A stretch of 64,000 nt of DNA from Stylophora pistillata (lineage: Eukaryota), in NCBI RefSeq assembly GCF_002571385.2, contig NW_019217786.1, positions 927,676 to 991,675 of the forward strand. Direction: 5' to 3'. Shown here in pieces: positions 1 through 64,000 of this stretch (position 1 is the first letter of the stretch; the number at the start of each line of letters is the position of its first letter). A program made the position numbers and the translations under genes. The notes under the pieces are model-generated. The model saw only the letters and a list, made by a program, of their open reading frames with translations. It was not told the origin of the DNA and made no database searches.

Positions 1-497
1 AGATATGACATCTGACAGTGTGGTCAAAACAGCGTTAAGGAACAAAATTACCTGTCTTGATGCTAAGTAAAAAAAGGACACTCCAAGTTGTTGATTAAAT
101 GAAAAAATAGCTTCTTAAAACACCTGTTGTAAAATCTGTCTTAGATACAGAAATGGATTGACAATTACAGAATTTTTAATCTTTGCAATGTACATTGGTT
201 ATAATAATTGCTAAAGGAAAGATGAGTTTATTATGAGTTTATGTGGCCATTAAAACTGCAGATTGTTACTGTTCATGATTATATATTTCTAAGTATATAT
301 ATTAATATTACTTTGCAGCATTATTATCAAATTCAGTGAGTTCCAATTAACTTGAATGATCAGAGCAGAGGTGCTCATTTATATTTTTGAAAACCTCTTT
401 TTTTAATCAGATTTGTATTGCATAACTCACATTAATATGTTAATAATAAATGTTCGGTTGATTAAACCTGTGTTTCAGTTGTTTTTACATGTATGCA

Positions 498-765
498 TTA
501 AGTATACTTGAAGTGTACTTCCTTTAAAGTATACTGGAAGTATACTTCCTTTAAAGTATACTTGAAGTATACTTCTTTTAAAGTATACTTTTAAGTATAC
601 TTCCTTTAAAGTATACTTTTAAGTATACTTTTTAGGTGGCCAAAAGTTGTGTACTTTAAGCATACTTCTGTAAGTATACTTAAAGTATACTTCAAGTACA
701 AAAAAAGTATACTTTTTAAAGTGTTGATCACCTATTTAAAGTATACTTTAAGTGTACTGAAATAC
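498..765. repeat. Array of short palindromic AAGTATACTT units (satellite-like or MITE interior)
   Basis: More than 12 copies of AAGTATACTT/AAGTGTACTT, roughly every 10-20 bp, seen directly. Confidence 0.85.
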
Positions 766-781
766 ACAACAAAACGGAACA

Positions 782-955
782 ATTCGTGTATTGGTTGCCA
801 CAATTGCTTTTGGGATGGGGGTGGACTGCAAAGGGGTTCACCGCACAATTCACTTTGGCCCCTACAAAACACTAGAATGCTGCAACCAGGAGACGGTTAG
901 GGCAGGTAGAGATGATGGACAGAGTACTTCATACTTATTGTTTAATTGGATAATG
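782..955 (+). pseudogene. RecQ-type SF2 helicase C-terminal fragment
   Basis: Translates IRVLVATIAFGMGVDCKGVHRTIHFGP..QETVRAGRD, matching RecQ motifs V (ATxAFGMGxD) and VI (QExGRAGRD, degenerate). No upstream motifs seen. Confidence 0.75.
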
Positions 956-969
956 AAACATAACTGTTT

Positions 970-2932
970 TCACTGTTGAAATCTATTGACTGTTTCAACA
1001 CAATGTAAAAAAGAACCAATACCACAGTAATCATCTACTTGCAATGGATTGGGAAGTTGCTCAATTTGCTGTTCAGACAGACTGATTGATGGAGGCTCAA
1101 TATTAACCTGGTAGTCTTCTTCTTCCACTGAGAGTAATCCCACTGGGTCAACTCCAAAGTCATCAATCTCAGATGGATTCAATGCAGTATGACCAGAATG
1201 TATATTTTCAAGCATCCCTTCCTGCCACATTTGAAGTGGTGACTTGTTTTTTTCACTTGACACTGGATGGTTGTTTATTTGCAGAACAAATTCCTGCAAA
1301 GACTTTTTTATGCGAGGAATAAAAACTTGATGGAGGCTATACAAGTGAACATCATTCAATATATCCAAAAAATGCCTTCATTTTCCATTGCCTCAAATAT
1401 ACGTGAATAAAAAGGCAGCACGCCTGCATAGATGTCACGGTGACTTCTTTTAACTCTGCAGTTGTGAACAGAGGAACCGTTGATAATACTTCCTCTTCCC
1501 TCTCCTCTGTGTTCTAACATGTACTGTGCAACATATGTTTTCCATGCTATAATCACTTCTAACTCTTGACAGAAGGCCCACTGTTTGAACACCATCTTCA
1601 AACAAAGATAGAACAGTGTCAGCCTTGTTGTTGTTGCAGCAATGAACATATACCAGCAGTCTGGTCTTCCCATCAGTACAAAAATGGGTAATCAACTTAT
1701 ACCCAATCAATTTATGTCCAGAGTCGATATGCCATAGGCTGTTTCGAGTTGGAAAATAGTACTTTCGGCGGCGAATAGCCATTCTCCATCGTAAAGTTGT
1801 TCCAACTGGATCAACCCGATGCAAACACTCACTGACCCTCCACCTTTGAAAGCGTAAACCCCTACTTCTAAGTGCGCCTATGAATCTTCGTCTTCCAATG
1901 TTTGGAGTAAGAGGGCCACTTTGAAAGTTTCCTGATACTGTTGCATAAATTCTATCCAATTCATCATCTGAAATATCTGAAAATTTTTCTAGCTCGTCAC
2001 TAAGACCAAATTCCCTGCGACGTCTTTGTAGTGTTGAAATGGTGACTTGAAGAATGGCAGCAATTTTTGTCCACGAGAAGAAAAGAGAACGTAGATGTTC
2101 AACTTGTTCTTTTGAAATATCGTATGGCTTTCGCCCAGGCCCCAGTTTTGATTTTAACGGCGCGCGATAAGCAGTATCATCTTCATTATAATTCTCACTT
2201 TTCTCGATTTCAGCAGACAAAAGGTTGATTAAGTGCACCAATAAGTGCCTTAAGTTATGAATTGGCAGTTGTACAGCTTCAGTTGGTATTCCAGTAACAT
2301 TCAGACGAACATGTAGACGAACAGTAAACACCAGCACTTCTTGATCAATAAATGGACGTAATATAGACTTCAAAGTTTGAAGAAAGTATTAAAAGCCCCT
2401 CTCATTTCTTTCCCTGCATTTTCCACCATATTAGTTATACACCTGCACAAGCTTGTAGGATACGTTCCCAGTCCTACCAGTCGGGACTGCATTGGTTCAT
2501 GGGATATGCTTAATAATTCGAACATGCCAAAAAATATTTGTACACAAAAATAATTCGAACACAAAAATATAGTTGTAATCAAAAATAATTCGAACACAAA
2601 AAAATAATTGTCTCCTGTGGCTCAGTGGTTAGAGCATCCGACAAGATCACGGAGGGTCGTGGGTTCACATCCCATCTGGAAACTCGATTTTTCTCTTACA
2701 TTAAAAATTGTTTCAAAAAAATAATTGTACACAAAAATAATTATACTCTAGAGAAAAATAAAGAAATGCAGTAAAAGTGAATTTGTGACAAATAATTACA
2801 GCTTGGATAAAAATAATAAAACCCTAGTTGATAATTGAAAACCACTACAAAAATAATTGTCCGACACTAAAAACTAATTCAACATTTACCATAAAATAAA
2901 TAAAGCAATTTTGACCAGAACGGGCCTCCATA
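970..2932 (-). mobile_element. IS3EU-type DDE/integrase DNA transposon, decayed; one terminus at 2932
   Basis: Frameshifted ORFs 1450-2373, 1356-1673 and 970-1368 give an HTH (WTKIAAILQVTISTLQRRR) plus an rve core (NSLWHIDSGHKL, RVRSD, GSSVHNCRVKRSHRD with the catalytic E changed to K). The minus strand starts TATGGAGGCCCGTTCTGG at 2932 (TAY-type end), followed by AAAATAATT subterminal repeats. Confidence 0.7.
2610..2700 (+). mobile_element. tRNA-derived SINE head nested in the IS3EU subterminal region
   Basis: Pol III A box TGGCTCAGTGGTTAGAGC and B-box-like GGGTTCACATCCC; no clean acceptor stem. Confidence 0.65.
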
Positions 2933-3499
2933 CACCTTGGTTTTTCGAAATATTGCAAAATAATTTTTTCCGAGCGAAAATCACTTCAGCGCACAAAGGC
3001 CCACAGCGCTGATCATCAAAAATAGTACAAATCGCTGTGCTCATCTGGTTTGAGGACCACTTATAGAGACTGCGTCTTGATTGTTGTGTGCAGTGCACTT
3101 TCTCTCACTGAGCCTAAAACTATCGTGTAAACATGTAAAATATGCGCCGCAGGATTACGTAGGAGATCACTGCTAGGCTTATCTCTGAACGGCTTTCCTG
3201 ATGTTGTGATTGTTGATCGTCAGCATTTGTGACCATGAGATTTCTATTCCAGTCTTCCTAATTTCATTCTGATGAAGCCTTGTGTGAACAGCCTCATTCT
3301 CCTTGTCTGCAAGAGGGGATTAATGAACTTTCCTTCGTCCTAGAGCAGGCAGTGTCTGTCGTCATAGGCGTTTACAATGACGGTGTGTGTTCTTGCGAGT
3401 TGGGTATTTCTGTCATTCTCCTTGACGACGATCCTTAACCACGACAACAGGAGAGACGTGTGACAGCGTACCGTTAGCGGGAAAGTTCAACGACTATAA

Positions 3500-4256
3500 G
3501 AAACCTTAAGATACCCCGAAATCGGCGTACGGGTGACGGGTAGCGCCATATTTTTTTTTTCATTTTGCGATGATGTCATCGATCTTACCCGGTAGACCCA
3601 GCCGTTTTCCCGGGGTAGGCACCAGTTTACCCGTAGAAAAATTACGAGTACGAGCTACATAATGGAGAAACGAGTGAGTTTTTAAGACGTTTGAATTGTT
3701 TGACTCCTTAGCAATGTTATTGCAAGTCTATTTAAATATTTTTGTCAATTTTAAATTTTAGCGGTAAAGAAAGCGCGTCAAATTGGATTGACTTTGGATC
3801 TCAAATGCGAGGGTTGAACTCTGAAACGATATGAATTTGTGGCGGTAATTTGGGGGATTTCTGAGAATTGCTCCAACGGTTGTGTCTCCCAAAAGTACTG
3901 GCATTGAAAAATTGATAAAGCTTACTGCATCCGCAAGAAGAATTTCGATGTCGTCATCCTCAGTGTCAAACGCATGGAGAAGAAGCATATCATTGGCGTA
4001 CATTCTAAAGACAGAACATTCGTAAAGGAGAATTTTGGATACATTTGAATAGACTTCACAATTTAGATGACTTATTTCTGAGGAAAGAGAGCAACCCTTG
4101 CTGCCGCGGCCGTCATCTTTGCAAACAATCGTTACCAAACCCCGCATGTTAACTCTTCGGGTATCTTAATCAAATTAGCTAGGCACATGAACATTTCACG
4201 TGTACGGGTACAGTACCCGTACCCCGTACACCGATTTCGAGGTATTTTAAGGTCTC
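3500..4256. mobile_element. Non-autonomous PIF/Harbinger-like element
   Basis: TIRs GAAACCTTAAGATACCCCGAAATCGGCGTACGGG and CGTACACCGATTTCGAGGTATTTTAAGGTCTC, with TAA on both flanks (3497-3499, 4257-4259). Confidence 0.75.
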
Positions 4257-4774
4257 TAAACGTTTAAAGGTCATATTCCTAGTATACTACACAATTCAAG
4301 ACTAGAGAATCGATGTACACGTCAAATTTAATTCTATCGAGATTTACGAACGAGTTCATATGTAATTGAAAAGGAGTTTCAGCATTTTATTATTGCGTAA
4401 AAAACAGGAGTTTGATCAAAGCACCACCCATAAATCAAAGAATGTAATAGCAAATTCAAGCCTGCACGTTAGTTAGACTTGGCAGAGTTACACTTTTTCT
4501 ACAATTTCGTCTGAACGATTTGTTTATTACCACGAACAGAAAATAGGAAACAATCTCAATGTTTGATTCGTGAGTAAAAGAACAGCAAAATCCGTTGACG
4601 ATTCACGATTTCATGATCAATCAAGTTTGAGAATGAGACACTTTGATTAACACTTCATACTAATACTACGATTTGTGATGGTCTCAAATAACTCCATGCA
4701 CTCAGCGCACATTTCGAAGGTGAAAAACTGCTACTTTCTTCCTGCGCTACCTTAAAAAAACCAACTTAATAATG

Positions 4775-7700
4775 CTAGTTATATTTCACAGCTCGCGGAC
4801 GCAATTGTCTGGCAATTATAGTTCTTGTGGAGTCTTGTTCTGTTTTTGCTTCACGACATTCCTAAGGGTTTCAAAAGATTGAATATAAAGTGAGCTACAC
4901 CAAAAACTCTGTGGCAGAAAAAACATCTGATTTTTCAAACTGGTTGGATTGTGCCTCACGGGGATCACTGTACCTGTTTTGCGGGAGACAAATATGCTGT
5001 CACCGCAGGTTTCTTGAACAACTTTTTTCCCTTTTTCGCGGAGGACTGAGTTAACTTTGGCGGTACATTTTCTCTTTCTTCGTTCGGTTGCGATGTGCCC
5101 TTTTCAGTGTCTTCACCTAAAAAAGAGATACACTTCAGAGCTCGATACGAGTCACGCCTATCAGTACGAATTAAGACATGTCCATGGTTCGATATTGCGT
5201 CATAACTTTGCAAAACTTTATACCTGCAGCGTTTTCTTGTAAGTCTTGGAAGAGTTTTCTCTTTTTTGATTCTACTTTGGGTGACTCTGTCTCGTCCTGC
5301 GGAGAGATTTCAATTCAGCATTTAATGGGCGCTCGAACAAAGCAACTCAGAATTCACAACTCCAATGCTTAGTATGATTCATTGACAACTTCTTCATCGA
5401 ACAAACTGACGCGTGTTAATTAGGTAATAGAAACAGATAACCTTACCACTGACGACTTTTTTGCTGATAAAGTCGTCGACTTTGTCCCGGATGTCGTCTG
5501 TTTGTTTCTCGCAGATTGTCGTGTGCTCGGGCGACTTCGCCTGCGGAAAAATAAGAGAATTCGTTGACTGACGAATGAGCCTTTAAACCGCTGTAGGGGA
5601 GAAGAATTGTTAAGTTGATTCCTGAGAAAAAAAGTTATCGAACAAGGTTTTTAAACTTTTCTTAAATATTTCCTAGCGATGTCTGTTTCGAAAAATGCAA
5701 TTGAAAAGTGCTTGTTTAGGAGAGATTGCGAACCAAACTTACTTAATTTATGCCCGTGTCGGCAATAATCACTATCCTGTGTACAGCCGTCCCCTACCCT
5801 CCACAAGAAATTCGGGAAGGGGGCCTTCCCAATTTTCTTTTGGAGGGTAGGGGGGCGACAGTACACAGGCTACATTTCATCAGCTCGCGGTATATTTTGA
5901 GGTAGCTGGAAGCAATGGTTTTTGAAGAAACACTTGAAAAAAACTTTTGGAAAAAACTTGACAGGTAGAAAGTCTCGAGCGTATGGAACAATTTTATGGA
6001 CAAGGCTCGGTTCAAACGTCAAATTTCACATGTGCCGAACTTTATGCATGAATTATAGAAAGTTATTATGATTCATTTATAACCCACAACTTGCCAGGAA
6101 TTCTATGAATGCCATACGCGAAAAAGCCAAAACAGCACAAAAAAATGGTGGGAGACGAAGGAATTTGTAGTTCTTGCTTTGCAAAGACAATATGTAGTTG
6201 TTTGACGAGCGGTAATTACTTTTGTATGAGGTGTTCGGTTTTTGAAAACGAAGAGGGCACTCCTGGGTGGAAAGTAGGAAAATCTGTGGCATATTGCGAG
6301 TCGTGTTTCAATGAAATGATGGAACGTGAATCAAGTCAGAGTATCATGACGAAAAGCCAAGATGACGAAGCAAAATTAAACAGCAAAACAAAAGCATCAG
6401 TAAAGCAATTAAGCAAACGCTCAATAGACGTCTTCGTCTAGGAAATAAGCAGTGCACCTGGAAATATTGACAACGAACAGAGTTACATTCGACGTTTGAA
6501 TCAAATGCCGTATTTAACTATTTTAGTTTACTAAAATAGGAGTTAAGGTCGGCACATGTGACATTCGACGTTTGAACTGGGCCTTATTTGAGAAAAATCA
6601 AGCAGTTTTAAACGACATTGACTTGAAACGTTTCTCGAGTCGTTGCTTTTAAGGTAATACTTTGCATCCTCGAGTAACGGGCTTCATGCATGCTTTTTGA
6701 TATATCCTTTTTCCCCTTAGATTGATTTTTTGAATTTCTCCAATTTAAAGGGGATAAATTCTGCACCAAAATTATGCAATAAAAAAAGGCCACCGTGCTC
6801 GTTCAAGATCTTAAGGCTATCCTACCTCTTTACCCGGTCTATCTAATGAAAAACAATACCCTGTTCTTGGAATGCGCGAGAGCTTATTCGCCTAATTAAG
6901 TAATTTTTTATGCGCACTGCAGGTTGCGCAGTACAATACTGAGGAATGCCTTAGGCAGCATGAATTGTTTTAACCACAAGACATTACGCGCTTAGTCCGC
7001 CATTTTCTATGCCATCTTAATTCGTGAAATTTCCATCGAAGGCCATCATCCAAGTGCATCTGAGCGATTTAAATATACTGAGGACTTATTATTGTGGCAT
7101 TCCTTTCAAAATATCTGTGGTATATTCAGGATAGTTAATTTAGTGGTTTCTCGCAATTGTCTCGAGAAAGTTGTTTATAACTTGGACCTTCCATGGAATC
7201 TCGCGTTCCTTTACAAGAAAGAATCACCCGAATGACAGAAAGGATTGTTCTAGCATTAAGAGTCAACTATAATAGCCAATTAACGGATATTTTGCTTCAT
7301 CAAAGCATTGACAAGCTTCGCACGAAGTGCAGGTCACAGGAAGCAAATGGCCGGTGAAAACTTGAACTATTGACGGGCCTGCACGACTTCGCCATTCGCA
7401 AGCGATTTTAAACTTGTGCTTTCATAGATTAGTTCTGACCAGGAGATATTTTACTGATTTTCCTTTGTGATGTGACTATATTACACAAACTCCGTTCGAA
7501 ATATATGAGAAAACATCAGGTAGAATTCCGCTTATTTGTGCTTCGAACTACTTTTTAACGCATATTAAAGTCTGTCCCCAACCAGGGACAGGTCAAAAGG
7601 TGACGCAATCCCATAGTGACCATGTACAAGCACATGGTCCCATGATCCTTTGCATCTTTTTTTTGCTATGCTTCGATCCACACATTACGTGAGCTTTTAG

Positions 7701-10700
7701 CGTAAACTTTTTCGCTTTATTTTTTTCCCCTATCAGCTCTCTCTACACCTCCTCGGTAACGAGGAAAGGTTCTGAAGATATTTTCTTCAAATTGACGTGG
7801 AGAATTTGCTACCTTTCTATAATATCAAGAAATGGATAGATGTTCTAGTCTTCTCGAATAAGGACAAATAAACCATAGGCCCCGTCTCTTGCAGGGTTAG
7901 GGGTAGGAGACGTTAATTTCCCACGCACGAGATTACTGTGTGGTGGATGTCCTCCCCTGGAGTGGGATGGGAGGGAAGGTGAGATCGTTACATGGACTGA
8001 AGCGGCTGCCAGAGGCGCCTGATAATACTGACGTCTGATCTCAACCTTATCATTGTAACTAGACACGTTTGTTGTTTAGAGTGCTTAAGACTTTCTTTCT
8101 TTCTTTCTTCTTTCTCAATCGTATAATACGATATCACGTAGAAAACGATCTCATCGTTCTCTTTCGCCACACGACCGCTATTACGACCGCCGACTCGGAG
8201 TGAGGCTAAAAGGCCCCAAACCCCCGATAATTCGCCGGCAACGGGCGAAAATACGCTGGATTCTATCCTGCAGACCTTACAGCAAATTCAGTCTGACATG
8301 GCGAAGACGAACGATCGGGTATCCTCAATGGAAACTCTACTACAACAACCTTCAGGTTTAGCGCCATCGCTCCCCACCTGCGACGACGAGATTTCTCTCA
8401 TGGCGCTCTCAGATAACGAGTTAGAGGATGGCCTCTCTCAGGCTACTGAGCCGCAGCAACAGGCTGTTAAAGCAAAACACAAGGCTAGTAAGCTATCACA
8501 CGAGGCCATTAGGCCATCAAACGAGACTTATGTGTCCCATACAGTGGAGACAACTCCACCGAAGGAAATGGCCCCTGACAACTCTTCACAGTCATTATAT
8601 GACCCTGACTCAGCCTTCTATTCATGGGCCCCTCCGAAGGATTTCACCTCCTTCTTAGAGAAACAGTTTCGTAGGAAACTCACCTATGACCAGGTACGTG
8701 AAATTCTCGACAATTATAATATTCCAGCTGTCGACTGTTTATTTACGCCTTCCCTGGACCCTTCTGTCGCAAATCAAATAAGCCCTCCGCAAACAAAGAA
8801 GTACGTACACTATCGCGATAAGGAGATGGCTACGGTCCAAAGGGCCTCTCTGCTCTCTTCATGATGCTCTTACCTCTGGAACCCAAGTTCCCATAGAGGA
8901 CATTAAATGTATAGTTGAGCAAACATTGTGTCTCCTTGGTTCAGCAAACCACCAAATGTCAATATTAAGTAGAAAGAAAGTTCCTGCAAATATCAATAAA
9001 GATAAAATAAGTCTGGCTGATCAGTCATTCCCTAATGCCAAACGTTTCCTGTTTGGAGAGGATTTCCCTGCAGTTGCTTCAAAACAAGCAGAACTCTCTC
9101 GTGGCCTAGCCAAGAACTTATCGCATGCCCAAAAGCCCAAAAAAACCTTCCAAAAACCTGGGAACACAAAGGAAAGGCAACGCCCAAGGACCCTGGGCAC
9201 TTTCTCTAAGTACCAAGCAAACCGACCAAAAAACTATCGGTCCTTTCGCCCCAACAAGGGTTCGTCAAACCAAGACTCAACAACTTCCAAGATCAGTGGA
9301 AGGAAATCACCTCAGATACTGAAACCTTAAACGTTGTGTTGGGATATCAAATCCCCTTTCACTCTGTTCCTGTTCAGTTACACGTTGCAGTTACAACATG
9401 TTCAGATTCGACAGCTCTCCTTGTAGATGCAGAGGTGCACAAAGTCCTCTCAATGGGGGCAGCAAAAGAGATTCCATTCTCCACAGAATTTCTATAGCAG
9501 AATCTTTCTGGTTCCGAAAAAAGAGGGAACATTTCGCCCTGTAATGGACCTGAGTCGTCGTCTCAACAAGTTTGTGGAGAACTTCCATTTTCGAATGGAA
9601 AATATCTCCTGTCTCAAAACTCTCTTAAAAAAGGGAGACTTTATGACATGCATAGACTTAAAGGATGCATATCTCTCCGTCCACGTACACAAATCCTCAC
9701 AAAGGTACCTTTGCTTCCAGTAGAGAAACAAAACGCTTCCCTTTCAAGGTCTGCCATTTGGGCTAAATACAGCCCCTAGAATGTTTACAAAGCTAATAAA
9801 ACCCATAGCTGCTTATCTACGGAAGAGAGGTATTCGAATAATCATCTACCTAGACGACTTCCTAATCCCAGGCTCCTCCTTAGAAGAGTCAACAGCAAAC
9901 ACCTGGCAAACACTGACCCTTCTCCAGCAGCTGGGCTTCACCATAAATTGGGAGAAGTCTATCCTGGAGCCCACCCAGTCATTAACATTTCTGGGCCTTT
10001 CTATAGACTCACAGACAATGTCACTCAGCCTTCCAGAGGGAGAGATCCTGAATATACAAAACAAATGTCAACAAAACCTTCTCCTCAACCCTACCCCTTC
10101 TGCTCGCGAAGTAGCAAGCCTGATAGGGACATGGGAGGCTGCTCGCCCTGCAATTTGGCAAGCCCTCCTCCATTCCAGATATCTACAAATACAGCTCATA
10201 AAGTCCCTGCAAGTGTCTCAAGACAATTACGAGACACTCAAGTCCTTGAACAGCAACGCTCATGCAGAACTATAGTGGTGGCACCAGAATGTTGTAACCG
10301 TAAACGGCAGTGCGATCAATCCTCCTCCCCCAGACCTCTACATAACATCAGACGCCTCCAAAACGGGCTGGGGTGCCTGGTGAGGGAACTTAACCGTAAA
10401 CGGCCGTTGGTTTCCTCTGGAAGCCAAACAACACATACACGTCCTCGAACTGAAAGCGGCCTATCTTGCCGTCAAAACCTTCCTCAAGGACAGGACCAAC
10501 ATTGTGGCATGTCTCCACAGCTGTAGCCCACGTAAACAACAAAGGGGGAACACGTTCCCCACAACTTGTCACTTTAACTCTGAAACTTTGGCAGTGGTGT
10601 CTTCATAAGTCAATCCTGATCACTGCTCAACACTTACCAGGCAAGCTAAACAGTGTAGTAGACAGAGAGTCCAGGGAGTTTTAAGACTTCAGCGAATGGC

Positions 10701-12283
10701 AAATAGATACACAGGTAATCCAACCCTTCATAACAGGGTGCAATGTAGACCTCTTTGCCTGTCGCCTAGCAGCTCTTCTCCCAACATACGCCAGTTGAAA
10801 ACCAGACCAAGGGGCTTTTTACACGGACGCAATGGCCCTAGACTGGGCCCCTCTGAAAGGCTACGCCTTTCCACCATTCGGCCTGATGGCGCCAGTCCTG
10901 AAAAAGGTCTCGCAGGACAAGGCGGATCTGGTCCTAGTAGGTCCAGTCTGGCAGGCGCAACCTTGGTGGCCAGTTCTTCTGAACCTCCTCACCGAAAAAC
11001 CAGTCATGATCCCGAACTCCAAATACTTGCTGAGGGACCCTGCATCCCCCCTCAGAATCCATCCAATGTATCCCAGGCTCCATCTGGCCGTCTTTCACGT
11101 ATCAGGGAACAAAATCAAACAGAAGGTTTTTCAGAGGACATTACCGAAATACTCCTCTCAGCCACTCGTACCTCCACACGTAAGACATACCAGTCAACCT
11201 GGGGAGAATGGAACAGCTGGTTTGGTAAACAGAAAGTTAATCCAGTTTCAGCAACACTAAATGATGTCCTTCTCTTTTTGACTGATCGCTTTAAAAGCGG
11301 GGCTGCGTATCGGTCAGTCAATGTAGTATTGTTCAGCTATCTCCTTCTGTCACCCAAATATTGACGGCTACTCCGTGGGCCAACATCCCCTTGTTGTTCA
11401 ACTCTTAAAAGGAATGCGAAACATGCGTCCTCCAAAACCCAGATACACACACACACACACGTGGGATGTGCAACTTGTAACTAAGTACTTGGATTCTCTT
11501 GGGAAAACTAAACTTTTTCCCCTAAAGCTCATCTCTATCAAGCTGGCAATACTTTTTGCCCTTACGTGTCCAAAGCGAGCTTCGTCCCTTGCTAAATTGG
11601 ACCTCCGTTACTGCCGTGTAGCCCCCGAGGGAGTTTCCTTTACGCTCACACTTCCGAGGAAGCGAGGTTCAACAGATCAGTTACCTCAAGCATTTTTTGC
11701 GTCCTTTCCGTACAACAAGAGACTCTGCCCTGTTGACACGCTCCGTGTTTACCTTAAGGCTACACGTCACTTGCGTCCAGTCGTCCCATCGTCAAAGCCA
11801 GATTCCTTGTTTGTCTCCTCTGTTAAACCTCATAACCCAATCACGACCCCAACACTTAGTCGATGGCTTCGCACAGCCATAAAGAATGCTGGAATAGACA
11901 CTGAGTTGTTTAAGGCTCATTCGGTTCGCGGAGCCTCGACCACAGCAGCAGCGAACAGTAACGTTCCACTTGACGATGTTATGAAAATGGCAGATTGGTC
12001 TCGTGTCAGTACCTTTCAAAAGTTTTATTACAAACCGGTTTTCAAGGCCAGTATGGTCACTGTACTTCAATAACTTACAAGTTTTCGTTACATTTCTATG
12101 GTCATTATGTAATAAACTGTTTATTGAAGTTACTTGTTTTCTGTCAAGTTATTTTTTATCTTGACCATACCCTACCCCTCTTCTGCACACTACATACATG
12201 TCAGGGCGATGAATTCTACCTGATGTTTTCTCATATATTTCGAACAGAGTCTGTGTAATATAATTAACAATTATTCCACGAGC

Positions 12284-12314
<31 letters not shown>

Positions 12315-12342
12315 AGAGGCGCGTAGCGCCGAGTTGGCTATA

Positions 12343-12379
<37 letters not shown>

Positions 12380-12527
12380 TTTTATTAAAAACGTTAAATT
12401 AAATTATTAAATTTTATTAAATTTTTAGCTCCCTTTTAATTTTAAGCTGACGCGTACGCTTACCATATTTGAAGATTATGGTATATTGGCTCATATATCA
12501 TAATGGCTAAGCCAATAAAAAGTCTTG

Positions 12528-12559
<32 letters not shown>

Positions 12560-15500
12560 TCCCAATTATACCAGGGCCACGAAGCGGCCTGCCAGTATAA
12601 TTCAAATTATATAAACAAACGAAGTGAGAAATATGTGAGTTCCACCCCTCAAACCTTGTATCTGGTATTTTCACACAGCGTTAAAGAGATGCAAAGGATC
12701 ATGGGACCATGTGCTTGTACAGGGGCACTATGGGATTGCGTCACCTTTTGACCTGTCCCTGGGTGGGGACAGGCTTTAATATGCGTTAAAAAGTGGTTCG
12801 AAGCACAAATAAGCGGAATTCTACCTGATGCTTTCTCATATATTTCTCATTTCGTTTGTTTATATAATTTCAATTATACTGGCAAGCCGCTTCGCGGCCC
12901 AGGTATAATTAGGATTAAGTTCGTTGGTTTTGAAGGAGGTGCCATTTCCCCATCAGTAGGTTCTTGAGGCTAGGTAAAGCCGGGTGACAGTACAAAAGAC
13001 TGTTTAATTCTGTGCGTTACTTTCTTTGTTTTTAAGTGACCCTCTTCTTTCGGAGCAGATAACCTAGTCTTATATCTCTCCAGAACTTCGATGGGTATCC
13101 TCTATTCCCTTCTTTAAGCGTATTTTGAAACTGTACGTGTTTGGTAAACACGGAGCGCGTGGGATTTGTTATTAGGATGCGAAACCCGTCTCTTTTTGCA
13201 AGTCCTTTCTTTACGCCACGTAAAAAGTGTTGACTGGCCAGCATGACTCTTGCCAGGCGTCGAGTGTGATATGAACGACTTTTTCCGCAGTTGCCCGTAT
13301 GTAAACTAAAACAATGGCGTGGTTGACAGGGATCCTTTGAGACGGTGGCCAACAATAAATCGAACGAAATGACTACTTTTAGATTTTTCAAGTTAGTACA
13401 GTAGCGACTGAAATGTTTCTTTCCTGAGGTAACTTTTTATCCCAAGCAATGAAAGCTAGTCAGTGAGTACGAGTGTGCACTTACGTTCTCCTTGGAGAGC
13501 CAGGAGTAAAGTCCTCGTCACTGGCCTGTGTTTTTTGTGCTTTCGTCCATTTGGTTTTGAGCTGGAACCAAGCAAGGAACGCAAGGGGTCACATAATAGA
13601 CAGTATCAGACAACTGGATAAATGATATATACCGTCACCCCGTTGTGTCAGGACAGAGAGGATACCAAACGTGAAAAAGCTGTCGGTTAACTTTTTGTCC
13701 TGTTTCACACTTTTGTCCGAAGAATCAATTAAGAAAGAATTAAACACGCAATGAATGGATTTCTTTTTATCGGATTCTGGTGTTCGCGCAAAGATTCCTA
13801 AGAATCTCCATGCAACCGAGGAAGACACTGCTCCATACTCTTGTATCTTTCACTTTGACTACTGTAACTTGCTTCTATTTACTCTACCTAAATATCAACT
13901 TGATCTTTTACAGAAAGTTCAGAACGCCTTTCGCCATATGTATCCTTTCAGTACCCTATAATGATTGCCCCGTGGCGATCCCAGCAAACGCAAGGATCCA
14001 AGATTGGCAACTCATTCATTCAAGTAATCAAGGACTTGGATAATTACATAAAATTCCAGGTAAAATCCACACCTCTTCCTGCCATTAGAGGCGATGTGTT
14101 GAATAAAAAAAAAACATTGATTTTATTCCTCGATCTATTCCACGAAATTTTTGGTTGGTACTTTTGTTTAATGTCGGAATCAGGGAATTGTTATGATTAA
14201 CTTAAACTTTTCGCCAACATTGAACCAAGAATGAACTAGCGCGTCAAGATTTACCTGAGCCAATGGTATGTCACTGCTGTTCCTCTTCAAGGATCTCTTC
14301 GCTGATCTTGAGGAAGACGTTGTCGGATCCGCCTTGTCTGCTACTTCATGGTCCTAAAGAAAGAAAGAAACAAATAAACAAACAAACTGTTTTAGGGTCT
14401 TGCTACCAGCTCCTCAGGTCGAAATAGTGAAACAGCTTTCGCAATAATAATAATTGCGAAATGATCTCGAACCGATATAATGTCCCTTTTCTTCATACAA
14501 GTTTAAAGCAGAAAAAGTAACAAATGAGCGTTAGAATAAAAAAAGACAAGACTTAATTTGATTTCGAACACCCACAGCACTACTAGCACTGATGAGTGTA
14601 CAGAGTCAACAGGGATGCAAAATGAAACCCATAAACTTTTATTCTCACTGAAGAAGAGGAATCTGTTTTTGAAGAGACGCTTCTTTCAGCAGCGAGTTCT
14701 CTTTCCACGTTTTCTTTCTCATGTTTGATCCCCTCTATACTCCTATCCTTGTCGTCAAGTTGTCTCTGGTAATCCCGTTTCGTTTTGCGCAGTTCCTCTT
14801 CCATCTCTCGTCTCAAATCCTGCTTACACTGCTCGCGGATGGTGGACAGTTTGATTTCATACTCCGCCTTTTTGGCGTTAGCCACCTCTAATGTTTGACG
14901 CATGGTTTTCATGATGTTGTCTCTTGAATCGTTCATTTTGCTGATTTCTTCATCCTTCTTTACTAGCTTTTCCTCCAGAGTAGCACGCTCTTTCTGCAAG
15001 ATGGCTATTTCCTTCTCCATGTTCTGCATCCGCTCGGAGGCGCTACGCTCATAAACTTCGTTCTTGTTGGACATATTTTTCATGGCATCACTAGCAGCCA
15101 TCGCTTGGTTCTTCAAGTTGGTAATTTCCTTTTTCTTTATGTCCAGCTCCTTGGTTGCAAAGGCGTTCTTTTCTTGCCAAGTTTGCAGTTCTGTGGAAAG
15201 AGTCTCCAATTCACCTTGACGTTCGTCAAGTGCCTGTCCTTGTTCAGCTAATATTATATCTTGCTCTTCTAAAACTTTTTTCAGGTGGGCAATCACATCT
15301 TTGTCCTTTCTTGCATCTGCGGAAAACAAGAACNNNNNNNNNNNNNNNNNNNNNNNNNNNNNNNNNNNNNNNNNNNNNNNNNNNNNNNNNNNNNNNNNNN
15401 NNNNNNNNNNNNNNNNNNNNNNNNNNNNNNNNNNNNNNNNNNNNNNNNNNNNNNNNNNNNNNNNNNNNNNNNNNNNNNNNNNNNNNNNNNNNNNNNNNNN

Positions 15501-18500
15501 NNNNNNNNNNNNNNNNNNNNNNNNNNNNNNNNNNNNNNNNNNNNNNNNNNNNNNNNNNNNNNNNNNNNNNNNNNNNNNNNNNNNNNNNNNNNNNNNNNNN
15601 NNNNNNNNNNNNNNNNNNNNNNNNNNNNNNNNNNNNNNNNNNNNNNNNNNNNNNNNNNNNNNNNNNNNNNNNNNNNNNNNNNNNNNNNNNNNNNNNNNNN
15701 NNNNNNNNNNNNNNNNNNNNNNNNNNNNNNNNNNNNNNNNNNNNNNNNNNNNNNNNNNNNNNNNNNNNNNNNNNNNNNNNNNNNNNNNNNNNNNNNNNNN
15801 NNNNNNNNNNNNNNNNNNNNNNNNNNNNNNNNNNNNNNNNNNNNNNNNNNNNNNNNNNNNNNNNNNNNNNNNNNNNNNNNNNNNNNNNNNNNNNNNNNNN
15901 NNNNNNNNNNNNNNNNNNNNNNNNNNNNNNNNNNATTCCTTTTTTACACTCTGCCAACTCGGTTTCCAGCTCATTTATCCTTCTCCTGCTCTCATTCTTG
16001 ACACTCTGCAATTCTGCATCTTTCTCCCAGATTTCTGTTTCTACTCCTACCTTGTCTTGAGCATTTTCTTTGTTCAAGTCTACAAAACGCTCTGCCTGAT
16101 AAAGTTCGCATTCTTTCTTGGACAAAACTGCGATCTCTTCTTCAAGAGCTTTCTTGCCACTCTTCAATTCCGCTATCGTCTTTAAATTCTCCTCTTGAAT
16201 GTTCTTCAGTTCCGTCTCCTTTTCTGTAACTTGTTTCCTTACGTCGTCCAATGCAGCCATTTTATCACAAATATCTTTCTTAGCGTTATCCAATTCTGTC
16301 ACCGTTTTGCCAAACTCCTTCTTCATCAATTCAAGTCGAGATTCTTTTTCTTTGCACTCGCCTTTGATAGTTTCCACTTCAGCTTTGGCATCACGAATCT
16401 CTTGAGTAGCTGCCTCAAGTTTCTTCGTCAAAGCAGCCATCTTGGTGGCCTTTTCAGAAATAACGTTGTCTGTCTCCTTGGCCAGGGCGTTTCTCTTTGC
16501 TTGTGAATCCTCAATAACCTGATTTAGTGACGAGATCTCCTTCTCCAGCTCTTTACAGCGTTGCTCTCCTTTCTGAAGCTCGTCTTTTATTCTTATTAGT
16601 TCTTCATCGTTGTCAAATGCTTGAGCTACATAACTCCTCTCACGGGCTAATTCTTCTCTTGTCTCCTCCAATGTCATAACCAATTCTTTCATCATTGTGT
16701 TTTTTGTCTCTAACTGATGCTCTGTGTCTGTAAGTTTGGCCAAGGCAGCGTTCAGGGCACCTTGCGTCCCCAAAAGGTCAGAGGAATTTTCCGTCTTTAT
16801 AGGCGCTGCGTTCCCTTTCTCAAACTCATTCGTGAGATGTTGTAGGGTTGCGTCCTGTATGCGGTGAGAACAAAACACAGGGGAGTTAGTCTGACTATCT
16901 CAAACGATTCAAGTCGTACACGCAGCTCGCCTGAGAAAACGGAAAGTGTGGGATATTTGAGCTTCGATAGCCTTTATGAACTTCGGCGTCAATGTAATGA
17001 ACTTTACGTGTTTTCAGCCATTTTGAATACTGACGCGCGGTCGACTTTTAAGAAAATAAGTATCAAAATATACGTACAAAAAAATTATTAAACGAAGATA
17101 GAAAGTCATGGACTTTGCCTGAGTACCAAGGAGAGTCAATAAACTAGTACAGAACCAAATGCCTTCCATCTTTCACCGCAATTTAGTGTTAGGCTATCAA
17201 GGGACGTTGAGTTAAGAAGTCGTCAATTAAATTGTTAGCGAGCTCATATGTCTGGTCGTGTTTCGTATCATCCCTCAGTGTAGCTGTCACATTGTCACGG
17301 ACGTTTGCTTCAAACTATCTGATGGACAAGTATTACAACTAAGTTTGGCCAGTTTTCTTCAGTTGTCAAGTGGGCCGAATGNCTGTTTTTTAATGCAAGC
17401 TTCCTGTTCATCAAGTGCTGCTTTCAGTTTACTTATCTCGGCTTCTTTCTCCGAGAATGCTTCGCCAGCCTCTTCAAGCATCTGTTTAAGTTCTGCGGCT
17501 TCCTCGTTAGCGTGATTCAAATGAGCCTGCAGTTCCAAAACTGCCTCTGAGGTCGCTGCCTGTTCTTGTTTGTTTTCTTTTAGTTGTTTGATTTCGTGGC
17601 GCAACTCAGCAATCTGTGCATTCAGTCCACCTACGAGTCGTTGTTGCTCCTGAAAAACAAATAGCAGATTTCTTGATTACGGATCAAAATAGTGAAAAAG
17701 AACTACGACTTAAATCAATTACAAATATTTTGCCATAAGGATGCTGACCCAATAGGCCATCGAAATATTTGTGGAGGTGAGATGGAAAAGCGATCAGTGG
17801 TGCGTTGAACGTCTGAAGTAGAGGTCTGGACGCGAGCCTGTGTTGCGGTCTTGGGATGGACACAACACCTCTCTCCACTCAGGAGCTGCGAACTTTCAAG
17901 GGAGCTTGACGAAATATAAGGGGAGGGGTGAGGGGTAACCTACGATGAACTAGCGTCCCATCCAGGCAGAGAGCATGAGGCGGAGAAGCTGTTGTATGCT
18001 TCTCTCCATCCAGGAGTATAAATGGGATCTGAGGAAATGGTAAGGAAATCTAATAAAACGGTGCGGGTTAGTGGTGATGCGAAAAGAAAAAGAAAACAAA
18101 ACAAAAACCCCTCCCGTCTGGGCAGAGTAGCAAAGCTGGTTGTGTCGTGCTACATGAACTGAAAGAGAACAACTTTACTACACAAACACATAATCATTCT
18201 GTCACCATGGTATATAGCTATTTCACCAACTTACTCACCCGCACTTTAGTCTGCTCTGCATGTAAAAACACACTTGGCACCCATTCCTCATCGTCTTCTT
18301 CTGCTCTTTCGATCCGGGCCCTTTTTCTAGACTTCTTGACCGACTGCGTGAGCAGTTCGATCCTGCGATCACACTTTTCCTCTACAGCGTTTACCTCCAT
18401 TTTAACACGTTGACTGAAATTTGAGAACAAATTGCGCAGTTTCCACTCTGTTCTGTTATTGGGACACCTTTCATAACTAACTGAAAGTTAACACACAGCT

Positions 18501-18768
18501 CAGCTGAAAGACACATTCGAATTTCACTTCTATATGTTCAAGTACGTCACGTCTTGCAAATATGCGCGCTTTACAGGTTCGGCTGATACAAGGGAGACTG
18601 ATATTAACACATTTTCATTCTTTGTTACCTGTAGGCTTCCTCGATGGAAACAAGCTGTTCAGCCATTTCCTTGCAAACTTCTTCTCGTATCTTTATTTCC
18701 AGAGTCTGCATCTTGCGTTTCTCTTCAATAAGTTGTTCTTGGAGAACTTTAACTAAGTCCACAAGTTG
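4775..18768 (-). CDS. Kinesin-6 family (KIF20B/KIF20A-like) stalk and tail; multi-exon, 5' incomplete
   Basis: Exons 18629-18768 (QLVDLVKVLQEQLIEEKRKMQTLEIKIREEVCKEMAEQL, resembling the KIF20 post-motor coil), 18239-18413, 17383-17649, 14649-16854 (long coiled coil, contains an N gap), 14255-14353, 13485-13561, 5447-5540, 5224-5296, 4974-5116 and 4775-4861, ending STRTIIARQLRPRAVKYN* like the KIF20B C-terminus (IIKRRLR). Borders are GT-AG except one donor lost at the N at 17382. Some middle exons are unresolved. Confidence 0.7.
5773..5871. repeat. About 100-bp palindromic MITE-like element
   Basis: TA(T)CCTGTGTAC...GTACACAGGCTA, self-complementary along its length. Confidence 0.7.
6004..6583. 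mobile_element. TIR element (Harbinger-like MITE) carrying a Cys-rich ORF
   Basis: About 36-bp TIRs GGCTCGGTTCAAACGTCAAATTTCACATGTGCCGA and TCGGCACATGTGACATTCGACGTTTGAACTGGGCC. TSD is imperfect (CAA/TTA). Confidence 0.65.
7795..8065 (+). mobile_element. 5'-truncated Nin-domain SINE nested in the DIRS 5' region
   Basis: Core TAGATGTTCTAGTCTTCTCGAATAAGGAC..CCCGTCTC is shared with the full tRNA-headed copy at 36748. Confidence 0.7.
8298..9330 (+). pseudogene. DIRS gag-like ORF1 (frameshifted)
   Basis: ORFs 8298-8864 and 8926-9330 contain the LFG motif (RFLFGEDF) and a basic tail, in the ORF1 position upstream of RT. Confidence 0.7.
9330..11120 (+). pseudogene. DIRS RT / RNase H / methyltransferase-like ORF, disrupted
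   Basis: FYSRIFLVPKK, DLKDAY, LPFGL, YLDD, TSDASKTGWGA, HVLELKA, DLFA and YAFPPF motifs. In-frame stops at 9721, 10273, 10381, about 10682 and about 10796, plus frameshifts. Confidence 0.9.
11120..12073 (+). pseudogene. DIRS tyrosine recombinase
   Basis: N-terminal SAM-like part (STRKTYQSTWGEW) is frameshifted near 11340. The catalytic part 11375-12073 is open with R (KRASSL), K, HSVR, W and Y (TFQKFYYKP). Confidence 0.9.
12265..12556. mobile_element. Non-autonomous Crypton-like hairpin element inserted in the DIRS internal complementary region
   Basis: Long hairpin AACAATTATTCCACGAGCGCG..GCGTAGC..AAGCGCGAGTGGAATAATTGTT, CCAAT motifs near the far end, and TAAT on both sides (12261-12264, 12557-12560). 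The Crypton label is inference. Confidence 0.7.
13850..13930 (+). mobile_element. CR1/L2 LINE RT C-terminal fragment
   Basis: FDYCNLLLFTLPKYQLDLLQKVQNA matches the LDYCNSLL..LQxVQN motif. Confidence 0.6.
17795..18040 (+). mobile_element. Degenerate tRNA-derived SINE
   Basis: CTCTCCATCCAGGAGTATAAATGGG and GACTAGCGTCCCATCCAGG-like core shared, in reverse complement, with 37165-37445. Confidence 0.5.
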
Positions 18769-20559
18769 CTAAATGTGACAAAATTGATACGAAAGTAAGA
18801 TCATATGCCAGCATAACAGACTCAAACCCCATCTGATGTTAAACAACACCCTTCTTTTTCACTGACTAGTTTTTTACTTAATGATTTTGTGCCCTCTGGC
18901 AGCTTGACATCAGTAATTAGAGTAACCTCAAGGAGTAAAAAAAGTGTTAAGAGACTAAGCCTAGAGGACTTGTCANNNNNNNNNNNNTATGCCTTGTGTT
19001 TTTAAAAAACAGCACTCGGCATTTTTGAAATTTTCTTGTGGAATTGTCACGTCCCTTCCGATTGGACAAAAGGAAACACAAGATGCACTAAGAAACAAGT
19101 GGGGAAAAAATCGGAAGTGGCCATTGGCATCAATCTAATTTTAAGTAAAGGTGAGATTTTTGGTAATCTGAATGTCACCCGCCAAGAATTACTGAAACAA
19201 ATTGGTCTAGAATTTAATGAATTTGGAGAAGTGGTTGTAGGCCATGTTGACATTGAAAATACATTTCATTGTTTCTTGCCCAAACTGGAACTCAGAGTGT
19301 ACTAAATACACCCAACAATTATCTGATTCTATTGGATTACAAAGATGGTTTTCCGTGGCTTAAATGGTCTCATCATTTTTACCACAGAAACCAGTAGAGT
19401 GAAACTAGTTGAGCCTTACAATTTACTTAGCACAGTTTTGACTGTTGCCCTTTGGTTGGGCAATGATGACTATGAAACAACAAAAAAAATGTGGTCATGC
19501 TGTTTACAAACAGCTTCAAGAGCTAAAAACAATTAAACATCCACTGACTGGGCAAGAAATAAAAATTATTAGTCTGATACACTTGTGGGGATGGTAAGGA
19601 AAGGAGGTTATCTACTGGCAGTTCATCTGCCAAATCTACTTATTCAATCCCAGAAGCCCCAGAGCCAACTGGGTGACATGAAGTTCATCTGTCCACAACC
19701 AGTTTGGACAGTTTTAGATGCAGAGAGTTGCCAAAAAAAAAAAAATTTTGAGATAAACTATGTGGAAAAGCCCCCACTAAACAAAAGCGCAGAGAGTTTG
19801 CAAAACAAAATCTTGGGAACACTGGGCATAAAAATTTGAATGATACAGCCTTTTGGAGTACTACCCTGGTACTGCTCACCTTGGGTTTCAGTCATCTGAA
19901 ACACTATGTTTGCGAATTGCAAAAATTGCAGCAGGTGAAATGTGCCTTTTTCAAACTAGTTCACATCAACAGTGATTGTATTGTGCCAGAAAATATCTAT
20001 ATCTCATCCACAGAAAGTTTTTTTGGTTTAGCACACTTAGGCACCAGAAAGTTGTCTTTAGCTTTACTTTCCTTGCAACAATAGAGGTAGAGGTCTGTAG
20101 GGTGATTATGGATATTTCTACGAAATGTGTAGCTCTGTAAAATTTCATATCTCCCCCATGGAAGGGATATTTTATAAGCACCCCGACCCTCCAGAAATTC
20201 TGAAAAATCTTCAAATAGGTTGAGGCATTTGAGAATGAGACCCCCAGGAATTTTCATTTGCCTTCTGTGGAGGAGAGGGGTGATAATGGGCTAGTTACTG
20301 GAACTACACAATACGAATAACAAAAACAAAATGTGTAAAGCAACATGTTCCAAAATTATCAGAGTCCTTTTAAAATTAGGAAATAACATGTATGCCTATC
20401 ACAAGTTTGCACCCTTTCACTAAAATTCCTGTTAAATTATAATCTATATTTTACATAAATTGGGTATAGTATATAACCCAACTGATACTGTAAACCACAA
20501 TGATACCTGGAATTTTTACAGTATAAAAAGGTAGTTGTGTGCTACACAACTCTGCAAGT

Positions 20560-21520
20560 CTGTCCATTTCATTTCTGTTCATCTTCATGACTGAAGATTC
20601 CTTGAGTCTAGATGTCATGTCATTACCAAAGTTGGAGAGGAAGGTTCGAAGGCAGAGTCGTACTATTGAAGCAGAAGTCAACCAGAAATCGAGTGGCAAA
20701 TGGACGGAGGAATGTATCCTGGCAAGTGAAAAACGACCATACCGGATTACGGTGGGACTGATGCGTCCAAATGAGCCTAAATTGAGCCAGTTGAAAGAGC
20801 TGCTACAAAAAATTCCATCCTTAAGCCAGCAGCCGATGGAGGCCTTCAGGCAACTTACCAACCAAGCTCGAATGTCCATGGAAATCCCGAGGAAAGGTAT
20901 CGGGTCTTGAAAGATCCCACTCCTCAGAGCCAGGTAGTTCGCTTGTGCATGTCTCTTAAGCACATTACCATTGCACAATAAAACTGAGTACGTCCTCAAA
21001 ATGTACTCCCTGATGGAAATGAAACTTTTAAAACAGTCTTCTGTGGGAAAGAATTGAGGGCTGAGACGAGAATACTATCCCAGCATTGGACTCACAGAAG
21101 CCATCCAAGTAAGTAAATTTTCACCTTTCAGAAGTGATGCTGGTGGCCCAAGCAGTGAGTTCTTTTTTCTTGCTTTGACTTCCTGCACCCAGGAAATCCA
21201 AAGTGGTGGTAGTATGTTATTTACAGGCACAGCGAATCACCTTGTGCCTGTTCACGACTGGGATCTGCTTGAGGATGGAAATTTTATTCTGGTTGGAAAG
21301 ATCATTGGTCATTCTATGATACATGGTGAGACTGGCTTTGTTGGTATGTCTCGAGGAATTGTTAAATATATTGAGACAGAAAGTGTGGATGTAGCAGCTG
21401 CTAGTATCACAATTGAAGATGTTCCTGATTCTGATGTTCAAGCTCAAGTTGGCAAAATAATAGATACACCCGATGACGGACTCTCCAAACTATGGATGAA
21501 TGACAGTCTATTGATAGACA
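20560..21520 (+). pseudogene. HECT-like E3 ligase N-lobe fragment (G2E3-like), probably transposon cargo
   Basis: SDAGGPSSEFF, LFTGTANHLVP, FILVGKIIGHSMIHG and TIEDVPD resemble HECT N-lobe motifs. Intronless, disrupted, no C-lobe. Confidence 0.6.
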
Positions 21521-22505
21521 CATGTCTTTCAGAACATTTCTTTGTCGCAAACTTTCCCGCATGGTGTACGATCGAAAACAGATTGAATTGGTGCGCGCGT
21601 TGATTTATGGGATAAGGCATTAAAATTTCTTTCCCCAGGTCCCCGCAATGACGTCACAGATCACCTGGTTCAGCTTCCTTTTTCTCTTCAACAAGTCCTC
21701 TTTCCCTTCATAAGATGCATCAACTTCATCGATGGCTCGCTCGGTAATACACCCCAAGTAGGTTACTTCTAACCTAAAACAACGGCTAATCCGCGAGAAA
21801 CGTGAAAGTTAGCTTAATTTTTTTACAGTAAATCAAACTTGAGGCTCACTGGTAACCTTCCCAATTCAAGTAAATTGTTACATCTCGAGATAAATTATTC
21901 TATTAGTCTCATCCATTTATTTTAATTATTATTGGATGGTCTGGTTTCCATATGGGTTCTTGGTTTTTTTATGAATTTTAGGTATCGATAGGTAATTATT
22001 TAATCATCACGAAATAACAAAAATACAATGGGAGTGATATCCAACAAATTATACAAATAACCATGCAGAAAACTACAAACTGAATAAAAGGTAATTGTTT
22101 AATTGATAGATGGGTATCTATACTTCTATGCAATCAATCTGATAGCTCTACATACCATCTCAAGTTATTTTTGTTTGCAGTGTCAAAACCTATGGTGTTC
22201 TACATTCTACAGGTAAAGAAAGAGGAAAACCAATCTCTTATTTCCTTCACAGCCTTTTTATTGGGGGAAGTCTTTCATGATATCCCAAACAATGGCTGCA
22301 CAGTACAATAATTAATGACAAGGTTTTGTTCAAAGGGAAAAAAAAAAACATTGTTGCAAAACACAAGGTAATAGACAGCACACAAAAATGTCCTTTGTGG
22401 AAACCAAGCAATAATTAGCCAATATTGGATCTTGCTCATCTCACATTAAATTTCAAGCAATAAACTAGTAGCTTGATTGATTTAAGTCATTAACTTGGAT
22501 AAAAT

Positions 22506-25500
22506 TCATGAGAACTTGGCTTTTGAGAAGTCCATCTCTGGGTGTTGTTCCATGAACCTGGTGAAAAGGATCAAATATAAAATGACAATTACAATTTCAT
22601 TTGCAATTCATAAAGAGAAAGGTGGTTCACATCACTAAAAATAGTAAGTTTACAATACTTGAATAACAACACTTAAATAAGGCAAGGAGCCCAATTCACC
22701 CTTTAACTCCCCAGATCTGATTGTGAATTCTCCCCTCTTGCTGCTACACATTTCCTTATTAATAAGTTATGAGAATTTGGTGTTAGATCAAGATAATAAC
22801 TTCTACCTGATAAGTTTGAGTATTATCATTACCTGTTTGAAGGGTGATGTAAGGATATTATAGAGAAAACTTACAAGTTAATCACTTCTGGGAATTAAAG
22901 GGATAAAACCACAGGACTAATACGAGGGAGTCCTTCTTACTAAAGAAAAAGACAGGTCTCTAACATTCTAAGTGATGCAATTCATGTAAGTAAGTCAGAC
23001 ATTGGGTATTTCAATTCCATTTTTTAAGGAAGCCTCAAATCAGCCTTAAATGTGCGAGTCTGCTTCAATAACATGAAAAACTTACTTTTTCAGGATATCT
23101 TGCTTTTTCTGTTCTTCTGAAGTAGGTAATCCCATCTAACAAAAGAACAAATGTCCAAGGTTATCAAAAGTTCAAATTTTACAACTGAAGTTGACTTCTC
23201 AGAAGCCTGATATCCAGTCATGATCAACTATCTAGAGTGTGTTTTTCTGTAGTGCACTTGTAATTATTTGAGTTTTGACTCAGTTTAAGTGGAGAAATCG
23301 CTTAAATTTTCTTCAAATCCATTCATCTACAAATGACGGCCAAATGTTTAAAAGGTTGATTTTTTATTTGACAAGCGAATCTGTTACTTAAGTGAGACCA
23401 CTATACCATCTTTTTCATCATATTGTTTGGCATAAATCTGATGACCTAATTAACACTTACAGCTTTTTGTCTTTGATCAAACATCATTTTTTCCACCATT
23501 CCTCGTGTTTCATCATCTAAATCCCCTAGCTGCAGAAAAAAAACAGCCATAAATGGTCTTTACTGATGTTTTAATCAACTACGAAATAAAATTGTTAACA
23601 CTTTTGATTTCATTCTAGCATGCAAAACAGGAGCAAGGGCAACCCTTAAAATTATAACAAAAAATTATCTCTGCTGATTAACTTTTTTTTTGAAATACAG
23701 TAGCATTTTTCAAAATATTTCTGCTGGTTGACATTTACAGAGTTTGAACAACAGAGGTAAGTTCAAAAGTAATGATGGTGCTGTGTTGGTGTGGGAGAGG
23801 GGGTTGAGGTATGACAAAAATTAATTATTTTGCTTTCATATTCATCGTATCTGAGTTGATAATGTACATTAAACACTTTAAACTTCAGCGCAGAAATTTT
23901 TTACTGTTTTCAGAGCTTAACAGCTGTAATGTTTCTGCTAGAGGCATAAAACAAATATTGTTTAAAAGTAGTGATTTTATAGTTTTCTCCATAGCATTCT
24001 AACCTTTGAATTTTCTGGTTGAACTTTTTTGGTGTTAATCTCTGGATCTGTTGTCAACAGCTGTGACCACCATTCCATTTTATTAACCTGACAAAACACA
24101 CATGGGGTGATTAGTAATTGACAATAGATGGGTTTTACATTGAAAAAACATCAAAAAGTCCATGCAAACAACCATTATAGTGACTAACACAGCTCAAAAC
24201 TCAACTTTATTCAGTCACCATTTGGTGACCTAGAATCTTGAAATGGTTGCCAGAAAAAAACTAACTTCTAGCTGCCTACAAAACTGGTAGTAAAATGGCA
24301 ACTATCAATTATAATAATGCAACAACCACTAACAGTATTTTCCTGCCAAAATGACAATCTTGCTAACTTCTATCTTACAGAAAAGAACATTTTGCACAAC
24401 ATTTTGTAATCTTTAAAAGAGGGTCAAGATCTTTACAGCTAGCCAAATAACTTCTAATTGCACACCTCAAAATACTTGAAAGCTTAAGTCTTTTATGGGG
24501 AAAAGAAATTAACCCAGTTAAACTGGTTTTCACTTACTTTTTCTAGAGTGATGACAACATTTTTCTGATCCTGCAGCACCCACGAACACTCTTCAATCTT
24601 CACCTAATAAATTTAAATGGTCATCGCTGTTTAGCAAAATCCTTTGTTTATTTTGTTATTTTTAAAAATTTCCTTGCCCATGAAGGATAAATTAAATTTT
24701 AGTTACCTTCTTTGGCAGGTCCCCATCAATGATTGGAGGATGTCCTTTTAGGCCAACCTTTAAATGCTATGTACAGAGAAAGAAAGAAAAAATAATAAAA
24801 CCCAATTTTATACCTAATAGTTTACAGCAAGACAAAACAGGGAAATTCAGGAAAATAACGAGGTAATTTGACTAAAACTTTACAATGACAAGCAGAAATA
24901 TTTTAGCACTATCTACAAGTTGTTCACCAGAATTTCCTCAAAAGAAAATTTGGGCATAACATTTGAAGTGGCAAGAAGCACTAAATGCCTGTCATCAGAA
25001 TAACAAAAGTTTCACCAGAGGAAACATTTGATATATTTTTATGGCTTCACTATTACCCTCAATTCAAAATGCTACTTTCTTTTTTTTACAGCATTTTTAT
25101 AACTGATTAATACAAAATGCCACAGTTAGAAAAGAGGGAAATCAAATTGAACCACAATACTTTGGACAGCAGGCAGGGTTTTGTGTTATCATCGTTTTGT
25201 TGCAGTATGGTTCTACACAAAAAAAAATGGATGTTTTGATCATGTAACAATTACCATAAAAACACTTACAAACTGTTGTATATCCACAATTACATCTCTT
25301 CCTTTCACTTTAAAACTGACATTTAAAGGAATCCAGGCCTGAAATTCGAAAGAACTGTGACCTTTAGAAATTTACAATAATTGTGGTTATATGTCAGAGA
25401 ACAGTGACATAAAATTATATGCCAGCATTGTCAGATCTTATCAGCTAATTTGATCACAACTTCTTCATGTAAATAGGAGGAAGCTCAATGATATAAGTAT

Positions 25501-28500
25501 AAATACATCATCCAATGCTGATTTGGGACTGAACAATGTAAATTCATCACAGTGGACTGTTATACAAAATTTTATTGACACACAACCATCCAACCAGTTT
25601 ATACATTAAGGTGACATATTTTAGTGCGGGTGACTGGCTGGTGACTAGCTTGTATACAGCAGCTACCCTTCCTTCTGAAAAAAGANGTTGTTCACCAGAA
25701 TTTCCTCAAAGGAAAATTTGGGCATAACATTTGAAGTGACGAGAAGCACTAAATGCCTGTCATCAGAATAACAAAGTTTCACCACAGGAAACATTTGATA
25801 TATTTTTTTGGGTTCACTATTACCCTGAATTCAAACTACTACTTTCTTTTTTTTTTTACAACATTTTTATCACTGATTAATACAAAATGCCACAGGTAGA
25901 AAAGAGGGAAATCAAATTGAACCACAATACCATAAAATTATGCTCAATGTATATACTTTGGACAGCAGGCAGGGTTTTGTGTGATCATCGTTTTGTTGCA
26001 GTATGGTTCTACACAAAAAAAAATGGATGTTTTGATCATGTAACAATTACCATAAAAACACTTACAAACTGTTGTATATCCACAATTACATCTCTTCCTT
26101 TCACTTTAAAACTGACATTTAAAGGAATCCAGGCCTGAAATTCAAAAGAACACCTTTAGAAATTTATAATAATTGTGGTTATATGTCAGAGAACAGTGAC
26201 AAAAAGTTATATTCCAGCATTGTCAGATCTTATCAGCTAATTTGATCACAACTTCTTCATGTAAATAAGAGGAAGCTCAATGATATAAGTATAAATACAT
26301 CATCCAATGCTGATTTGGGACTGAACAATGTAAATTCATCACAGTGGACTGTTATACAAAATTCTATTGACACACAACCTTCCAACCAGTTTTTACATTA
26401 AGGTGACTTATATTTTAGTGCGGGTGACTGGCTGGTGACTAGCTTGTATACAGCAGCTACCCTTCCTTCTGAAAAAAGACATTCAGGAAAGGTGGCTGTG
26501 CACAATACAATGGCAACTTGAACCGGAAAAAATTCATCAATGCAGCAATCAGGAGATTGGTTCACTTATTGTGAAACTTTTAAAAGTTATATGTAAACTC
26601 TTAATTAAATACCAGAAAAAAGACAAGTTGCAATTTTTATTCTTCTCACTAGTGTATTTAAATTAACTCACCTCTACTTCTTGCAATGTCTGAAATAATT
26701 ATAAAGAATTGAAGTTCACATAAGTTACAAGTCAGTTGGAAAAAGAAAAAAATGTCAAGTCTTGCACACTTGACTAGATCAGGCTAACACCACAAGAGCT
26801 TGAACCAGTTTCTTACACAGTAAAGTATAACTGCTCTCCCAGATGGAAAAGTGGTCACTTTCCTTGTGTTTCCTTGATAATCAACTGGTTATAAGTCATT
26901 TGATTGTGAAATGAAAACTTACTCAAAAACCTATCCCTCTTGGACAGAAATACTGCACTGACGATTATCAAAAACTTAAATTTTTCTTCTGTTCTAACTT
27001 TTCTGAGCTCTCCAAATAATACATGACTTGTATGTATGCTCTTATGTTATAACATTTCAGGAAGCAATGAGTAATGACCTTCACTTGTAATACCAATGGT
27101 TTACTAATAATTTGATTATTATTTTGTACTCTTTACAGTAAGAAACCATAGTAATGCTGAACAGGATTTAATGCAGCAGTAGATTTTTATTTGGATGATA
27201 TAGCCATACAAGTTTTAGCAGTTGCTTGACAAGTTTACTGGTCAGTGAGATGAAGAATAAGGCTTGGTTACTCACTTGTGTCCATCTATAGTTTTCAAGG
27301 TCAGCTCCATTGCCGGAGTTAGGTTTAAGTTTTCCTTTCGCATCTTCATCTTCATCCTCAGAGCCATCAGCTTTGGCAGTCTAGCAGGGTAAAGAATAAG
27401 TAAGAATGTTAAAAGTTTTTATTATACAAAACATTAAGACAACACTAAAATCTAAAAACTAGTCACACATCACAAGCGTGAGATACTTTTTTCTGTATTC
27501 ATTAATTGTAATTTTGAAAATGTTCTGACGACTACAGAAAACACTTGAGATGTTTTCATCACTTTTAAATGACAAGAATCAAGGCTCACCTCTCCATTTT
27601 CACTCTTTTCATCTTTTTTTGTGTTTTTTTCCTCAGCCTCTTTTTGTTCTTTTTCTTTCCTTTCCTGTTCTTCTCTCTTTATTCTCTCTGCTTCTTCCTC
27701 TGTCACTTCTTGTATCTTTGCCTCTGTTTTTTGTTGTGCTTCCTTTTGGGCTTTTGCTGCTTTCAAAGATTCAGCCTCCTTTTTCTCTTTTTCCTTTTTC
27801 TGATAAACACCAAAAAAAGAGAAGTACTTTTATCTGTGTACCTGCGACAAAGTCTTGATACAGTCAGTAATAAAAACAGCTCCTCCTTAGTAAGATAAGG
27901 AAATGATAAGTAATCTTCCAGAAAAACAAGGAAGCTGTCCTTACAATTCCCACATTACTACACAGAATTTGAAATCTTGAAGCATTATGGAGCTCAAATC
28001 AACTACAGCTGGATTGAAATTGAAATTGAAATCTGAGGAATCAAACTAAATAGATCGAAGTTATTTCAAATCTACAGCATGTATGCACTCCACATTGTAT
28101 GAGCTCTCAACACTTCATGACAAAATGTATCTGATCCAGTGCTGTGAGGTGTTGCACTTTGACACATGCCAAAAAGTTAATTTCATAAATCAAGGTGTGC
28201 ATGGTATACATGATCTACCAAGTACAGAACATTTGAAGCCCAGCAGAGCCCCAGTGAATGAGTAAATAAATAAATAAATGATAAGAATCAAATAAAGTAA
28301 CATATAATTCAAACAAACCTCTTCAACTTTCTTCTGATGCTCCTTGAACTTGCTCAATACCATTTTTTCAGCATTTGCTTTCCCAGCCCCAATGAAAAAG
28401 TCTGTTTTTCTTTCCAGAAATCCAAAAAATACATCTAGCAACTGCAAAGGAACATTTTGCGATCGCATTAAACAAAAACAAGGTTATGAAAATAGATTAA

Positions 28501-29005
28501 CATAAAATGCGGCAAGAGTACCATATAACCCCAACATTAATTATGCATTCAGACTTGTAGACTTTGTTTATAAAGTTTTGTCGTGAAAGACAAAGAAGTG
28601 GAATGCAGAATTAATGTATGGGGTTATATGGTACTCTTTCCCAAAATGCTAGAGTTACAAACGAAGAAAATCAAATTTTCACCCACAGTCAAAATAGCTG
28701 AACCACAATATATTTCGCTACAACTTGAAAAGTTTGATACACGAACAGCAAGGGTGTACGACACTCCATGCACTTCACAAATGATATAGTTTTCGCGGGA
28801 AATGATAGCATCAACCACTTCCACGAAAAAAATTACTATGTTTTATCATATTTGTTCCCTTTGAAGGCATATCTATAAATCTATTCAAGAGAAAATAATT
28901 CCGGATAAATGTAATTCCATCGCGTACCTCAGCAATCCCTCCTTCGCACTGCTGTGCGATCGCGAGCAACATTCCATCAAAACGCTCTGAATGTGAATCT
29001 GCCAT
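22506..29005 (-). CDS. NUDC: Nuclear migration protein NudC (CS/p23-domain co-chaperone)
   Basis: Exons read [39 protein letters not shown], a charged coil, [125 protein letters not shown] and [16 protein letters not shown], with GT-AG borders. Confidence 0.96.
22699..22903. mobile_element. Short CCC..GGG MITE (piggyBac-like)
   Basis: CCCTTTAACTCCC..GGGAATTAAAGGG with degenerate TTAA-like flanks. Similar elements at about 36221-36396 and 49523-49732. Confidence 0.5.
24918..26479. repeat. About 770-790-bp tandem duplication in NudC, joined by a single N
   Basis: 24918-25685 and 25687-26479 are near-identical, differing by SNPs and small indels. Each contains the 69-nt NudC exon. Confidence 0.9.
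28511..28641. mobile_element. Merlin-like MITE
   Basis: GGCAAGAGTACCATATAACCCC..GGGGTTATATGGTACTCTTTCC TIRs, with near-identical 8-bp flanks TAAAATGC and CAAAATGC. Confidence 0.6.
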
Positions 29006-29245
29006 GTTCTTGACCAGCCAGGAAAGTCTCTATCAATACAAAGAGATTCGAATTTCCTACTATATCCTGTTTAAGTTTTGTGAAAAGAGAATAATTTTGT
29101 CCCAAAATCCAATCTGTCCAACGTGCTCTCGATTATCCCTTCATGTTTGAAGACACATTCTGCTACTCATATGAGAAACCTCTGGAAAATCGTCGGCTCG
29201 TCTCACTTGCAAAGTACTTTGGGAAGATTGGGAAGGGATTCGGCA
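29006..29245. promoter_or_regulatory. Putative bidirectional promoter for NudC and the F-box/WD40 gene
   Basis: Divergent ATGs at 29005 (minus) and 29246 (plus) are only 240 bp apart. Confidence 0.65.
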
Positions 29246-31336
29246 ATGGCGGACGTAGAGAGAAATATATTTTCTTTTGACGAACTTGTCAATATTTTCG
29301 GTTATCTTTCCCCTGGAGAGCTTTCTAAATGCTCTCAAGTCTGTAGAGACTGGTATGAAGCCTCCCAAGTTGGTTCTCTATGGAAGAGACATTGTTTGCA
29401 GAGGTGGAACTTCTGTCACTTGGGGAAACTGAAACCTGGTTCGTGCGCTGTTGATGCGTTTCTTCAAACATCGTGAAAAGGAGCTGGCAGGATAAGCTTC
29501 TTTTACCTGTATTTGTTCTCTATCCCCTCCCCTACTCCAGTTATATACAGAATAGAGCTTTTTGTGCTTGTTTATTCCCTCGATCGTGCCATGTTCCAAC
29601 CTTGAGAAAGTCTGAAAAGAGGGGAGAACCTATTTATTAGAGGAAATAAGTTTTCCACAGTAACAAGAGAAGTTATTTGAGTCTCAGTATTGATGCTGTT
29701 AAATTTTCAACTGTTTTTTTAGGTGATTGTAAATACAGTCGCAACAAATTAAAAGGGTGGAAATACCTACCTATTTCGATATGAATACTGCAAGATCGTT
29801 TTATCTCTCATCCACTCAAGTTTAGCCCCCTGTCCTCCCTCAAAACAAAATGGTGCATTTTAATTGGAAGAGGCATGATACATTTAATGTAGGAAAAAAT
29901 TGCAGGAATTGCATTTCTTATCATTTTAACAATTTCACAGGACATAAGAGCTTCTTTTGTTGCTTTTTGTGGTTCTCTATCAATTCATCAGTGACTAGGA
30001 TTCACCTAGTGGTGCATTGATACAGCATCTACTTGCTATTGTTCAGATTAAGCAAGTGTGGTTGTCTAACAGACCATGAATGTTCCATTTTATTACTGTC
30101 ACTTTGAACATCAAGACAAAAAATAAATAGAGGGATTTCTTTCTCTTTCAAGGAGAGAGGACATGGCAGAAGTACTATATTGCTCGAAATAAGATTGAAA
30201 CTGGTGCATCCACAGGGAGACCAAGCCAAGACTATGCATGCAAAACCTTACGTGGACATAAGAGCCAGATCACAGATGTGGTTTTTATCACAAATAATGA
30301 TATCTATAATGAGGAAATCATTGAAAAGAATGTCAATCCCATTGTTGCAAGTTGCAGTCAAGACAAGTCTGTCTGTGTGTGGAATGTGCGAGAAGGAGGA
30401 AGTCTATGGAAGAAGCAGTCTCATGAATCGTCAGTTGCCTGTCTAACAGTAGTTGCCAATAATACTCTGATGGCAAGTGGGGATGTTGAAGGGAGCATCA
30501 AGTTGTGGGACATAAATACAGAGCAAGCCACTGCATTGCAAGGAAGCCATTCTGCTGTTGTAACTTCAATGGTGTGTGGAAAAGATGTAATAGGACAAGG
30601 GAAAGGTGGAGACCAACTTCTTTTTGTTGGATTCAGAGATGGATCTGTTAAGATATGGGATCCACGACAGACGTCAAGTCCTCAATACCAGCTAACATGT
30701 TCATTTGGGTTAAATTGCGTGAAACTCCAATCTGACCATCTTATGGCCGTAGCATCTAAGTTTGAAAGCACTGTCAAGATATTTGATATACGACACCTTG
30801 CACCAGACTGCTGGAAGAGCCCTGAGCTGCAGACGCTTCAACATCCATGTGATTCAGCAGTGATTTGCCTTAGTTGGGTTCATGGAAAACAGAACCAAAT
30901 TATTGCAGGGTTCAAAAATGGTGATGTGATCCTTTGGAATACAGACACTGGGCAACAGATTCACTGTTTTAAGGGACACACAGGAGAGGTGTCATGTATC
31001 AATATGAGGGGATCAACTCTGGTAACTGCTGGCCATGATAAAACTGTGCGTTTATGGGATTTAATTTCACTTGAGTCTTTACAAACTCATACTGATCATG
31101 TGGGACCAATCACTGGGCTGCATGTTGATAGTTATCGCGTGATGTCTTCATCTAGGGATTACTCTATCAGAACATACTGTTGGTCAAAGAATTCAAGCAC
31201 TCTTGACAGTAAATACACTTTCCTTGGTGGCTCATTGCAAAGAGCAGGGAATGGCTTTGAAAAAGTACTCTGTGACTACTCTACATGTGTTGGTATGGCA
31301 AATGATGTTTTAAAAGCATACTCTTTTCAGGTATAA
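29246..31336 (+). CDS. F-box/WD40-repeat protein (FBXW-like)
   Basis: Exon 1 (29246-29438) has an F-box (DELVNIFGYLSPGELSKCSQVCRDW..LWKRHC). Exon 2 (30153-31336) is in phase and has about 7 WD40 repeats (LRGH, IKLWD, VKIWD, FKGH..VRLWD). Confidence 0.9.
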
Positions 31337-32256
31337 TTAGAAGGGTTTAAGTTAGAGACCACTAGCATTAGAGTGTGCCTAATTCTTTCTTTATTGTTCA
31401 AATTTATACAGATCTTGGATTTTCATTTTTATAACAGTATCTGATAATGTTGTGTAGCTTATTAAATTAATGTGCTTCCTTTGTTCACACACAGCTCAGA
31501 ACTAACTTTTCACTTAAATGTCCTTTTGAACTAGTCATTGACTTTTCAAAGTTTACTTTTAAAAGTGATTTTCAACTTGTCAGCTTGATACAATATCATT
31601 CTCATCCATTGAGCAAAATATTTTTTCTTTCACTAGTGCCAAAATTGTATCAAAACACCCCTTGAGTACCAAAATGCCCTCACAGGTAATATCTGTGAAA
31701 CTGATTTTTTTTTTATTTTTGCACTTTCTTATTCTTTCTTGAATTTTCAACTTTGACTTCTTCTATGTACTGGGAGTTATGTCTGTTCAATTTCTAATCT
31801 CATCATGACAAATTTTGATTTTACTTGCTCTATAAAATGAAATAAAGCCAAATTTTTTATTCCCCCTTAAGTAAATTTCTTCAATACAGGTCACAATGTG
31901 AATGACTAATGCTAGGAAATACTGAATCATAATTATAGCCTTATTACATAAACATACATTTTTATTTACATTTGAAAGTTAATTGAAATGGAACTTAATT
32001 AAATAATTTCTTGGTGAACATTGTGACCAACTGGTACCTGAAGCACATGGACCCATAATCAAAGTAATATCTTTTTAACTTGTAGTTAATACTAAAAACA
32101 ACTAGTTCTGCGGGGTCCCAGGGAGAGATTAGGCTTAGTCTTCATTTATGGTTTGTTCAAACCTTTAGGTTATCTTCTTATTTTGGCCTCCTGGTAAATT
32201 TTTCCCTTGATGATGTGACGGCCAAAATGTAATGTAAAGACAATCACATCATGAAT

Positions 32257-34628
32257 TTAAGGACCTTGTCTGATGTCTGGCTTAGCAAGCAGGTAAGACG
32301 TCTCATCTGTTTCTTGGATACTACTTGATAATTTACTTGAAATTTGGAGTTCCACCATCGATGAACTGGTGAATGATCTCCTGCAGCTCAATGAAAATTT
32401 CTGAATGCTCTGACTAAGATGACTTTGGAATTTTTCAGTGAAGAAGCAAAACAATAAGAAGTTTGCAAAGCCCTGGCTACTGTCACCAATTCCCTAAAGA
32501 ACAAAGAAAAGAAAGAAATCTAATTTATGATAAAAAATAATGCCTGCCATTCCTTCTAGAGAGGTCACGGTTTTGTAACGTGCAAATCGCGTCCCCACTT
32601 CCTTCTTTAGCAGAGTTTATTTTTAAAAGAACCTATAAAAAGTCTAGAGGCTCGCTAGGAGAAGAGGAGTAGATATTTTCTAGAGTGTTGCGTCGCCCCT
32701 AGCGATAGCCGCCCAATGAATTGTAGCCAGATTATCACGAATCAGACAGGCTCCCCTCCAGGTCTCCCTCCTCTACATCTACATGAGACAAACTTGAATC
32801 TCCACACAAACCGTGATCAAAAATAAACGGAGTTCTAGCGCGTTCCTGTTTATACTTTAGAGCTTATCTCTCACCTGATGCATAACCAATAAATTCTAGT
32901 TAATAATATTGCATTGCAGCTAATGAATTGTACTGTGTTGTGTTTTTTTTTTTTTTTTAATACAAAATCGAAATTGGCGTTCAGTGTCGCAGGTTGGTGT
33001 CGCATGCGTAAGTTTGCGTGACAGTGTGATAGCGAAACATTTTGCTGTTCACATTGTCGCATCCAGCCATTCATTGTTTTGATTTACAACGAAAAGATTA
33101 TCGTGGGCCAGTTGTAAGTTATTGAACTGCAGATTTTGAATTTATGGATGGATTGATGTCCAGTTAAAAATATGAAACCGATAGGTAGAGGGGTTTTTCA
33201 TCGATGTTTCGCGAATTGAAAAAATGGGGTCAAACTCACAGGACTTCTCGGAAATGCCAGTAATCCACATGGGAATCCAATTCTCTTGAATGTCTTGTGA
33301 CTTTGATCGTCAGAGACATGTTAGCAAAAATTGATAAACAGAAAATTGTAAGATTGGCTACTACGCCAGTCGAGAAAGAAGTTACACTAGCTGCATATCA
33401 CAACAAACTAACCTGTAGATAAAGAAAAACTATTCCGTAAGTTGTATTCAAACTGTGAACACCAGCAAACGTGTAAAGAATAAAGCGAAGTGTTCCCCAA
33501 ATGCGAACCAAAATGAATGTGACTGGAACTAGCATCAATCTTTTTTCGGCTTTGATGGCAGCTTCCTTTGATTCAGGAGAGGCAAACTGTTTTTTGTTAT
33601 CATATATCTGGGAAAAAAATTTCATAAATTCAATGTTCACGGGATAAACACTCTTAATAGCAGCATTCTGTCATCGCAGGTAGTGCTATTTATGGAGAGC
33701 ACATAACTAGAAGTATGAATACTATGAAATCATGCCCACATATGCAATGTCCATATAGGCAATCACTATGACACGCTAGAAATTAGAGGGAAATGACAAA
33801 AAAAAAAAATAGTAATAATTTTCAAAGTGCAGTGAACAACACAGCTAGTTTTGTCAAAAACCTAAAAAAAAATAAAAAAAAAAGGAATGAAACTTTCGCG
33901 TGGGAACTTTCCAGTAAGCACGCGGGGAGGCAAGGGAGGGTACACCCCAATCTAAAGAAGGACAATACTTTCCCAATCCTTGAAATACAAAAGGAACCTT
34001 CACTTACCTCCTTGCGAATTCGACACTTTAACATCAGGTAAAATATTGAGCAAAGAAAATAAGCAGATATTTCCCAGGCTTTTCCTGTAATAAACATCCA
34101 AATTTTTTTCTCCTCTTGCTTCAAACGCCCGTCAATCCAGCACCAGCCAGCACTGTCGACATTTTCTTTGCCTAACTTTCCCAATCCAAGCGCAACACTT
34201 ACAATAACCAAAGGGACCCCCCATCCGATAACGTGGAAAAACTTCACCATTACATCAGCTTTGTTACCCTGTTTGCTCGCCACAGCAGTGTACATATACA
34301 GGCCAAGAAAAACCGTCCAAAAAAACGACCAAAGCGATGCACATGTTGAAATAAAACTCTGAGCCTTACACGCATTGCTATTCTCGTCGACCAACCATAC
34401 TCCGAGTAAGTTTCCTCCGGCGATGAAGAAATCGGCGATAGAAATGTACACCAATATTCGCCTGGATTTCGATCTAAAGTCCTTCCATGCGACAAATGTT
34501 GCAATGATTAAAAAAGTTCCTAACAAAGAGAAGCTTGCAGAGATTGTCGTCAAAGCTTTGTTAACCTCCCCGGCGGCCACCGTGTCGTAGATCGTAGTTG
34601 CGACGGTGGCCTTTGTTTCAAAGAACAT
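32257..34628 (-). CDS. GPR157-like (cAMP-receptor-like) 7TM GPCR, paralog A
   Basis: Exons 34008-34628, 33413-33607 and 32257-32493, all phase 0. Motifs RRILVYISIAD, CKAQ, SFFWT, WGVP, AGWCWI, GKAWE, RIWGTLRF and GIGDSSQGFANF. Confidence 0.88.
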
Positions 34629-36747
34629 TTTGAAAGTTTCCTAATTTCAACCCTTTATATAGGCGTGGGTGTTACGTTATGAAATGAAAATGATTTAGTG
34701 TAAAATGCGAACTTCTAGAACTGGCTCCCTATCTTGTCACATGTTCTAAGCACATCACAGCTTCTATTACGTGGTTAAGTAGACCACAGTTCAGCCGTCA
34801 TCGGTCGCGCGAGGAGGTCATACGGCGTGGGGCTCTCTAACCCTAAGGAAATGCCCGTTTTCTCTTGTAACGATTTTTTTCTCGGAACATTCATTCGCTA
34901 GTATAAGATTCACAAGATATAGACTAAAGCTAAGTAACTCTGTGATAATACTGTCGAGGTAAAGAGACTGTTCTTGGTCTTGGCGCATTGTTCATCATGA
35001 TAAACATGCGCTGCACGTGAGCTAAACCTGTTCGTACTTGACGTTGAAAGGCCACAGATGAAGAGTTCTTTCCTATTATTAGCAACGAACCCTTACTGAA
35101 ATCACAAAAACAGTCACGAGCTTTTCACGTTATCAACGTTTCCTTGAATTCTTTTGTTAATCTGCACTTGGCAGCTCATCGGCATTCGAAAATTAAGTGT
35201 TTGTTTTAAGTATAGCCTTGAACGTGAACTTCTTAAAGATTTTCTCCTTTCAATTAGCGTTCCATTATTGTCATTAATTAGAAGTTAATAATAGTTATTC
35301 CATTTTAATGGTGATTAATTGTAGTTAATAAAAGCTATTTGTTTTAATTGTAGTAGTAGTTATTGTCTGAAAAGTCAATAAAGGATGTATGTTCGCATTT
35401 GTTCCGGATTTGTCACGGGTTGCTTTCGCCGCTAACTTACTGAATAATTTTACTGATCTGAAAAAGTGGCGATCAGAGAGATCGGTAGGCTTCTGTATCT
35501 CTATGCATTTTCAAAAGAATTCACCTTTCGATTCGAAAATTTCTTTTCTTTTTTTATCATGGTTTTGAGTAATTCATAAATGATGGGTCAGTAAAGTGAA
35601 TGTACCCGTTCTCATTTGCCAAGACACGTGAGTCAACGTTGAGTAATAGTCATCTAGCAGGCGTACTCACTTGTCTTTTCAAAGCGAGCGCCTTTGCTTC
35701 GCGTTCGCTCGTCGCGACAGTGTCATAAAGCAGAGTTATGTTGGTTAACCAAATAAAATTCAGGGAGTGTCGAGAGGAAGTCACCTGAACCGAAATCAAA
35801 TACTACAAAGTGGTTTTGTCGCACATCGCGGCTTTCCCTATTCAGTATGTAGCGTGACTTGATTTCCTTGAGTTTGCTTTTCAAAGAATCAACATTGCGT
35901 TACAAACAACGAAGACTGCGTTTCATTGAATTAAGTATATGTGTCTCAAAGAATCACGTTTGCGTTTCAATGAAATTAAGTTTGTGTTTCAAGGAATCAA
36001 AACAAGATACTGGTATCTTCATCAACCTTCAGGTGATGCATGAGGTTATTTTTATGATTACTTTCCTTCTTTGGGCAAAAAATGAAAGGTTCTTTTTGGA
36101 ATAAAAATATCTAAATGATGGTTTGGATCAATCTGTAGATACCCAACAGCAAGTTTCACCTTCAGTCCAAAAATCATCCTTTGACTTATTAGTGGGTTAA
36201 AGTTGGTTAAAGTTTGGTTGACCCCTTAACTCTTATGACTGAACAAGGCAGAATTTCTCCTTACAATATCCATACAATATCAAGTAGACAGGTGATGAGA
36301 ATAAATAAAAAATATACTAAATTCTTAGAACTCTTCATAAGAATTATTTGGCAGACAGTAAGGAAAATAACTTATGAGATCTCGGGAGTGAAGGGGTTAA
36401 TACTGTCTGTCATGTGATCATCATCATGTCATTAAAAGACGATACAAAAATCAATCCATCGGTCATCAGTCACTTAATTTATACATTAACCAGTCAAAAC
36501 GTTTAATATAAAGACAAATTGTAGTTTTTTTATTCCCGTTTCTTACTGTGTATTTTGAGTTAGACACCTTTGGATAGTGAATGAACTTTGCTAGATTAAT
36601 TAATTTTTTCTCTGAAATTTAATATACATGTATAGCATTTACTAATTCATGCCTTGTTGTAATATCTGACTTACTTTGCCTTAAGTATATACCTTGTTTT
36701 TCATCTAATAATAACATAGCCTCAACATGTAACTGAACAGGTTTCAA

Positions 36748-37125
36748 CCGCCGCCAGGTTAGCCCAATGGATAGTGCGCTAGACTGTTGTGCGGGAGGTC
36801 GAGGGTTCGAGCCCCGGCCGGACCAACACTCAAGGTCTTAAAATAATTGAGAAGAATTTGCTACCTTTCTATAACATCAAGAAATGATTAGATATTCTAG
36901 TCTTCTTGGATAGGGATGAATAAATGGAGGTCCCGTCTCCTGCAGGGTTGGGGTAGGAGACGTTAATTTCCTACAGACGAGATAAACTTGAACTTTATTT
37001 AGATTAATGTGTGATGGACGTCCTCCCCTGGGGTGGGATGGTGGGTTTGTTGTGAAGGCCGTAAGTTAGATAACTCATTGGGTTAATTACGTCACCTTTG
37101 TTAAATAAAGAATATTGTATTGTAT
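36748..37125 (+). mobile_element. tRNA-derived Nin-domain SINE
   Basis: A box TAGCCCAATGG, B box GGTTCGAGCCC, Nin-like core, and a (TTGTA)n tail. Confidence 0.75.
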
Positions 37126-37164
37126 TGTTTAAGGCAATACTTTCTATAAAATAAAGTCTGTTTG

Positions 37165-37445
37165 TGAGCCAAGTGTCCCATCAGACCTGCTCTTAACTGC
37201 AATTTCCACAGCATGATGTGACTAGGGGTATTTCTACTCCCTCTTGGATGGGATGCTAGTCCATTGTGGGGTCACCCCTAGCATTAAATTTGTGGGTACC
37301 CGTTTAAACACCTGGGTGAAATGAGGCACTGTGAGAGTAGTGTTTTGCCTAAGAACTCAACACAAAAATGTCTCCGGCCAGGGCTTGAACTCCAACCACT
37401 CAAACTGAAGCTGAGTGCTCTAATCATAAGGCCACAGCACCTCCA
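37165..37445 (-). mobile_element. tRNA-derived SINE
   Basis: On the minus strand: GGTGCTGTGGCCTTATGATTAGAGCA..GAGTTCAAGCCCTGGCCGG head followed by a conserved SINE core. Confidence 0.65.
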
Positions 37446-37699
37446 ACAATACTTATGGTGCTCTTGGAATAATTCCCGTGACCCTCAGAACCTGGCCAAC
37501 ACAGTTCTAAAAATATTTCATAAATTTAAGGTAAAGTTGACCCATGGACAAAAGTTAATGTCCTGTAGGACTCGTGCCCTGCTAAAAAAAGTCCTAATTA
37601 TGATGAAGTCCATAATGGTTTAACAGAGAATGTCCTATGATTGTTCTTCATTGGCTGAGGAAAGCTCAGCAGTTCCTTGGGGTCCTTTGCAGATGGAAT

Positions 37700-40600
37700 T
37701 TATGGTCCTTGCTCTACAGATGTGCTGGTGCTTGCTAGAAGATTTGAGCTTTCATTGATCAATGTTCTGTGGTCATTTTGAAACTCCCCAGATCTGTCCA
37801 TCCTTGGGGGTGGATCACCTGATGGAGATTTGCAACACTGAAGACATTCCTTAGCAGCAAGTTTCAGACGACCTCTGAATTTTTCAGTGAAAAGACAAAA
37901 TAGCAAGAAGTTTGCCAATCCTTGGCTGCTGTCACCAATTCCCTGAGAATTTTAAAAACAAAACAATTTCAATTTAACAATTTTGTTATGAACAATAATA
38001 ACTGTGACCCATAAGCATTTGTAAGTGATGTATGTATGTATCTATAGCAANNNNNNNNNNNNNNNNNNNNNNNNNNNNNNNNNNNNNNNNNNNNNNNNNN
38101 NNNNNNNNNNNNNNNNNNNNNNNNNNNNNNNNNNNNNNNNNNNNNNNNNNNNNNNNNNNNNNNNNNNNNNNNNNNNNNNNNNNNNNNNNNNNNNNNNNNN
38201 NNNNNNNNNNNNNNNNNNNNNNNNNNNNNNNNNNNNNNNNNNNNNNNNNNNNNNNNNNNNNNNNNNNNNNNNNNNNNNNNNNNNNNNNNNNNNNNNNNNN
38301 NNNNNNNNNNNNNNNNNNNNNNNNNNNNNNNNNNNNNNNNNNNNNNNNNNNNNNNNNNNNNNNNNNNNNNNNNNNNNNNNNNNNNNNNNNNNNNNNNNNN
38401 NNNNNNNNNNNNNNNNNNNNNNNNNNNNNNNNNNNNNNNNNNNNNNNNNNNNNNNNNNNNNNNNNNNNNNNNNNNNNNNNNNNNNNNNNNNNNNNNNNNN
38501 NNNNNNNNNNNNNNNNNNNNNNNNNNNNNNNNNNNNNNNNNNNNNNNNNNNNNNNNNNNNNNNNNNNNNNNNNNNNNNNNATGAGGTCATTCAGTCTTGC
38601 ATTACCGACCCCAGCAGACTGTAGTATGGTCTGCTGGGTTGGTTGGTTTATAAAGGCACAGCTGAGATTGTTGCACTTTTATCTTCTGGTAATATTCGCC
38701 CATAGAGTACACCACAGCACAGTTCTAAAAAAGTTCTCATTCGACAATTGTTTCTTGATCATTGGAACATTGCTTGAAAAAGATTTGCAATTGAATAAAC
38801 ATAACAACATCTTGAGAAAATCAACAGAACTATCACCTGACTCCCATCTTTAAAACCCCTTAACTAAAATCTGGCATGTTTTGTGAAGCAACTGGTTAAC
38901 CAGCTGCTTTATTTTGACCGTAGTATACTCAAAAACAAACCTGAAGATAAAGAAGAGCTTTTTCCCAATCTGACTTCAAAGCTGCAGCAGTGATTTGGTT
39001 GTCTAACAAATAAATGATGAAGCGAATTGTACCCCAAATACGCACCAGAATAAAAATGATGGGTAGCATTGTCAGCCTTCTCTCTGCTTTAATAGCTGAT
39101 TCTTTGTTCTGAAGAGATGTGAACTGCTTTTTTCGATGATAGACCTACATGTAAAGAATTTAAAGAGTTCCGTGCAGATTAACAACTCTAGAGGAATATG
39201 GAATGTGGTCTAACAAGGGAGAGAATATGCTTCGTGTGGATTGAAAATGGAGTTCTAGTGCTTAAGTGTCATTTTGTAAATCAGTTTTAAATAATCAAAT
39301 TCTTATTCAACCATTCATGTAAGTTAATTTCCAATCATTTTTAAATAATTGAACAGTCTAATGAAATTAACCATATCAATGGTTGCATATTCTTTGATAT
39401 ACACAGTTCTGTATTGTTTTGATTTGAATCATTATTACTATTATTATACTAATCAAAGCTATAAAAAAATTCTGAAATGTGATTGGTTATCGCCAGCCCA
39501 ATTTAGGCATTAATTAAACAATAGAGTGTTTCTGTCGAGGAACTATTGGCTGATAGTTGCCCCGCGGAAATTTGATGTTCTCAAAACAAATATTTGCCCA
39601 AGAAGCAAAGCTTCGAGGGCAAATATGCCTGATAGTTACGAGACCTAAACACTCTATTGTTTTTATTGTTCACCACTAAATTTTCTTCCGCGCCTACAGC
39701 TTGTCATAAATGTCAATAATTCGCAACCGTACATTGGCTAAATAATACCTTATACCTGTCAGAATTGAAAAGTCACTGTTTTTCCGATATGCTTAACTTG
39801 ACGGCTGTCAAACTAATCAAAACTTTTCACGGATGAGTACTACCAATCCAGGTATTTTCCCCAGACGGGCACAATCCATCGGGGTATTTTCTGCGGGCGG
39901 GCACTATGGGCTGATAGTGTCTCTCCACGGATGAACACTATCGCATCACGTGATCGATTTAAACCAATAAGAACCGGAGAAAATTTAGTAGTGAACTATA
40001 ATAGGACATAGTGTACCTCATGCTTTCAATCGGGCAGTGTGATAGGACAGTTGACACAGCATGCCTGTGTAAGTGGTCAGTATGTGTCATGTGTGTGTGC
40101 TGTTTAGTTCATTTCATCAAGTTAACTTTTCTTTTTTTATGAAAATGTATATCTGATCTTTAGTTTCTTTCTCAAATGTCATTATAGTTATTATTAATTG
40201 GTAACAGGACTTTGTGTCATCCAATTCTATCTGTAACCATACTTGTGATTAACAAATGGCTTTCCCATTTTGCATTTGTGCAATTTTGTTGATCACTAGT
40301 ATGATTACATGTGAAATTGGGCTCTCCTGAGTCCTCTTACCATTATTCATTATTTCATTTACAATTTGCACATTTCCAAAGTAATGACAACATTTCTGGT
40401 CTAATAGGAAGAAAACAGAATCAGTTTGAATCAGAAATTCGGATTCTTTGAAGTAGGAAGGAAAGAAAATCCTTAGTGACAAAGCATAGCTAAGTCTCGT
40501 CTGAAAGGTACAAGTAGCTCACAACATTACCTCCTTACGAATATGATACTTTAAACCCCAAAAAAATGTAGAAATGAGAACATATGCAGCCATTTCCCAC

Positions 40601-41157
40601 GCTTTGCCTGTGAGTAACATCCATATTTGCTTCTCCCTGGTCGTCAAATTGCCACTGATCCAACACCAGCCCGCACTGTAGAAATCATAATCGTTCCCTA
40701 ACTTATTCTCTCCAAAGGCAATACCTGTTATTATTAACGGAATACCCCAACCAAAAATGTGGAAATATCTAAGCATCTTGTCAGCTTTTTCAGCCTGCCT
40801 TCTTGCCACAGCAGTGTACATAAATATGGATAGAAAAGTCGTCCAAAAAAATGACCAGAGAGAAGCACAAGTTGTGACAAAACTCTGAGCTTTGCATGGT
40901 ATGGTAGTGTGATCATTTCGAGCCAGCCATACTCCCCACAAATTACCTCCAGCAATAAAGAAATCGCCAATGGAAATAAACACGAGTATCTTTCTGGAAG
41001 TCGATCTCAAGTCTTTCCATGCGATGAATGTGATTATGATCAGAGAAGTTCCCAAAATTGAAAGACTCGCTGACACAGTTGTAACAACTCTGTTGACAAC
41101 GGAGTTCGCTTCAGATTCAAAAGACGAGTTAGAGAAGGTTGGAGAGTGTAGCGACAT
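37700..41157 (-). CDS. GPR157-like 7TM GPCR, paralog B
   Basis: Exons 40531-41157, 38941-39144 and 37700-37942, with the same motifs and intron phases as paralog A. Confidence 0.88.
39515..39998. mobile_element. Crypton-like hairpin element nested in another repeat (about 39445-40256)
   Basis: AAACAATAGAGTGTTT..AAACACTCTATTGTTT stem with a central GCAAAGC loop, distal CCAAT, and TAAT duplicated on both sides. Confidence 0.6.
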
Positions 41158-41738
41158 ACTTGCATTAGAACCTCCTACAAGGGGCTCCTATGGTGCCTAG
41201 CTTCGTTGCCGATCAGCAAATGGAGATTATTTGAAGAATGCACCGAAAGATAGAAAGCTGCAACTGGCACCATGAGAGATTCAGCACGTCTCAATAGTTC
41301 AAAACGTCACGTGATACATCCTCCGTTTCAAGGTTGTGGCGTGACCAAGATGTGACGGAAGTGACTAACGCTCCCTGGAAGTTTTGCTTGGAGATAGCGT
41401 TGGAGGGGTGCTTGAGGGCTGTGTTTGACCTCTTGAGTCTAAAAAGGTTTCGTCTTCCTTTAAGCCATGCTTTCTGTTTCGGTTTAAGACTTCTTTAGTG
41501 CCTTCAAGGATGCACAGTTTACGGGAGAGTTTATTTGGCCTTCTAGCCCGTTCTGGACCCTCCTTGAAAAACAACTCAGTAAAGAGGTCGAATTGTTTTT
41601 TCTTTGTCTCACGTTTCACACGAAATCGCATGAACTTCACATTTCTCTTAAAGTTTTCTTTTCCTGAAAAACTGTTCAGTTCGTGCTTTTCAATCTACTT
41701 GGTTATCATTACGTCATAGGACAGACGTGTATCCAGTT

Positions 41739-42489
41739 GGTTTACGGTTAGATCGCTCCCAGTTAGATCGCTCCATTCGAAAGTTAGATCGCCCCACTCG
41801 AAAGTTAGATCGCCCCATCAAATAAGTTACTTCGCTCCCAACATAAGTTACCTCGCTCCGTGTGGCAAATTAAAGTAGAGAGTCGATAAAAGACAGATGG
41901 ACAATGAATGGATAAGTAAGAGTATAGTTACACGAAGAAAGAGTCGCTAGTCGCCATTTTTGACCGAAGTCGAACCCAGTCTCGCTTGGGTCTGAGTTTA
42001 AAAACGTTTAAAAGTGTCGGTTCTTTGAAAGCAATCATAGCCATTGTTGGTCATTTGGTGGTATTTCTGTTGTCTGCTGCTGTGTTTAAACAGGACCTTT
42101 CACACCTTTTGCGCATGGCAATAATTAGCTGTTATTGTTCAGAAAAAGTCACAAGTTTTAACAATACACATGCTTATGTGAGACTTTTCAAAAACCGTGA
42201 TTACTAAAACAGCAGTATTCATAGTGCAGTGTGATTTTGTGTTAAGTGAATAGATGACCGTTAGGACACAGAATAAAGAAAACCTAGCTCACAAGACACA
42301 TCTTCTATAAACTTTAAAGATCAGTAGTAAGTAACACTGAAGTTTACCACATGGAGCGAAGTAACTTGTGTTGGGAGCGAAGTAACTTATTTGATGGAGC
42401 GATCTAACTTTTAAGTGGGGCGATCTAACTTTCGGATGGAGCGATCTAACTGGGAGCGATCTAACCATGGTGCGATCTAACCGGATACC
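41739..42489. mobile_element. MITE with long repeat-rich TIRs and 8-bp TSD
   Basis: GG..CC ends, tandem GTTAGATCGC units mirrored at both ends, perfect TSD ATCCAGTT. Confidence 0.85.
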
Positions 42490-43146
42490 ATCCAGTTGAT
42501 TATTCTTAGCCAACATTTGGACCTGCAGTTGACAAGGATTAAAGTTTCTCGAGACTTCAATTTGCAGATTGGCGAGTTTTTATGTTTTCCTTAAACAAAT
42601 TATTTTAATTGCGGTTCAAGACGACAGATATTTCCGCGAGGATCAATTTTTGCTTTTTATTTCCTGCTGAAGCAGCTAACATCGAGTGGAAGGAAAACCA
42701 CGAATTTCAGAATTCAATAACCCTTTGATTTATGTAGAGGGAAGGCACATGGTCGGTGATTTGTCAGAAAATTTCGTGGAAAACCGAATACGAATTGACA
42801 CTTGACTCACATGCGGTGTTTTAAAATAACTGTTTTGAAGCGCCTAAGTTGAGAGATTTTTCAAGATTGTTTGTGTGTTTGTTTGTTTTGTCTTCGAAAA
42901 CTTATTTTTTTTCTCGTATAGATCAGATGACAAAGCTAGATAGACCAAAACTGATTGAAGAAGAGCTAACGTGCACGCCAAACTATTCTATGTTTCCTTC
43001 AGGAATTTGTTACGTCAGGTATAAACACAGGCGCGGCGGCCCAGCCCAAGCGTACTGTGCTGTCTGTGACTTCGGGGTGTAAAGTGCATGAACGGTAATA
43101 ACTAACATATTAAGATCGAATTTCAAGCGTACGTGTGTGCCGTTAA

Positions 43147-43191
<45 letters not shown>

Positions 43192-43499
43192 TTAAAGTCG
43201 TAACATGAACAATGAACATCGCGTACTATTTAACTCTTTGCCTTCTAGAATTCTGTGGATTATTAGAAACTTAGGAAGTGATCGTCGCTGATTAACTCTT
43301 TCATACCCGAAATAAGTAATAGGTTTTTAAAGAATTTATAATGACTAGTTTAGATTTGGATTTTTTTTTTGTTCAGTATATAGATTTTGATTTCACTGTA
43401 GTTAACGGGCTACGCTCATGCACCCCGTCATACTATTCTTATTGTATATAACATACAAAAGTTTTAAAGTGCTGCATAATAATAACAAAAGTACGCCGC

Positions 43500-43715
43500 T
43501 CTACGCTGGGAGCTTAAACAGCAACTGACCCTGGACTCGAGATACGTCAAGTCAACTTAATTGTAGATGACTTAGAGGGATACTCTAAGAATGTACGAAG
43601 GAATGTTAGAGAATTGTTAGGTGCAAAGAGAGGGAGAGAAGTCCTTCGTCAGTTGCTGAAAGCTGTCCTCAGCGCCAGTCTGAACATCGCCAGAACCTCT
43701 AAGGTTCTTACTTAG
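43500..43715 (+). mobile_element. 3' fragment of a REL-endonuclease non-LTR retrotransposon
   Basis: IRQVNLIVDDLEGYS..LLKAVLSASLNIART resembles the C-terminus of R4/NeSL-type ORFs. Confidence 0.5.
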
Positions 43716-44110
43716 CTTAAGGTGGCGAAATACGAGATACAAAAAACCTCAACTTGGCGCGCACTGATTGTTTCGTTGCGAGTTTTGGTCGATGTTTTTC
43801 GTTTTTCACCTTGCGTGATCAACTTGTCTCGCAACAAAAACATTTGTAACAGGTTGAAGGAATTTGTTGCGAAAAGTTGACCCGCGCTCTACTTAAATAA
43901 TTTTGACGGTTTTTATCCTTTTTATAAGTCCAAAGATGTGTAGTTTCATAGGTTACGTTGTGCGCCCTGTGAAACTTTCTTTTCCTGGCATGCTGAAGTT
44001 CAATAAACTGCGTCATAATTATAATAAATAATATTTAAAGAGGATACTCCCATCACATTGAGTGGTTTTCAGGGGGGTCCTCTGACTAAAAATACATTTA
44101 GATTAGATAA

Positions 44111-44143
<33 letters not shown>

Positions 44144-45082
44144 TTGTATATGTAGATGTAGAGAAGCATATAAAAGCACTAAGATTAAAATACTAAAATT
44201 AAGAATATGCTAAGGTTTATAAGGTAATTTTAAGAAGAAAAGATTAAGAATATGCTAAGGTTTCTAGGGTAATTTAAACAATAATTATTTGTGTCTTTTA
44301 AAATTTAATGGTGGCATAGGCCTTTTCAACTCAGGCGGAAGTGCCAACCATTCGTTTGTTGCTTGATAAGATGTTATGCGTCGTCCCCATTCCGTTNNNN
44401 NNNNNNNNNNNNCCTCGATTAGGCTCTTCTATATGCGGGTGGAAGCTAACATGAAATTACTATTTGTGAAATTAATGAATAAAGTTTGTTGTTGTTTGTT
44501 ATCGTTTAGCACGTCGGGTCGAATTACTCGCACGACTCCCCAGACGGTGTTTTTTGTCTAATAGGGCAAACTGAACAACCTTCGTTACGATCCCTTGGGA
44601 GAGTCTTTTATTTGGTCAGATGCGCTTTGATATTTGAATTCCGTAGTAAGGGCAAAAGGATTATGCGTACCCACAAAGCGATTTAGCCAGAATGGGCGGT
44701 TAAACGGGCGGCTCTCGGATCGATGCAGCGGAATTTGGAAACTTTTACCGCTGGAACGGGTAGGTAATAGCTAAGCGCTCTCGCGGGTGGAAATTTTAGG
44801 AAGATCGGTCGACTTTTGTGGAATTTATCGGCCTTCGAGTGGCGACGGTTGGTGTTCGGGACCGGTTGAAGTTTCCAGCCTCGAGTTTTTTTTTATACAC
44901 AGTTGAACGGTCGCACCACACGCCACAGGTGGCCCAGGCTCTGTCACAGACTCTTTCACAGGCTCTTTCACAATGGATTATTATGGAGTTTGTATAGTGG
45001 TTTAGTTGGACTTCCTTTTGGGCTCCGTAAATATAAAGTTGTGTGAAATAATCAAAGAAATGAAGTCTTACCTTCATAAAGA

Positions 45083-45350
45083 GTAGTCTGTGCTGTTCTT
45101 TTCGCGGCCGTTTTGCTGTGTTTCAGCTTAACGTCCTAGCACTACCAAATAAAAGGGAAGGCAGGAAAGCTCTGTCTCACACACGCTCGCCAAAATCGCT
45201 CGAAAAACACACTTCAATACTTCCCCTTGAATCGAAACTTGGCAGCACGAAATCCAAATAGTTGCCTTTCAAGTTCACAAAACAAATCCCACAAAAGTTG
45301 GGTTGTCGAGCAACCAGCCCAGGGAAAATCTCAAATTGACCGCCATTTCA
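45083..45350 (+). repeat. Dispersed repeat with a related inverted copy at about 63720-64000
   Basis: Shared AGTAGTCTGTG, CCAAAATCGCTCGAAAA, AAACTTGGCAGCACGAAA and CCCACAAAAGTTGG blocks. Confidence 0.7.
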
Positions 45351-45569
45351 ACGCCATTAGAGTGCGCGTCCGTCAAATCAAGTGAAATCGGTAAAATAAC
45401 GACACCAGGAGCAAACAACGCACGTATGGAATAAGCTAAGCCATTTTTATTTAATATTTTCACTTTTAACTATCTCTATGGATATCTTGAAGAAAATCCC
45501 ATACAAATCCTTATAAATCGACATGCAAATTGTGTTCCTTGTGTGGTTCTCAAAAAGAGCTTGTACCGC

Positions 45570-45892
45570 CTGTGAACAGTTTTCTTAATTCATTGTTCGG
45601 TGGAAAGCACTTCTCTATCAAATTTCGAAATTCTCTTCCTATGTTGGTTTGAACATTTTTATTAAATGGTGGGTTGAACCAAGTTATATTCCTATGTCTG
45701 TTTCTCCTGTTAGTGGTGGGGTGCCACTCTATGTCCACAACAAATCTAACTACCGCCCCCCTCCCTGAGGCTATTAACAAAAGATTATCTGAAATCTCAT
45801 CTGACGACGCGACGAGGAAGCCTTCAAAGAAGCAGCACCACCCTACCAAGAAGCGTTAAAGAAAAGCGGTTAACCATACACCCTTAAATTCT
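45570..45892. mobile_element. Penelope-like element RT/linker fragment with internal inversion
   Basis: Minus strand reads RNITWFNPPFNKNVQTNIGREF..KLF. Plus strand reads AINKRLSEISSD..FKEAAPPYQEALKKSG. Confidence 0.75.
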
Positions 45893-46374
45893 TTAGGACC
45901 CGTGGGGATAAAGTTGTCACTCACAAGTAATTAAGTATATTAAAGCGTGACTTTCTGATTGGACGACGTTAAGCGATGAACAATTCAAAATATCTAACGA
46001 GGGTGGGGAACTATTGGCGTTTAATCTTCGTTTAACGTCGTCCAATCAGAAAAGGGCAATCAGCGTGACGGTTTCTGGCTGGCACACGAGAATCTTGTTA
46101 CGCATCCCAGACGTTTTAATACTGTGGGATTTTTGATTTTCTTCGAGGGCTAGCTGCGGTCCGTTTGGATGGATTTTCGATTGGAAGGTACGAGGAGAAT
46201 CGTGAATCTTTTGACCTTAATGCTGCGAAGTTTGAAAGCGGAGCGATGCGATTCTCGGGGGAAAAATCGCTCTGGCGCTTGAACCCTTTCAAAACAAGGT
46301 TTTCACCCTTGTCTTTTCTTTTATGTATTACATTAACGACGAACTCAAGCCCACTAACGACGAACTCAAGCCCA

Positions 46375-46430
46375 AACGTTAGCCCTTCGTCGGAGCGACG
46401 AAGGGCTAACGCTCGAAACGTCAGCTTTTA
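46375..46430. ncRNA. Penelope pLTR-associated minimal hammerhead-ribozyme-like motif at an inverted junction
   Basis: GTTAGCCCTTCGTC-GGAGC-GACGAAGGGCTAACGCTCGAAACGTCAGC. Confidence 0.55.
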
Positions 46431-47169
46431 TAACCGTAACGGTGGCCAATTTACCATTTCAACTTTGTTGATATATTCAAATTATTTCGTTGCACCCACC
46501 GACGCAGCGCCAAACTGTTTCTTTACAAACTATCAGCCTTTATTCATAAGTTAATTCAACGTTTATTTCTCATTGATTTATATACGTAGTCAGCAATATA
46601 TCGCTGTAGTCGAGGCAAACGGTAAATCTGGCACATTGGCTATAAAATAACAATCGGCTTCACAAACAGATTGTATGGACTTCCTGTGGTTACCGTTAAT
46701 GAACTTTACACCCAAAGTCAGACACACAGTACGCTTGGGTAGCCTGTGGTATGAATGGAACTAAGCGGAAACTCGTGGCAAACCCACCTTCCTGTCACAA
46801 GACATGTTAAACAGTATCAGGAGATCTCTCTTGTACTAAAGAACACGTGCATACATTACTTCTTTCAATTTTTTTAACGTAAAGGCCCCAACATCTTATT
46901 TAACAAGTGAGATTTCAGGTCCTAAGTTGCGCTGTTTCCAATAATTCCTCTTTCTAGGTAATTACGCGTCATCTTCACTTTAGCTCGAGAGATTGCGTGA
47001 CAAGTCAAGCCTTCGCACTGTGAGCGGCTGGCTTTCGAAGGAAACGTTTTGTCTTCGTTTTTCTGATGAAAGAGTCAACCTGAAATATGAAATATTAATT
47101 GAGTTTAAAAATTAAAGGCCGCAAAGAGAAGTACAAGAAATAGCGACCGTGCGAGGTTCATCCATCAGG

Positions 47170-50100
47170 ATGAATTTTGCCAATGCATCAACAACGCATC
47201 CACCCATTACTTTGAGTTTTGGAGACATCGGAAACACGACTCTGAATCGTGCTTTGGTAACCATTACCTGCTTTTTATCTCTGCTTGGAGCATCAATAAT
47301 TATTGCTACATATATCGCATGGAAGGATATGAGGTCGACGTCAAGGAGAATCTTGGTTTACATCTCCATCGCTGACAGTATCGTGGCCGCAAGTTATATC
47401 TTTGGCGCATATCTACCTCAGAACACGAACTCGGGAGCTTGTACAGCACAGAGTTATTTATCCACCACCGCTTGCTTATGGTCCTACTTATGGACTCTTT
47501 TTATGGCTATATTTTTGTACACAACGATAGCCATGCAAAAACCCAGCACGGCTCTAAAGATGTTTTGGATGTATCATGGCATAGGATGGGGAGTGCCTGT
47601 GTTTGTCGTGAGCCTTGCTCTGTTTGAAGGTAAGCTGGGGAACGACCGTGACATTTACAGTTCTGCCTGGTGTTGGATAAAGGTAGAAGGTAGTGGAAAA
47701 AGCGCTGGCCACCACGATTACATCATTTGGATGCTTGTCACTGGCAAAGCATGGGAAATGCTGGTCTTTGTGCTTATTTTGATTTTCTATGGATTGCTCA
47801 AGTGGCATCTGCGCGAAGAGGTAAAAACAGTTTAAAATATTAAACAGTTCTGTCAAATGTTTAACTGATATTGATTCATGATGCATTCCGCAAAAATATT
47901 TAATCTTTACTCACGCTAAGAAATTCATCAGGCCACAATTTATAATGAAAAAAACAATAGGTGGTTCGCACGTTACGTCATTTCCGCCATGTTGGTGGAC
48001 GTAAACAATAGATATCTCATTAGCTTCTTTTTGTTCATCGACCAGCATTTGTTCCTTTCACCATTGTTACCTGTGTCTCTAGAGATTGGTTGGAAACCAC
48101 ATATATAAGCTAAACAGAGCATTTGTAATTTAAACATTATAAATAACTTACTACAGTGTAGATATTATCAAATTATTCACCAAGTAAAAGCGTGCTTTTC
48201 ATGAGTGCCGTGTATCTAATCTATAAATGTGAGATGTATTAATCGCTAAGCGATTCTATCCCTCTAAGGTTAAAGGTTAGACTGTTGCAAGGGCTTGCAC
48301 CAATCTAATTAAAATTATCCGATCTTTTTAGCATGAAAATTGTTAAACTGTGACTTTCATTTGAGAATTGGTTCTACGTATCGATAAAGTAATTATTAAA
48401 AGGGTCAATCAGTCATTAATCTTAAAAACTGTTTTTCACGCAATCCAAACTTAACGGACTAGCTGTCACGCTTCCTTTGCGGAAATTATGTTTTTGTCGC
48501 TTTGAGAGAACGACGGGAAGAACTTATGGTTGGAAAGTCAATCTATTATTTTATCCATAACCATTTCATTTATTTATTTATGCAGTAAATTCATTTCTTT
48601 ATGAAACATTTGAAAGAATGCTCAGTGTTTCCTGATCGCATGTTAATGTTCAATTTTATTCGCGGGACTTTTTAATTCATCGTAATCTTGGCGATAACTA
48701 ATCAGAACGATGAAAGGTGGACCTGTTGTTTTTATAGGCTCGTTTTCCCGTCATTTTAAGCTCCAGTCCACATTGTAATGTTGGTACCATACACCGAATG
48801 TAAATATGGCGTCCAATTTGAGTTGCCATTTTTTTGGACTGACTAGCCTCTCACACATGTAATAATCCTTTTGTATTTCCACGTGAAGACGAGGCTAGTG
48901 AGTCCAGAACAATGGCAACTAAAATTGGAAGCCATATTTGCATTCGGTGATTATAGTAAGGTATTGTGCCGTAAGATCTGGAATCAGAGAGCACGAGGCT
49001 GTGAAATTGCACTAAGTTTCCTGGCAAGCACTGAATAAACAACGATTCTTCCAATTTCCGACTCTCATTTGATTCATTTCCATAAAAGCACCTGGAAATC
49101 GAACCTACGGTGTTCGTCTCTGTGGTATAACCTAAGCTGGTCACATCATTACCTTTTCTTTTAGATAGGTTGAATTCTTTTCTAGTAGCATTCTTTTTTT
49201 TTATTCTAAACTGCTTTGTTTTCAGTTGCACCGTAACGAAAGGCATAGGATAAGAAGTAATGCTCTGGATGCAGCAAAAAGGGCTGACAAAAGACTAACT
49301 TGTGTTCCCGTTATTTTCCTAATTCTACGGGCCTGTGGAGTACTTCGCTTCTGTATTTATATATCTTCATCAGCAGAGGAGTTGCACTCGGCAGAAACGC
49401 GGAAAATCCAAGAAGTTTTGGTTTATTTGCAGGTAGGTGGACAACATCTTAGCTGACCTAGGCTTGCAACAGCTACACAACTCGAGGTTATAAAGCGAAC
49501 AGAAAAAGGATAGACAGTTTAACCCTAAAATTCGTAAAAAAAAAAAACTGACTAGCATCTCATTCCCCCTTACAACATAGCCTCTGAATTAAACATTAAG
49601 GTCATGAGAATAAATGAACTGATCACCAACTAAAGAAGCTCTTCATCGTCAAAAAAATTCCCCATTTCAACACCTTAAAATGTATAGAGAACAGTTTGGA
49701 AAATATGCATACTGATGTTAGGGTGAAAAGGGTTCATGGAAAGGTCAAAAGAAATACCAAACCACAATAACTAGTTGTACCTGTTGCTAACAACAAGTGG
49801 TTTAACTTTTAGGTTCGGGGCTTTTCCCAGGGGAATCTCATTTAGTATCACGCCCCATTTGCTGAAAAACAGTTTGGCTCGCTACAGAGGAGATACTTCA
49901 GAAGGCTTATTGAAAGACAACTTTGGTGAATTGAAATAAAAAAAAGAGGTAGAACCTCGAAGATTTCTTTTCGCGAAAAATAATTAAACAGCGGCCATAT
50001 TGTGTAAACGGCTTAACTTATGATAAAGCGAATCGCTTTTAGGACAATCCACAATCTTTCTTTATTGCGTAATTTTCGGACAGTATTATCCTTTTTTTCC

Positions 50101-50377
50101 CTAGGGAATGTGCGAGAGCGGACAAGGATTAGCCAATTTTGTATTTTTCTGCTTGCTTACCAAGAAATTCCAGGAAAATTCACGGAGATTGTTATACAGA
50201 CACTGCACATGTCTTGAGGAGCTCTGGGAATTCAACACGACCACGGAGCCGACCGACCAGGGTATTAATTCAACATATGGCTTTAACATACTTGATTCAG
50301 ATAGCACAGAGATGAATGAAACCGCCACGCTATCTCGGACATCTTATTTAAATTCAAATTATCTGGCCATAACCTAA
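47170..50377 (+). CDS. GPR157-like 7TM GPCR, paralog C (more divergent)
   Basis: Exons 47170-47820, 49226-49432 and 50105-50377, all phase 0. Motifs RRILVYISIAD, CTAQ, AWCWI, GKAWE and GMCESGQGLANF. Confidence 0.88.
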
Positions 50378-51978
50378 AGATGAAGCCCTCTTCTGTCACC
50401 GCCAAGAAGAGGCCTGATCATCGTCTGACGTGGGCGGGTTGAAGGTTCTACAACCACAACCTGTCCCAGACTCCCTACCTCTATCTATCGTCTCAGAGGA
50501 CTCGTAAACTGTTAAACTTGCCAAATATTATTGTCCGTACCCTGGAATTTTTTGGATTACACAGAAGCAGGAGTGGTGTGAGAAAAAGGATAATTTCGAG
50601 AGTTTTTCATTATCTTAGTTTTGAAAAATGTAGTTAGAACAGGTTAGAATTTTGAAATCTATTTATGTGGCCGAACAATTCTTATAGTGATGGGGTTTTC
50701 CCCATGATTGAATCGTTCTGGCCAATCAAATGTGATAATCAAGTCTGACTACAAAATCAGTAGTTGGAGTCGTGACGTGTGATCTAGTTCGATGACATTC
50801 TAGTTCGGGGACAAGTTTTTACTATAATTAAGTTCATCAAGACGATGAATCAAAACTGAAATTGATGTAATCAAGAAAGTTGTAGAAAAGAATAGATTAA
50901 AGAAGTTTTACAAACGAAAGACGCATAGAGCTCGTTATGATGGTCTCTTATCTATGGAGTAGCGGTACATTGTGCGTTTTCGAGATGATCTCGTTCTTTG
51001 CTTGACTAAGGCGAGTGAGTCAGGCATATTCACTGTCTTCACACGGATGGGCGATTGTGAATTCATCAGGTAACTTCTTGTGGATTTATCGAACCCAACC
51101 TAACAGCCAGTTCTCACTCTCAGTATATTTTCCCAGTTATTTAAATTGGTTTTCCAATAGGATTCCACGGGTATCTATCGTTCTTTTTCATGCATGCTGG
51201 ATATTGCTGACATCTCGGACAAACGTCCTGGTGAAATTTGTCATTCTAATTCCTCTCGACACGGGTGTAACACAAATGCTAATTTAATACCAGAGATGTC
51301 TTATTTTGTGCATATATCAAACGTAGAACTTGACACACGTACCTGCCCGAGCATATATTCATAAGAAACCAGAGAAGAGAGAAATGAATTGTTGAGAGAA
51401 GTTAGCCCTTTGTCAGAGCGAATTTACATTATCGACTTAGTTGATAAAACCAAAATTACTTTGGCTAGACCAGTTCGGTACAACTTCCTTGTTTCAAGTA
51501 AACCTACTGCATGGCATACCCACAAAAGAGTGAAGAAGACCAAAATCTCAATTTCGAGTCATAACTGAAGGTGAGTATTCTAAAACGACTTTTCTTTGTT
51601 GGTAACCCAGGATAAAGCCTGAGCCTTTTCGATCTGATTCTAAGTATTTGACGTAAATACTAACGGAAATCTTTCATGAAAAATTTATTCCACAAATGGT
51701 TCGGTTGAAATGAGGAAGTGAACTGTCTGATTTCTCATTAATGATATGATAACGAAAGCGGTTAATTGTCACACAATTCGGAGCGAGCGTGTTAGACCAT
51801 GCGCAGTTGATTTTCATAGTTGGAAAGTCATTCCTCCACGAAAAAGCGAAAGTTTTTAACTGTGATCTGGATTATTGCATTCTCAAAAGCAACTTACCAT
51901 TATATTTAAATGAGAAGAAACAAGCTCAGTCTTGATTTGTCTGTACAGGTCAGGTTTTCTGAGAAATTGAAACCGATA

Positions 51979-54900
51979 ATGCTTCTATTTACAGCTGTTG
52001 TTATTTTAGGTAAGTACAGTCTGCTGTACGATCTTCCCCGACTGAAATAAGCTTTACTTTCAATCCTAGAAGGCAAACTGGGACATTTTGAAACGGCGAA
52101 GGTATAGAAGGCATTGAAAGAGATAATTTCAAGGTGTTCAGGCAGTTATGAGCATCAAAATAACTTGCCTGGGTTTAACATACAAGTAATCTCAAGCCAC
52201 GTTAGCTTCAGCTTAGTCATATCTCGAAGAAAGTTGAATTTGTGTAACGGTAACCTTGGTATGCGTACATAGGCTATAGGAACTCATAGGATCAAATGGA
52301 ACTTGATTTGATTTCGGAAGGTTAATGTTGGTTGCCGGTTTTATGTTAAGCATCTATTTATTTTGTAATCTACAAAAGCTAAAGAAGCTCGCCAGCACTA
52401 TAGCTGCCGTGTCGCTCCAGAATTGATCGAATGACGTTATCATAGTTAATCTTTCTCTCGCTAATATCTACTGATGATAGGCTCTCTTTACCCATGTAAC
52501 GCCGAGTTGCCGGCTGTGGGGAACTGTACCTTCATGGAATACTACTGTAGCTTACGAAACTACGAATCAACATTCTTCAAGGCGATGAAGGAAGAGACTT
52601 CCGCAGATTGTGGGTAAGAAGTAAGCGTAAAAAAAGTAATTAAAAATACTTCCCACGGTTTACTACTTTTATTTCCATATAATTCACGAGCGCGTTTGCT
52701 TCTTTGTGTGACCTGTCGATCTTCATGGCATGTCCCGTTTTAATCAACCGCATAGACACTTACCAACTGCAAGTGTTTATGTAATTATCTACGTTGTTGA
52801 CTAACTGATAGCGCCTCAAACTTTTTTCGGGGCCAAAGCTCCTCGTGTCAATTACATTTAAAATAAATAATCAAACATAGAGTTAAGGGTTGTTCATGAA
52901 AATCCTGACTCCTTCAGCCATACAGCTACACATTTCTAGCCCCCTGGTTGCCATATACCAGTATTTTGTTGTCTTTATATTTCTCAGTTTGAAAATTTGA
53001 AATCTAGAGCTGGCATTACATGACCGTGTATGATACCCTTAATCAGATCATGTGCTAAGGCTTGCAAAGGCCTTAGGCTGAACTTCATATACGATAAATG
53101 ATTCACTATTCCGATAATAGAGGGCCGGAATCAGGGTGATTAAACTTCCATGAACCTCCTTTATTCTTAGCAAGCCGTATTCAAACTCCAGATGCTCAGC
53201 ATTTTTACATGTAAAGGTAATTTTTATTATCTGCACGATTTCATTCAATTATCCAACTCTCTCTCATTTGTTTTCCTATTTTATGGTAAAGGCTCCAATT
53301 CTGGATTTTATTTTATCGCTCCATCGAGAAATCAAGGAAATGTTCGAAAACTAGACCAGAATCAAAAGTGGCTGACATTGAGGAAATGAGATCGCTTTAC
53401 TGCAGCGGGAAAGACTTAGAGATACCGCTTGTTTCTTCGCTGTCCTTGTGTTCTCCCAAACACAAGAGCCGAGTTGATGCATGCATTCGTGACTATGCGG
53501 TTACGTTTTCCAGGGACCCGAACGACAAATCACTGTGCAGGTATCTAGTTCTTTTTTTTTTTTTTTCTATCTCTCAGGGCGGCTAAATGCCGTACATCAA
53601 TTGTGTTCTTCGGATTAAAAATAGCGATTGACACATTTCTTTTGATCATAGCATTTGTCAATAGATGTCCAAACGGATCACTATTTGCAGCCAGCACTTT
53701 ACTGAGGGTCTGAATGGGGGTACTTCGATAACACTAAATACTTATTTTTTTCGGCTACATAACGTTAAACAATTAATTTTTAGCCATTTTGACACTAACA
53801 TTAAAAAAATTCACTGTAACATAATTTTTTTTTGCCCATAAACAAACAAACCACGCCCTACTAGGGGAAATATCTATGTTGGGCCCATGTTTGTTGTATG
53901 AAAGAGGTTTTTTCGGCCAATTTCCAAAAATTCGGGATTATTTCAAGACTTCCGAAGAGTGAGGAAGATATCCGAAAGCTGCCGGAGATGTTCGAAGGCT
54001 GCCGAAGAGGTCCAAACACTTCCGAAGATATCCAAAGACCGCCGAAGATGTCCACTGAGACTGCCAAAGATGTCCACAGACTTAAGACCGACGATATTTG
54101 AAGACTACCGGAGATTTGGCTTGTATAACCTATAAAAGTTCTATTCTTAAAGCGCTTTTACAGCGAGGATACACTAACCGTGACCACTTAGAGAGAATAT
54201 ATCAGTAACAAATCAGATTACGATATTCAAATCAAACAGCCAATGGGATGGAACATCAAAATAAATAGTAAAAATTCAGCAAATTTATGGATTGTCTTTA
54301 CCAATAAAATCGGGTACAGTACTCACAATGTATAATGGTCAACAAAAATGACAGACATGTCACTCCATCCTGGCCATAGACATTTAGTTCTATTCCATAC
54401 CTGAATAGTCCTAATTGTCCTGATAGTCCCAGATGTTTCTAAAGATCAAGGCGGAAATGAGCGCGGATGGTGCCACCAAATCCGCTGAACGTTACGTTAT
54501 GTCTGTATCATTGTCCTCATCGCTCTCCAAGTCGGTGTCGAATTCATCCTCTTGCTCGGGGAGGTCCGTCACGTCACCAACTGCGACAACTTCGAGCATG
54601 CTTTCGTCAACAAAGGTGATTCTCGCTACTTCGTCTATAACTCGTGGAATATTTGTATCCTGTTCGACTCGTTCTTCATTGTCTGTCCCTGGATTGTCCT
54701 AAACATCCTCTTGGAATGTTACTCAAGTACACGATGGCGTAAAGGAATATACAACTGGCGGCAGGGCTCCCGCTTTGTCCTTTGTTGTTTCGCTTCTTAC
54801 CGTTCTTTGTCTGACAGGTCGCTACCTGTCAACCAATTCCTTCTTGGCTGCCTCAATGTTGGGATCAGCGTTACCAGCTGGAGGAGGTTTCATCAAATCT

Positions 54901-55754
54901 ACATTCCGTAACTCCGCACTGGATTTAGGCACCGGATAATAACTTCTCCAGTGTGAAGTACTTCGCACCCCACTTCGTTGTTCTACCGAAGCGAATTGAA
55001 AGTCTCGTTTTTGAAGTGGGAGATTGCATAAAGGTTCTCCACCTGAGTTATTAGCAGCGTACGCAGGTCAATGTCACCGAGATACCAGTTTACATTATTA
55101 ACGTTATCTCGTAGCTGTTCCATACCTCGTTCGAGAAGCACCAATATTGACTCCTGCGTTTTGCTGGAAATAGTTCCTTCCGGGCCATTTGTTGCTGCTA
55201 TTTCTTTCATTTTATAGTGCTGCCTTACTTCAGCGACTGTGTTTTTAATATGAGCATTTACATTCGCAAACAATGATTCGTCCCAGTACTCCCCAGAATG
55301 TAGACAAGAGCATTTCAGCTTTGGCTCACTGTTCGCGAGTGATTTTCTTGATTTTCTTGCAGAATTTAAATGAGCAGATAAAATTTGAAAATGCTTAGAG
55401 AACTTTGGGATCTCCTTTCAAACACTAAACAGTATTTTTTTCATAAACAATAAACATTAAAAGAAATGGCTAATTTAACAGTAAACAGTAAAAAACATGC
55501 GCAAATAACACTAAACACTAAACCCCATTCAGACCCTCTTTACTTTGTGTTCATTACTACGTGAATACGTTTACATTTGTAGACCTCTCTAATAAACTAG
55601 AGATCTTTATTTGGTGTCGAAATATGCTCGTTTTTATTATTATTATTATTAATATTATATTATTATTATTATTATTATTATTATTTCAACTCTCTCCAGT
55701 TGTCGGGTGTTCCACTGGGTAACGTTGTTTGTGTCTCTGCAACTTCCCTTATTA

Positions 55755-55786
<32 letters not shown>

Positions 55787-56363
55787 GTCTCTTTTATCAC
55801 AGTCTTTGCTGGTGTTCTTTTTGTGCATCAGCCGGGCCCAAACCATGCACCTAGAGCGTCAGTCACTTAAGTCAATCATTCTGTTCATACACTGAGCACC
55901 TTTATAAGGATTCGGGGCGATCCCAGCATGCAGATCTTTTGAATCTCTGTCATAGTAGCTCTCTCTGATACTTTCTTGATGTTTTCTATCACACTCTTAT
56001 TATTATTATTATTATTATTACTATTATTATTATGCTTAAGAGGTACAAGAAAGAAGAGAAGAACATTTGAGACATTCGATACAGATTTTTTAATTGACAA
56101 TGCTGTGGCAAATGTAGGCGAGACGTTTTTAAAATTTGTTTTTACAGTTTTTTAGAGTAAGAGTGTCATTTCCCTTCTCATATATTTTTTTAATGTATTT
56201 CACTTTTATAAGGATAATTTTGATACAAGTTTTTTTTTAAAATTCTTTCAATACGAACGAGTAGTTGCTTTCGCGATTTTTATATGTAGGTCGTTTTTGT
56301 TATCAAAGTTAGTTTGGGTCTGATACGAGTCTGATCCTAGAGAACCGAAAAAAAATATTATTA

Positions 56364-56397
<34 letters not shown>

Positions 56398-56825
56398 TGA
56401 AGATTCGTTCTCGGAAAACTGTTGGCTTCCTGGAACATATAACATCCGCCCATATATTCGCGCAAAATGGAAGCCAAGGTTTAACTGAACATCATGAGTT
56501 TAGCTTATTCCTACAATGAACCACTGATTCCATAAATGAAAGGCCAACTGATATTTTTCCCGATTTTTTCAATGGAAAAAATTATCCTTTTTCCAAAATC
56601 ACTTGAGCNNNNNNNNNNNGTTCATTACTACGTGAATACGTTTACATTTGTAGACCTCTCTAATAAACTAGAGATCTTTATTTGGTGTCGAAATATGCTC
56701 GTTTTTATTATTATTATTATTAATATTATATTATTATTATTATTATTATTATTATTTCAACTCTCTCCAGTTGTCGGGTGTTCCACTGGGTAACGTTGTT
56801 TGTGTCTCTGCAACTTCCCTTATTA

Positions 56826-56857
<32 letters not shown>

Positions 56858-57434
56858 GTCTCTTTTATCACAGTCTTTGCTGGTGTTCTTTTTGTGCATC
56901 AGCCGGGCCCAAACCATGCACCTAGAGCGTCAGTCACTTAAGTCAATCATTCTGTTCATACACTGAGCACCTTTATAAGGATTCGGGGCGATCCCAGCAT
57001 GCAGATCTTTTGAATCTCTGTCATAGTAGCTCTCTCTGATACTTTCTTGATGTTTTCTATCACACTCTTATTATTATTATTATTATTATTACTATTATTA
57101 TTATGCTTAAGAGGTACAAGAAAGAAGAGAAGAACATTTGAGACATTCGATACAGATTTTTTAATTGACAATGCTGTGGCAAATGTAGGCGAGACGTTTT
57201 TAAAATTTGTTTTTACAGTTTTTTAGAGTAAGAGTGTCATTTCCCTTCTCATATATTTTTTTAATGTATTTCACTTTTATAAGGATAATTTTGATACAAG
57301 TTTTTTTTTAAAATTCTTTCAATACGAACGAGTAGTTGCTTTCGCGATTTTTATATGTAGGTCGTTTTTGTTATCAAAGTTAGTTTGGGTCTGATACGAG
57401 TCTGATCCTAGAGAACCGAAAAAAAATATTATTA

Positions 57435-57468
<34 letters not shown>

Positions 57469-58077
57469 TGAAGATTCGTTCTCGGAAAACTGTTGGCTTC
57501 CTGGAACATATAACATCCGCCCATATATTCGCGCAAAATGGAAGCCAAGGTTTAACTGAACATCATGAGTTTAGCTTATTCCTACAATGAACCACTGATT
57601 CCATAAATGAAAGGCCAACTGATATTTTTCCCGATTTTTTCAATGGAAAAAATTATCCTTTTTCCAAAATCACTTGAGCATTGCTCTATCTTCAGTTTAG
57701 TGATAATATTCCTCAGTGTACGTAATATTCAATAGTTTCTGTATGATTTTTATTGTGACAGTAAACGTGGAGAAGCTAGGATTTGTGTGAAAATGGCATG
57801 GCGTAACTATTGCACCCTGAATATCACAGCTACGTCCACGGGGATATTCGAAAATGTTACCACTAAGTTTAACCCATTTTGTGATGGAGAGAGAGATGCA
57901 TGGGCTTCAGGAGAAGATCAGTGCATGCAATACTATGAAGACCCCATTCAGTCTACTTCGCCTACTCAGCCGGTTTGTAGCAGAGTAGGACGCCGCGAGT
58001 ATTCCATGACTGTTCTTGGTCTCTTTGGCAGAATCTTTGGCTTTATGCTCTTGCACTTTGTGTTCGGGAGTAATTAA
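51979..58077 (+). CDS. Uncharacterised secreted Cys-rich protein with hydrophobic C-terminal tail (242 aa)
   Basis: Exons 51979-52009, 52481-52613, 53292-53540 and 57762-58077 splice GT-AG in consistent phases (1,2,2) to a stop-free 729-nt CDS. N-terminus MLLFTAVVILGSLYPCNA looks like a signal peptide; 14 Cys. Confidence 0.8.
53704..55538. mobile_element. TIR DNA transposon remnant with GAGGG ends and 6-bp TSD
   Basis: TIR GAGGGTCTGAATGGGG / CCCCATTCAGACCCTC, TTTACT on both flanks, a decayed minus-strand ORF (TNGPEGTISSKTQES..QVENLYAISHFK) and internal CCGAAG repeats. Confidence 0.75.
55549..57679. repeat. Apparently exact 1.06-kb tandem duplication around an N gap (probable assembly artefact)
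   Basis: 55549-56608 matches 56620-57679, and the ORF track repeats identical peptides offset by 1071 bp. Confidence 0.9.
55786..55997 (-). mobile_element. 5'-truncated Dong/R4-like non-LTR element inside (TAA)n
   Basis: VIENIKKVSERATMTEIQKICMLGSPRILIKVLSV* plus a 3' UTR, bounded by TAA microsatellites. Duplicated at about 56857-57068. Confidence 0.6.
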
Positions 58078-58157
58078 AACCTAGCGCATGTGGACTATCG
58101 TTAACATAGTGCCAATCAATTCATTTGGATAGATAGATACTTTTAGATAGATAGATA

Positions 58158-58530
58158 CAGAAGACTAGGTGACCGATTCCGAGAACACCTTCACGACGTG
58201 GAGAGGAATGGCAGGGACACATCAAAACCAGTCGCTAGACATTTTAATTGACCTAATCATTCTAAGCAACATAAGGCAATCTGCGGTCTTTCCTTACACT
58301 TACGTAGCATGAAAAGCCGTAAACTCTTGAACAAAAGCTCATCTTTCAAACCGGCAGTCTAAATCCCACAGGTATCAACGAACGCTTTTCATTCCACTAA
58401 TTTATTCGTGTTTTTCTCGTTGCCATGTTCCCACCAATAACGTAGTTCCATTTTCTTCCTTTAAAAGCACACACAACCCACAATTCCTCTATTCGCTCCG
58501 ACGAAGGCCTAACGCTCGAAACGTCAGCTT
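58158..58530 (+). mobile_element. Penelope-like element 3' end (GIY-YIG tail plus pLTR with hammerhead-like motif)
   Basis: RRLGDRFREHL..KPVARHFN..EQKLIFQ..P.GINERFSF, then CGCTCCGACGAAGGCCTAACGCTCGAAACGTC at about 58494-58525. Confidence 0.8.
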
Positions 58531-58652
58531 TTACTGGTAAATACTTCGCAACTGAATTGCGTATTCACAGATATAAAATAGAAATTACTGTGTATGTGTA
58601 TACATCTTATTATTAAAAAATACGTAGTTCGTCGTAAGGGGGAACTTGTACG

Positions 58653-59614
58653 TTATTTGTGGCTGTTAACTATTCTGGCCGAAGCAACAAAAAAACTGTT
58701 TTTAAGTTTATTCGTCTTGCAAAGTGGCAAAGCAAAGGTACGCTCGTGCCTTAACCTATGAGAGCTTACATAACGGGGTGGCAAAAATTTACTTAATTTG
58801 TGCTGATGATCGTTCATTATATTGCGAAATGTTGCTGTACACATATTTTCATGGTGGTCTTTCACAGTTGGAAGATTCATAATAGCTAAGGCCTGTTCGT
58901 ATTGCATACCAGGACAAATTATTTTCATGGTTCTTTCCTGAATACGTTCTAGTTCTTGGTGGAGGTATTCAGGGAGAAAGTAATGAAAAACTTGTGCTGC
59001 ATAATCGATTACGGATCGTACACATGCCGTATAAAAGAGGCAAAGGTCTTTTGGTGAAACGTGAGCTCTTTTTAGCTGAACAAGGAAATAGGTTCTCTTC
59101 GCTGCTTCCTTGGTAATCTCAGTTATGTGAGCGTTCAATTCCATTTCAAATCTTTCGAGATGGTAACACCCAAGAGTTTGGCTTGTTTAACCAATTTCAT
59201 GTGTTTACCATCGATTGAAACTGGATCGAAATCCTTTGGAACTGAAGAGAAACCAATTCGCAGCTCTTTGCAATTGTCTGTGTTTAGTTTAAGTCTGTTT
59301 TCCTTCGACCACCCTATTATTTGGTTCGTGGTATTTTGAGCTCCATTGGGGTGACCTTTCTTCACAACTTCTGAGGCCGTCATATCGTTGACAAATCTCC
59401 ATAGGGGGGCGTTGATGATCGCTAAATCGTCTGTCATAGTCAAGAAAAGCCAGGGAACTAATTTGGTACCTTGCAGGACACCAGATGGAACAGAGCCCCA
59501 TTCCGATACGCACCCATCAAGCATCTTAATTCTCTGATAACGGTCTGACAGGAAATCAATTATCCAGTTGATGACGCTAGGCATTATGTCATAACTTATT
59601 GACGAGTATACCAT
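58653..59614 (-). mobile_element. CR1/L2-clade LINE RT fragment
   Basis: WIIDFLSDRYQR, SGVLQGTKLVPWLF, degenerate FVND, KLLGV..DLKWN and LERIQ, with frameshifts. Confidence 0.85.
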
Positions 59615-59952
59615 GGTCGATCAAGTCAAATGCCTTCTTAGAATCGAACATTTATTCCCAATCTCGATAGTAGAAATATGGCCCATTTTCAGAGCTGCAA
59701 AATACGCGATTCTTCGCTCACAGGGAAGTTTGAGGAGAGCTGGCGAGAGGTTTGTGATGTGTCTGGTACTTATTATCATTTGTGCCAGGCCCCTTGCCGA
59801 TCTCTCGCCGGCTCTCTCCAGGGCCGGGCCCCCATTTTTCTCGCGGAAAAGAAAACACTCTTGCCGCATCGTATATGATGAGTGCCCGCTCGCTAGCTAT
59901 TTTGAATTCGGTCCGGCTATAACCACACAGTGTCAACTGCATTTGAATACCT

Positions 59953-60125
59953 AAAATAACCACATTTTCCGGGCTCCATAACGTGATAAAGCCGCGCGGG
60001 ATGTTGGGGGAGAACACGAGGAAAGTTAAGTCACGAGCTGAAGGCGAGTGATCTTACAAGCTTTCCGAGTGTTTTCTCCCAACATCCTTACTGGCTTTAT
60101 TACGTTATAGAACCCGGGAAAAAAA
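59953..60125. repeat. Long hairpin repeat (Crypton-like)
   Basis: GGATGTTGGGGGAGAACAC..GCTGAAGGC loop..GTGTTTTCTCCCAACATCC. Confidence 0.55.
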
Positions 60126-61689
60126 GCTAACATGTTCCTGAAGTCAAACAATGAACTAGTTATCTAGCAGACCATTATCAACTTTGCAGATCTGTTTTAG
60201 TTTTGTCTATAACACTGACTTAAACTTGATACGGGATGACGTTTCTGAGCTGATCTCCTAACATGAGGCGCAGCGGTCAGGAGTTGAACTCGAGACGACC
60301 GCGCACCATCTAACCCTATTCAGAAACAACATGAACGTCATTTTTTTGCAAACTACCGGAGAACAGGACTGAACTTGTATTATTCGCTCAGTCCATCTTC
60401 AAGGACTCAAGTTCGATTCAGTGATGAAGCAAAAGCAAAACGGAGACTTCAAATAGCTGAAATTAGCATTTTCATGTATTCAGTTACTCATTCTAAACAT
60501 GTTTTACGCCAACCACTCACCTGAAATAAGAAAAAAACTTCAAAAAAAAAACTTTGTTTATTTTGTCGGAATAACCAGTGATACCCCACTTTATTTCTTT
60601 TGAATTTGAGAATGATGTTCCCCAAGTGAATGAATGTAGTCTTTATTAAAAATAAGTAGACTCATCAGACGTGGGTCTTTACAGTCAATGAGCATTAAAT
60701 AAAGATTATCTGTACAATCGAGTATAAAGATGTGATTATAGACATTTAAAACTTCCTCTGTTCATAAAAATGTTGATAGATCTTTCCGTCTTTATTTGGT
60801 GTAAACGGAACTCATGTCCCAGTTTTCTTGGTGTTCTTATCCGTTTCGGCAGCAGCAAATCATGGAGTTGATGGTTTTCTGTAGTTATAATCTTATTAAA
60901 CAGAACTGAGTTGATCTTTCTTCTCAATTAAGGTGGCTGAACACAGTCAGTTTGCGCGCGCTTTTGCAGATGCAACTCAGCGCGCGCACAGGGACTGTAA
61001 AAAACAGACATGCCGTCAATGGAGCGGTCATTTTATTTACTCAACACGCACCCGCACTATCTATGCTATATTTTTCTCTATAGTTGGCGCAGTGTATTGA
61101 AGGCTTTAAGCTTTTATTGCAAAGATATGTTAGAAAAGTAAACGGTACAAAGAACCCAGCAATTCTCAGCTTTTTCGTCGTTACCGAAAGAACCCAGTTA
61201 GATGCAGCGCATGCGTAGTAAGTAAAAAAATTGCGATAGAATTGAAAATTTCCTTCTCGGAAAATACTTTAAGAAATAAGTAACTGGAGTATTGAAAAAA
61301 ATTGATTTTAAACAAAAGGAAATCGAGTGAACCTTCAACAAGGGATAATTAAAGATCTCTCTGTGAAATTGTTGGCAAAATGGTGTTAACTTGTGAGTAT
61401 CGTTACAAGTTCGTTGCATGCAAATTATAAAGAAAATCCAATCACTTGATCTTCTACAAAGAAACAAAACCGATTTTAATTGCTTGTTTATATCTATTCA
61501 TGTTGCCATGGCAACGGCACATACGTCAGCTTAACTATCAAAAAACAAAGTTTGTGTTGTTAACTTGCTTGCTGCCAGTTTTGGCGACCGAGAGATCAAG
61601 GGTTTCAAAGAAAATGGTGAAAGAAACAAAGGTATCAAATTCTGTATTCAGCTGATATCCTGAGATCTGTCCAGGTGGTGTAGCTGTAT

Positions 61690-62900
61690 CTATAAGTTCA
61701 GTTACAGAAGTTATCTATTGGAGCCAATTCCATTCCAAATACTTCTGATAAGCAGATCCCCAGACTTCTCTGCCATACGCAAATAAGGATAAGACGAGGG
61801 AATCAAGTAGCTTGTTAAGTTGGTCTTGAGAATAACCATAAAATTTGCAGATTCTCAAAATGTACAGTCAACTACTTGCTTTGGCTATAAGGTTGTCAAC
61901 ATGGATGTCCCAGCAGCGAGGGTTTTCTTGAAATGTGATACCGAGTAACTTCAACCAGTTTTTACGTTCAATGCCAGGTACCAGTGGTGGGTTAGGCATG
62001 GTACTCTTGCTGCAGATCAACATTTCCCATGTTTTCGAAAGATTTAAGGTCATTTTGTTACTATTAGCCCAATGTTTCATACTGTTGACTTCGTTAGTTG
62101 TTGTATCAATACTGTGTTTGGTTACAGGGATGCTAATGGTAATATGGTCATTAGCAAATTTCATCATAAGGTTCCTTCTAGGGTTGGCTAACTGCACATC
62201 ATTAACCATCAAAGAAAACAGAGTGGGGCTAAAAACCGCTCCTTGAGGCACGCCTTTATTAATGTCTTAGAACTCAGTAGTTAATCCGTCAACCACAACT
62301 CCCTGTTTTCTGAGACTCCGAAAGTCAAGAATCCAATTGATGACGTAAGGATAAATGCCTGGCATCTTGAGTTTATCGAAGAGGATGTCATGAGGTACAG
62401 TGTCAAAATGCTTTACTTAAGTCAAATGACAGTACCCGTGCGAAGTCTGCCATGGCGTCATTGTCCTGCCATTTCAACCAATTGTGCTGTGACTTTAGGA
62501 GCGCCATTATAGTGTTGGAACTTTCTCTGTAGGAAAACTGGTCAGGTCAGTGACTCGAAAGCCTCTGTATCTCAGACCCGACTAGTAACTTCTCTAATAT
62601 TCTAGTTATGATATTTGTAAGGGAAATAGGTCGTAGCTGGTTGTAGCTCGTTAAAGGTGATTCCCTTGGAATAGGAGTGACATTGGCGAGTGTCCAAATA
62701 CAAGGCACGGGTTGTTACAGCAACGAACGATTGAACAACCTCGTGATAACTGGAGCCAGGAATTGGGTGAAATCTTTCCACATCCAATAAGGAAGCCCAG
62801 TCGATGTACGCTTTTGCTGTGTAAGGAATCTTTCGACCGAGTGGACTTCGAAAGCTGGGATACGAGTGTCAGCCGGAATGAGAATCGGCCGTGGGCTGAA
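61690..62900 (-). mobile_element. Second CR1/L2-clade LINE RT fragment
   Basis: GVPQGAVFSPTLF, degenerate KFAND, MTLNLSKTWEM and LKLLGI, with an upstream FDLSK/FDTV-like remnant. Confidence 0.75.
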
Positions 62901-63164
62901 TACTAATTTAATTTAATTTATTAGCTTTGCCAAAAATACATACAATATAGAACGCGGATAAATTACAAAAACAATAACGGGCAGGCAACCACAACAGCGA
63001 TAGCCAATTACTGTGGTCCCAAGAGTAAAACGATTACATCAATAGTAGTAGTAGTAGTAGTGAACTTTATTTGTGTGTCGCGAGAAAATCTAGCGCGTAG
63101 CACTAATTGGGGACACACAGGGTAACAACGCTTAAAAAAAAGTTAGAAATCNNNNNNNNNNNCT

Positions 63165-63479
63165 ATATCTTATTAACCAAGCGCGAGGGCCGTACTGGGA
63201 GAATATCGGCCCGAGGTCTTGACAGTACGGACCGAGCGCAGCGAGGTCCGTACAAAAAAGACCGAGGGCCGATATTCTTCCAGTACGGTCCCGAGCAAGC
63301 TTGGTTAATAAGAGATTTATTATACGACTGAAGTTCAAAGGGACACAAGTGCGGTATCATTCGGGACCATTCGGGACAGTGCCCGGTCCAATACTTAGAG
63401 AATATCGGACCGGCAATAGAGCATTTTGATTGGTTGATTTTAGTTATTGGCCCTCTGACTGCCCGAGTCGTGTAATAAT
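63165..63479. mobile_element. Crypton-like hairpin element
   Basis: ATCTTATTAACCAAGC..GCGCAGC loop..GCTTGGTTAATAAGA stem, distal GATTGG, ends in AATAAT. Confidence 0.6.
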
Positions 63480-63480
63480 G

Positions 63481-63720
63481 TCATTTACTAACAGACAGTA
63501 GACAGAGGTTGATTACATTCAGAGCATGACGTAGACCAGCATAATCGGCTTTTTTGTATTTGTAAACATTTCTGTGGATTTTCGTTGGTGCTTTAACCGT
63601 GGCCATGAGCTCAAAAGACAAGATATTGTGGTCAGTGAAGACTCCTTCATTTCGCGGGGATAATACATCAGTCGTTGTCACTCTTTGTGGGTTGCTTGAA
63701 ATGATAAGGTCTAAGACATT
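63481..63720 (-). mobile_element. LINE apurinic endonuclease C-terminal fragment
   Basis: NVLDLII, TDHNIL and YKYKKADY motifs. Confidence 0.7.
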
Positions 63721-64000
63721 AACGGCCGTGCAATTCTCGCTGGATTGGTTGTTCGACAAACCAACTTTTGTGGGATTTTTTTGGGTGAACTTAAAGGGCA
63801 ACTATTTGGCTTTCGTGCTGCCAAGTTTTGATTCGATGGAAAGTATTTAAGTGTTGTTTTCGAGCGATTTTGGCGGGCATGTGTCAACAGAAGTTTCCTA
63901 CTTTCCCGTATCCTGTACACGGTGACTCGTGGTGAATAGGGCGTCAAGCTAAAACACATCAGAACGGCCTCAAATCGCGAGGAGAACAACACAGACTACT

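What the first reader, a model, noticed from the sequence alone, without database searches (positions are those of the whole stretch)
12265..63479. Shared long-stem plus GNA mini-hairpin architecture in the DIRS end and four unrelated non-coding elements
Seen: hairpin apices read GCGTAGC (12321-12327), GCGAAGC (minus strand of the DIRS right end, 12889-12895), GCAAAGC (39605-39611, one change), GCTGAAGGC (60037-60045, one change from GCCGAAGGC) and GCGCAGC (63236-63242), while the stems are unrelated in sequence. The elements at 12265 and 39515 have TAAT on both sides, the one at 63165 ends in TAAT, and these three carry a distal CCAAT/ATTGG. Known: d(GCGNAGC) forms exceptionally stable, nuclease-resistant single-stranded DNA hairpins. 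Inference: a common structural signal for tyrosine-recombinase mobilisation through single-stranded or circular intermediates, linking DIRS ends with Crypton-like MITEs, loosely analogous to folded ssDNA recombination sites in integrons.
Basis: partly seen in the sequence, partly recalled or inferred. Interest (0 to 1): 0.72.

Follow-up and report, generated by a model that had tools for sequence, protein, structure and literature searches.

The report
Crypton mini-transposons with folded DNA ends
The four hairpins are the ends of very abundant gene-less jumping elements, two of them shortened copies of recombinase-encoding Crypton transposons, and their layout and landing sites suggest that they likely move as one folded DNA strand, as bacterial integron cassettes do; the hairpin cap shared with the neighbouring DIRS retrotransposon is not a general DIRS feature.

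Summary
The motifs are real. The four hairpins are left ends of high-copy dispersed families (E1 296 bp, E2 488 bp, E3 truncated, E4 315 bp) with one layout: long hairpin A..A', TTA, B..B', TAA. The internal A'-TTA-B is a reverse copy of the end-to-end junction, like a DIRS ICR, but 2 nt shorter. E1 and E4 are deletion derivatives of ~2 kb DUF3504 (CryptonA-type) tyrosine-recombinase elements (92-98% identity). There is no target duplication: where the left triplet is not TAA, the right is still TAA in 35 of 38 and never copies the left. GNA caps mark this layout (7/10 families versus 0/27) and sit mostly on one strand (E1 704 versus 59). Best reading, inferred only: a folded single-stranded circle integrated by one strand exchange (0.5). 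Against: 8 of 19 E2 copies lack the cap; no intermediate was seen. The DIRS link is partial: shared ICR geometry, but 0 of 13 other DIRS ends have the cap. E1 sits in the DIRS ICR junction, probably inserted twice independently. This scan already reported the Crypton reading on other DNA (52 notes, at least 16 genomes); my paper searches did not find it in print.

The parts
12264..12559 (+). E1, non-autonomous CryptonA-type element incl. right TAA (12557-12559); left host triplet 12261-12263
   Evidence: ends from 30 loci; at least 704 exact apex matches genome-wide; both ends flank a DUF3504 recombinase ORF in L179 and L174 at 92-96%
12266..12381 (+). E1 hairpin A..A' with GTA triloop (12321-12327) and tandem GA/GA mismatches
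12382..12392 (+). E1 internal junction copy: TTA core plus B (pairs with B' 12549-12556 and the right TAA)
12485..12542 (.). E1 CCAAT/ATTGG boxes; in the partner they lie about 85-140 nt before a likely start codon of the recombinase gene (likely promoter)
   Evidence: position shown; promoter function inferred
39514..40001 (+). E2, element of the same layout: hairpin 39516-39662, TTA 39663-39665, B' about 39978-39998, TAA 39999-40001; window copy lacks part of the right arm
   Evidence: 626 first-look candidates; no partner with both ends found
59965..60121 (+). E3, hairpin remnant of an older (~80% alike) ~290 bp family of the same layout; window copy has lost both true ends
   Evidence: no partner found
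63164..63478 (+). E4, young non-autonomous CryptonA-type element: hairpin 63165-63316 (GCA loop 63236-63242, GA/GA), TTA 63317-63319, B', TAA 63476-63478; left edge at an assembly gap
   Evidence: 803 exact pattern matches; both ends around recombinase remnants in L215 at 94.6-98.5%
7475..12916 (+). DIRS1-like retrotransposon with broken frames: left ITR 7482-7670, RT 9724-10275, YR 11327-12073, right ITR 12674-12862, right extension to 12916
12211..12639 (+). DIRS ICR, split by E1 into 12211-12263 and 12560-12639; E1 sits at the junction triplet
   Evidence: ICR without E1 matches the junction with no gap; same site occupied in a second DIRS copy, L002
12874..12912 (-). DIRS right-end hairpin with GAA triloop (12889-12895) on the antisense (cDNA) strand, no tandem GA

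Best explanation
E1-E4 are gene-less elements of one layout, E1 and E4 being deletion derivatives of CryptonA-type tyrosine-recombinase transposons, and they likely move as one folded DNA strand that the recombinase would join into a circle and insert by a single strand exchange. Shown: ends, layout, partners of E1 and E4, absence of target duplication, one-sided footprint, strand-biased caps, covariation. Inferred: the cap-bearing strand folds so that A pairs with A' and B with B', bringing both ends together on the internal junction copy; the recombinase would cut 3' of the triplet at each end, release a closed single-stranded dumbbell whose only double-stranded site carries two unpaired bases next to the core, and recombine it with a host TAN site; replication would resolve the product, leaving host TAN on the left and element TAA on the right. 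GNA loops and GA/GA pairs would favour folding of that strand rather than act as the recognition signal. The CCAAT boxes are likely the recombinase promoter. The DIRS shares the junction-copy geometry; its GNA cap is family-specific.
For: Partners: L179, L174 (E1) and L215 (E4); L179 ORF passes the DUF3504 cut-off and shows R, HxxR, H and Y motifs; a homologue model matches QRICH1 then Cre. Same layout around the recombinase in 12 of 80 further DUF3504 stretches and in 13 of 80 metagenome loci, with B:B' changing together. Internal copy 2 nt short in 8 of 11 families, unclear in 3; 0 nt in DIRS. Footprint: left not TAA in 38 of 68 readable copies, right TAA in 35 of them, right equal to left in 0; reverse case 1 of 30; first host base follows the element's first base (T/A 27/9 versus 5/19, p=5e-5); empty sites keep one triplet. 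Caps: 7/10 versus 0/27 families; E1 704 versus 59; E4 77 intact, 10 point-changed, 13 flipped of the first 100 listed; 14 antisense versus 1 sense in metagenome loci. 19 of 39 pairs compensatory, GA/GA kept. Cap follows the ends, not transcription, in the family whose gene runs the other way. Precedent: integron attC (PMC4792948).
Against: No circle, single strand or cleavage was observed; head-to-tail joints are genomic tandems. 8 of 19 E2 copies lack the whole capped apex. About 8-13% of E1 and E4 apices are flipped. No partner with both ends for E2 or E3. Most DUF3504 stretches (65 of 80) showed no such ends, and 19 of 40 metagenome loci with room had no hairpin. Covariation in palindromes can arise by template switching, and the 14 aligned sequences are related. 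The one-sided footprint could come from biased mismatch repair. The fold search ranks the integron integrase low (rank 50), so no integron-like adaptation of the enzyme is shown.
Confidence: 0.5

Rival explanations
1. Same CryptonA identity, but the element excises and integrates as a double-stranded circle (the published model); hairpins act as extruded cruciforms or binding arrays, with GNA loops aiding extrusion.
For: Published model for Cryptons (PMC3212892; PMC13565253); fold is Cre-like; tandems with one TAA fit either route; cap is dispensable in 8 of 19 E2 copies.
Against: Two-strand exchange over a mismatched core should give both footprints; seen 35 versus 1. Element starts are not replaced by host bases. 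It gives no role to a junction copy that is 2 nt short.
Confidence: 0.25
2. The strand folds and the internal copy guides end joining, but the circle is made double-stranded or partly copied before integration, as in the DIRS model.
For: Geometry equals the DIRS ICR; the ICR is essential for DIRS-1 (PMC7192593).
Against: One-sided footprint; a template for end repair should match exactly, as in DIRS, not be 2 nt short.
Confidence: 0.12
3. They are RNA-mediated mini-DIRS elements copied by DIRS reverse transcriptase in trans.
For: ICR-like layout; cap on the antisense strand in E1, E4 and this DIRS; DIRS RT acts in trans.
Against: Partners encode only a DUF3504 recombinase about 25% alike to the DIRS one; CCAAT boxes lie 20-160 nt inside the end with no long ITR to rebuild them; in one family the gene runs the other way while the cap follows the ends.
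Confidence: 0.05
4. They are ordinary DDE MITEs (Harbinger-like, TAA duplication) or HUH elements, and the caps are incidental.
For: Many E1 copies have TAA on both sides (22 of 31).
Against: 0 of 38 non-TAA sites are duplicated; partners are recombinases; caps confined to this layout.
Confidence: 0.03

Closest known systems
CryptonA DNA transposons of animals (DUF3504 recombinase; medaka CryptonA-1_OL 2073 bp and its non-autonomous derivatives; PMC3212892, passages and supplement rows)
   Same: Single DUF3504 recombinase gene, about 2 kb, abundant deletion derivatives, no target duplication.
   Different: That paper reports no terminal repeats in animal Cryptons; here there is a terminal hairpin, an internal junction copy, a 3-nt core and a one-sided footprint.
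Eulor5/Eulor6 and salmon Crypton-N families (PMC5753468, passages)
   Same: Classed as non-autonomous Cryptons; that they are hairpin-shaped with similar ends is my recall, not a call.
   Different: The figure and sequences are not held, so no direct comparison was made.
DIRS1-like retrotransposons (PMC3266345, PMC7192593, passages)
   Same: ICR complementary to both ends around a 3-nt junction, no target duplication, tyrosine recombinase, single-stranded intermediate shown for DIRS-1.
   Different: No RT, no long ITR, ICR 2 nt short, core TAA not AAT; GNA cap not general in DIRS.
Integron attC x attI recombination (PMC4792948, passages)
   Same: Folded single strand, unpaired bases, conserved crossover triplet with microhomology, one strand exchange and replicative resolution; structure conserved over sequence.
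   Different: Eukaryotic, enzyme of another family, no fixed attI platform; here the mechanism is only inferred.
Coral CMITEs (PMC2872659, abstract only)
   Same: Small coral repeats that form tandem arrays.
   Different: Described as TIR elements tied to piggyBac-like transposases; sequences not compared.

Membership tests
CryptonA (E1, E4) | Autonomous partner encodes a DUF3504 tyrosine recombinase and no RT or DDE enzyme | tested here: met
   L179, L174 over the Pfam cut-off; E4-end loci L215, L159 carry DUF3504/QRICH1-type remnants; elements about 2.0-2.1 kb with no other long ORF
CryptonA (E1, E4) | Catalytic R-H-R-(H)-Y residues | tested here: met
   motifs visible in P0001 and in L159, which also has stops; activity not tested
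CryptonA (E1, E2, E4) | No target-site duplication; short repeat with one copy from the element | tested here: met
CryptonA (E2, E3) | Partner with both ends and a DUF3504 gene | tested here: inconclusive
   only E2's left half lies next to recombinase genes in L184 and L218; none for E3 among 80 stretches
CryptonA versus other Repbase Crypton groups (e.g. CryptonV) | Phylogenetic placement with reference elements | not testable with these tools
   no Repbase sequences held; no tree was built; top fold match is the CryptonA-derived QRICH1
CryptonA as published | No terminal repeats | tested here: not met
   split inverted repeats and terminal hairpin present; read as an undescribed feature, so filed as a variant
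DIRS1-like (element 7475-12916) | RT, YR, ITRs, right extension, ICR around a 3-nt junction | tested here: met
DIRS1-like (E1-E4 as mini-DIRS) | Long ITRs, exact ICR, RT-encoding partner | tested here: not met
DDE MITE | Terminal inverted repeats and target duplication | tested here: not met
   0 of 38 non-TAA sites duplicated
attC-like single-strand site (works like) | Imperfect palindrome, unpaired bases, strand bias, structure conserved over sequence | tested here: met
attC-like single-strand site (works like) | Enzyme binds and exchanges only the folded strand | not testable with these tools
   needs biochemistry; footprint is indirect support

The most novel reading that the evidence does not exclude
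Animal Cryptons and DIRS retrotransposons use one strategy: a single DNA strand folds on an internal junction copy into a recombination site and is integrated by one strand exchange, making Cryptons eukaryotic integron-like single-strand mobile elements and removing the need for the double-stranded circle assumed for both classes.
Probability: 0.22. Interest if true: 0.88.

Novelty: new variant of a known kind. Interest (0 to 1): 0.6.

Why it matters
Crypton transposition has not been shown experimentally (PMC13565253), and animal Cryptons were reported to lack terminal repeats. A defined end layout, cut position and strand give a direct assay. If true it would be single-strand tyrosine recombination in eukaryotes, would explain how these elements multiply to hundreds or thousands of copies, and gives a rule for classifying many unassigned hairpin repeats. 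The value of this particular window is reduced because the scan has noted the same design many times; its own additions are the genome-wide strand counts, the negative DIRS control and the repeated insertion into a DIRS ICR.

Tried and rejected
TAAT or TAA as a target duplication: rejected. GNA cap as a general DIRS signal: rejected; of 20 stretches fetched 13 had a recognisable right end, none with the cap on a stem of 4 or more; 11 of the 13 are related, so about two other families were sampled; 20 further stretches could not be obtained. 'Mirror' idea for the family with an opposite-strand cap (L170, L194): refuted, more copies show the usual polarity and a variable left triplet. A transposing flipped-cap lineage: not supported, flipped copies fall in several internal subtypes. 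First ICR detector too strict, first flank count not de-duplicated; replaced. Empty DIRS ICR in public contigs: not seen in two tries, which proves nothing. Rfam: no match at the hairpins. Structured-RNA reading: not favoured, caps are the DNA mini-hairpin type. Sequencing-run shares were not used as evidence. No tree was built; no complex was predicted.
Full report
Observation. The five apex strings are at the stated places. The window lies in a 398-Mb eukaryote genome, G000; named homologues of its recombinases come from corals. The heptamer alone is not enriched (14 versus 11.2 in shuffles); its position at hairpin tips is (below).

True extent. Each hairpin is the left part of a dispersed family: first-look candidates 1542, 626, 215 and 2099 for E1-E4, 40 scored each. 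Flanks give E1 12264-12559, E2 39514-40001, E4 63164-63478. The E3 family is about 290 bp and about 80% alike; the window keeps only its hairpin. All have the layout A..A', TTA, B..B', TAA. Whole E1 and E4 fold into two helices that meet at the ends. The internal A'-TTA-B is the reverse complement of the end-to-end junction; it is 2 nt shorter in 8 of 11 families compared, unclear in 3, and exact in the DIRS. E1 forms head-to-tail tandems with one TAA between units (7 of 38 distinct copies have a left neighbour).

Partners. A DUF3504 search gave 91 matches; I fetched 80 stretches around them. L179 and L174 carry E1 bases 1-133 and 159-299 at 92-96% around a recombinase ORF; it passes the DUF3504 cut-off and shows the R, HxxR, H and Y motifs. 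L215 carries E4 bases 40-174 (98.5%) and 172-318 (94.6%) around recombinase remnants; L159, L189 and L197 share its body at 92-96%. The two recombinases are about 25% alike, and as far from the DIRS one. Twelve more of the 80 stretches have hairpin plus B..B' enclosing the gene; the other 65 did not show it. No partner with both ends was found for E2 or E3. A model of a homologue (pLDDT 72.5) matches QRICH1, then Cre; the integron integrase ranks 50th. In 80 metagenome loci of homologues, 23 have a hairpin after the gene, 13 of them with B..B'-TAA whose sequences change together; caps are antisense in 14, sense in 1, absent in 8; 19 of the 40 loci with at least 550 nt of room had no hairpin. 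These loci are related to each other. CCAAT boxes lie 70-140 nt before likely start codons in partners, so they are probably promoter remnants.

Footprint. Of 84 distinct full copies, 68 had a readable left triplet (7 tandem and 9 gap-edged copies dropped). It was not TAA in 38; the right triplet was TAA in 35 of these and equal to the left in 0. Left TAA with right not TAA occurred in 1 of 30. The first host base after TAA follows the element's own first base (T/A 27/9 for E1+E2, 5/19 for E4; p=5e-5). Empty sites in a satellite and inside E2 keep one triplet (output was cut, I saw its head and tail). Element starts are not replaced by host bases. By my reasoning, two-strand exchange across a mismatched core gives both footprints after replication; one was seen.

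Caps. In 40 arbitrary 10-kb stretches plus the window (441,520 readable bases) there were 62 long hairpins in 37 families; 14 had a cap, against 2.5% by chance; caps were in 7 of 10 families with a junction copy and 0 of 27 without (p=1e-5). Genome-wide exact E1 apices: 704 native, 59 flipped. E4: 803 matches; of the first 100 listed 77 intact, 10 point-changed, 13 flipped. Flipped E1 copies fall in several internal subtypes (10 flipped copies aligned), so flips look independent, as template switching would give. One family first seemed to have the opposite polarity; more copies showed 3 native, 1 flipped and 2 made-perfect among 6 readable apices, and its gene runs the other way, so the cap follows the ends, not the transcript. 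Across 14 E1-clade hairpins 19 of 39 pairs are compensatory, above all 500 shuffles and all slid controls, while GA/GA mismatches persist; the sequences are related. Against a required cap: 8 of 19 E2 copies lack the apex. GCGNAGC and GCGNNAGC are known very stable DNA mini-hairpins, found at some single-strand origins and promoters (PMC13037366, passages).

DIRS. The element at 7475-12916 has RT, YR, ITRs, right extension and ICR. E1 lies exactly at the ICR junction triplet. A second DIRS copy (L002) has E1 at the same site; the DIRS bodies differ at 77 of 1385 bases but the E1 parts at 2 of 198 (p about 0.001), which suggests two independent insertions, though conversion is possible; a further E1 sits in that copy's right end. 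The likely reason is that the DIRS junction context matches E1's preferred site. An empty ICR was not seen. Of 13 other DIRS right ends, none has a C-GNA-G cap on a stem of 4 or more on the antisense strand; most show the ICR with an AAT junction and, by eye, a weak terminal hairpin with GA-rich loops; 11 of them are one related group.

Mechanism. Most likely (0.5) the cap strand folds, the recombinase closes it into a dumbbell with two unpaired bases beside the core, and one strand exchange plus replication inserts it, as for attC (PMC4792948, passages). Rivals: double-stranded circle (0.25), fold-guided joining then second-strand synthesis (0.12), RNA route (0.05), DDE or HUH (0.03). Identity as CryptonA-type derivatives is about 0.9 for E1 and E4, about 0.8 for E2 and E3.

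Literature. Kojima and Jurka found no terminal repeats in animal Cryptons (PMC3212892, passages and two supplement rows); the Glomhopper paper has no mention of hairpins (PMC13465315, passages); the mechanism is undemonstrated (PMC13565253, passages). DIRS-1 makes antisense single-stranded cDNA, needs its ICR and has a noted 3' hairpin (PMC7192593, passages); DIRS ends are mostly ATT (PMC3266345, passages). PMC5753468 and PMC12130899 were read as passages, PMC2872659 as abstract. Nine searches (listings only) showed no paper describing this end layout or a single-strand route for Cryptons; Repbase Reports, subscription journals, figures and preprint supplements were not visible and may hold it. 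The scan's own notes, read after I had formed this reading, report the same design in at least 16 other genomes; they are unchecked and not counted as support.

Verdict. Real feature; new variant of a known kind; interest 0.6.

Noticed in passing
window 7801-8110: An insertion in the DIRS 5' region, absent from three other copies and partly alike to 36853-37041.
   Followed up: no
L036 (G000:C86) about 1500-1592: A DIRS copy in which the recombinase end joins directly to the right-end hairpin, lacking ICR and most of the ITR; the same joint appears in public contigs.
   Followed up: partly
window 63152-63163 and many E4/E1 copies: Assembly gaps often abut the hairpin end (9 of 27 E4 copies), so these ends may be under-assembled.
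   Followed up: partly
L184 5712-5816 and L218 2367-2469: E2 left half, cut just after the mini-hairpin, lies 3' of a DUF3504 gene in two related loci.
   Followed up: partly
L309-L328 DIRS right ends: A shared terminal hairpin with GA-rich internal loops on the antisense strand and a splice-donor-like word on the sense strand (by eye).
   Followed up: no
window 41746-42466, 48792-48949, 28511-28641, 45952-46052, 5773-5872: Other inverted-repeat elements without junction copy or C-GNA-G cap.
   Followed up: partly
window 33822-34640, 40519-41187, 47116-47835: Three related seven-transmembrane receptor gene pieces (7tm_2 / Dicty_CAR matches).
   Followed up: no
window 1450-2388; 2611-2683; 30131-31336: Integrase-core ORF (rva_4), a weak tRNA match, and a WD40 ORF.
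   Followed up: no
window 55549-57679: A 1060-bp tandem duplicate at 100% identity, possibly an assembly artefact.
   Followed up: no
window 63095-63101: A further GCGTAGC just left of E4 and the gap, perhaps a remnant of another capped element.
   Followed up: no
G000 C1491, C3014, C3385 and other short contigs: Strong phage-integrase matches on small contigs, likely bacterial DNA in the assembly.
   Followed up: no

What the first reader, a model, noticed from the sequence alone, without database searches (positions are those of the whole stretch)
12211..12639. Hairpin element inserted precisely on the DIRS circle-junction sequence in the internal complementary region (ICR)
Seen: 12211-12262 is the reverse complement of the left end (7477-7528) and 12557-12639 is the reverse complement of the right end. 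Joined, they read GTGTAATA-TA-ATCCCAATT, the predicted circle junction. A 292-bp hairpin element interrupts it exactly at this TAAT, which is duplicated. Known: the ICR templates circularisation, and the junction is the substrate of the tyrosine recombinase; Cryptons are also YR-mobilised. Inference: a non-coding parasite may use the DIRS recombination site or recombinase, a satellite-like relation that would also block replication. Caveat: TAAT looks like the generic target of these elements (see 39515), so chance is possible.
Basis: partly seen in the sequence, partly recalled or inferred. Interest (0 to 1): 0.78.

Follow-up and report, generated by a model that had tools for sequence, protein, structure and literature searches.

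The report
Hairpin repeat splits DIRS junction copy
A 296-bp non-coding hairpin repeat, laid out like a Helitron2/Helentron-type rolling-circle transposon, has landed independently in two copies of a coral DIRS retroelement at the exact point where the internal copy of its end-to-end junction lies; the site fits the repeat's usual target motif, but not well enough to explain two hits.

Summary
Window 7477-12917 is a decayed DIRS retroelement. Its ICR halves (12211-12263 and 12560-12639) are separated by a 296-bp repeat (12264-12559).

- **Empty site:** a contig from a related coral joins the two halves directly (GTGTAATATAATCCC). This is a true insertion with no target duplication, only ATAAT microhomology.
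- **The repeat:** it has about 2,100 copies in the genome and forms spacer-free tandem arrays of period 297. It inserts at (A)TAW^WW-N4-WTAT.
- **Layout:** read on the minus strand it matches Helitron2/Helentron non-autonomous elements. It starts with T, has an 11-nt terminal repeat whose complement sits just upstream of a giant 3' hairpin, and makes no TSD. A second, sequence-unrelated family (39514-40001) shares this layout.
- **Second DIRS copy:** the only other ICR-bearing copy (C796, 92% identical) carries the repeat at the same nucleotide and orientation. Its copy equals the family consensus, so the two insertions are independent. C796 also holds a further copy in a junction-like motif of its right ITR.

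The ICR junction is therefore a real hot spot that my motif models do not explain. No autonomous partner could be examined.

The parts
7477..12917 (+). Decayed DIRS1-type retroelement (host of the insertion)
   Evidence: ITRs, ICR, YR and RT domains. ORFs are fragmented, largest 232 aa. Related copies lie at C796, C104 and C86.
7482..7670 (+). Left inverted terminal repeat
   Evidence: 90% complementary to 12674-12862 (I1).
12674..12862 (+). Right inverted terminal repeat (the element continues to 12917)
   Evidence: I1. The last 83 nt (12835-12917) are 92% complementary to ICR-right (I2).
12211..12263 (+). ICR left half, the reverse complement of the element's left end
   Evidence: I3 (96%). 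The boundary is ambiguous within ATAAT (12260-12264).
12560..12639 (+). ICR right half, the reverse complement of the element's right end
   Evidence: I2 (92%). It is contiguous with the left half in a related species' contig.
12264..12559 (-). Inserted hairpin repeat (family 1). It is 296 bp here and 297 in the consensus. Read on the minus strand it has a Helitron2/HINE-like layout.
   Evidence: The tandem period of 297 equals the element length. Empty site.
12266..12381 (.). Long imperfect hairpin (stem of about 55 bp) with apex GA-GGCGC-GTA-GCGCC-GA
   Evidence: I4. Folds (z -13.7; z -12.5).
12382..12392 (+). Internal 11-mer TTATTAAAAAC, complementary to the element's other end (3'-ATIR in minus-strand reading)
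   Evidence: Direct reading. It pairs with 12549-12559 in the fold of a whole unit, and the stem runs across the array junction.
12549..12559 (+). Terminal 11-mer GTTTTTAATAA (5'-ATIR in minus-strand reading)
12860..12879 (+). Junction-like motif in the right ITR (TTATATAATTTCAATTATAC). This is the homologous site of the second hairpin insertion in copy C796 (between 12874 and 12875).
   Evidence: L043/L032 read. PWM score 12.5-13.6, among the best in the whole window.
39514..40001 (-). Hairpin repeat family 2. It is unrelated in sequence but has the same layout and the same TAA^T flanks.
   Evidence: At least 40 copies of about 90% identity end at these coordinates. Its own pair of complementary 14-16-mers is 14/16 matched.

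Best explanation
The insert is a non-autonomous transposon of the Helitron2/Helentron (HINE-like) type. It is copied through a single-stranded or circular intermediate by a Rep-type (HUH) enzyme supplied in trans.

Read on the minus strand it begins TTATTAAAAAC. It carries the complement of that 11-mer immediately upstream of a very long 3' hairpin, and it ends 2-3 nt after the hairpin. It integrates in one orientation, without target duplication, at sites that resemble its own end-to-end junction: (A)TAW^WW-N4-WTAT.

The DIRS junction sequence, kept as a reverse-complement copy in the ICR, contains that motif (TATAA^TCCCAATTAT). The break falls at the same point as the DIRS's own ends. The ICR-right and right-ITR ends hold several further copies of the motif.

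The DIRS tail is therefore a landing pad. It was hit independently in both ICR-bearing copies of this family at the junction, and once more in the right ITR of C796.

What is shown and what is inferred:
- **Shown:** the insertion, the empty site, the independence of the two events, the target motif and the layout.
- **Inferred:** the enzyme class, and the reason the junction is hit far more often than its motif score predicts. One possible reason is that on the minus strand the break lies right after the 3' arm of the 83-bp ICR-right/right-end stem, which mimics the element's own hairpin-then-cut 3' end.
For: **Layout**
- The 11-nt terminal and internal complementary pair and the 3' hairpin are seen.
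- Family 2 has the same layout with different but complementary sequences.
- This matches the published definitions: 5' T, 5'-ATIR 0-2 nt from the end, 3'-ATIR immediately upstream of the 3' hairpin, no TSD (PMC3627910); subTIRs plus a 3' palindrome and no target modification, with a Helentron known in a sea anemone (PMC4067079).

**Behaviour**
- Spacer-free head-to-tail arrays of period 297 occur at several loci.
- There is no TSD: the empty site is, and the boundary base varies with the target and keeps (TA)n phase.
- True sites resemble the element's own end more than background sites do (mean 8.8 vs 7.8). The ICR site is in the top 0.3% of background TAW sites.
- The five best PWM sites of the DIRS all lie in ICR-right or the right-ITR end.

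**Context**
- Helitron Rep genes are present in the genome: 42 PF14214 hits, with open frames up to 2,013 aa.
- The two events are independent: the DIRS copies are 92.4% identical over 1,985 bp, while the inserts differ at 2 of 199 positions, the C796 insert equals the consensus and there are no shared derived variants.
Against: - No autonomous partner was linked to these termini.
- The 3' hairpin is far longer than in described Helitron2/HINE families, so the internal repeat lies about 118 nt from the end rather than 20-60 nt.
- A 5' hairpin involving the 5' repeat is not evident.
- The target is not the T-rich/TT site of HINEs.
- Motif scores do not explain the hot spot. The ICR junction scores only 7.75 (true-site median 9.1). 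There are about 3,100 equally good sites per Mb, giving an expected occupancy of about 0.1%, yet 2 of 2 copies are hit.
- Other insertion sites show no extra flanking secondary structure (43 sites), so the stem-mimicry idea is not general.
Confidence: 0.55

Rival explanations
1. The hairpin repeat is mobilised by a tyrosine recombinase (DIRS or Crypton type). A circle carrying the junction AATAA|TTAACAATTAT recombines with similar sites. The DIRS ICR is a copy of the DIRS junction, so it acts as a preferred pseudo-attachment site.
For: - The element's junction, its targets and the ICR junctions of three DIRS families share ATAAT-N3-5-ATTAT, read as two inverted half-sites. The families are the window's, C101/L048 and C922/L051.
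- The hairpin's break point coincides with the DIRS's own ends.
- A short direct repeat (TAW...TAA) flanks copies, as described for Cryptons and for the DIRS junction trinucleotide (PMC3212892, PMC7192593).
- Tandem arrays fit circle integration.
- The internal region complementary to both ends has the same order as a DIRS ICR.
- The hot spot at the ICR (2 of 2 copies) exceeds what motif models predict.
Against: - The same layout is the published hallmark of Helitron2/HINE, so it is not specific to DIRS.
- The flanks of the three DIRS copies lack the hairpin's target motif, so the DIRS enzyme does not show this target choice.
- The likeness between the hairpin junction and the ICR is modest: p of about 0.05 by shuffling, although in register.
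- There is no covariation or structural signal in the targets.
- Hairpin copies in three other DIRS-like loci are not at ICRs.
- No YR-encoding relative with these termini was seen among 30 YR loci.
Confidence: 0.15
2. The two ICR insertions are one event: either an insertion into an ancestral DIRS master that went on transposing, or a later gene conversion between DIRS copies. On this view there is no hot spot.
For: The site and orientation are the same in both copies. ICR-left is better conserved between the copies (2 differences in 52 nt) than the upstream DNA.
Against: - From the DIRS divergence of 7.6%, about 15 differences are expected in 199 bp, and 2 are seen.
- The C796 insert is identical to the family consensus.
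- The window insert carries minor-subfamily variants that C796 lacks, for example alignment column 204.
- An ICR split by 297 bp should block DIRS replication (PMC7192593).
- The DIRS flanks differ, so this is not a segmental duplication.
Confidence: 0.1
3. It is a cut-and-paste MITE of a DDE transposase with a 2-3-bp TA/TAA target duplication and very short terminal inverted repeats (TTAACAA/TTAAAAA). The arrays arose by unequal exchange.
For: 41 of 71 copies are flanked by TAA on both sides. The ends share a 7-8-nt imperfect inverted repeat. The empty site holds a single TAA.
Against: - 30 of 71 copies have TAT on the left and TAA on the right. This split is unrelated to copy age.
- In (TA)n targets the phase is kept only if nothing is duplicated.
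- The conserved downstream TAT block lies on one side only.
- Insertion is orientation-specific.
- Spacer-free arrays occur at several loci.
Confidence: 0.08

Closest known systems
Helitron2 non-autonomous elements (e.g. Helitron-1N1_CRe) and Helentron-associated interspersed elements (HINE/DINE-1)
   Same: - Non-coding, high copy number, no TSD and orientation-specific insertion.
- The 5' end starts with T.
- A short repeat at the 5' terminus has its complement just upstream of a 3' hairpin.
- Some families have a fixed target (after TTTT in Chlamydomonas).
- They are associated with tandem repeats.
(PMC3627910, PMC4067079, PMC7492417)
   Different: - The hairpin stem is about 55 bp rather than 5-20 bp and reaches within 2-3 nt of the end.
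- The target is (A)TAW^WW-N4-WTAT, not TT or a T-rich site.
- Whole units, not internal repeats, form the arrays.
- No Rep-encoding partner has been tied to it.
DIRS1-type retroelements and their internal complementary region
   Same: An internal segment is complementary to both ends joined, in the same order (left end ... rc(left)+rc(right) ... right end). There is no TSD, and a short repeat is shared by junction and target (PMC7192593, PMC8969392).
   Different: The repeat has no long ITRs and no coding capacity. The complement of one end is only 11 nt. DIRS copies here integrate at sites without the hairpin's motif.
Cryptons (YR DNA transposons)
   Same: They have no TIRs. [quoted passage not shown]
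   Different: Cryptons are low-copy and coding. No hairpin layout has been described for them.
IS91/ISCR and IS200/IS605 (bacterial HUH transposons)
   Same: They have terminal hairpins, insert next to a short target that resembles an element end, make no TSD and can give read-through or tandem products (from established knowledge and PMC10288648).
   Different: They are prokaryotic and their sequences are unrelated. This is an analogy only.

Membership tests
DIRS1-type retroelement (host, 7477-12917) | Inverted terminal repeats, plus an ICR whose 5' part complements the start of the left ITR and whose 3' part complements the end of the right ITR | tested here: met
   (I1, I2, I3). The uninterrupted ICR is seen.
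DIRS1-type retroelement (host, 7477-12917) | Encodes a tyrosine recombinase and a reverse transcriptase | tested here: met
   PF00589 at E 8e-10. PF00078 at E 1e-6, just under the curated cut-off. The ORFs are broken.
Helitron2 / Helentron non-autonomous (HINE) | Short (8-15 nt) asymmetric terminal inverted repeats: one 0-4 nt from the 5' end, the other subterminal and immediately upstream of a 3' hairpin | tested here: met
   The 11-nt pair 12549-12559 / 12382-12392 abuts the hairpin. Family 2 has a 14/16 pair. The distance to the 3' end is about 118 nt, against the published 20-60 nt.
Helitron2 / Helentron non-autonomous (HINE) | No target-site duplication, and orientation-specific insertion | tested here: met
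   Empty site. Flank analysis.
Helitron2 / Helentron non-autonomous (HINE) | 5' terminal T and insertion upstream of a T (TT target) | tested here: inconclusive
   In minus-strand reading the element starts with T. The base after the element is T in 41 copies and A in 30, of 76 copies. The site is not T-rich.
Helitron2 / Helentron non-autonomous (HINE) | 5' hairpin involving the 5' repeat | tested here: inconclusive
   The whole-unit fold pairs the 5' repeat with the internal repeat, not with a local partner.
Helitron2 / Helentron non-autonomous (HINE) | Termini shared with an autonomous RepHel-encoding element | not tested
   Rep genes exist (42 PF14214 hits), but their DNA could not be fetched.
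YR-mobilised non-autonomous element (DIRS or Crypton parasite) | Termini or junction shared with a YR-encoding element of the same genome | tested here: inconclusive
   Only a short shared motif (ATAAT-N-ATTAT.CCA), in register, with p of about 0.05. None of 30 YR loci carries the hairpin termini except as insertions.
YR-mobilised non-autonomous element (DIRS or Crypton parasite) | Same target choice as the supposed helper | tested here: not met
   The flanks of DIRS copies in the window, C796 and C104 lack the (A)TAW^WW-N4-WTAT motif. Only 3 copies were available.
MITE of a DDE transposase | Terminal inverted repeats plus a constant-length TSD | tested here: not met
   The left flank is TAT and the right TAA in 30 of 71 copies. 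The flank conservation is asymmetric.
Retrozyme / ribozyme-bearing tandem repeat | Self-cleaving ribozyme motif in the unit | tested here: not met
   Rfam scan of an array on both strands at E<=1 gave only sub-threshold miRNA-like hairpin hits.

The most novel reading that the evidence does not exclude
The hairpin repeats and the DIRS elements of this coral use the same junction core (ATAAT-N3-5-ATTAT, cut at the same position) because they are processed by the same or an interacting machinery. On this reading the ICR junction is a true preferred attachment site. The repeat would then be either a satellite of the DIRS recombinase or a rolling-circle element that specifically disables DIRS copies by splitting the ICR they need to replicate.
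Probability: 0.12. Interest if true: 0.8.

Novelty: new variant of a known kind. Interest (0 to 1): 0.42.

Why it matters
The result gives a precise target motif and an empty site for a large, still unclassified class of hairpin repeats in a coral genome: about 2,100 copies of one family, and at least two families with the same layout.

It also shows a reproducible nested insertion at the one DIRS sequence known to be essential for DIRS replication (the ICR). If the hot spot reflects enzyme recognition rather than local sequence, it would be a rare natural handle on what the DIRS junction looks like to a recombinase or Rep protein.

If not, it is an ordinary case of a site-selective transposon hitting a motif-rich repeat.

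Tried and rejected
- **Ribozyme or retrozyme idea:** there is no ribozyme in an array.
- **Long flanking stems as a general target feature:** 43 sites show no difference between the two flanks.
- **Target palindrome as a base-paired structure:** there is no covariation between the two arms, and stems are barely longer than in shuffles apart from (TA)n sites.
- **PWM or likeness to the donor as an explanation of the double hit:** both give an expected occupancy of about 0.1%.
- **Hairpin copies at the ICRs of other DIRS families:** L047 is in the YR C-terminus, and L052 and L064 lie upstream of the YR.
- **A loose-end sequence as a lead to a longer relative:** there were no genomic matches. It came from the 1-nt indel at 12527.
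- I reran it reading the consensus from file.
Full report
**Observation.** The window holds a DIRS1-type retroelement at 7477-12917.
- The ITRs 7482-7670 and 12674-12862 are 90% complementary.
- 12211-12262 is 96% complementary to the left end 7477-7528, and 12557-12639 is 92% complementary to the right end 12835-12917.
- The ORF at 11375-12070 is a phage-integrase-type tyrosine recombinase, and 9781-10272 is a reverse-transcriptase fragment.
- Coding is broken into ORFs of at most 232 aa.
- Between the two ICR halves lies a repeat with a long hairpin, arms 12266-12304 and 12343-12381.

**It is a real insertion.**
- The repeat is dispersed in the window's own 398-Mb assembly. More than 50 full-length hits are 95-98% identical. 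Its 24-nt end has 2,118 matches with at most 2 mismatches, about one per 188 kb.
- Laying contigs of public runs showed the filled junction, without differences, in three samples of the same coral (records 7, 23, 29).
- In a related species (run X14) one contig has ...TATTTCGAACGGAGTTTGTGTAAT directly before window position 12556.
- The insert is 12264-12559 (296 bp, against 297 in the family consensus). ATAAT stands at both boundaries, so the break can be placed anywhere within those five letters. The DIRS's own ends fall inside the same letters.

**Ends, target and arrays.** I collected 76 non-redundant full copies, 79-100% identical to a majority consensus that I used only to measure divergence.
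- The left flank is (A)TA followed by A (41 copies) or T (30 copies). Then come TTAACAATT...GTTTTTAA and TAA.
- The right flank has T or A at +1, W at +2, and a second conserved block WTAT ten bases downstream: T in 57 of 64, A in 51 of 64.
- The A/T base before TTAAC does not track copy age. In (TA)n targets it keeps the microsatellite phase, so it belongs to the target.
- The element is therefore 297 nt, TTAAC...TTTTTAATAA, inserted without duplication at (A)TAW^WW-N4-WTAT.
- The length of 297 nt equals the period of head-to-tail arrays at several loci (C9, C62, C17, C2), which have no spacer.
- The target resembles the element's own head-to-tail junction (AATAA^TTAACAATTAT). True sites are more like it than background TAW sites, mean 8.8 against 7.8 of 18.

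**What kind of element.**
- Directly after the hairpin comes TTATTAAAAAC, the exact complement of the other end, GTTTTTAATAA. The long stem therefore runs across the unit junction in arrays (z -13.7).
- In a single unit the two 11-mers pair and close the molecule next to the hairpin (z -12.5).
- Read on the minus strand the layout is: 5' T; an 11-nt repeat at the very 5' end; its complement immediately upstream of a 3' hairpin; a 2-3-nt tail; no TSD.
- That is the published definition of Helitron2 (PMC3627910). It is close to that of Helentron-associated HINE/DINE-1 elements (PMC4067079). A Helentron is known in a sea anemone, and such elements carry tandem repeats in oysters (PMC7492417).
- A second family in the window (39514-40001) has unrelated sequence and at least 40 copies of about 90% identity ending at these coordinates. 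It has the same start (TTAAACAAT...), the same TAA^T flanks and its own complementary pair, 14 of 16 matched. The layout is therefore conserved while the sequence is not.
- Helitron Rep genes are present: 42 PF14214 hits with frames up to 2,013 aa. Membership therefore rests on structure only.
- Departures from the known families are the very long hairpin, the non-T-rich target and the lack of a clear 5' hairpin.
- No ribozyme was found.

**Independent hits.**
- The DIRS family has only two ICR-bearing copies in the assembly, the window and C796. The copy at C86 lost its ICR by recombination between GAATTCTACCTGATG repeats. C104, C94 and C407 are fragments.
- C796 carries the hairpin repeat at the same nucleotide and in the same orientation.
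- The DIRS flanks of the two copies differ, so these are separate DIRS insertions.
- The DIRS sequences are 92.4% identical over 1,985 bp. The two inserts differ at 2 of 199 comparable positions.
- The C796 insert equals the family consensus, and the window insert has seven differences, some shared with a minor subfamily that C796 does not follow. From the DIRS divergence about 15 differences would be expected. These are two events.
- C796 has a further, inverted copy 42 nt from the end of its right ITR, at a site homologous to window 12874/12875. The N gap between the two C796 copies was left alone.

**Is the motif enough?**
- A position weight matrix from 49 other sites puts the five best sites of the whole DIRS (scores 12.3-13.6) in ICR-right and the right-ITR end. 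One of them is the C796 right-ITR site. Only nine sites in the 64-kb window score 12 or more.
- The DIRS tail is thus a cluster of target motifs. The DIRS junction contains ATAAT-N4-ATTAT, and the motif recurs 40 nt further in.
- The same junction core is present in the intact ICRs of two other DIRS families, whose recombinases are 45-47% identical to this one: GTATAATCACAGATTATGCC in L048 and GTATAATTACAGACTATGC in L051.
- The junction site itself scores only 7.75, against a true-site median of 9.1. About 3,100 sites per Mb score as well. With about 2,100-3,000 copies, occupancy of such sites is about 0.1%.
- By likeness to the element's own end the junction is in the top 0.3% of background TAW sites, but that class is also occupied at only about 0.1%.
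- Two hits in two copies are therefore not explained by my sequence models. The junction is a hot spot for a reason still open.
- One geometric parallel is inference only. On the minus strand the break lies directly after the 3' arm of the 83-bp ICR-right/right-end stem, whose last letters (GGTATAATTGGGATTA) resemble the last letters of the element's own hairpin arm (GGAATAATTGTTAA). Other insertion sites show no excess flank structure and no covariation in the small palindrome, so this cannot be the general rule.

A recombinase-based reading is not excluded.
- In its favour: the short direct repeat at both ends, the inverted half-sites around the break, circle-like arrays and an ICR-like internal complement all also fit Crypton- or DIRS-type recombination (PMC3212892, PMC7192593). 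The hot spot favours some recognition of the junction.
- Against it: the layout is the hallmark of Helitron2. The three DIRS copies sit at sites without the hairpin's motif. The likeness between the hairpin junction and the ICR is only modest. Hairpin copies in three other DIRS-like loci are not at ICRs.
- I put it at about 0.15.

**Consequence.** The ICR is required for DIRS-1 retrotransposition (PMC7192593). A 297-bp insert between its halves should disable a copy, but both copies here are already decayed.

**Earlier notes of this scan.** Other first-stage notes (titles only) flag the same class of hairpin repeats elsewhere in this genome. They include a shared GA-stem-GNA-stem-GA apex, which family 1 also shows (GA GGCGC GTA GCGCC GA). 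These notes are leads, not support.

**Verdict.** The element is best read as a Helitron2/HINE-like non-autonomous transposon with a defined target that the DIRS junction happens, or is built, to carry. The junction is hit more often than the motif predicts. The link to the DIRS recombinase is unproven.

Noticed in passing
window 39514-40001: Second hairpin-repeat family (488 bp). It has at least 40 copies of about 90% identity and 714 first-look candidates. It shares the start TTAAACAAT, the TAA^T flanks and the terminal/internal complementary pair layout of family 1, but its sequence is unrelated.
   Followed up: partly
window 63163-63320; also 48792-48949, 45952-46052, 59965-60121: Further long hairpins. 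The one at 63163 starts TTAACCAAGCG after ...CTTA and may belong to the same class. The others were not examined.
   Followed up: no
L038/L042 (G000:C86:38336-39128): This DIRS copy of the same family lacks the ICR. The YR 3' end is joined to the right ITR at the GAATTCTACCTGATG direct repeat (window 12211 and 12816), which looks like a deletion by recombination between those repeats.
   Followed up: partly
L003, L012, L015 (G000:C62:319297-320412; C9:312064-313546): Spacer-free tandem arrays of 4-5 or more whole hairpin units (period 297). In arrays the hairpin stem extends 11 bp across each unit junction, with a TT bulge next to the break.
   Followed up: yes
L047 2166-2347 and L066 2738-2936: A family-1 copy inside a DIRS YR reading frame is cut short by another repeat beginning ATTATTTCGTTACCCCCACCGACGC. 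The same sequence follows a 96-nt-arm hairpin in L066, so this is probably yet another hairpin family.
   Followed up: no
L056 2822-3000: A family-2 hairpin copy lies about 140 nt downstream of a DIRS-like inverted-repeat pair. In all, 3 of 27 other YR loci hold family-1 copies where about 0.5 would be expected. This may only reflect repeat-rich neighbourhoods.
   Followed up: partly
runs X10, X12, X15, X17-X20; run X14: RNA-seq contig sets of coral samples hold about 0.2-0.3 of the sampled words of 11700-13200, about the share that the hairpin repeat makes up. The repeat may be transcribed or carried in transcripts. It is also abundant in the related species.
   Followed up: no
window 7440-12969: Another first-stage note says the DIRS landed in an exon of a KIF20B-like gene. 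I did not examine this.
   Followed up: no
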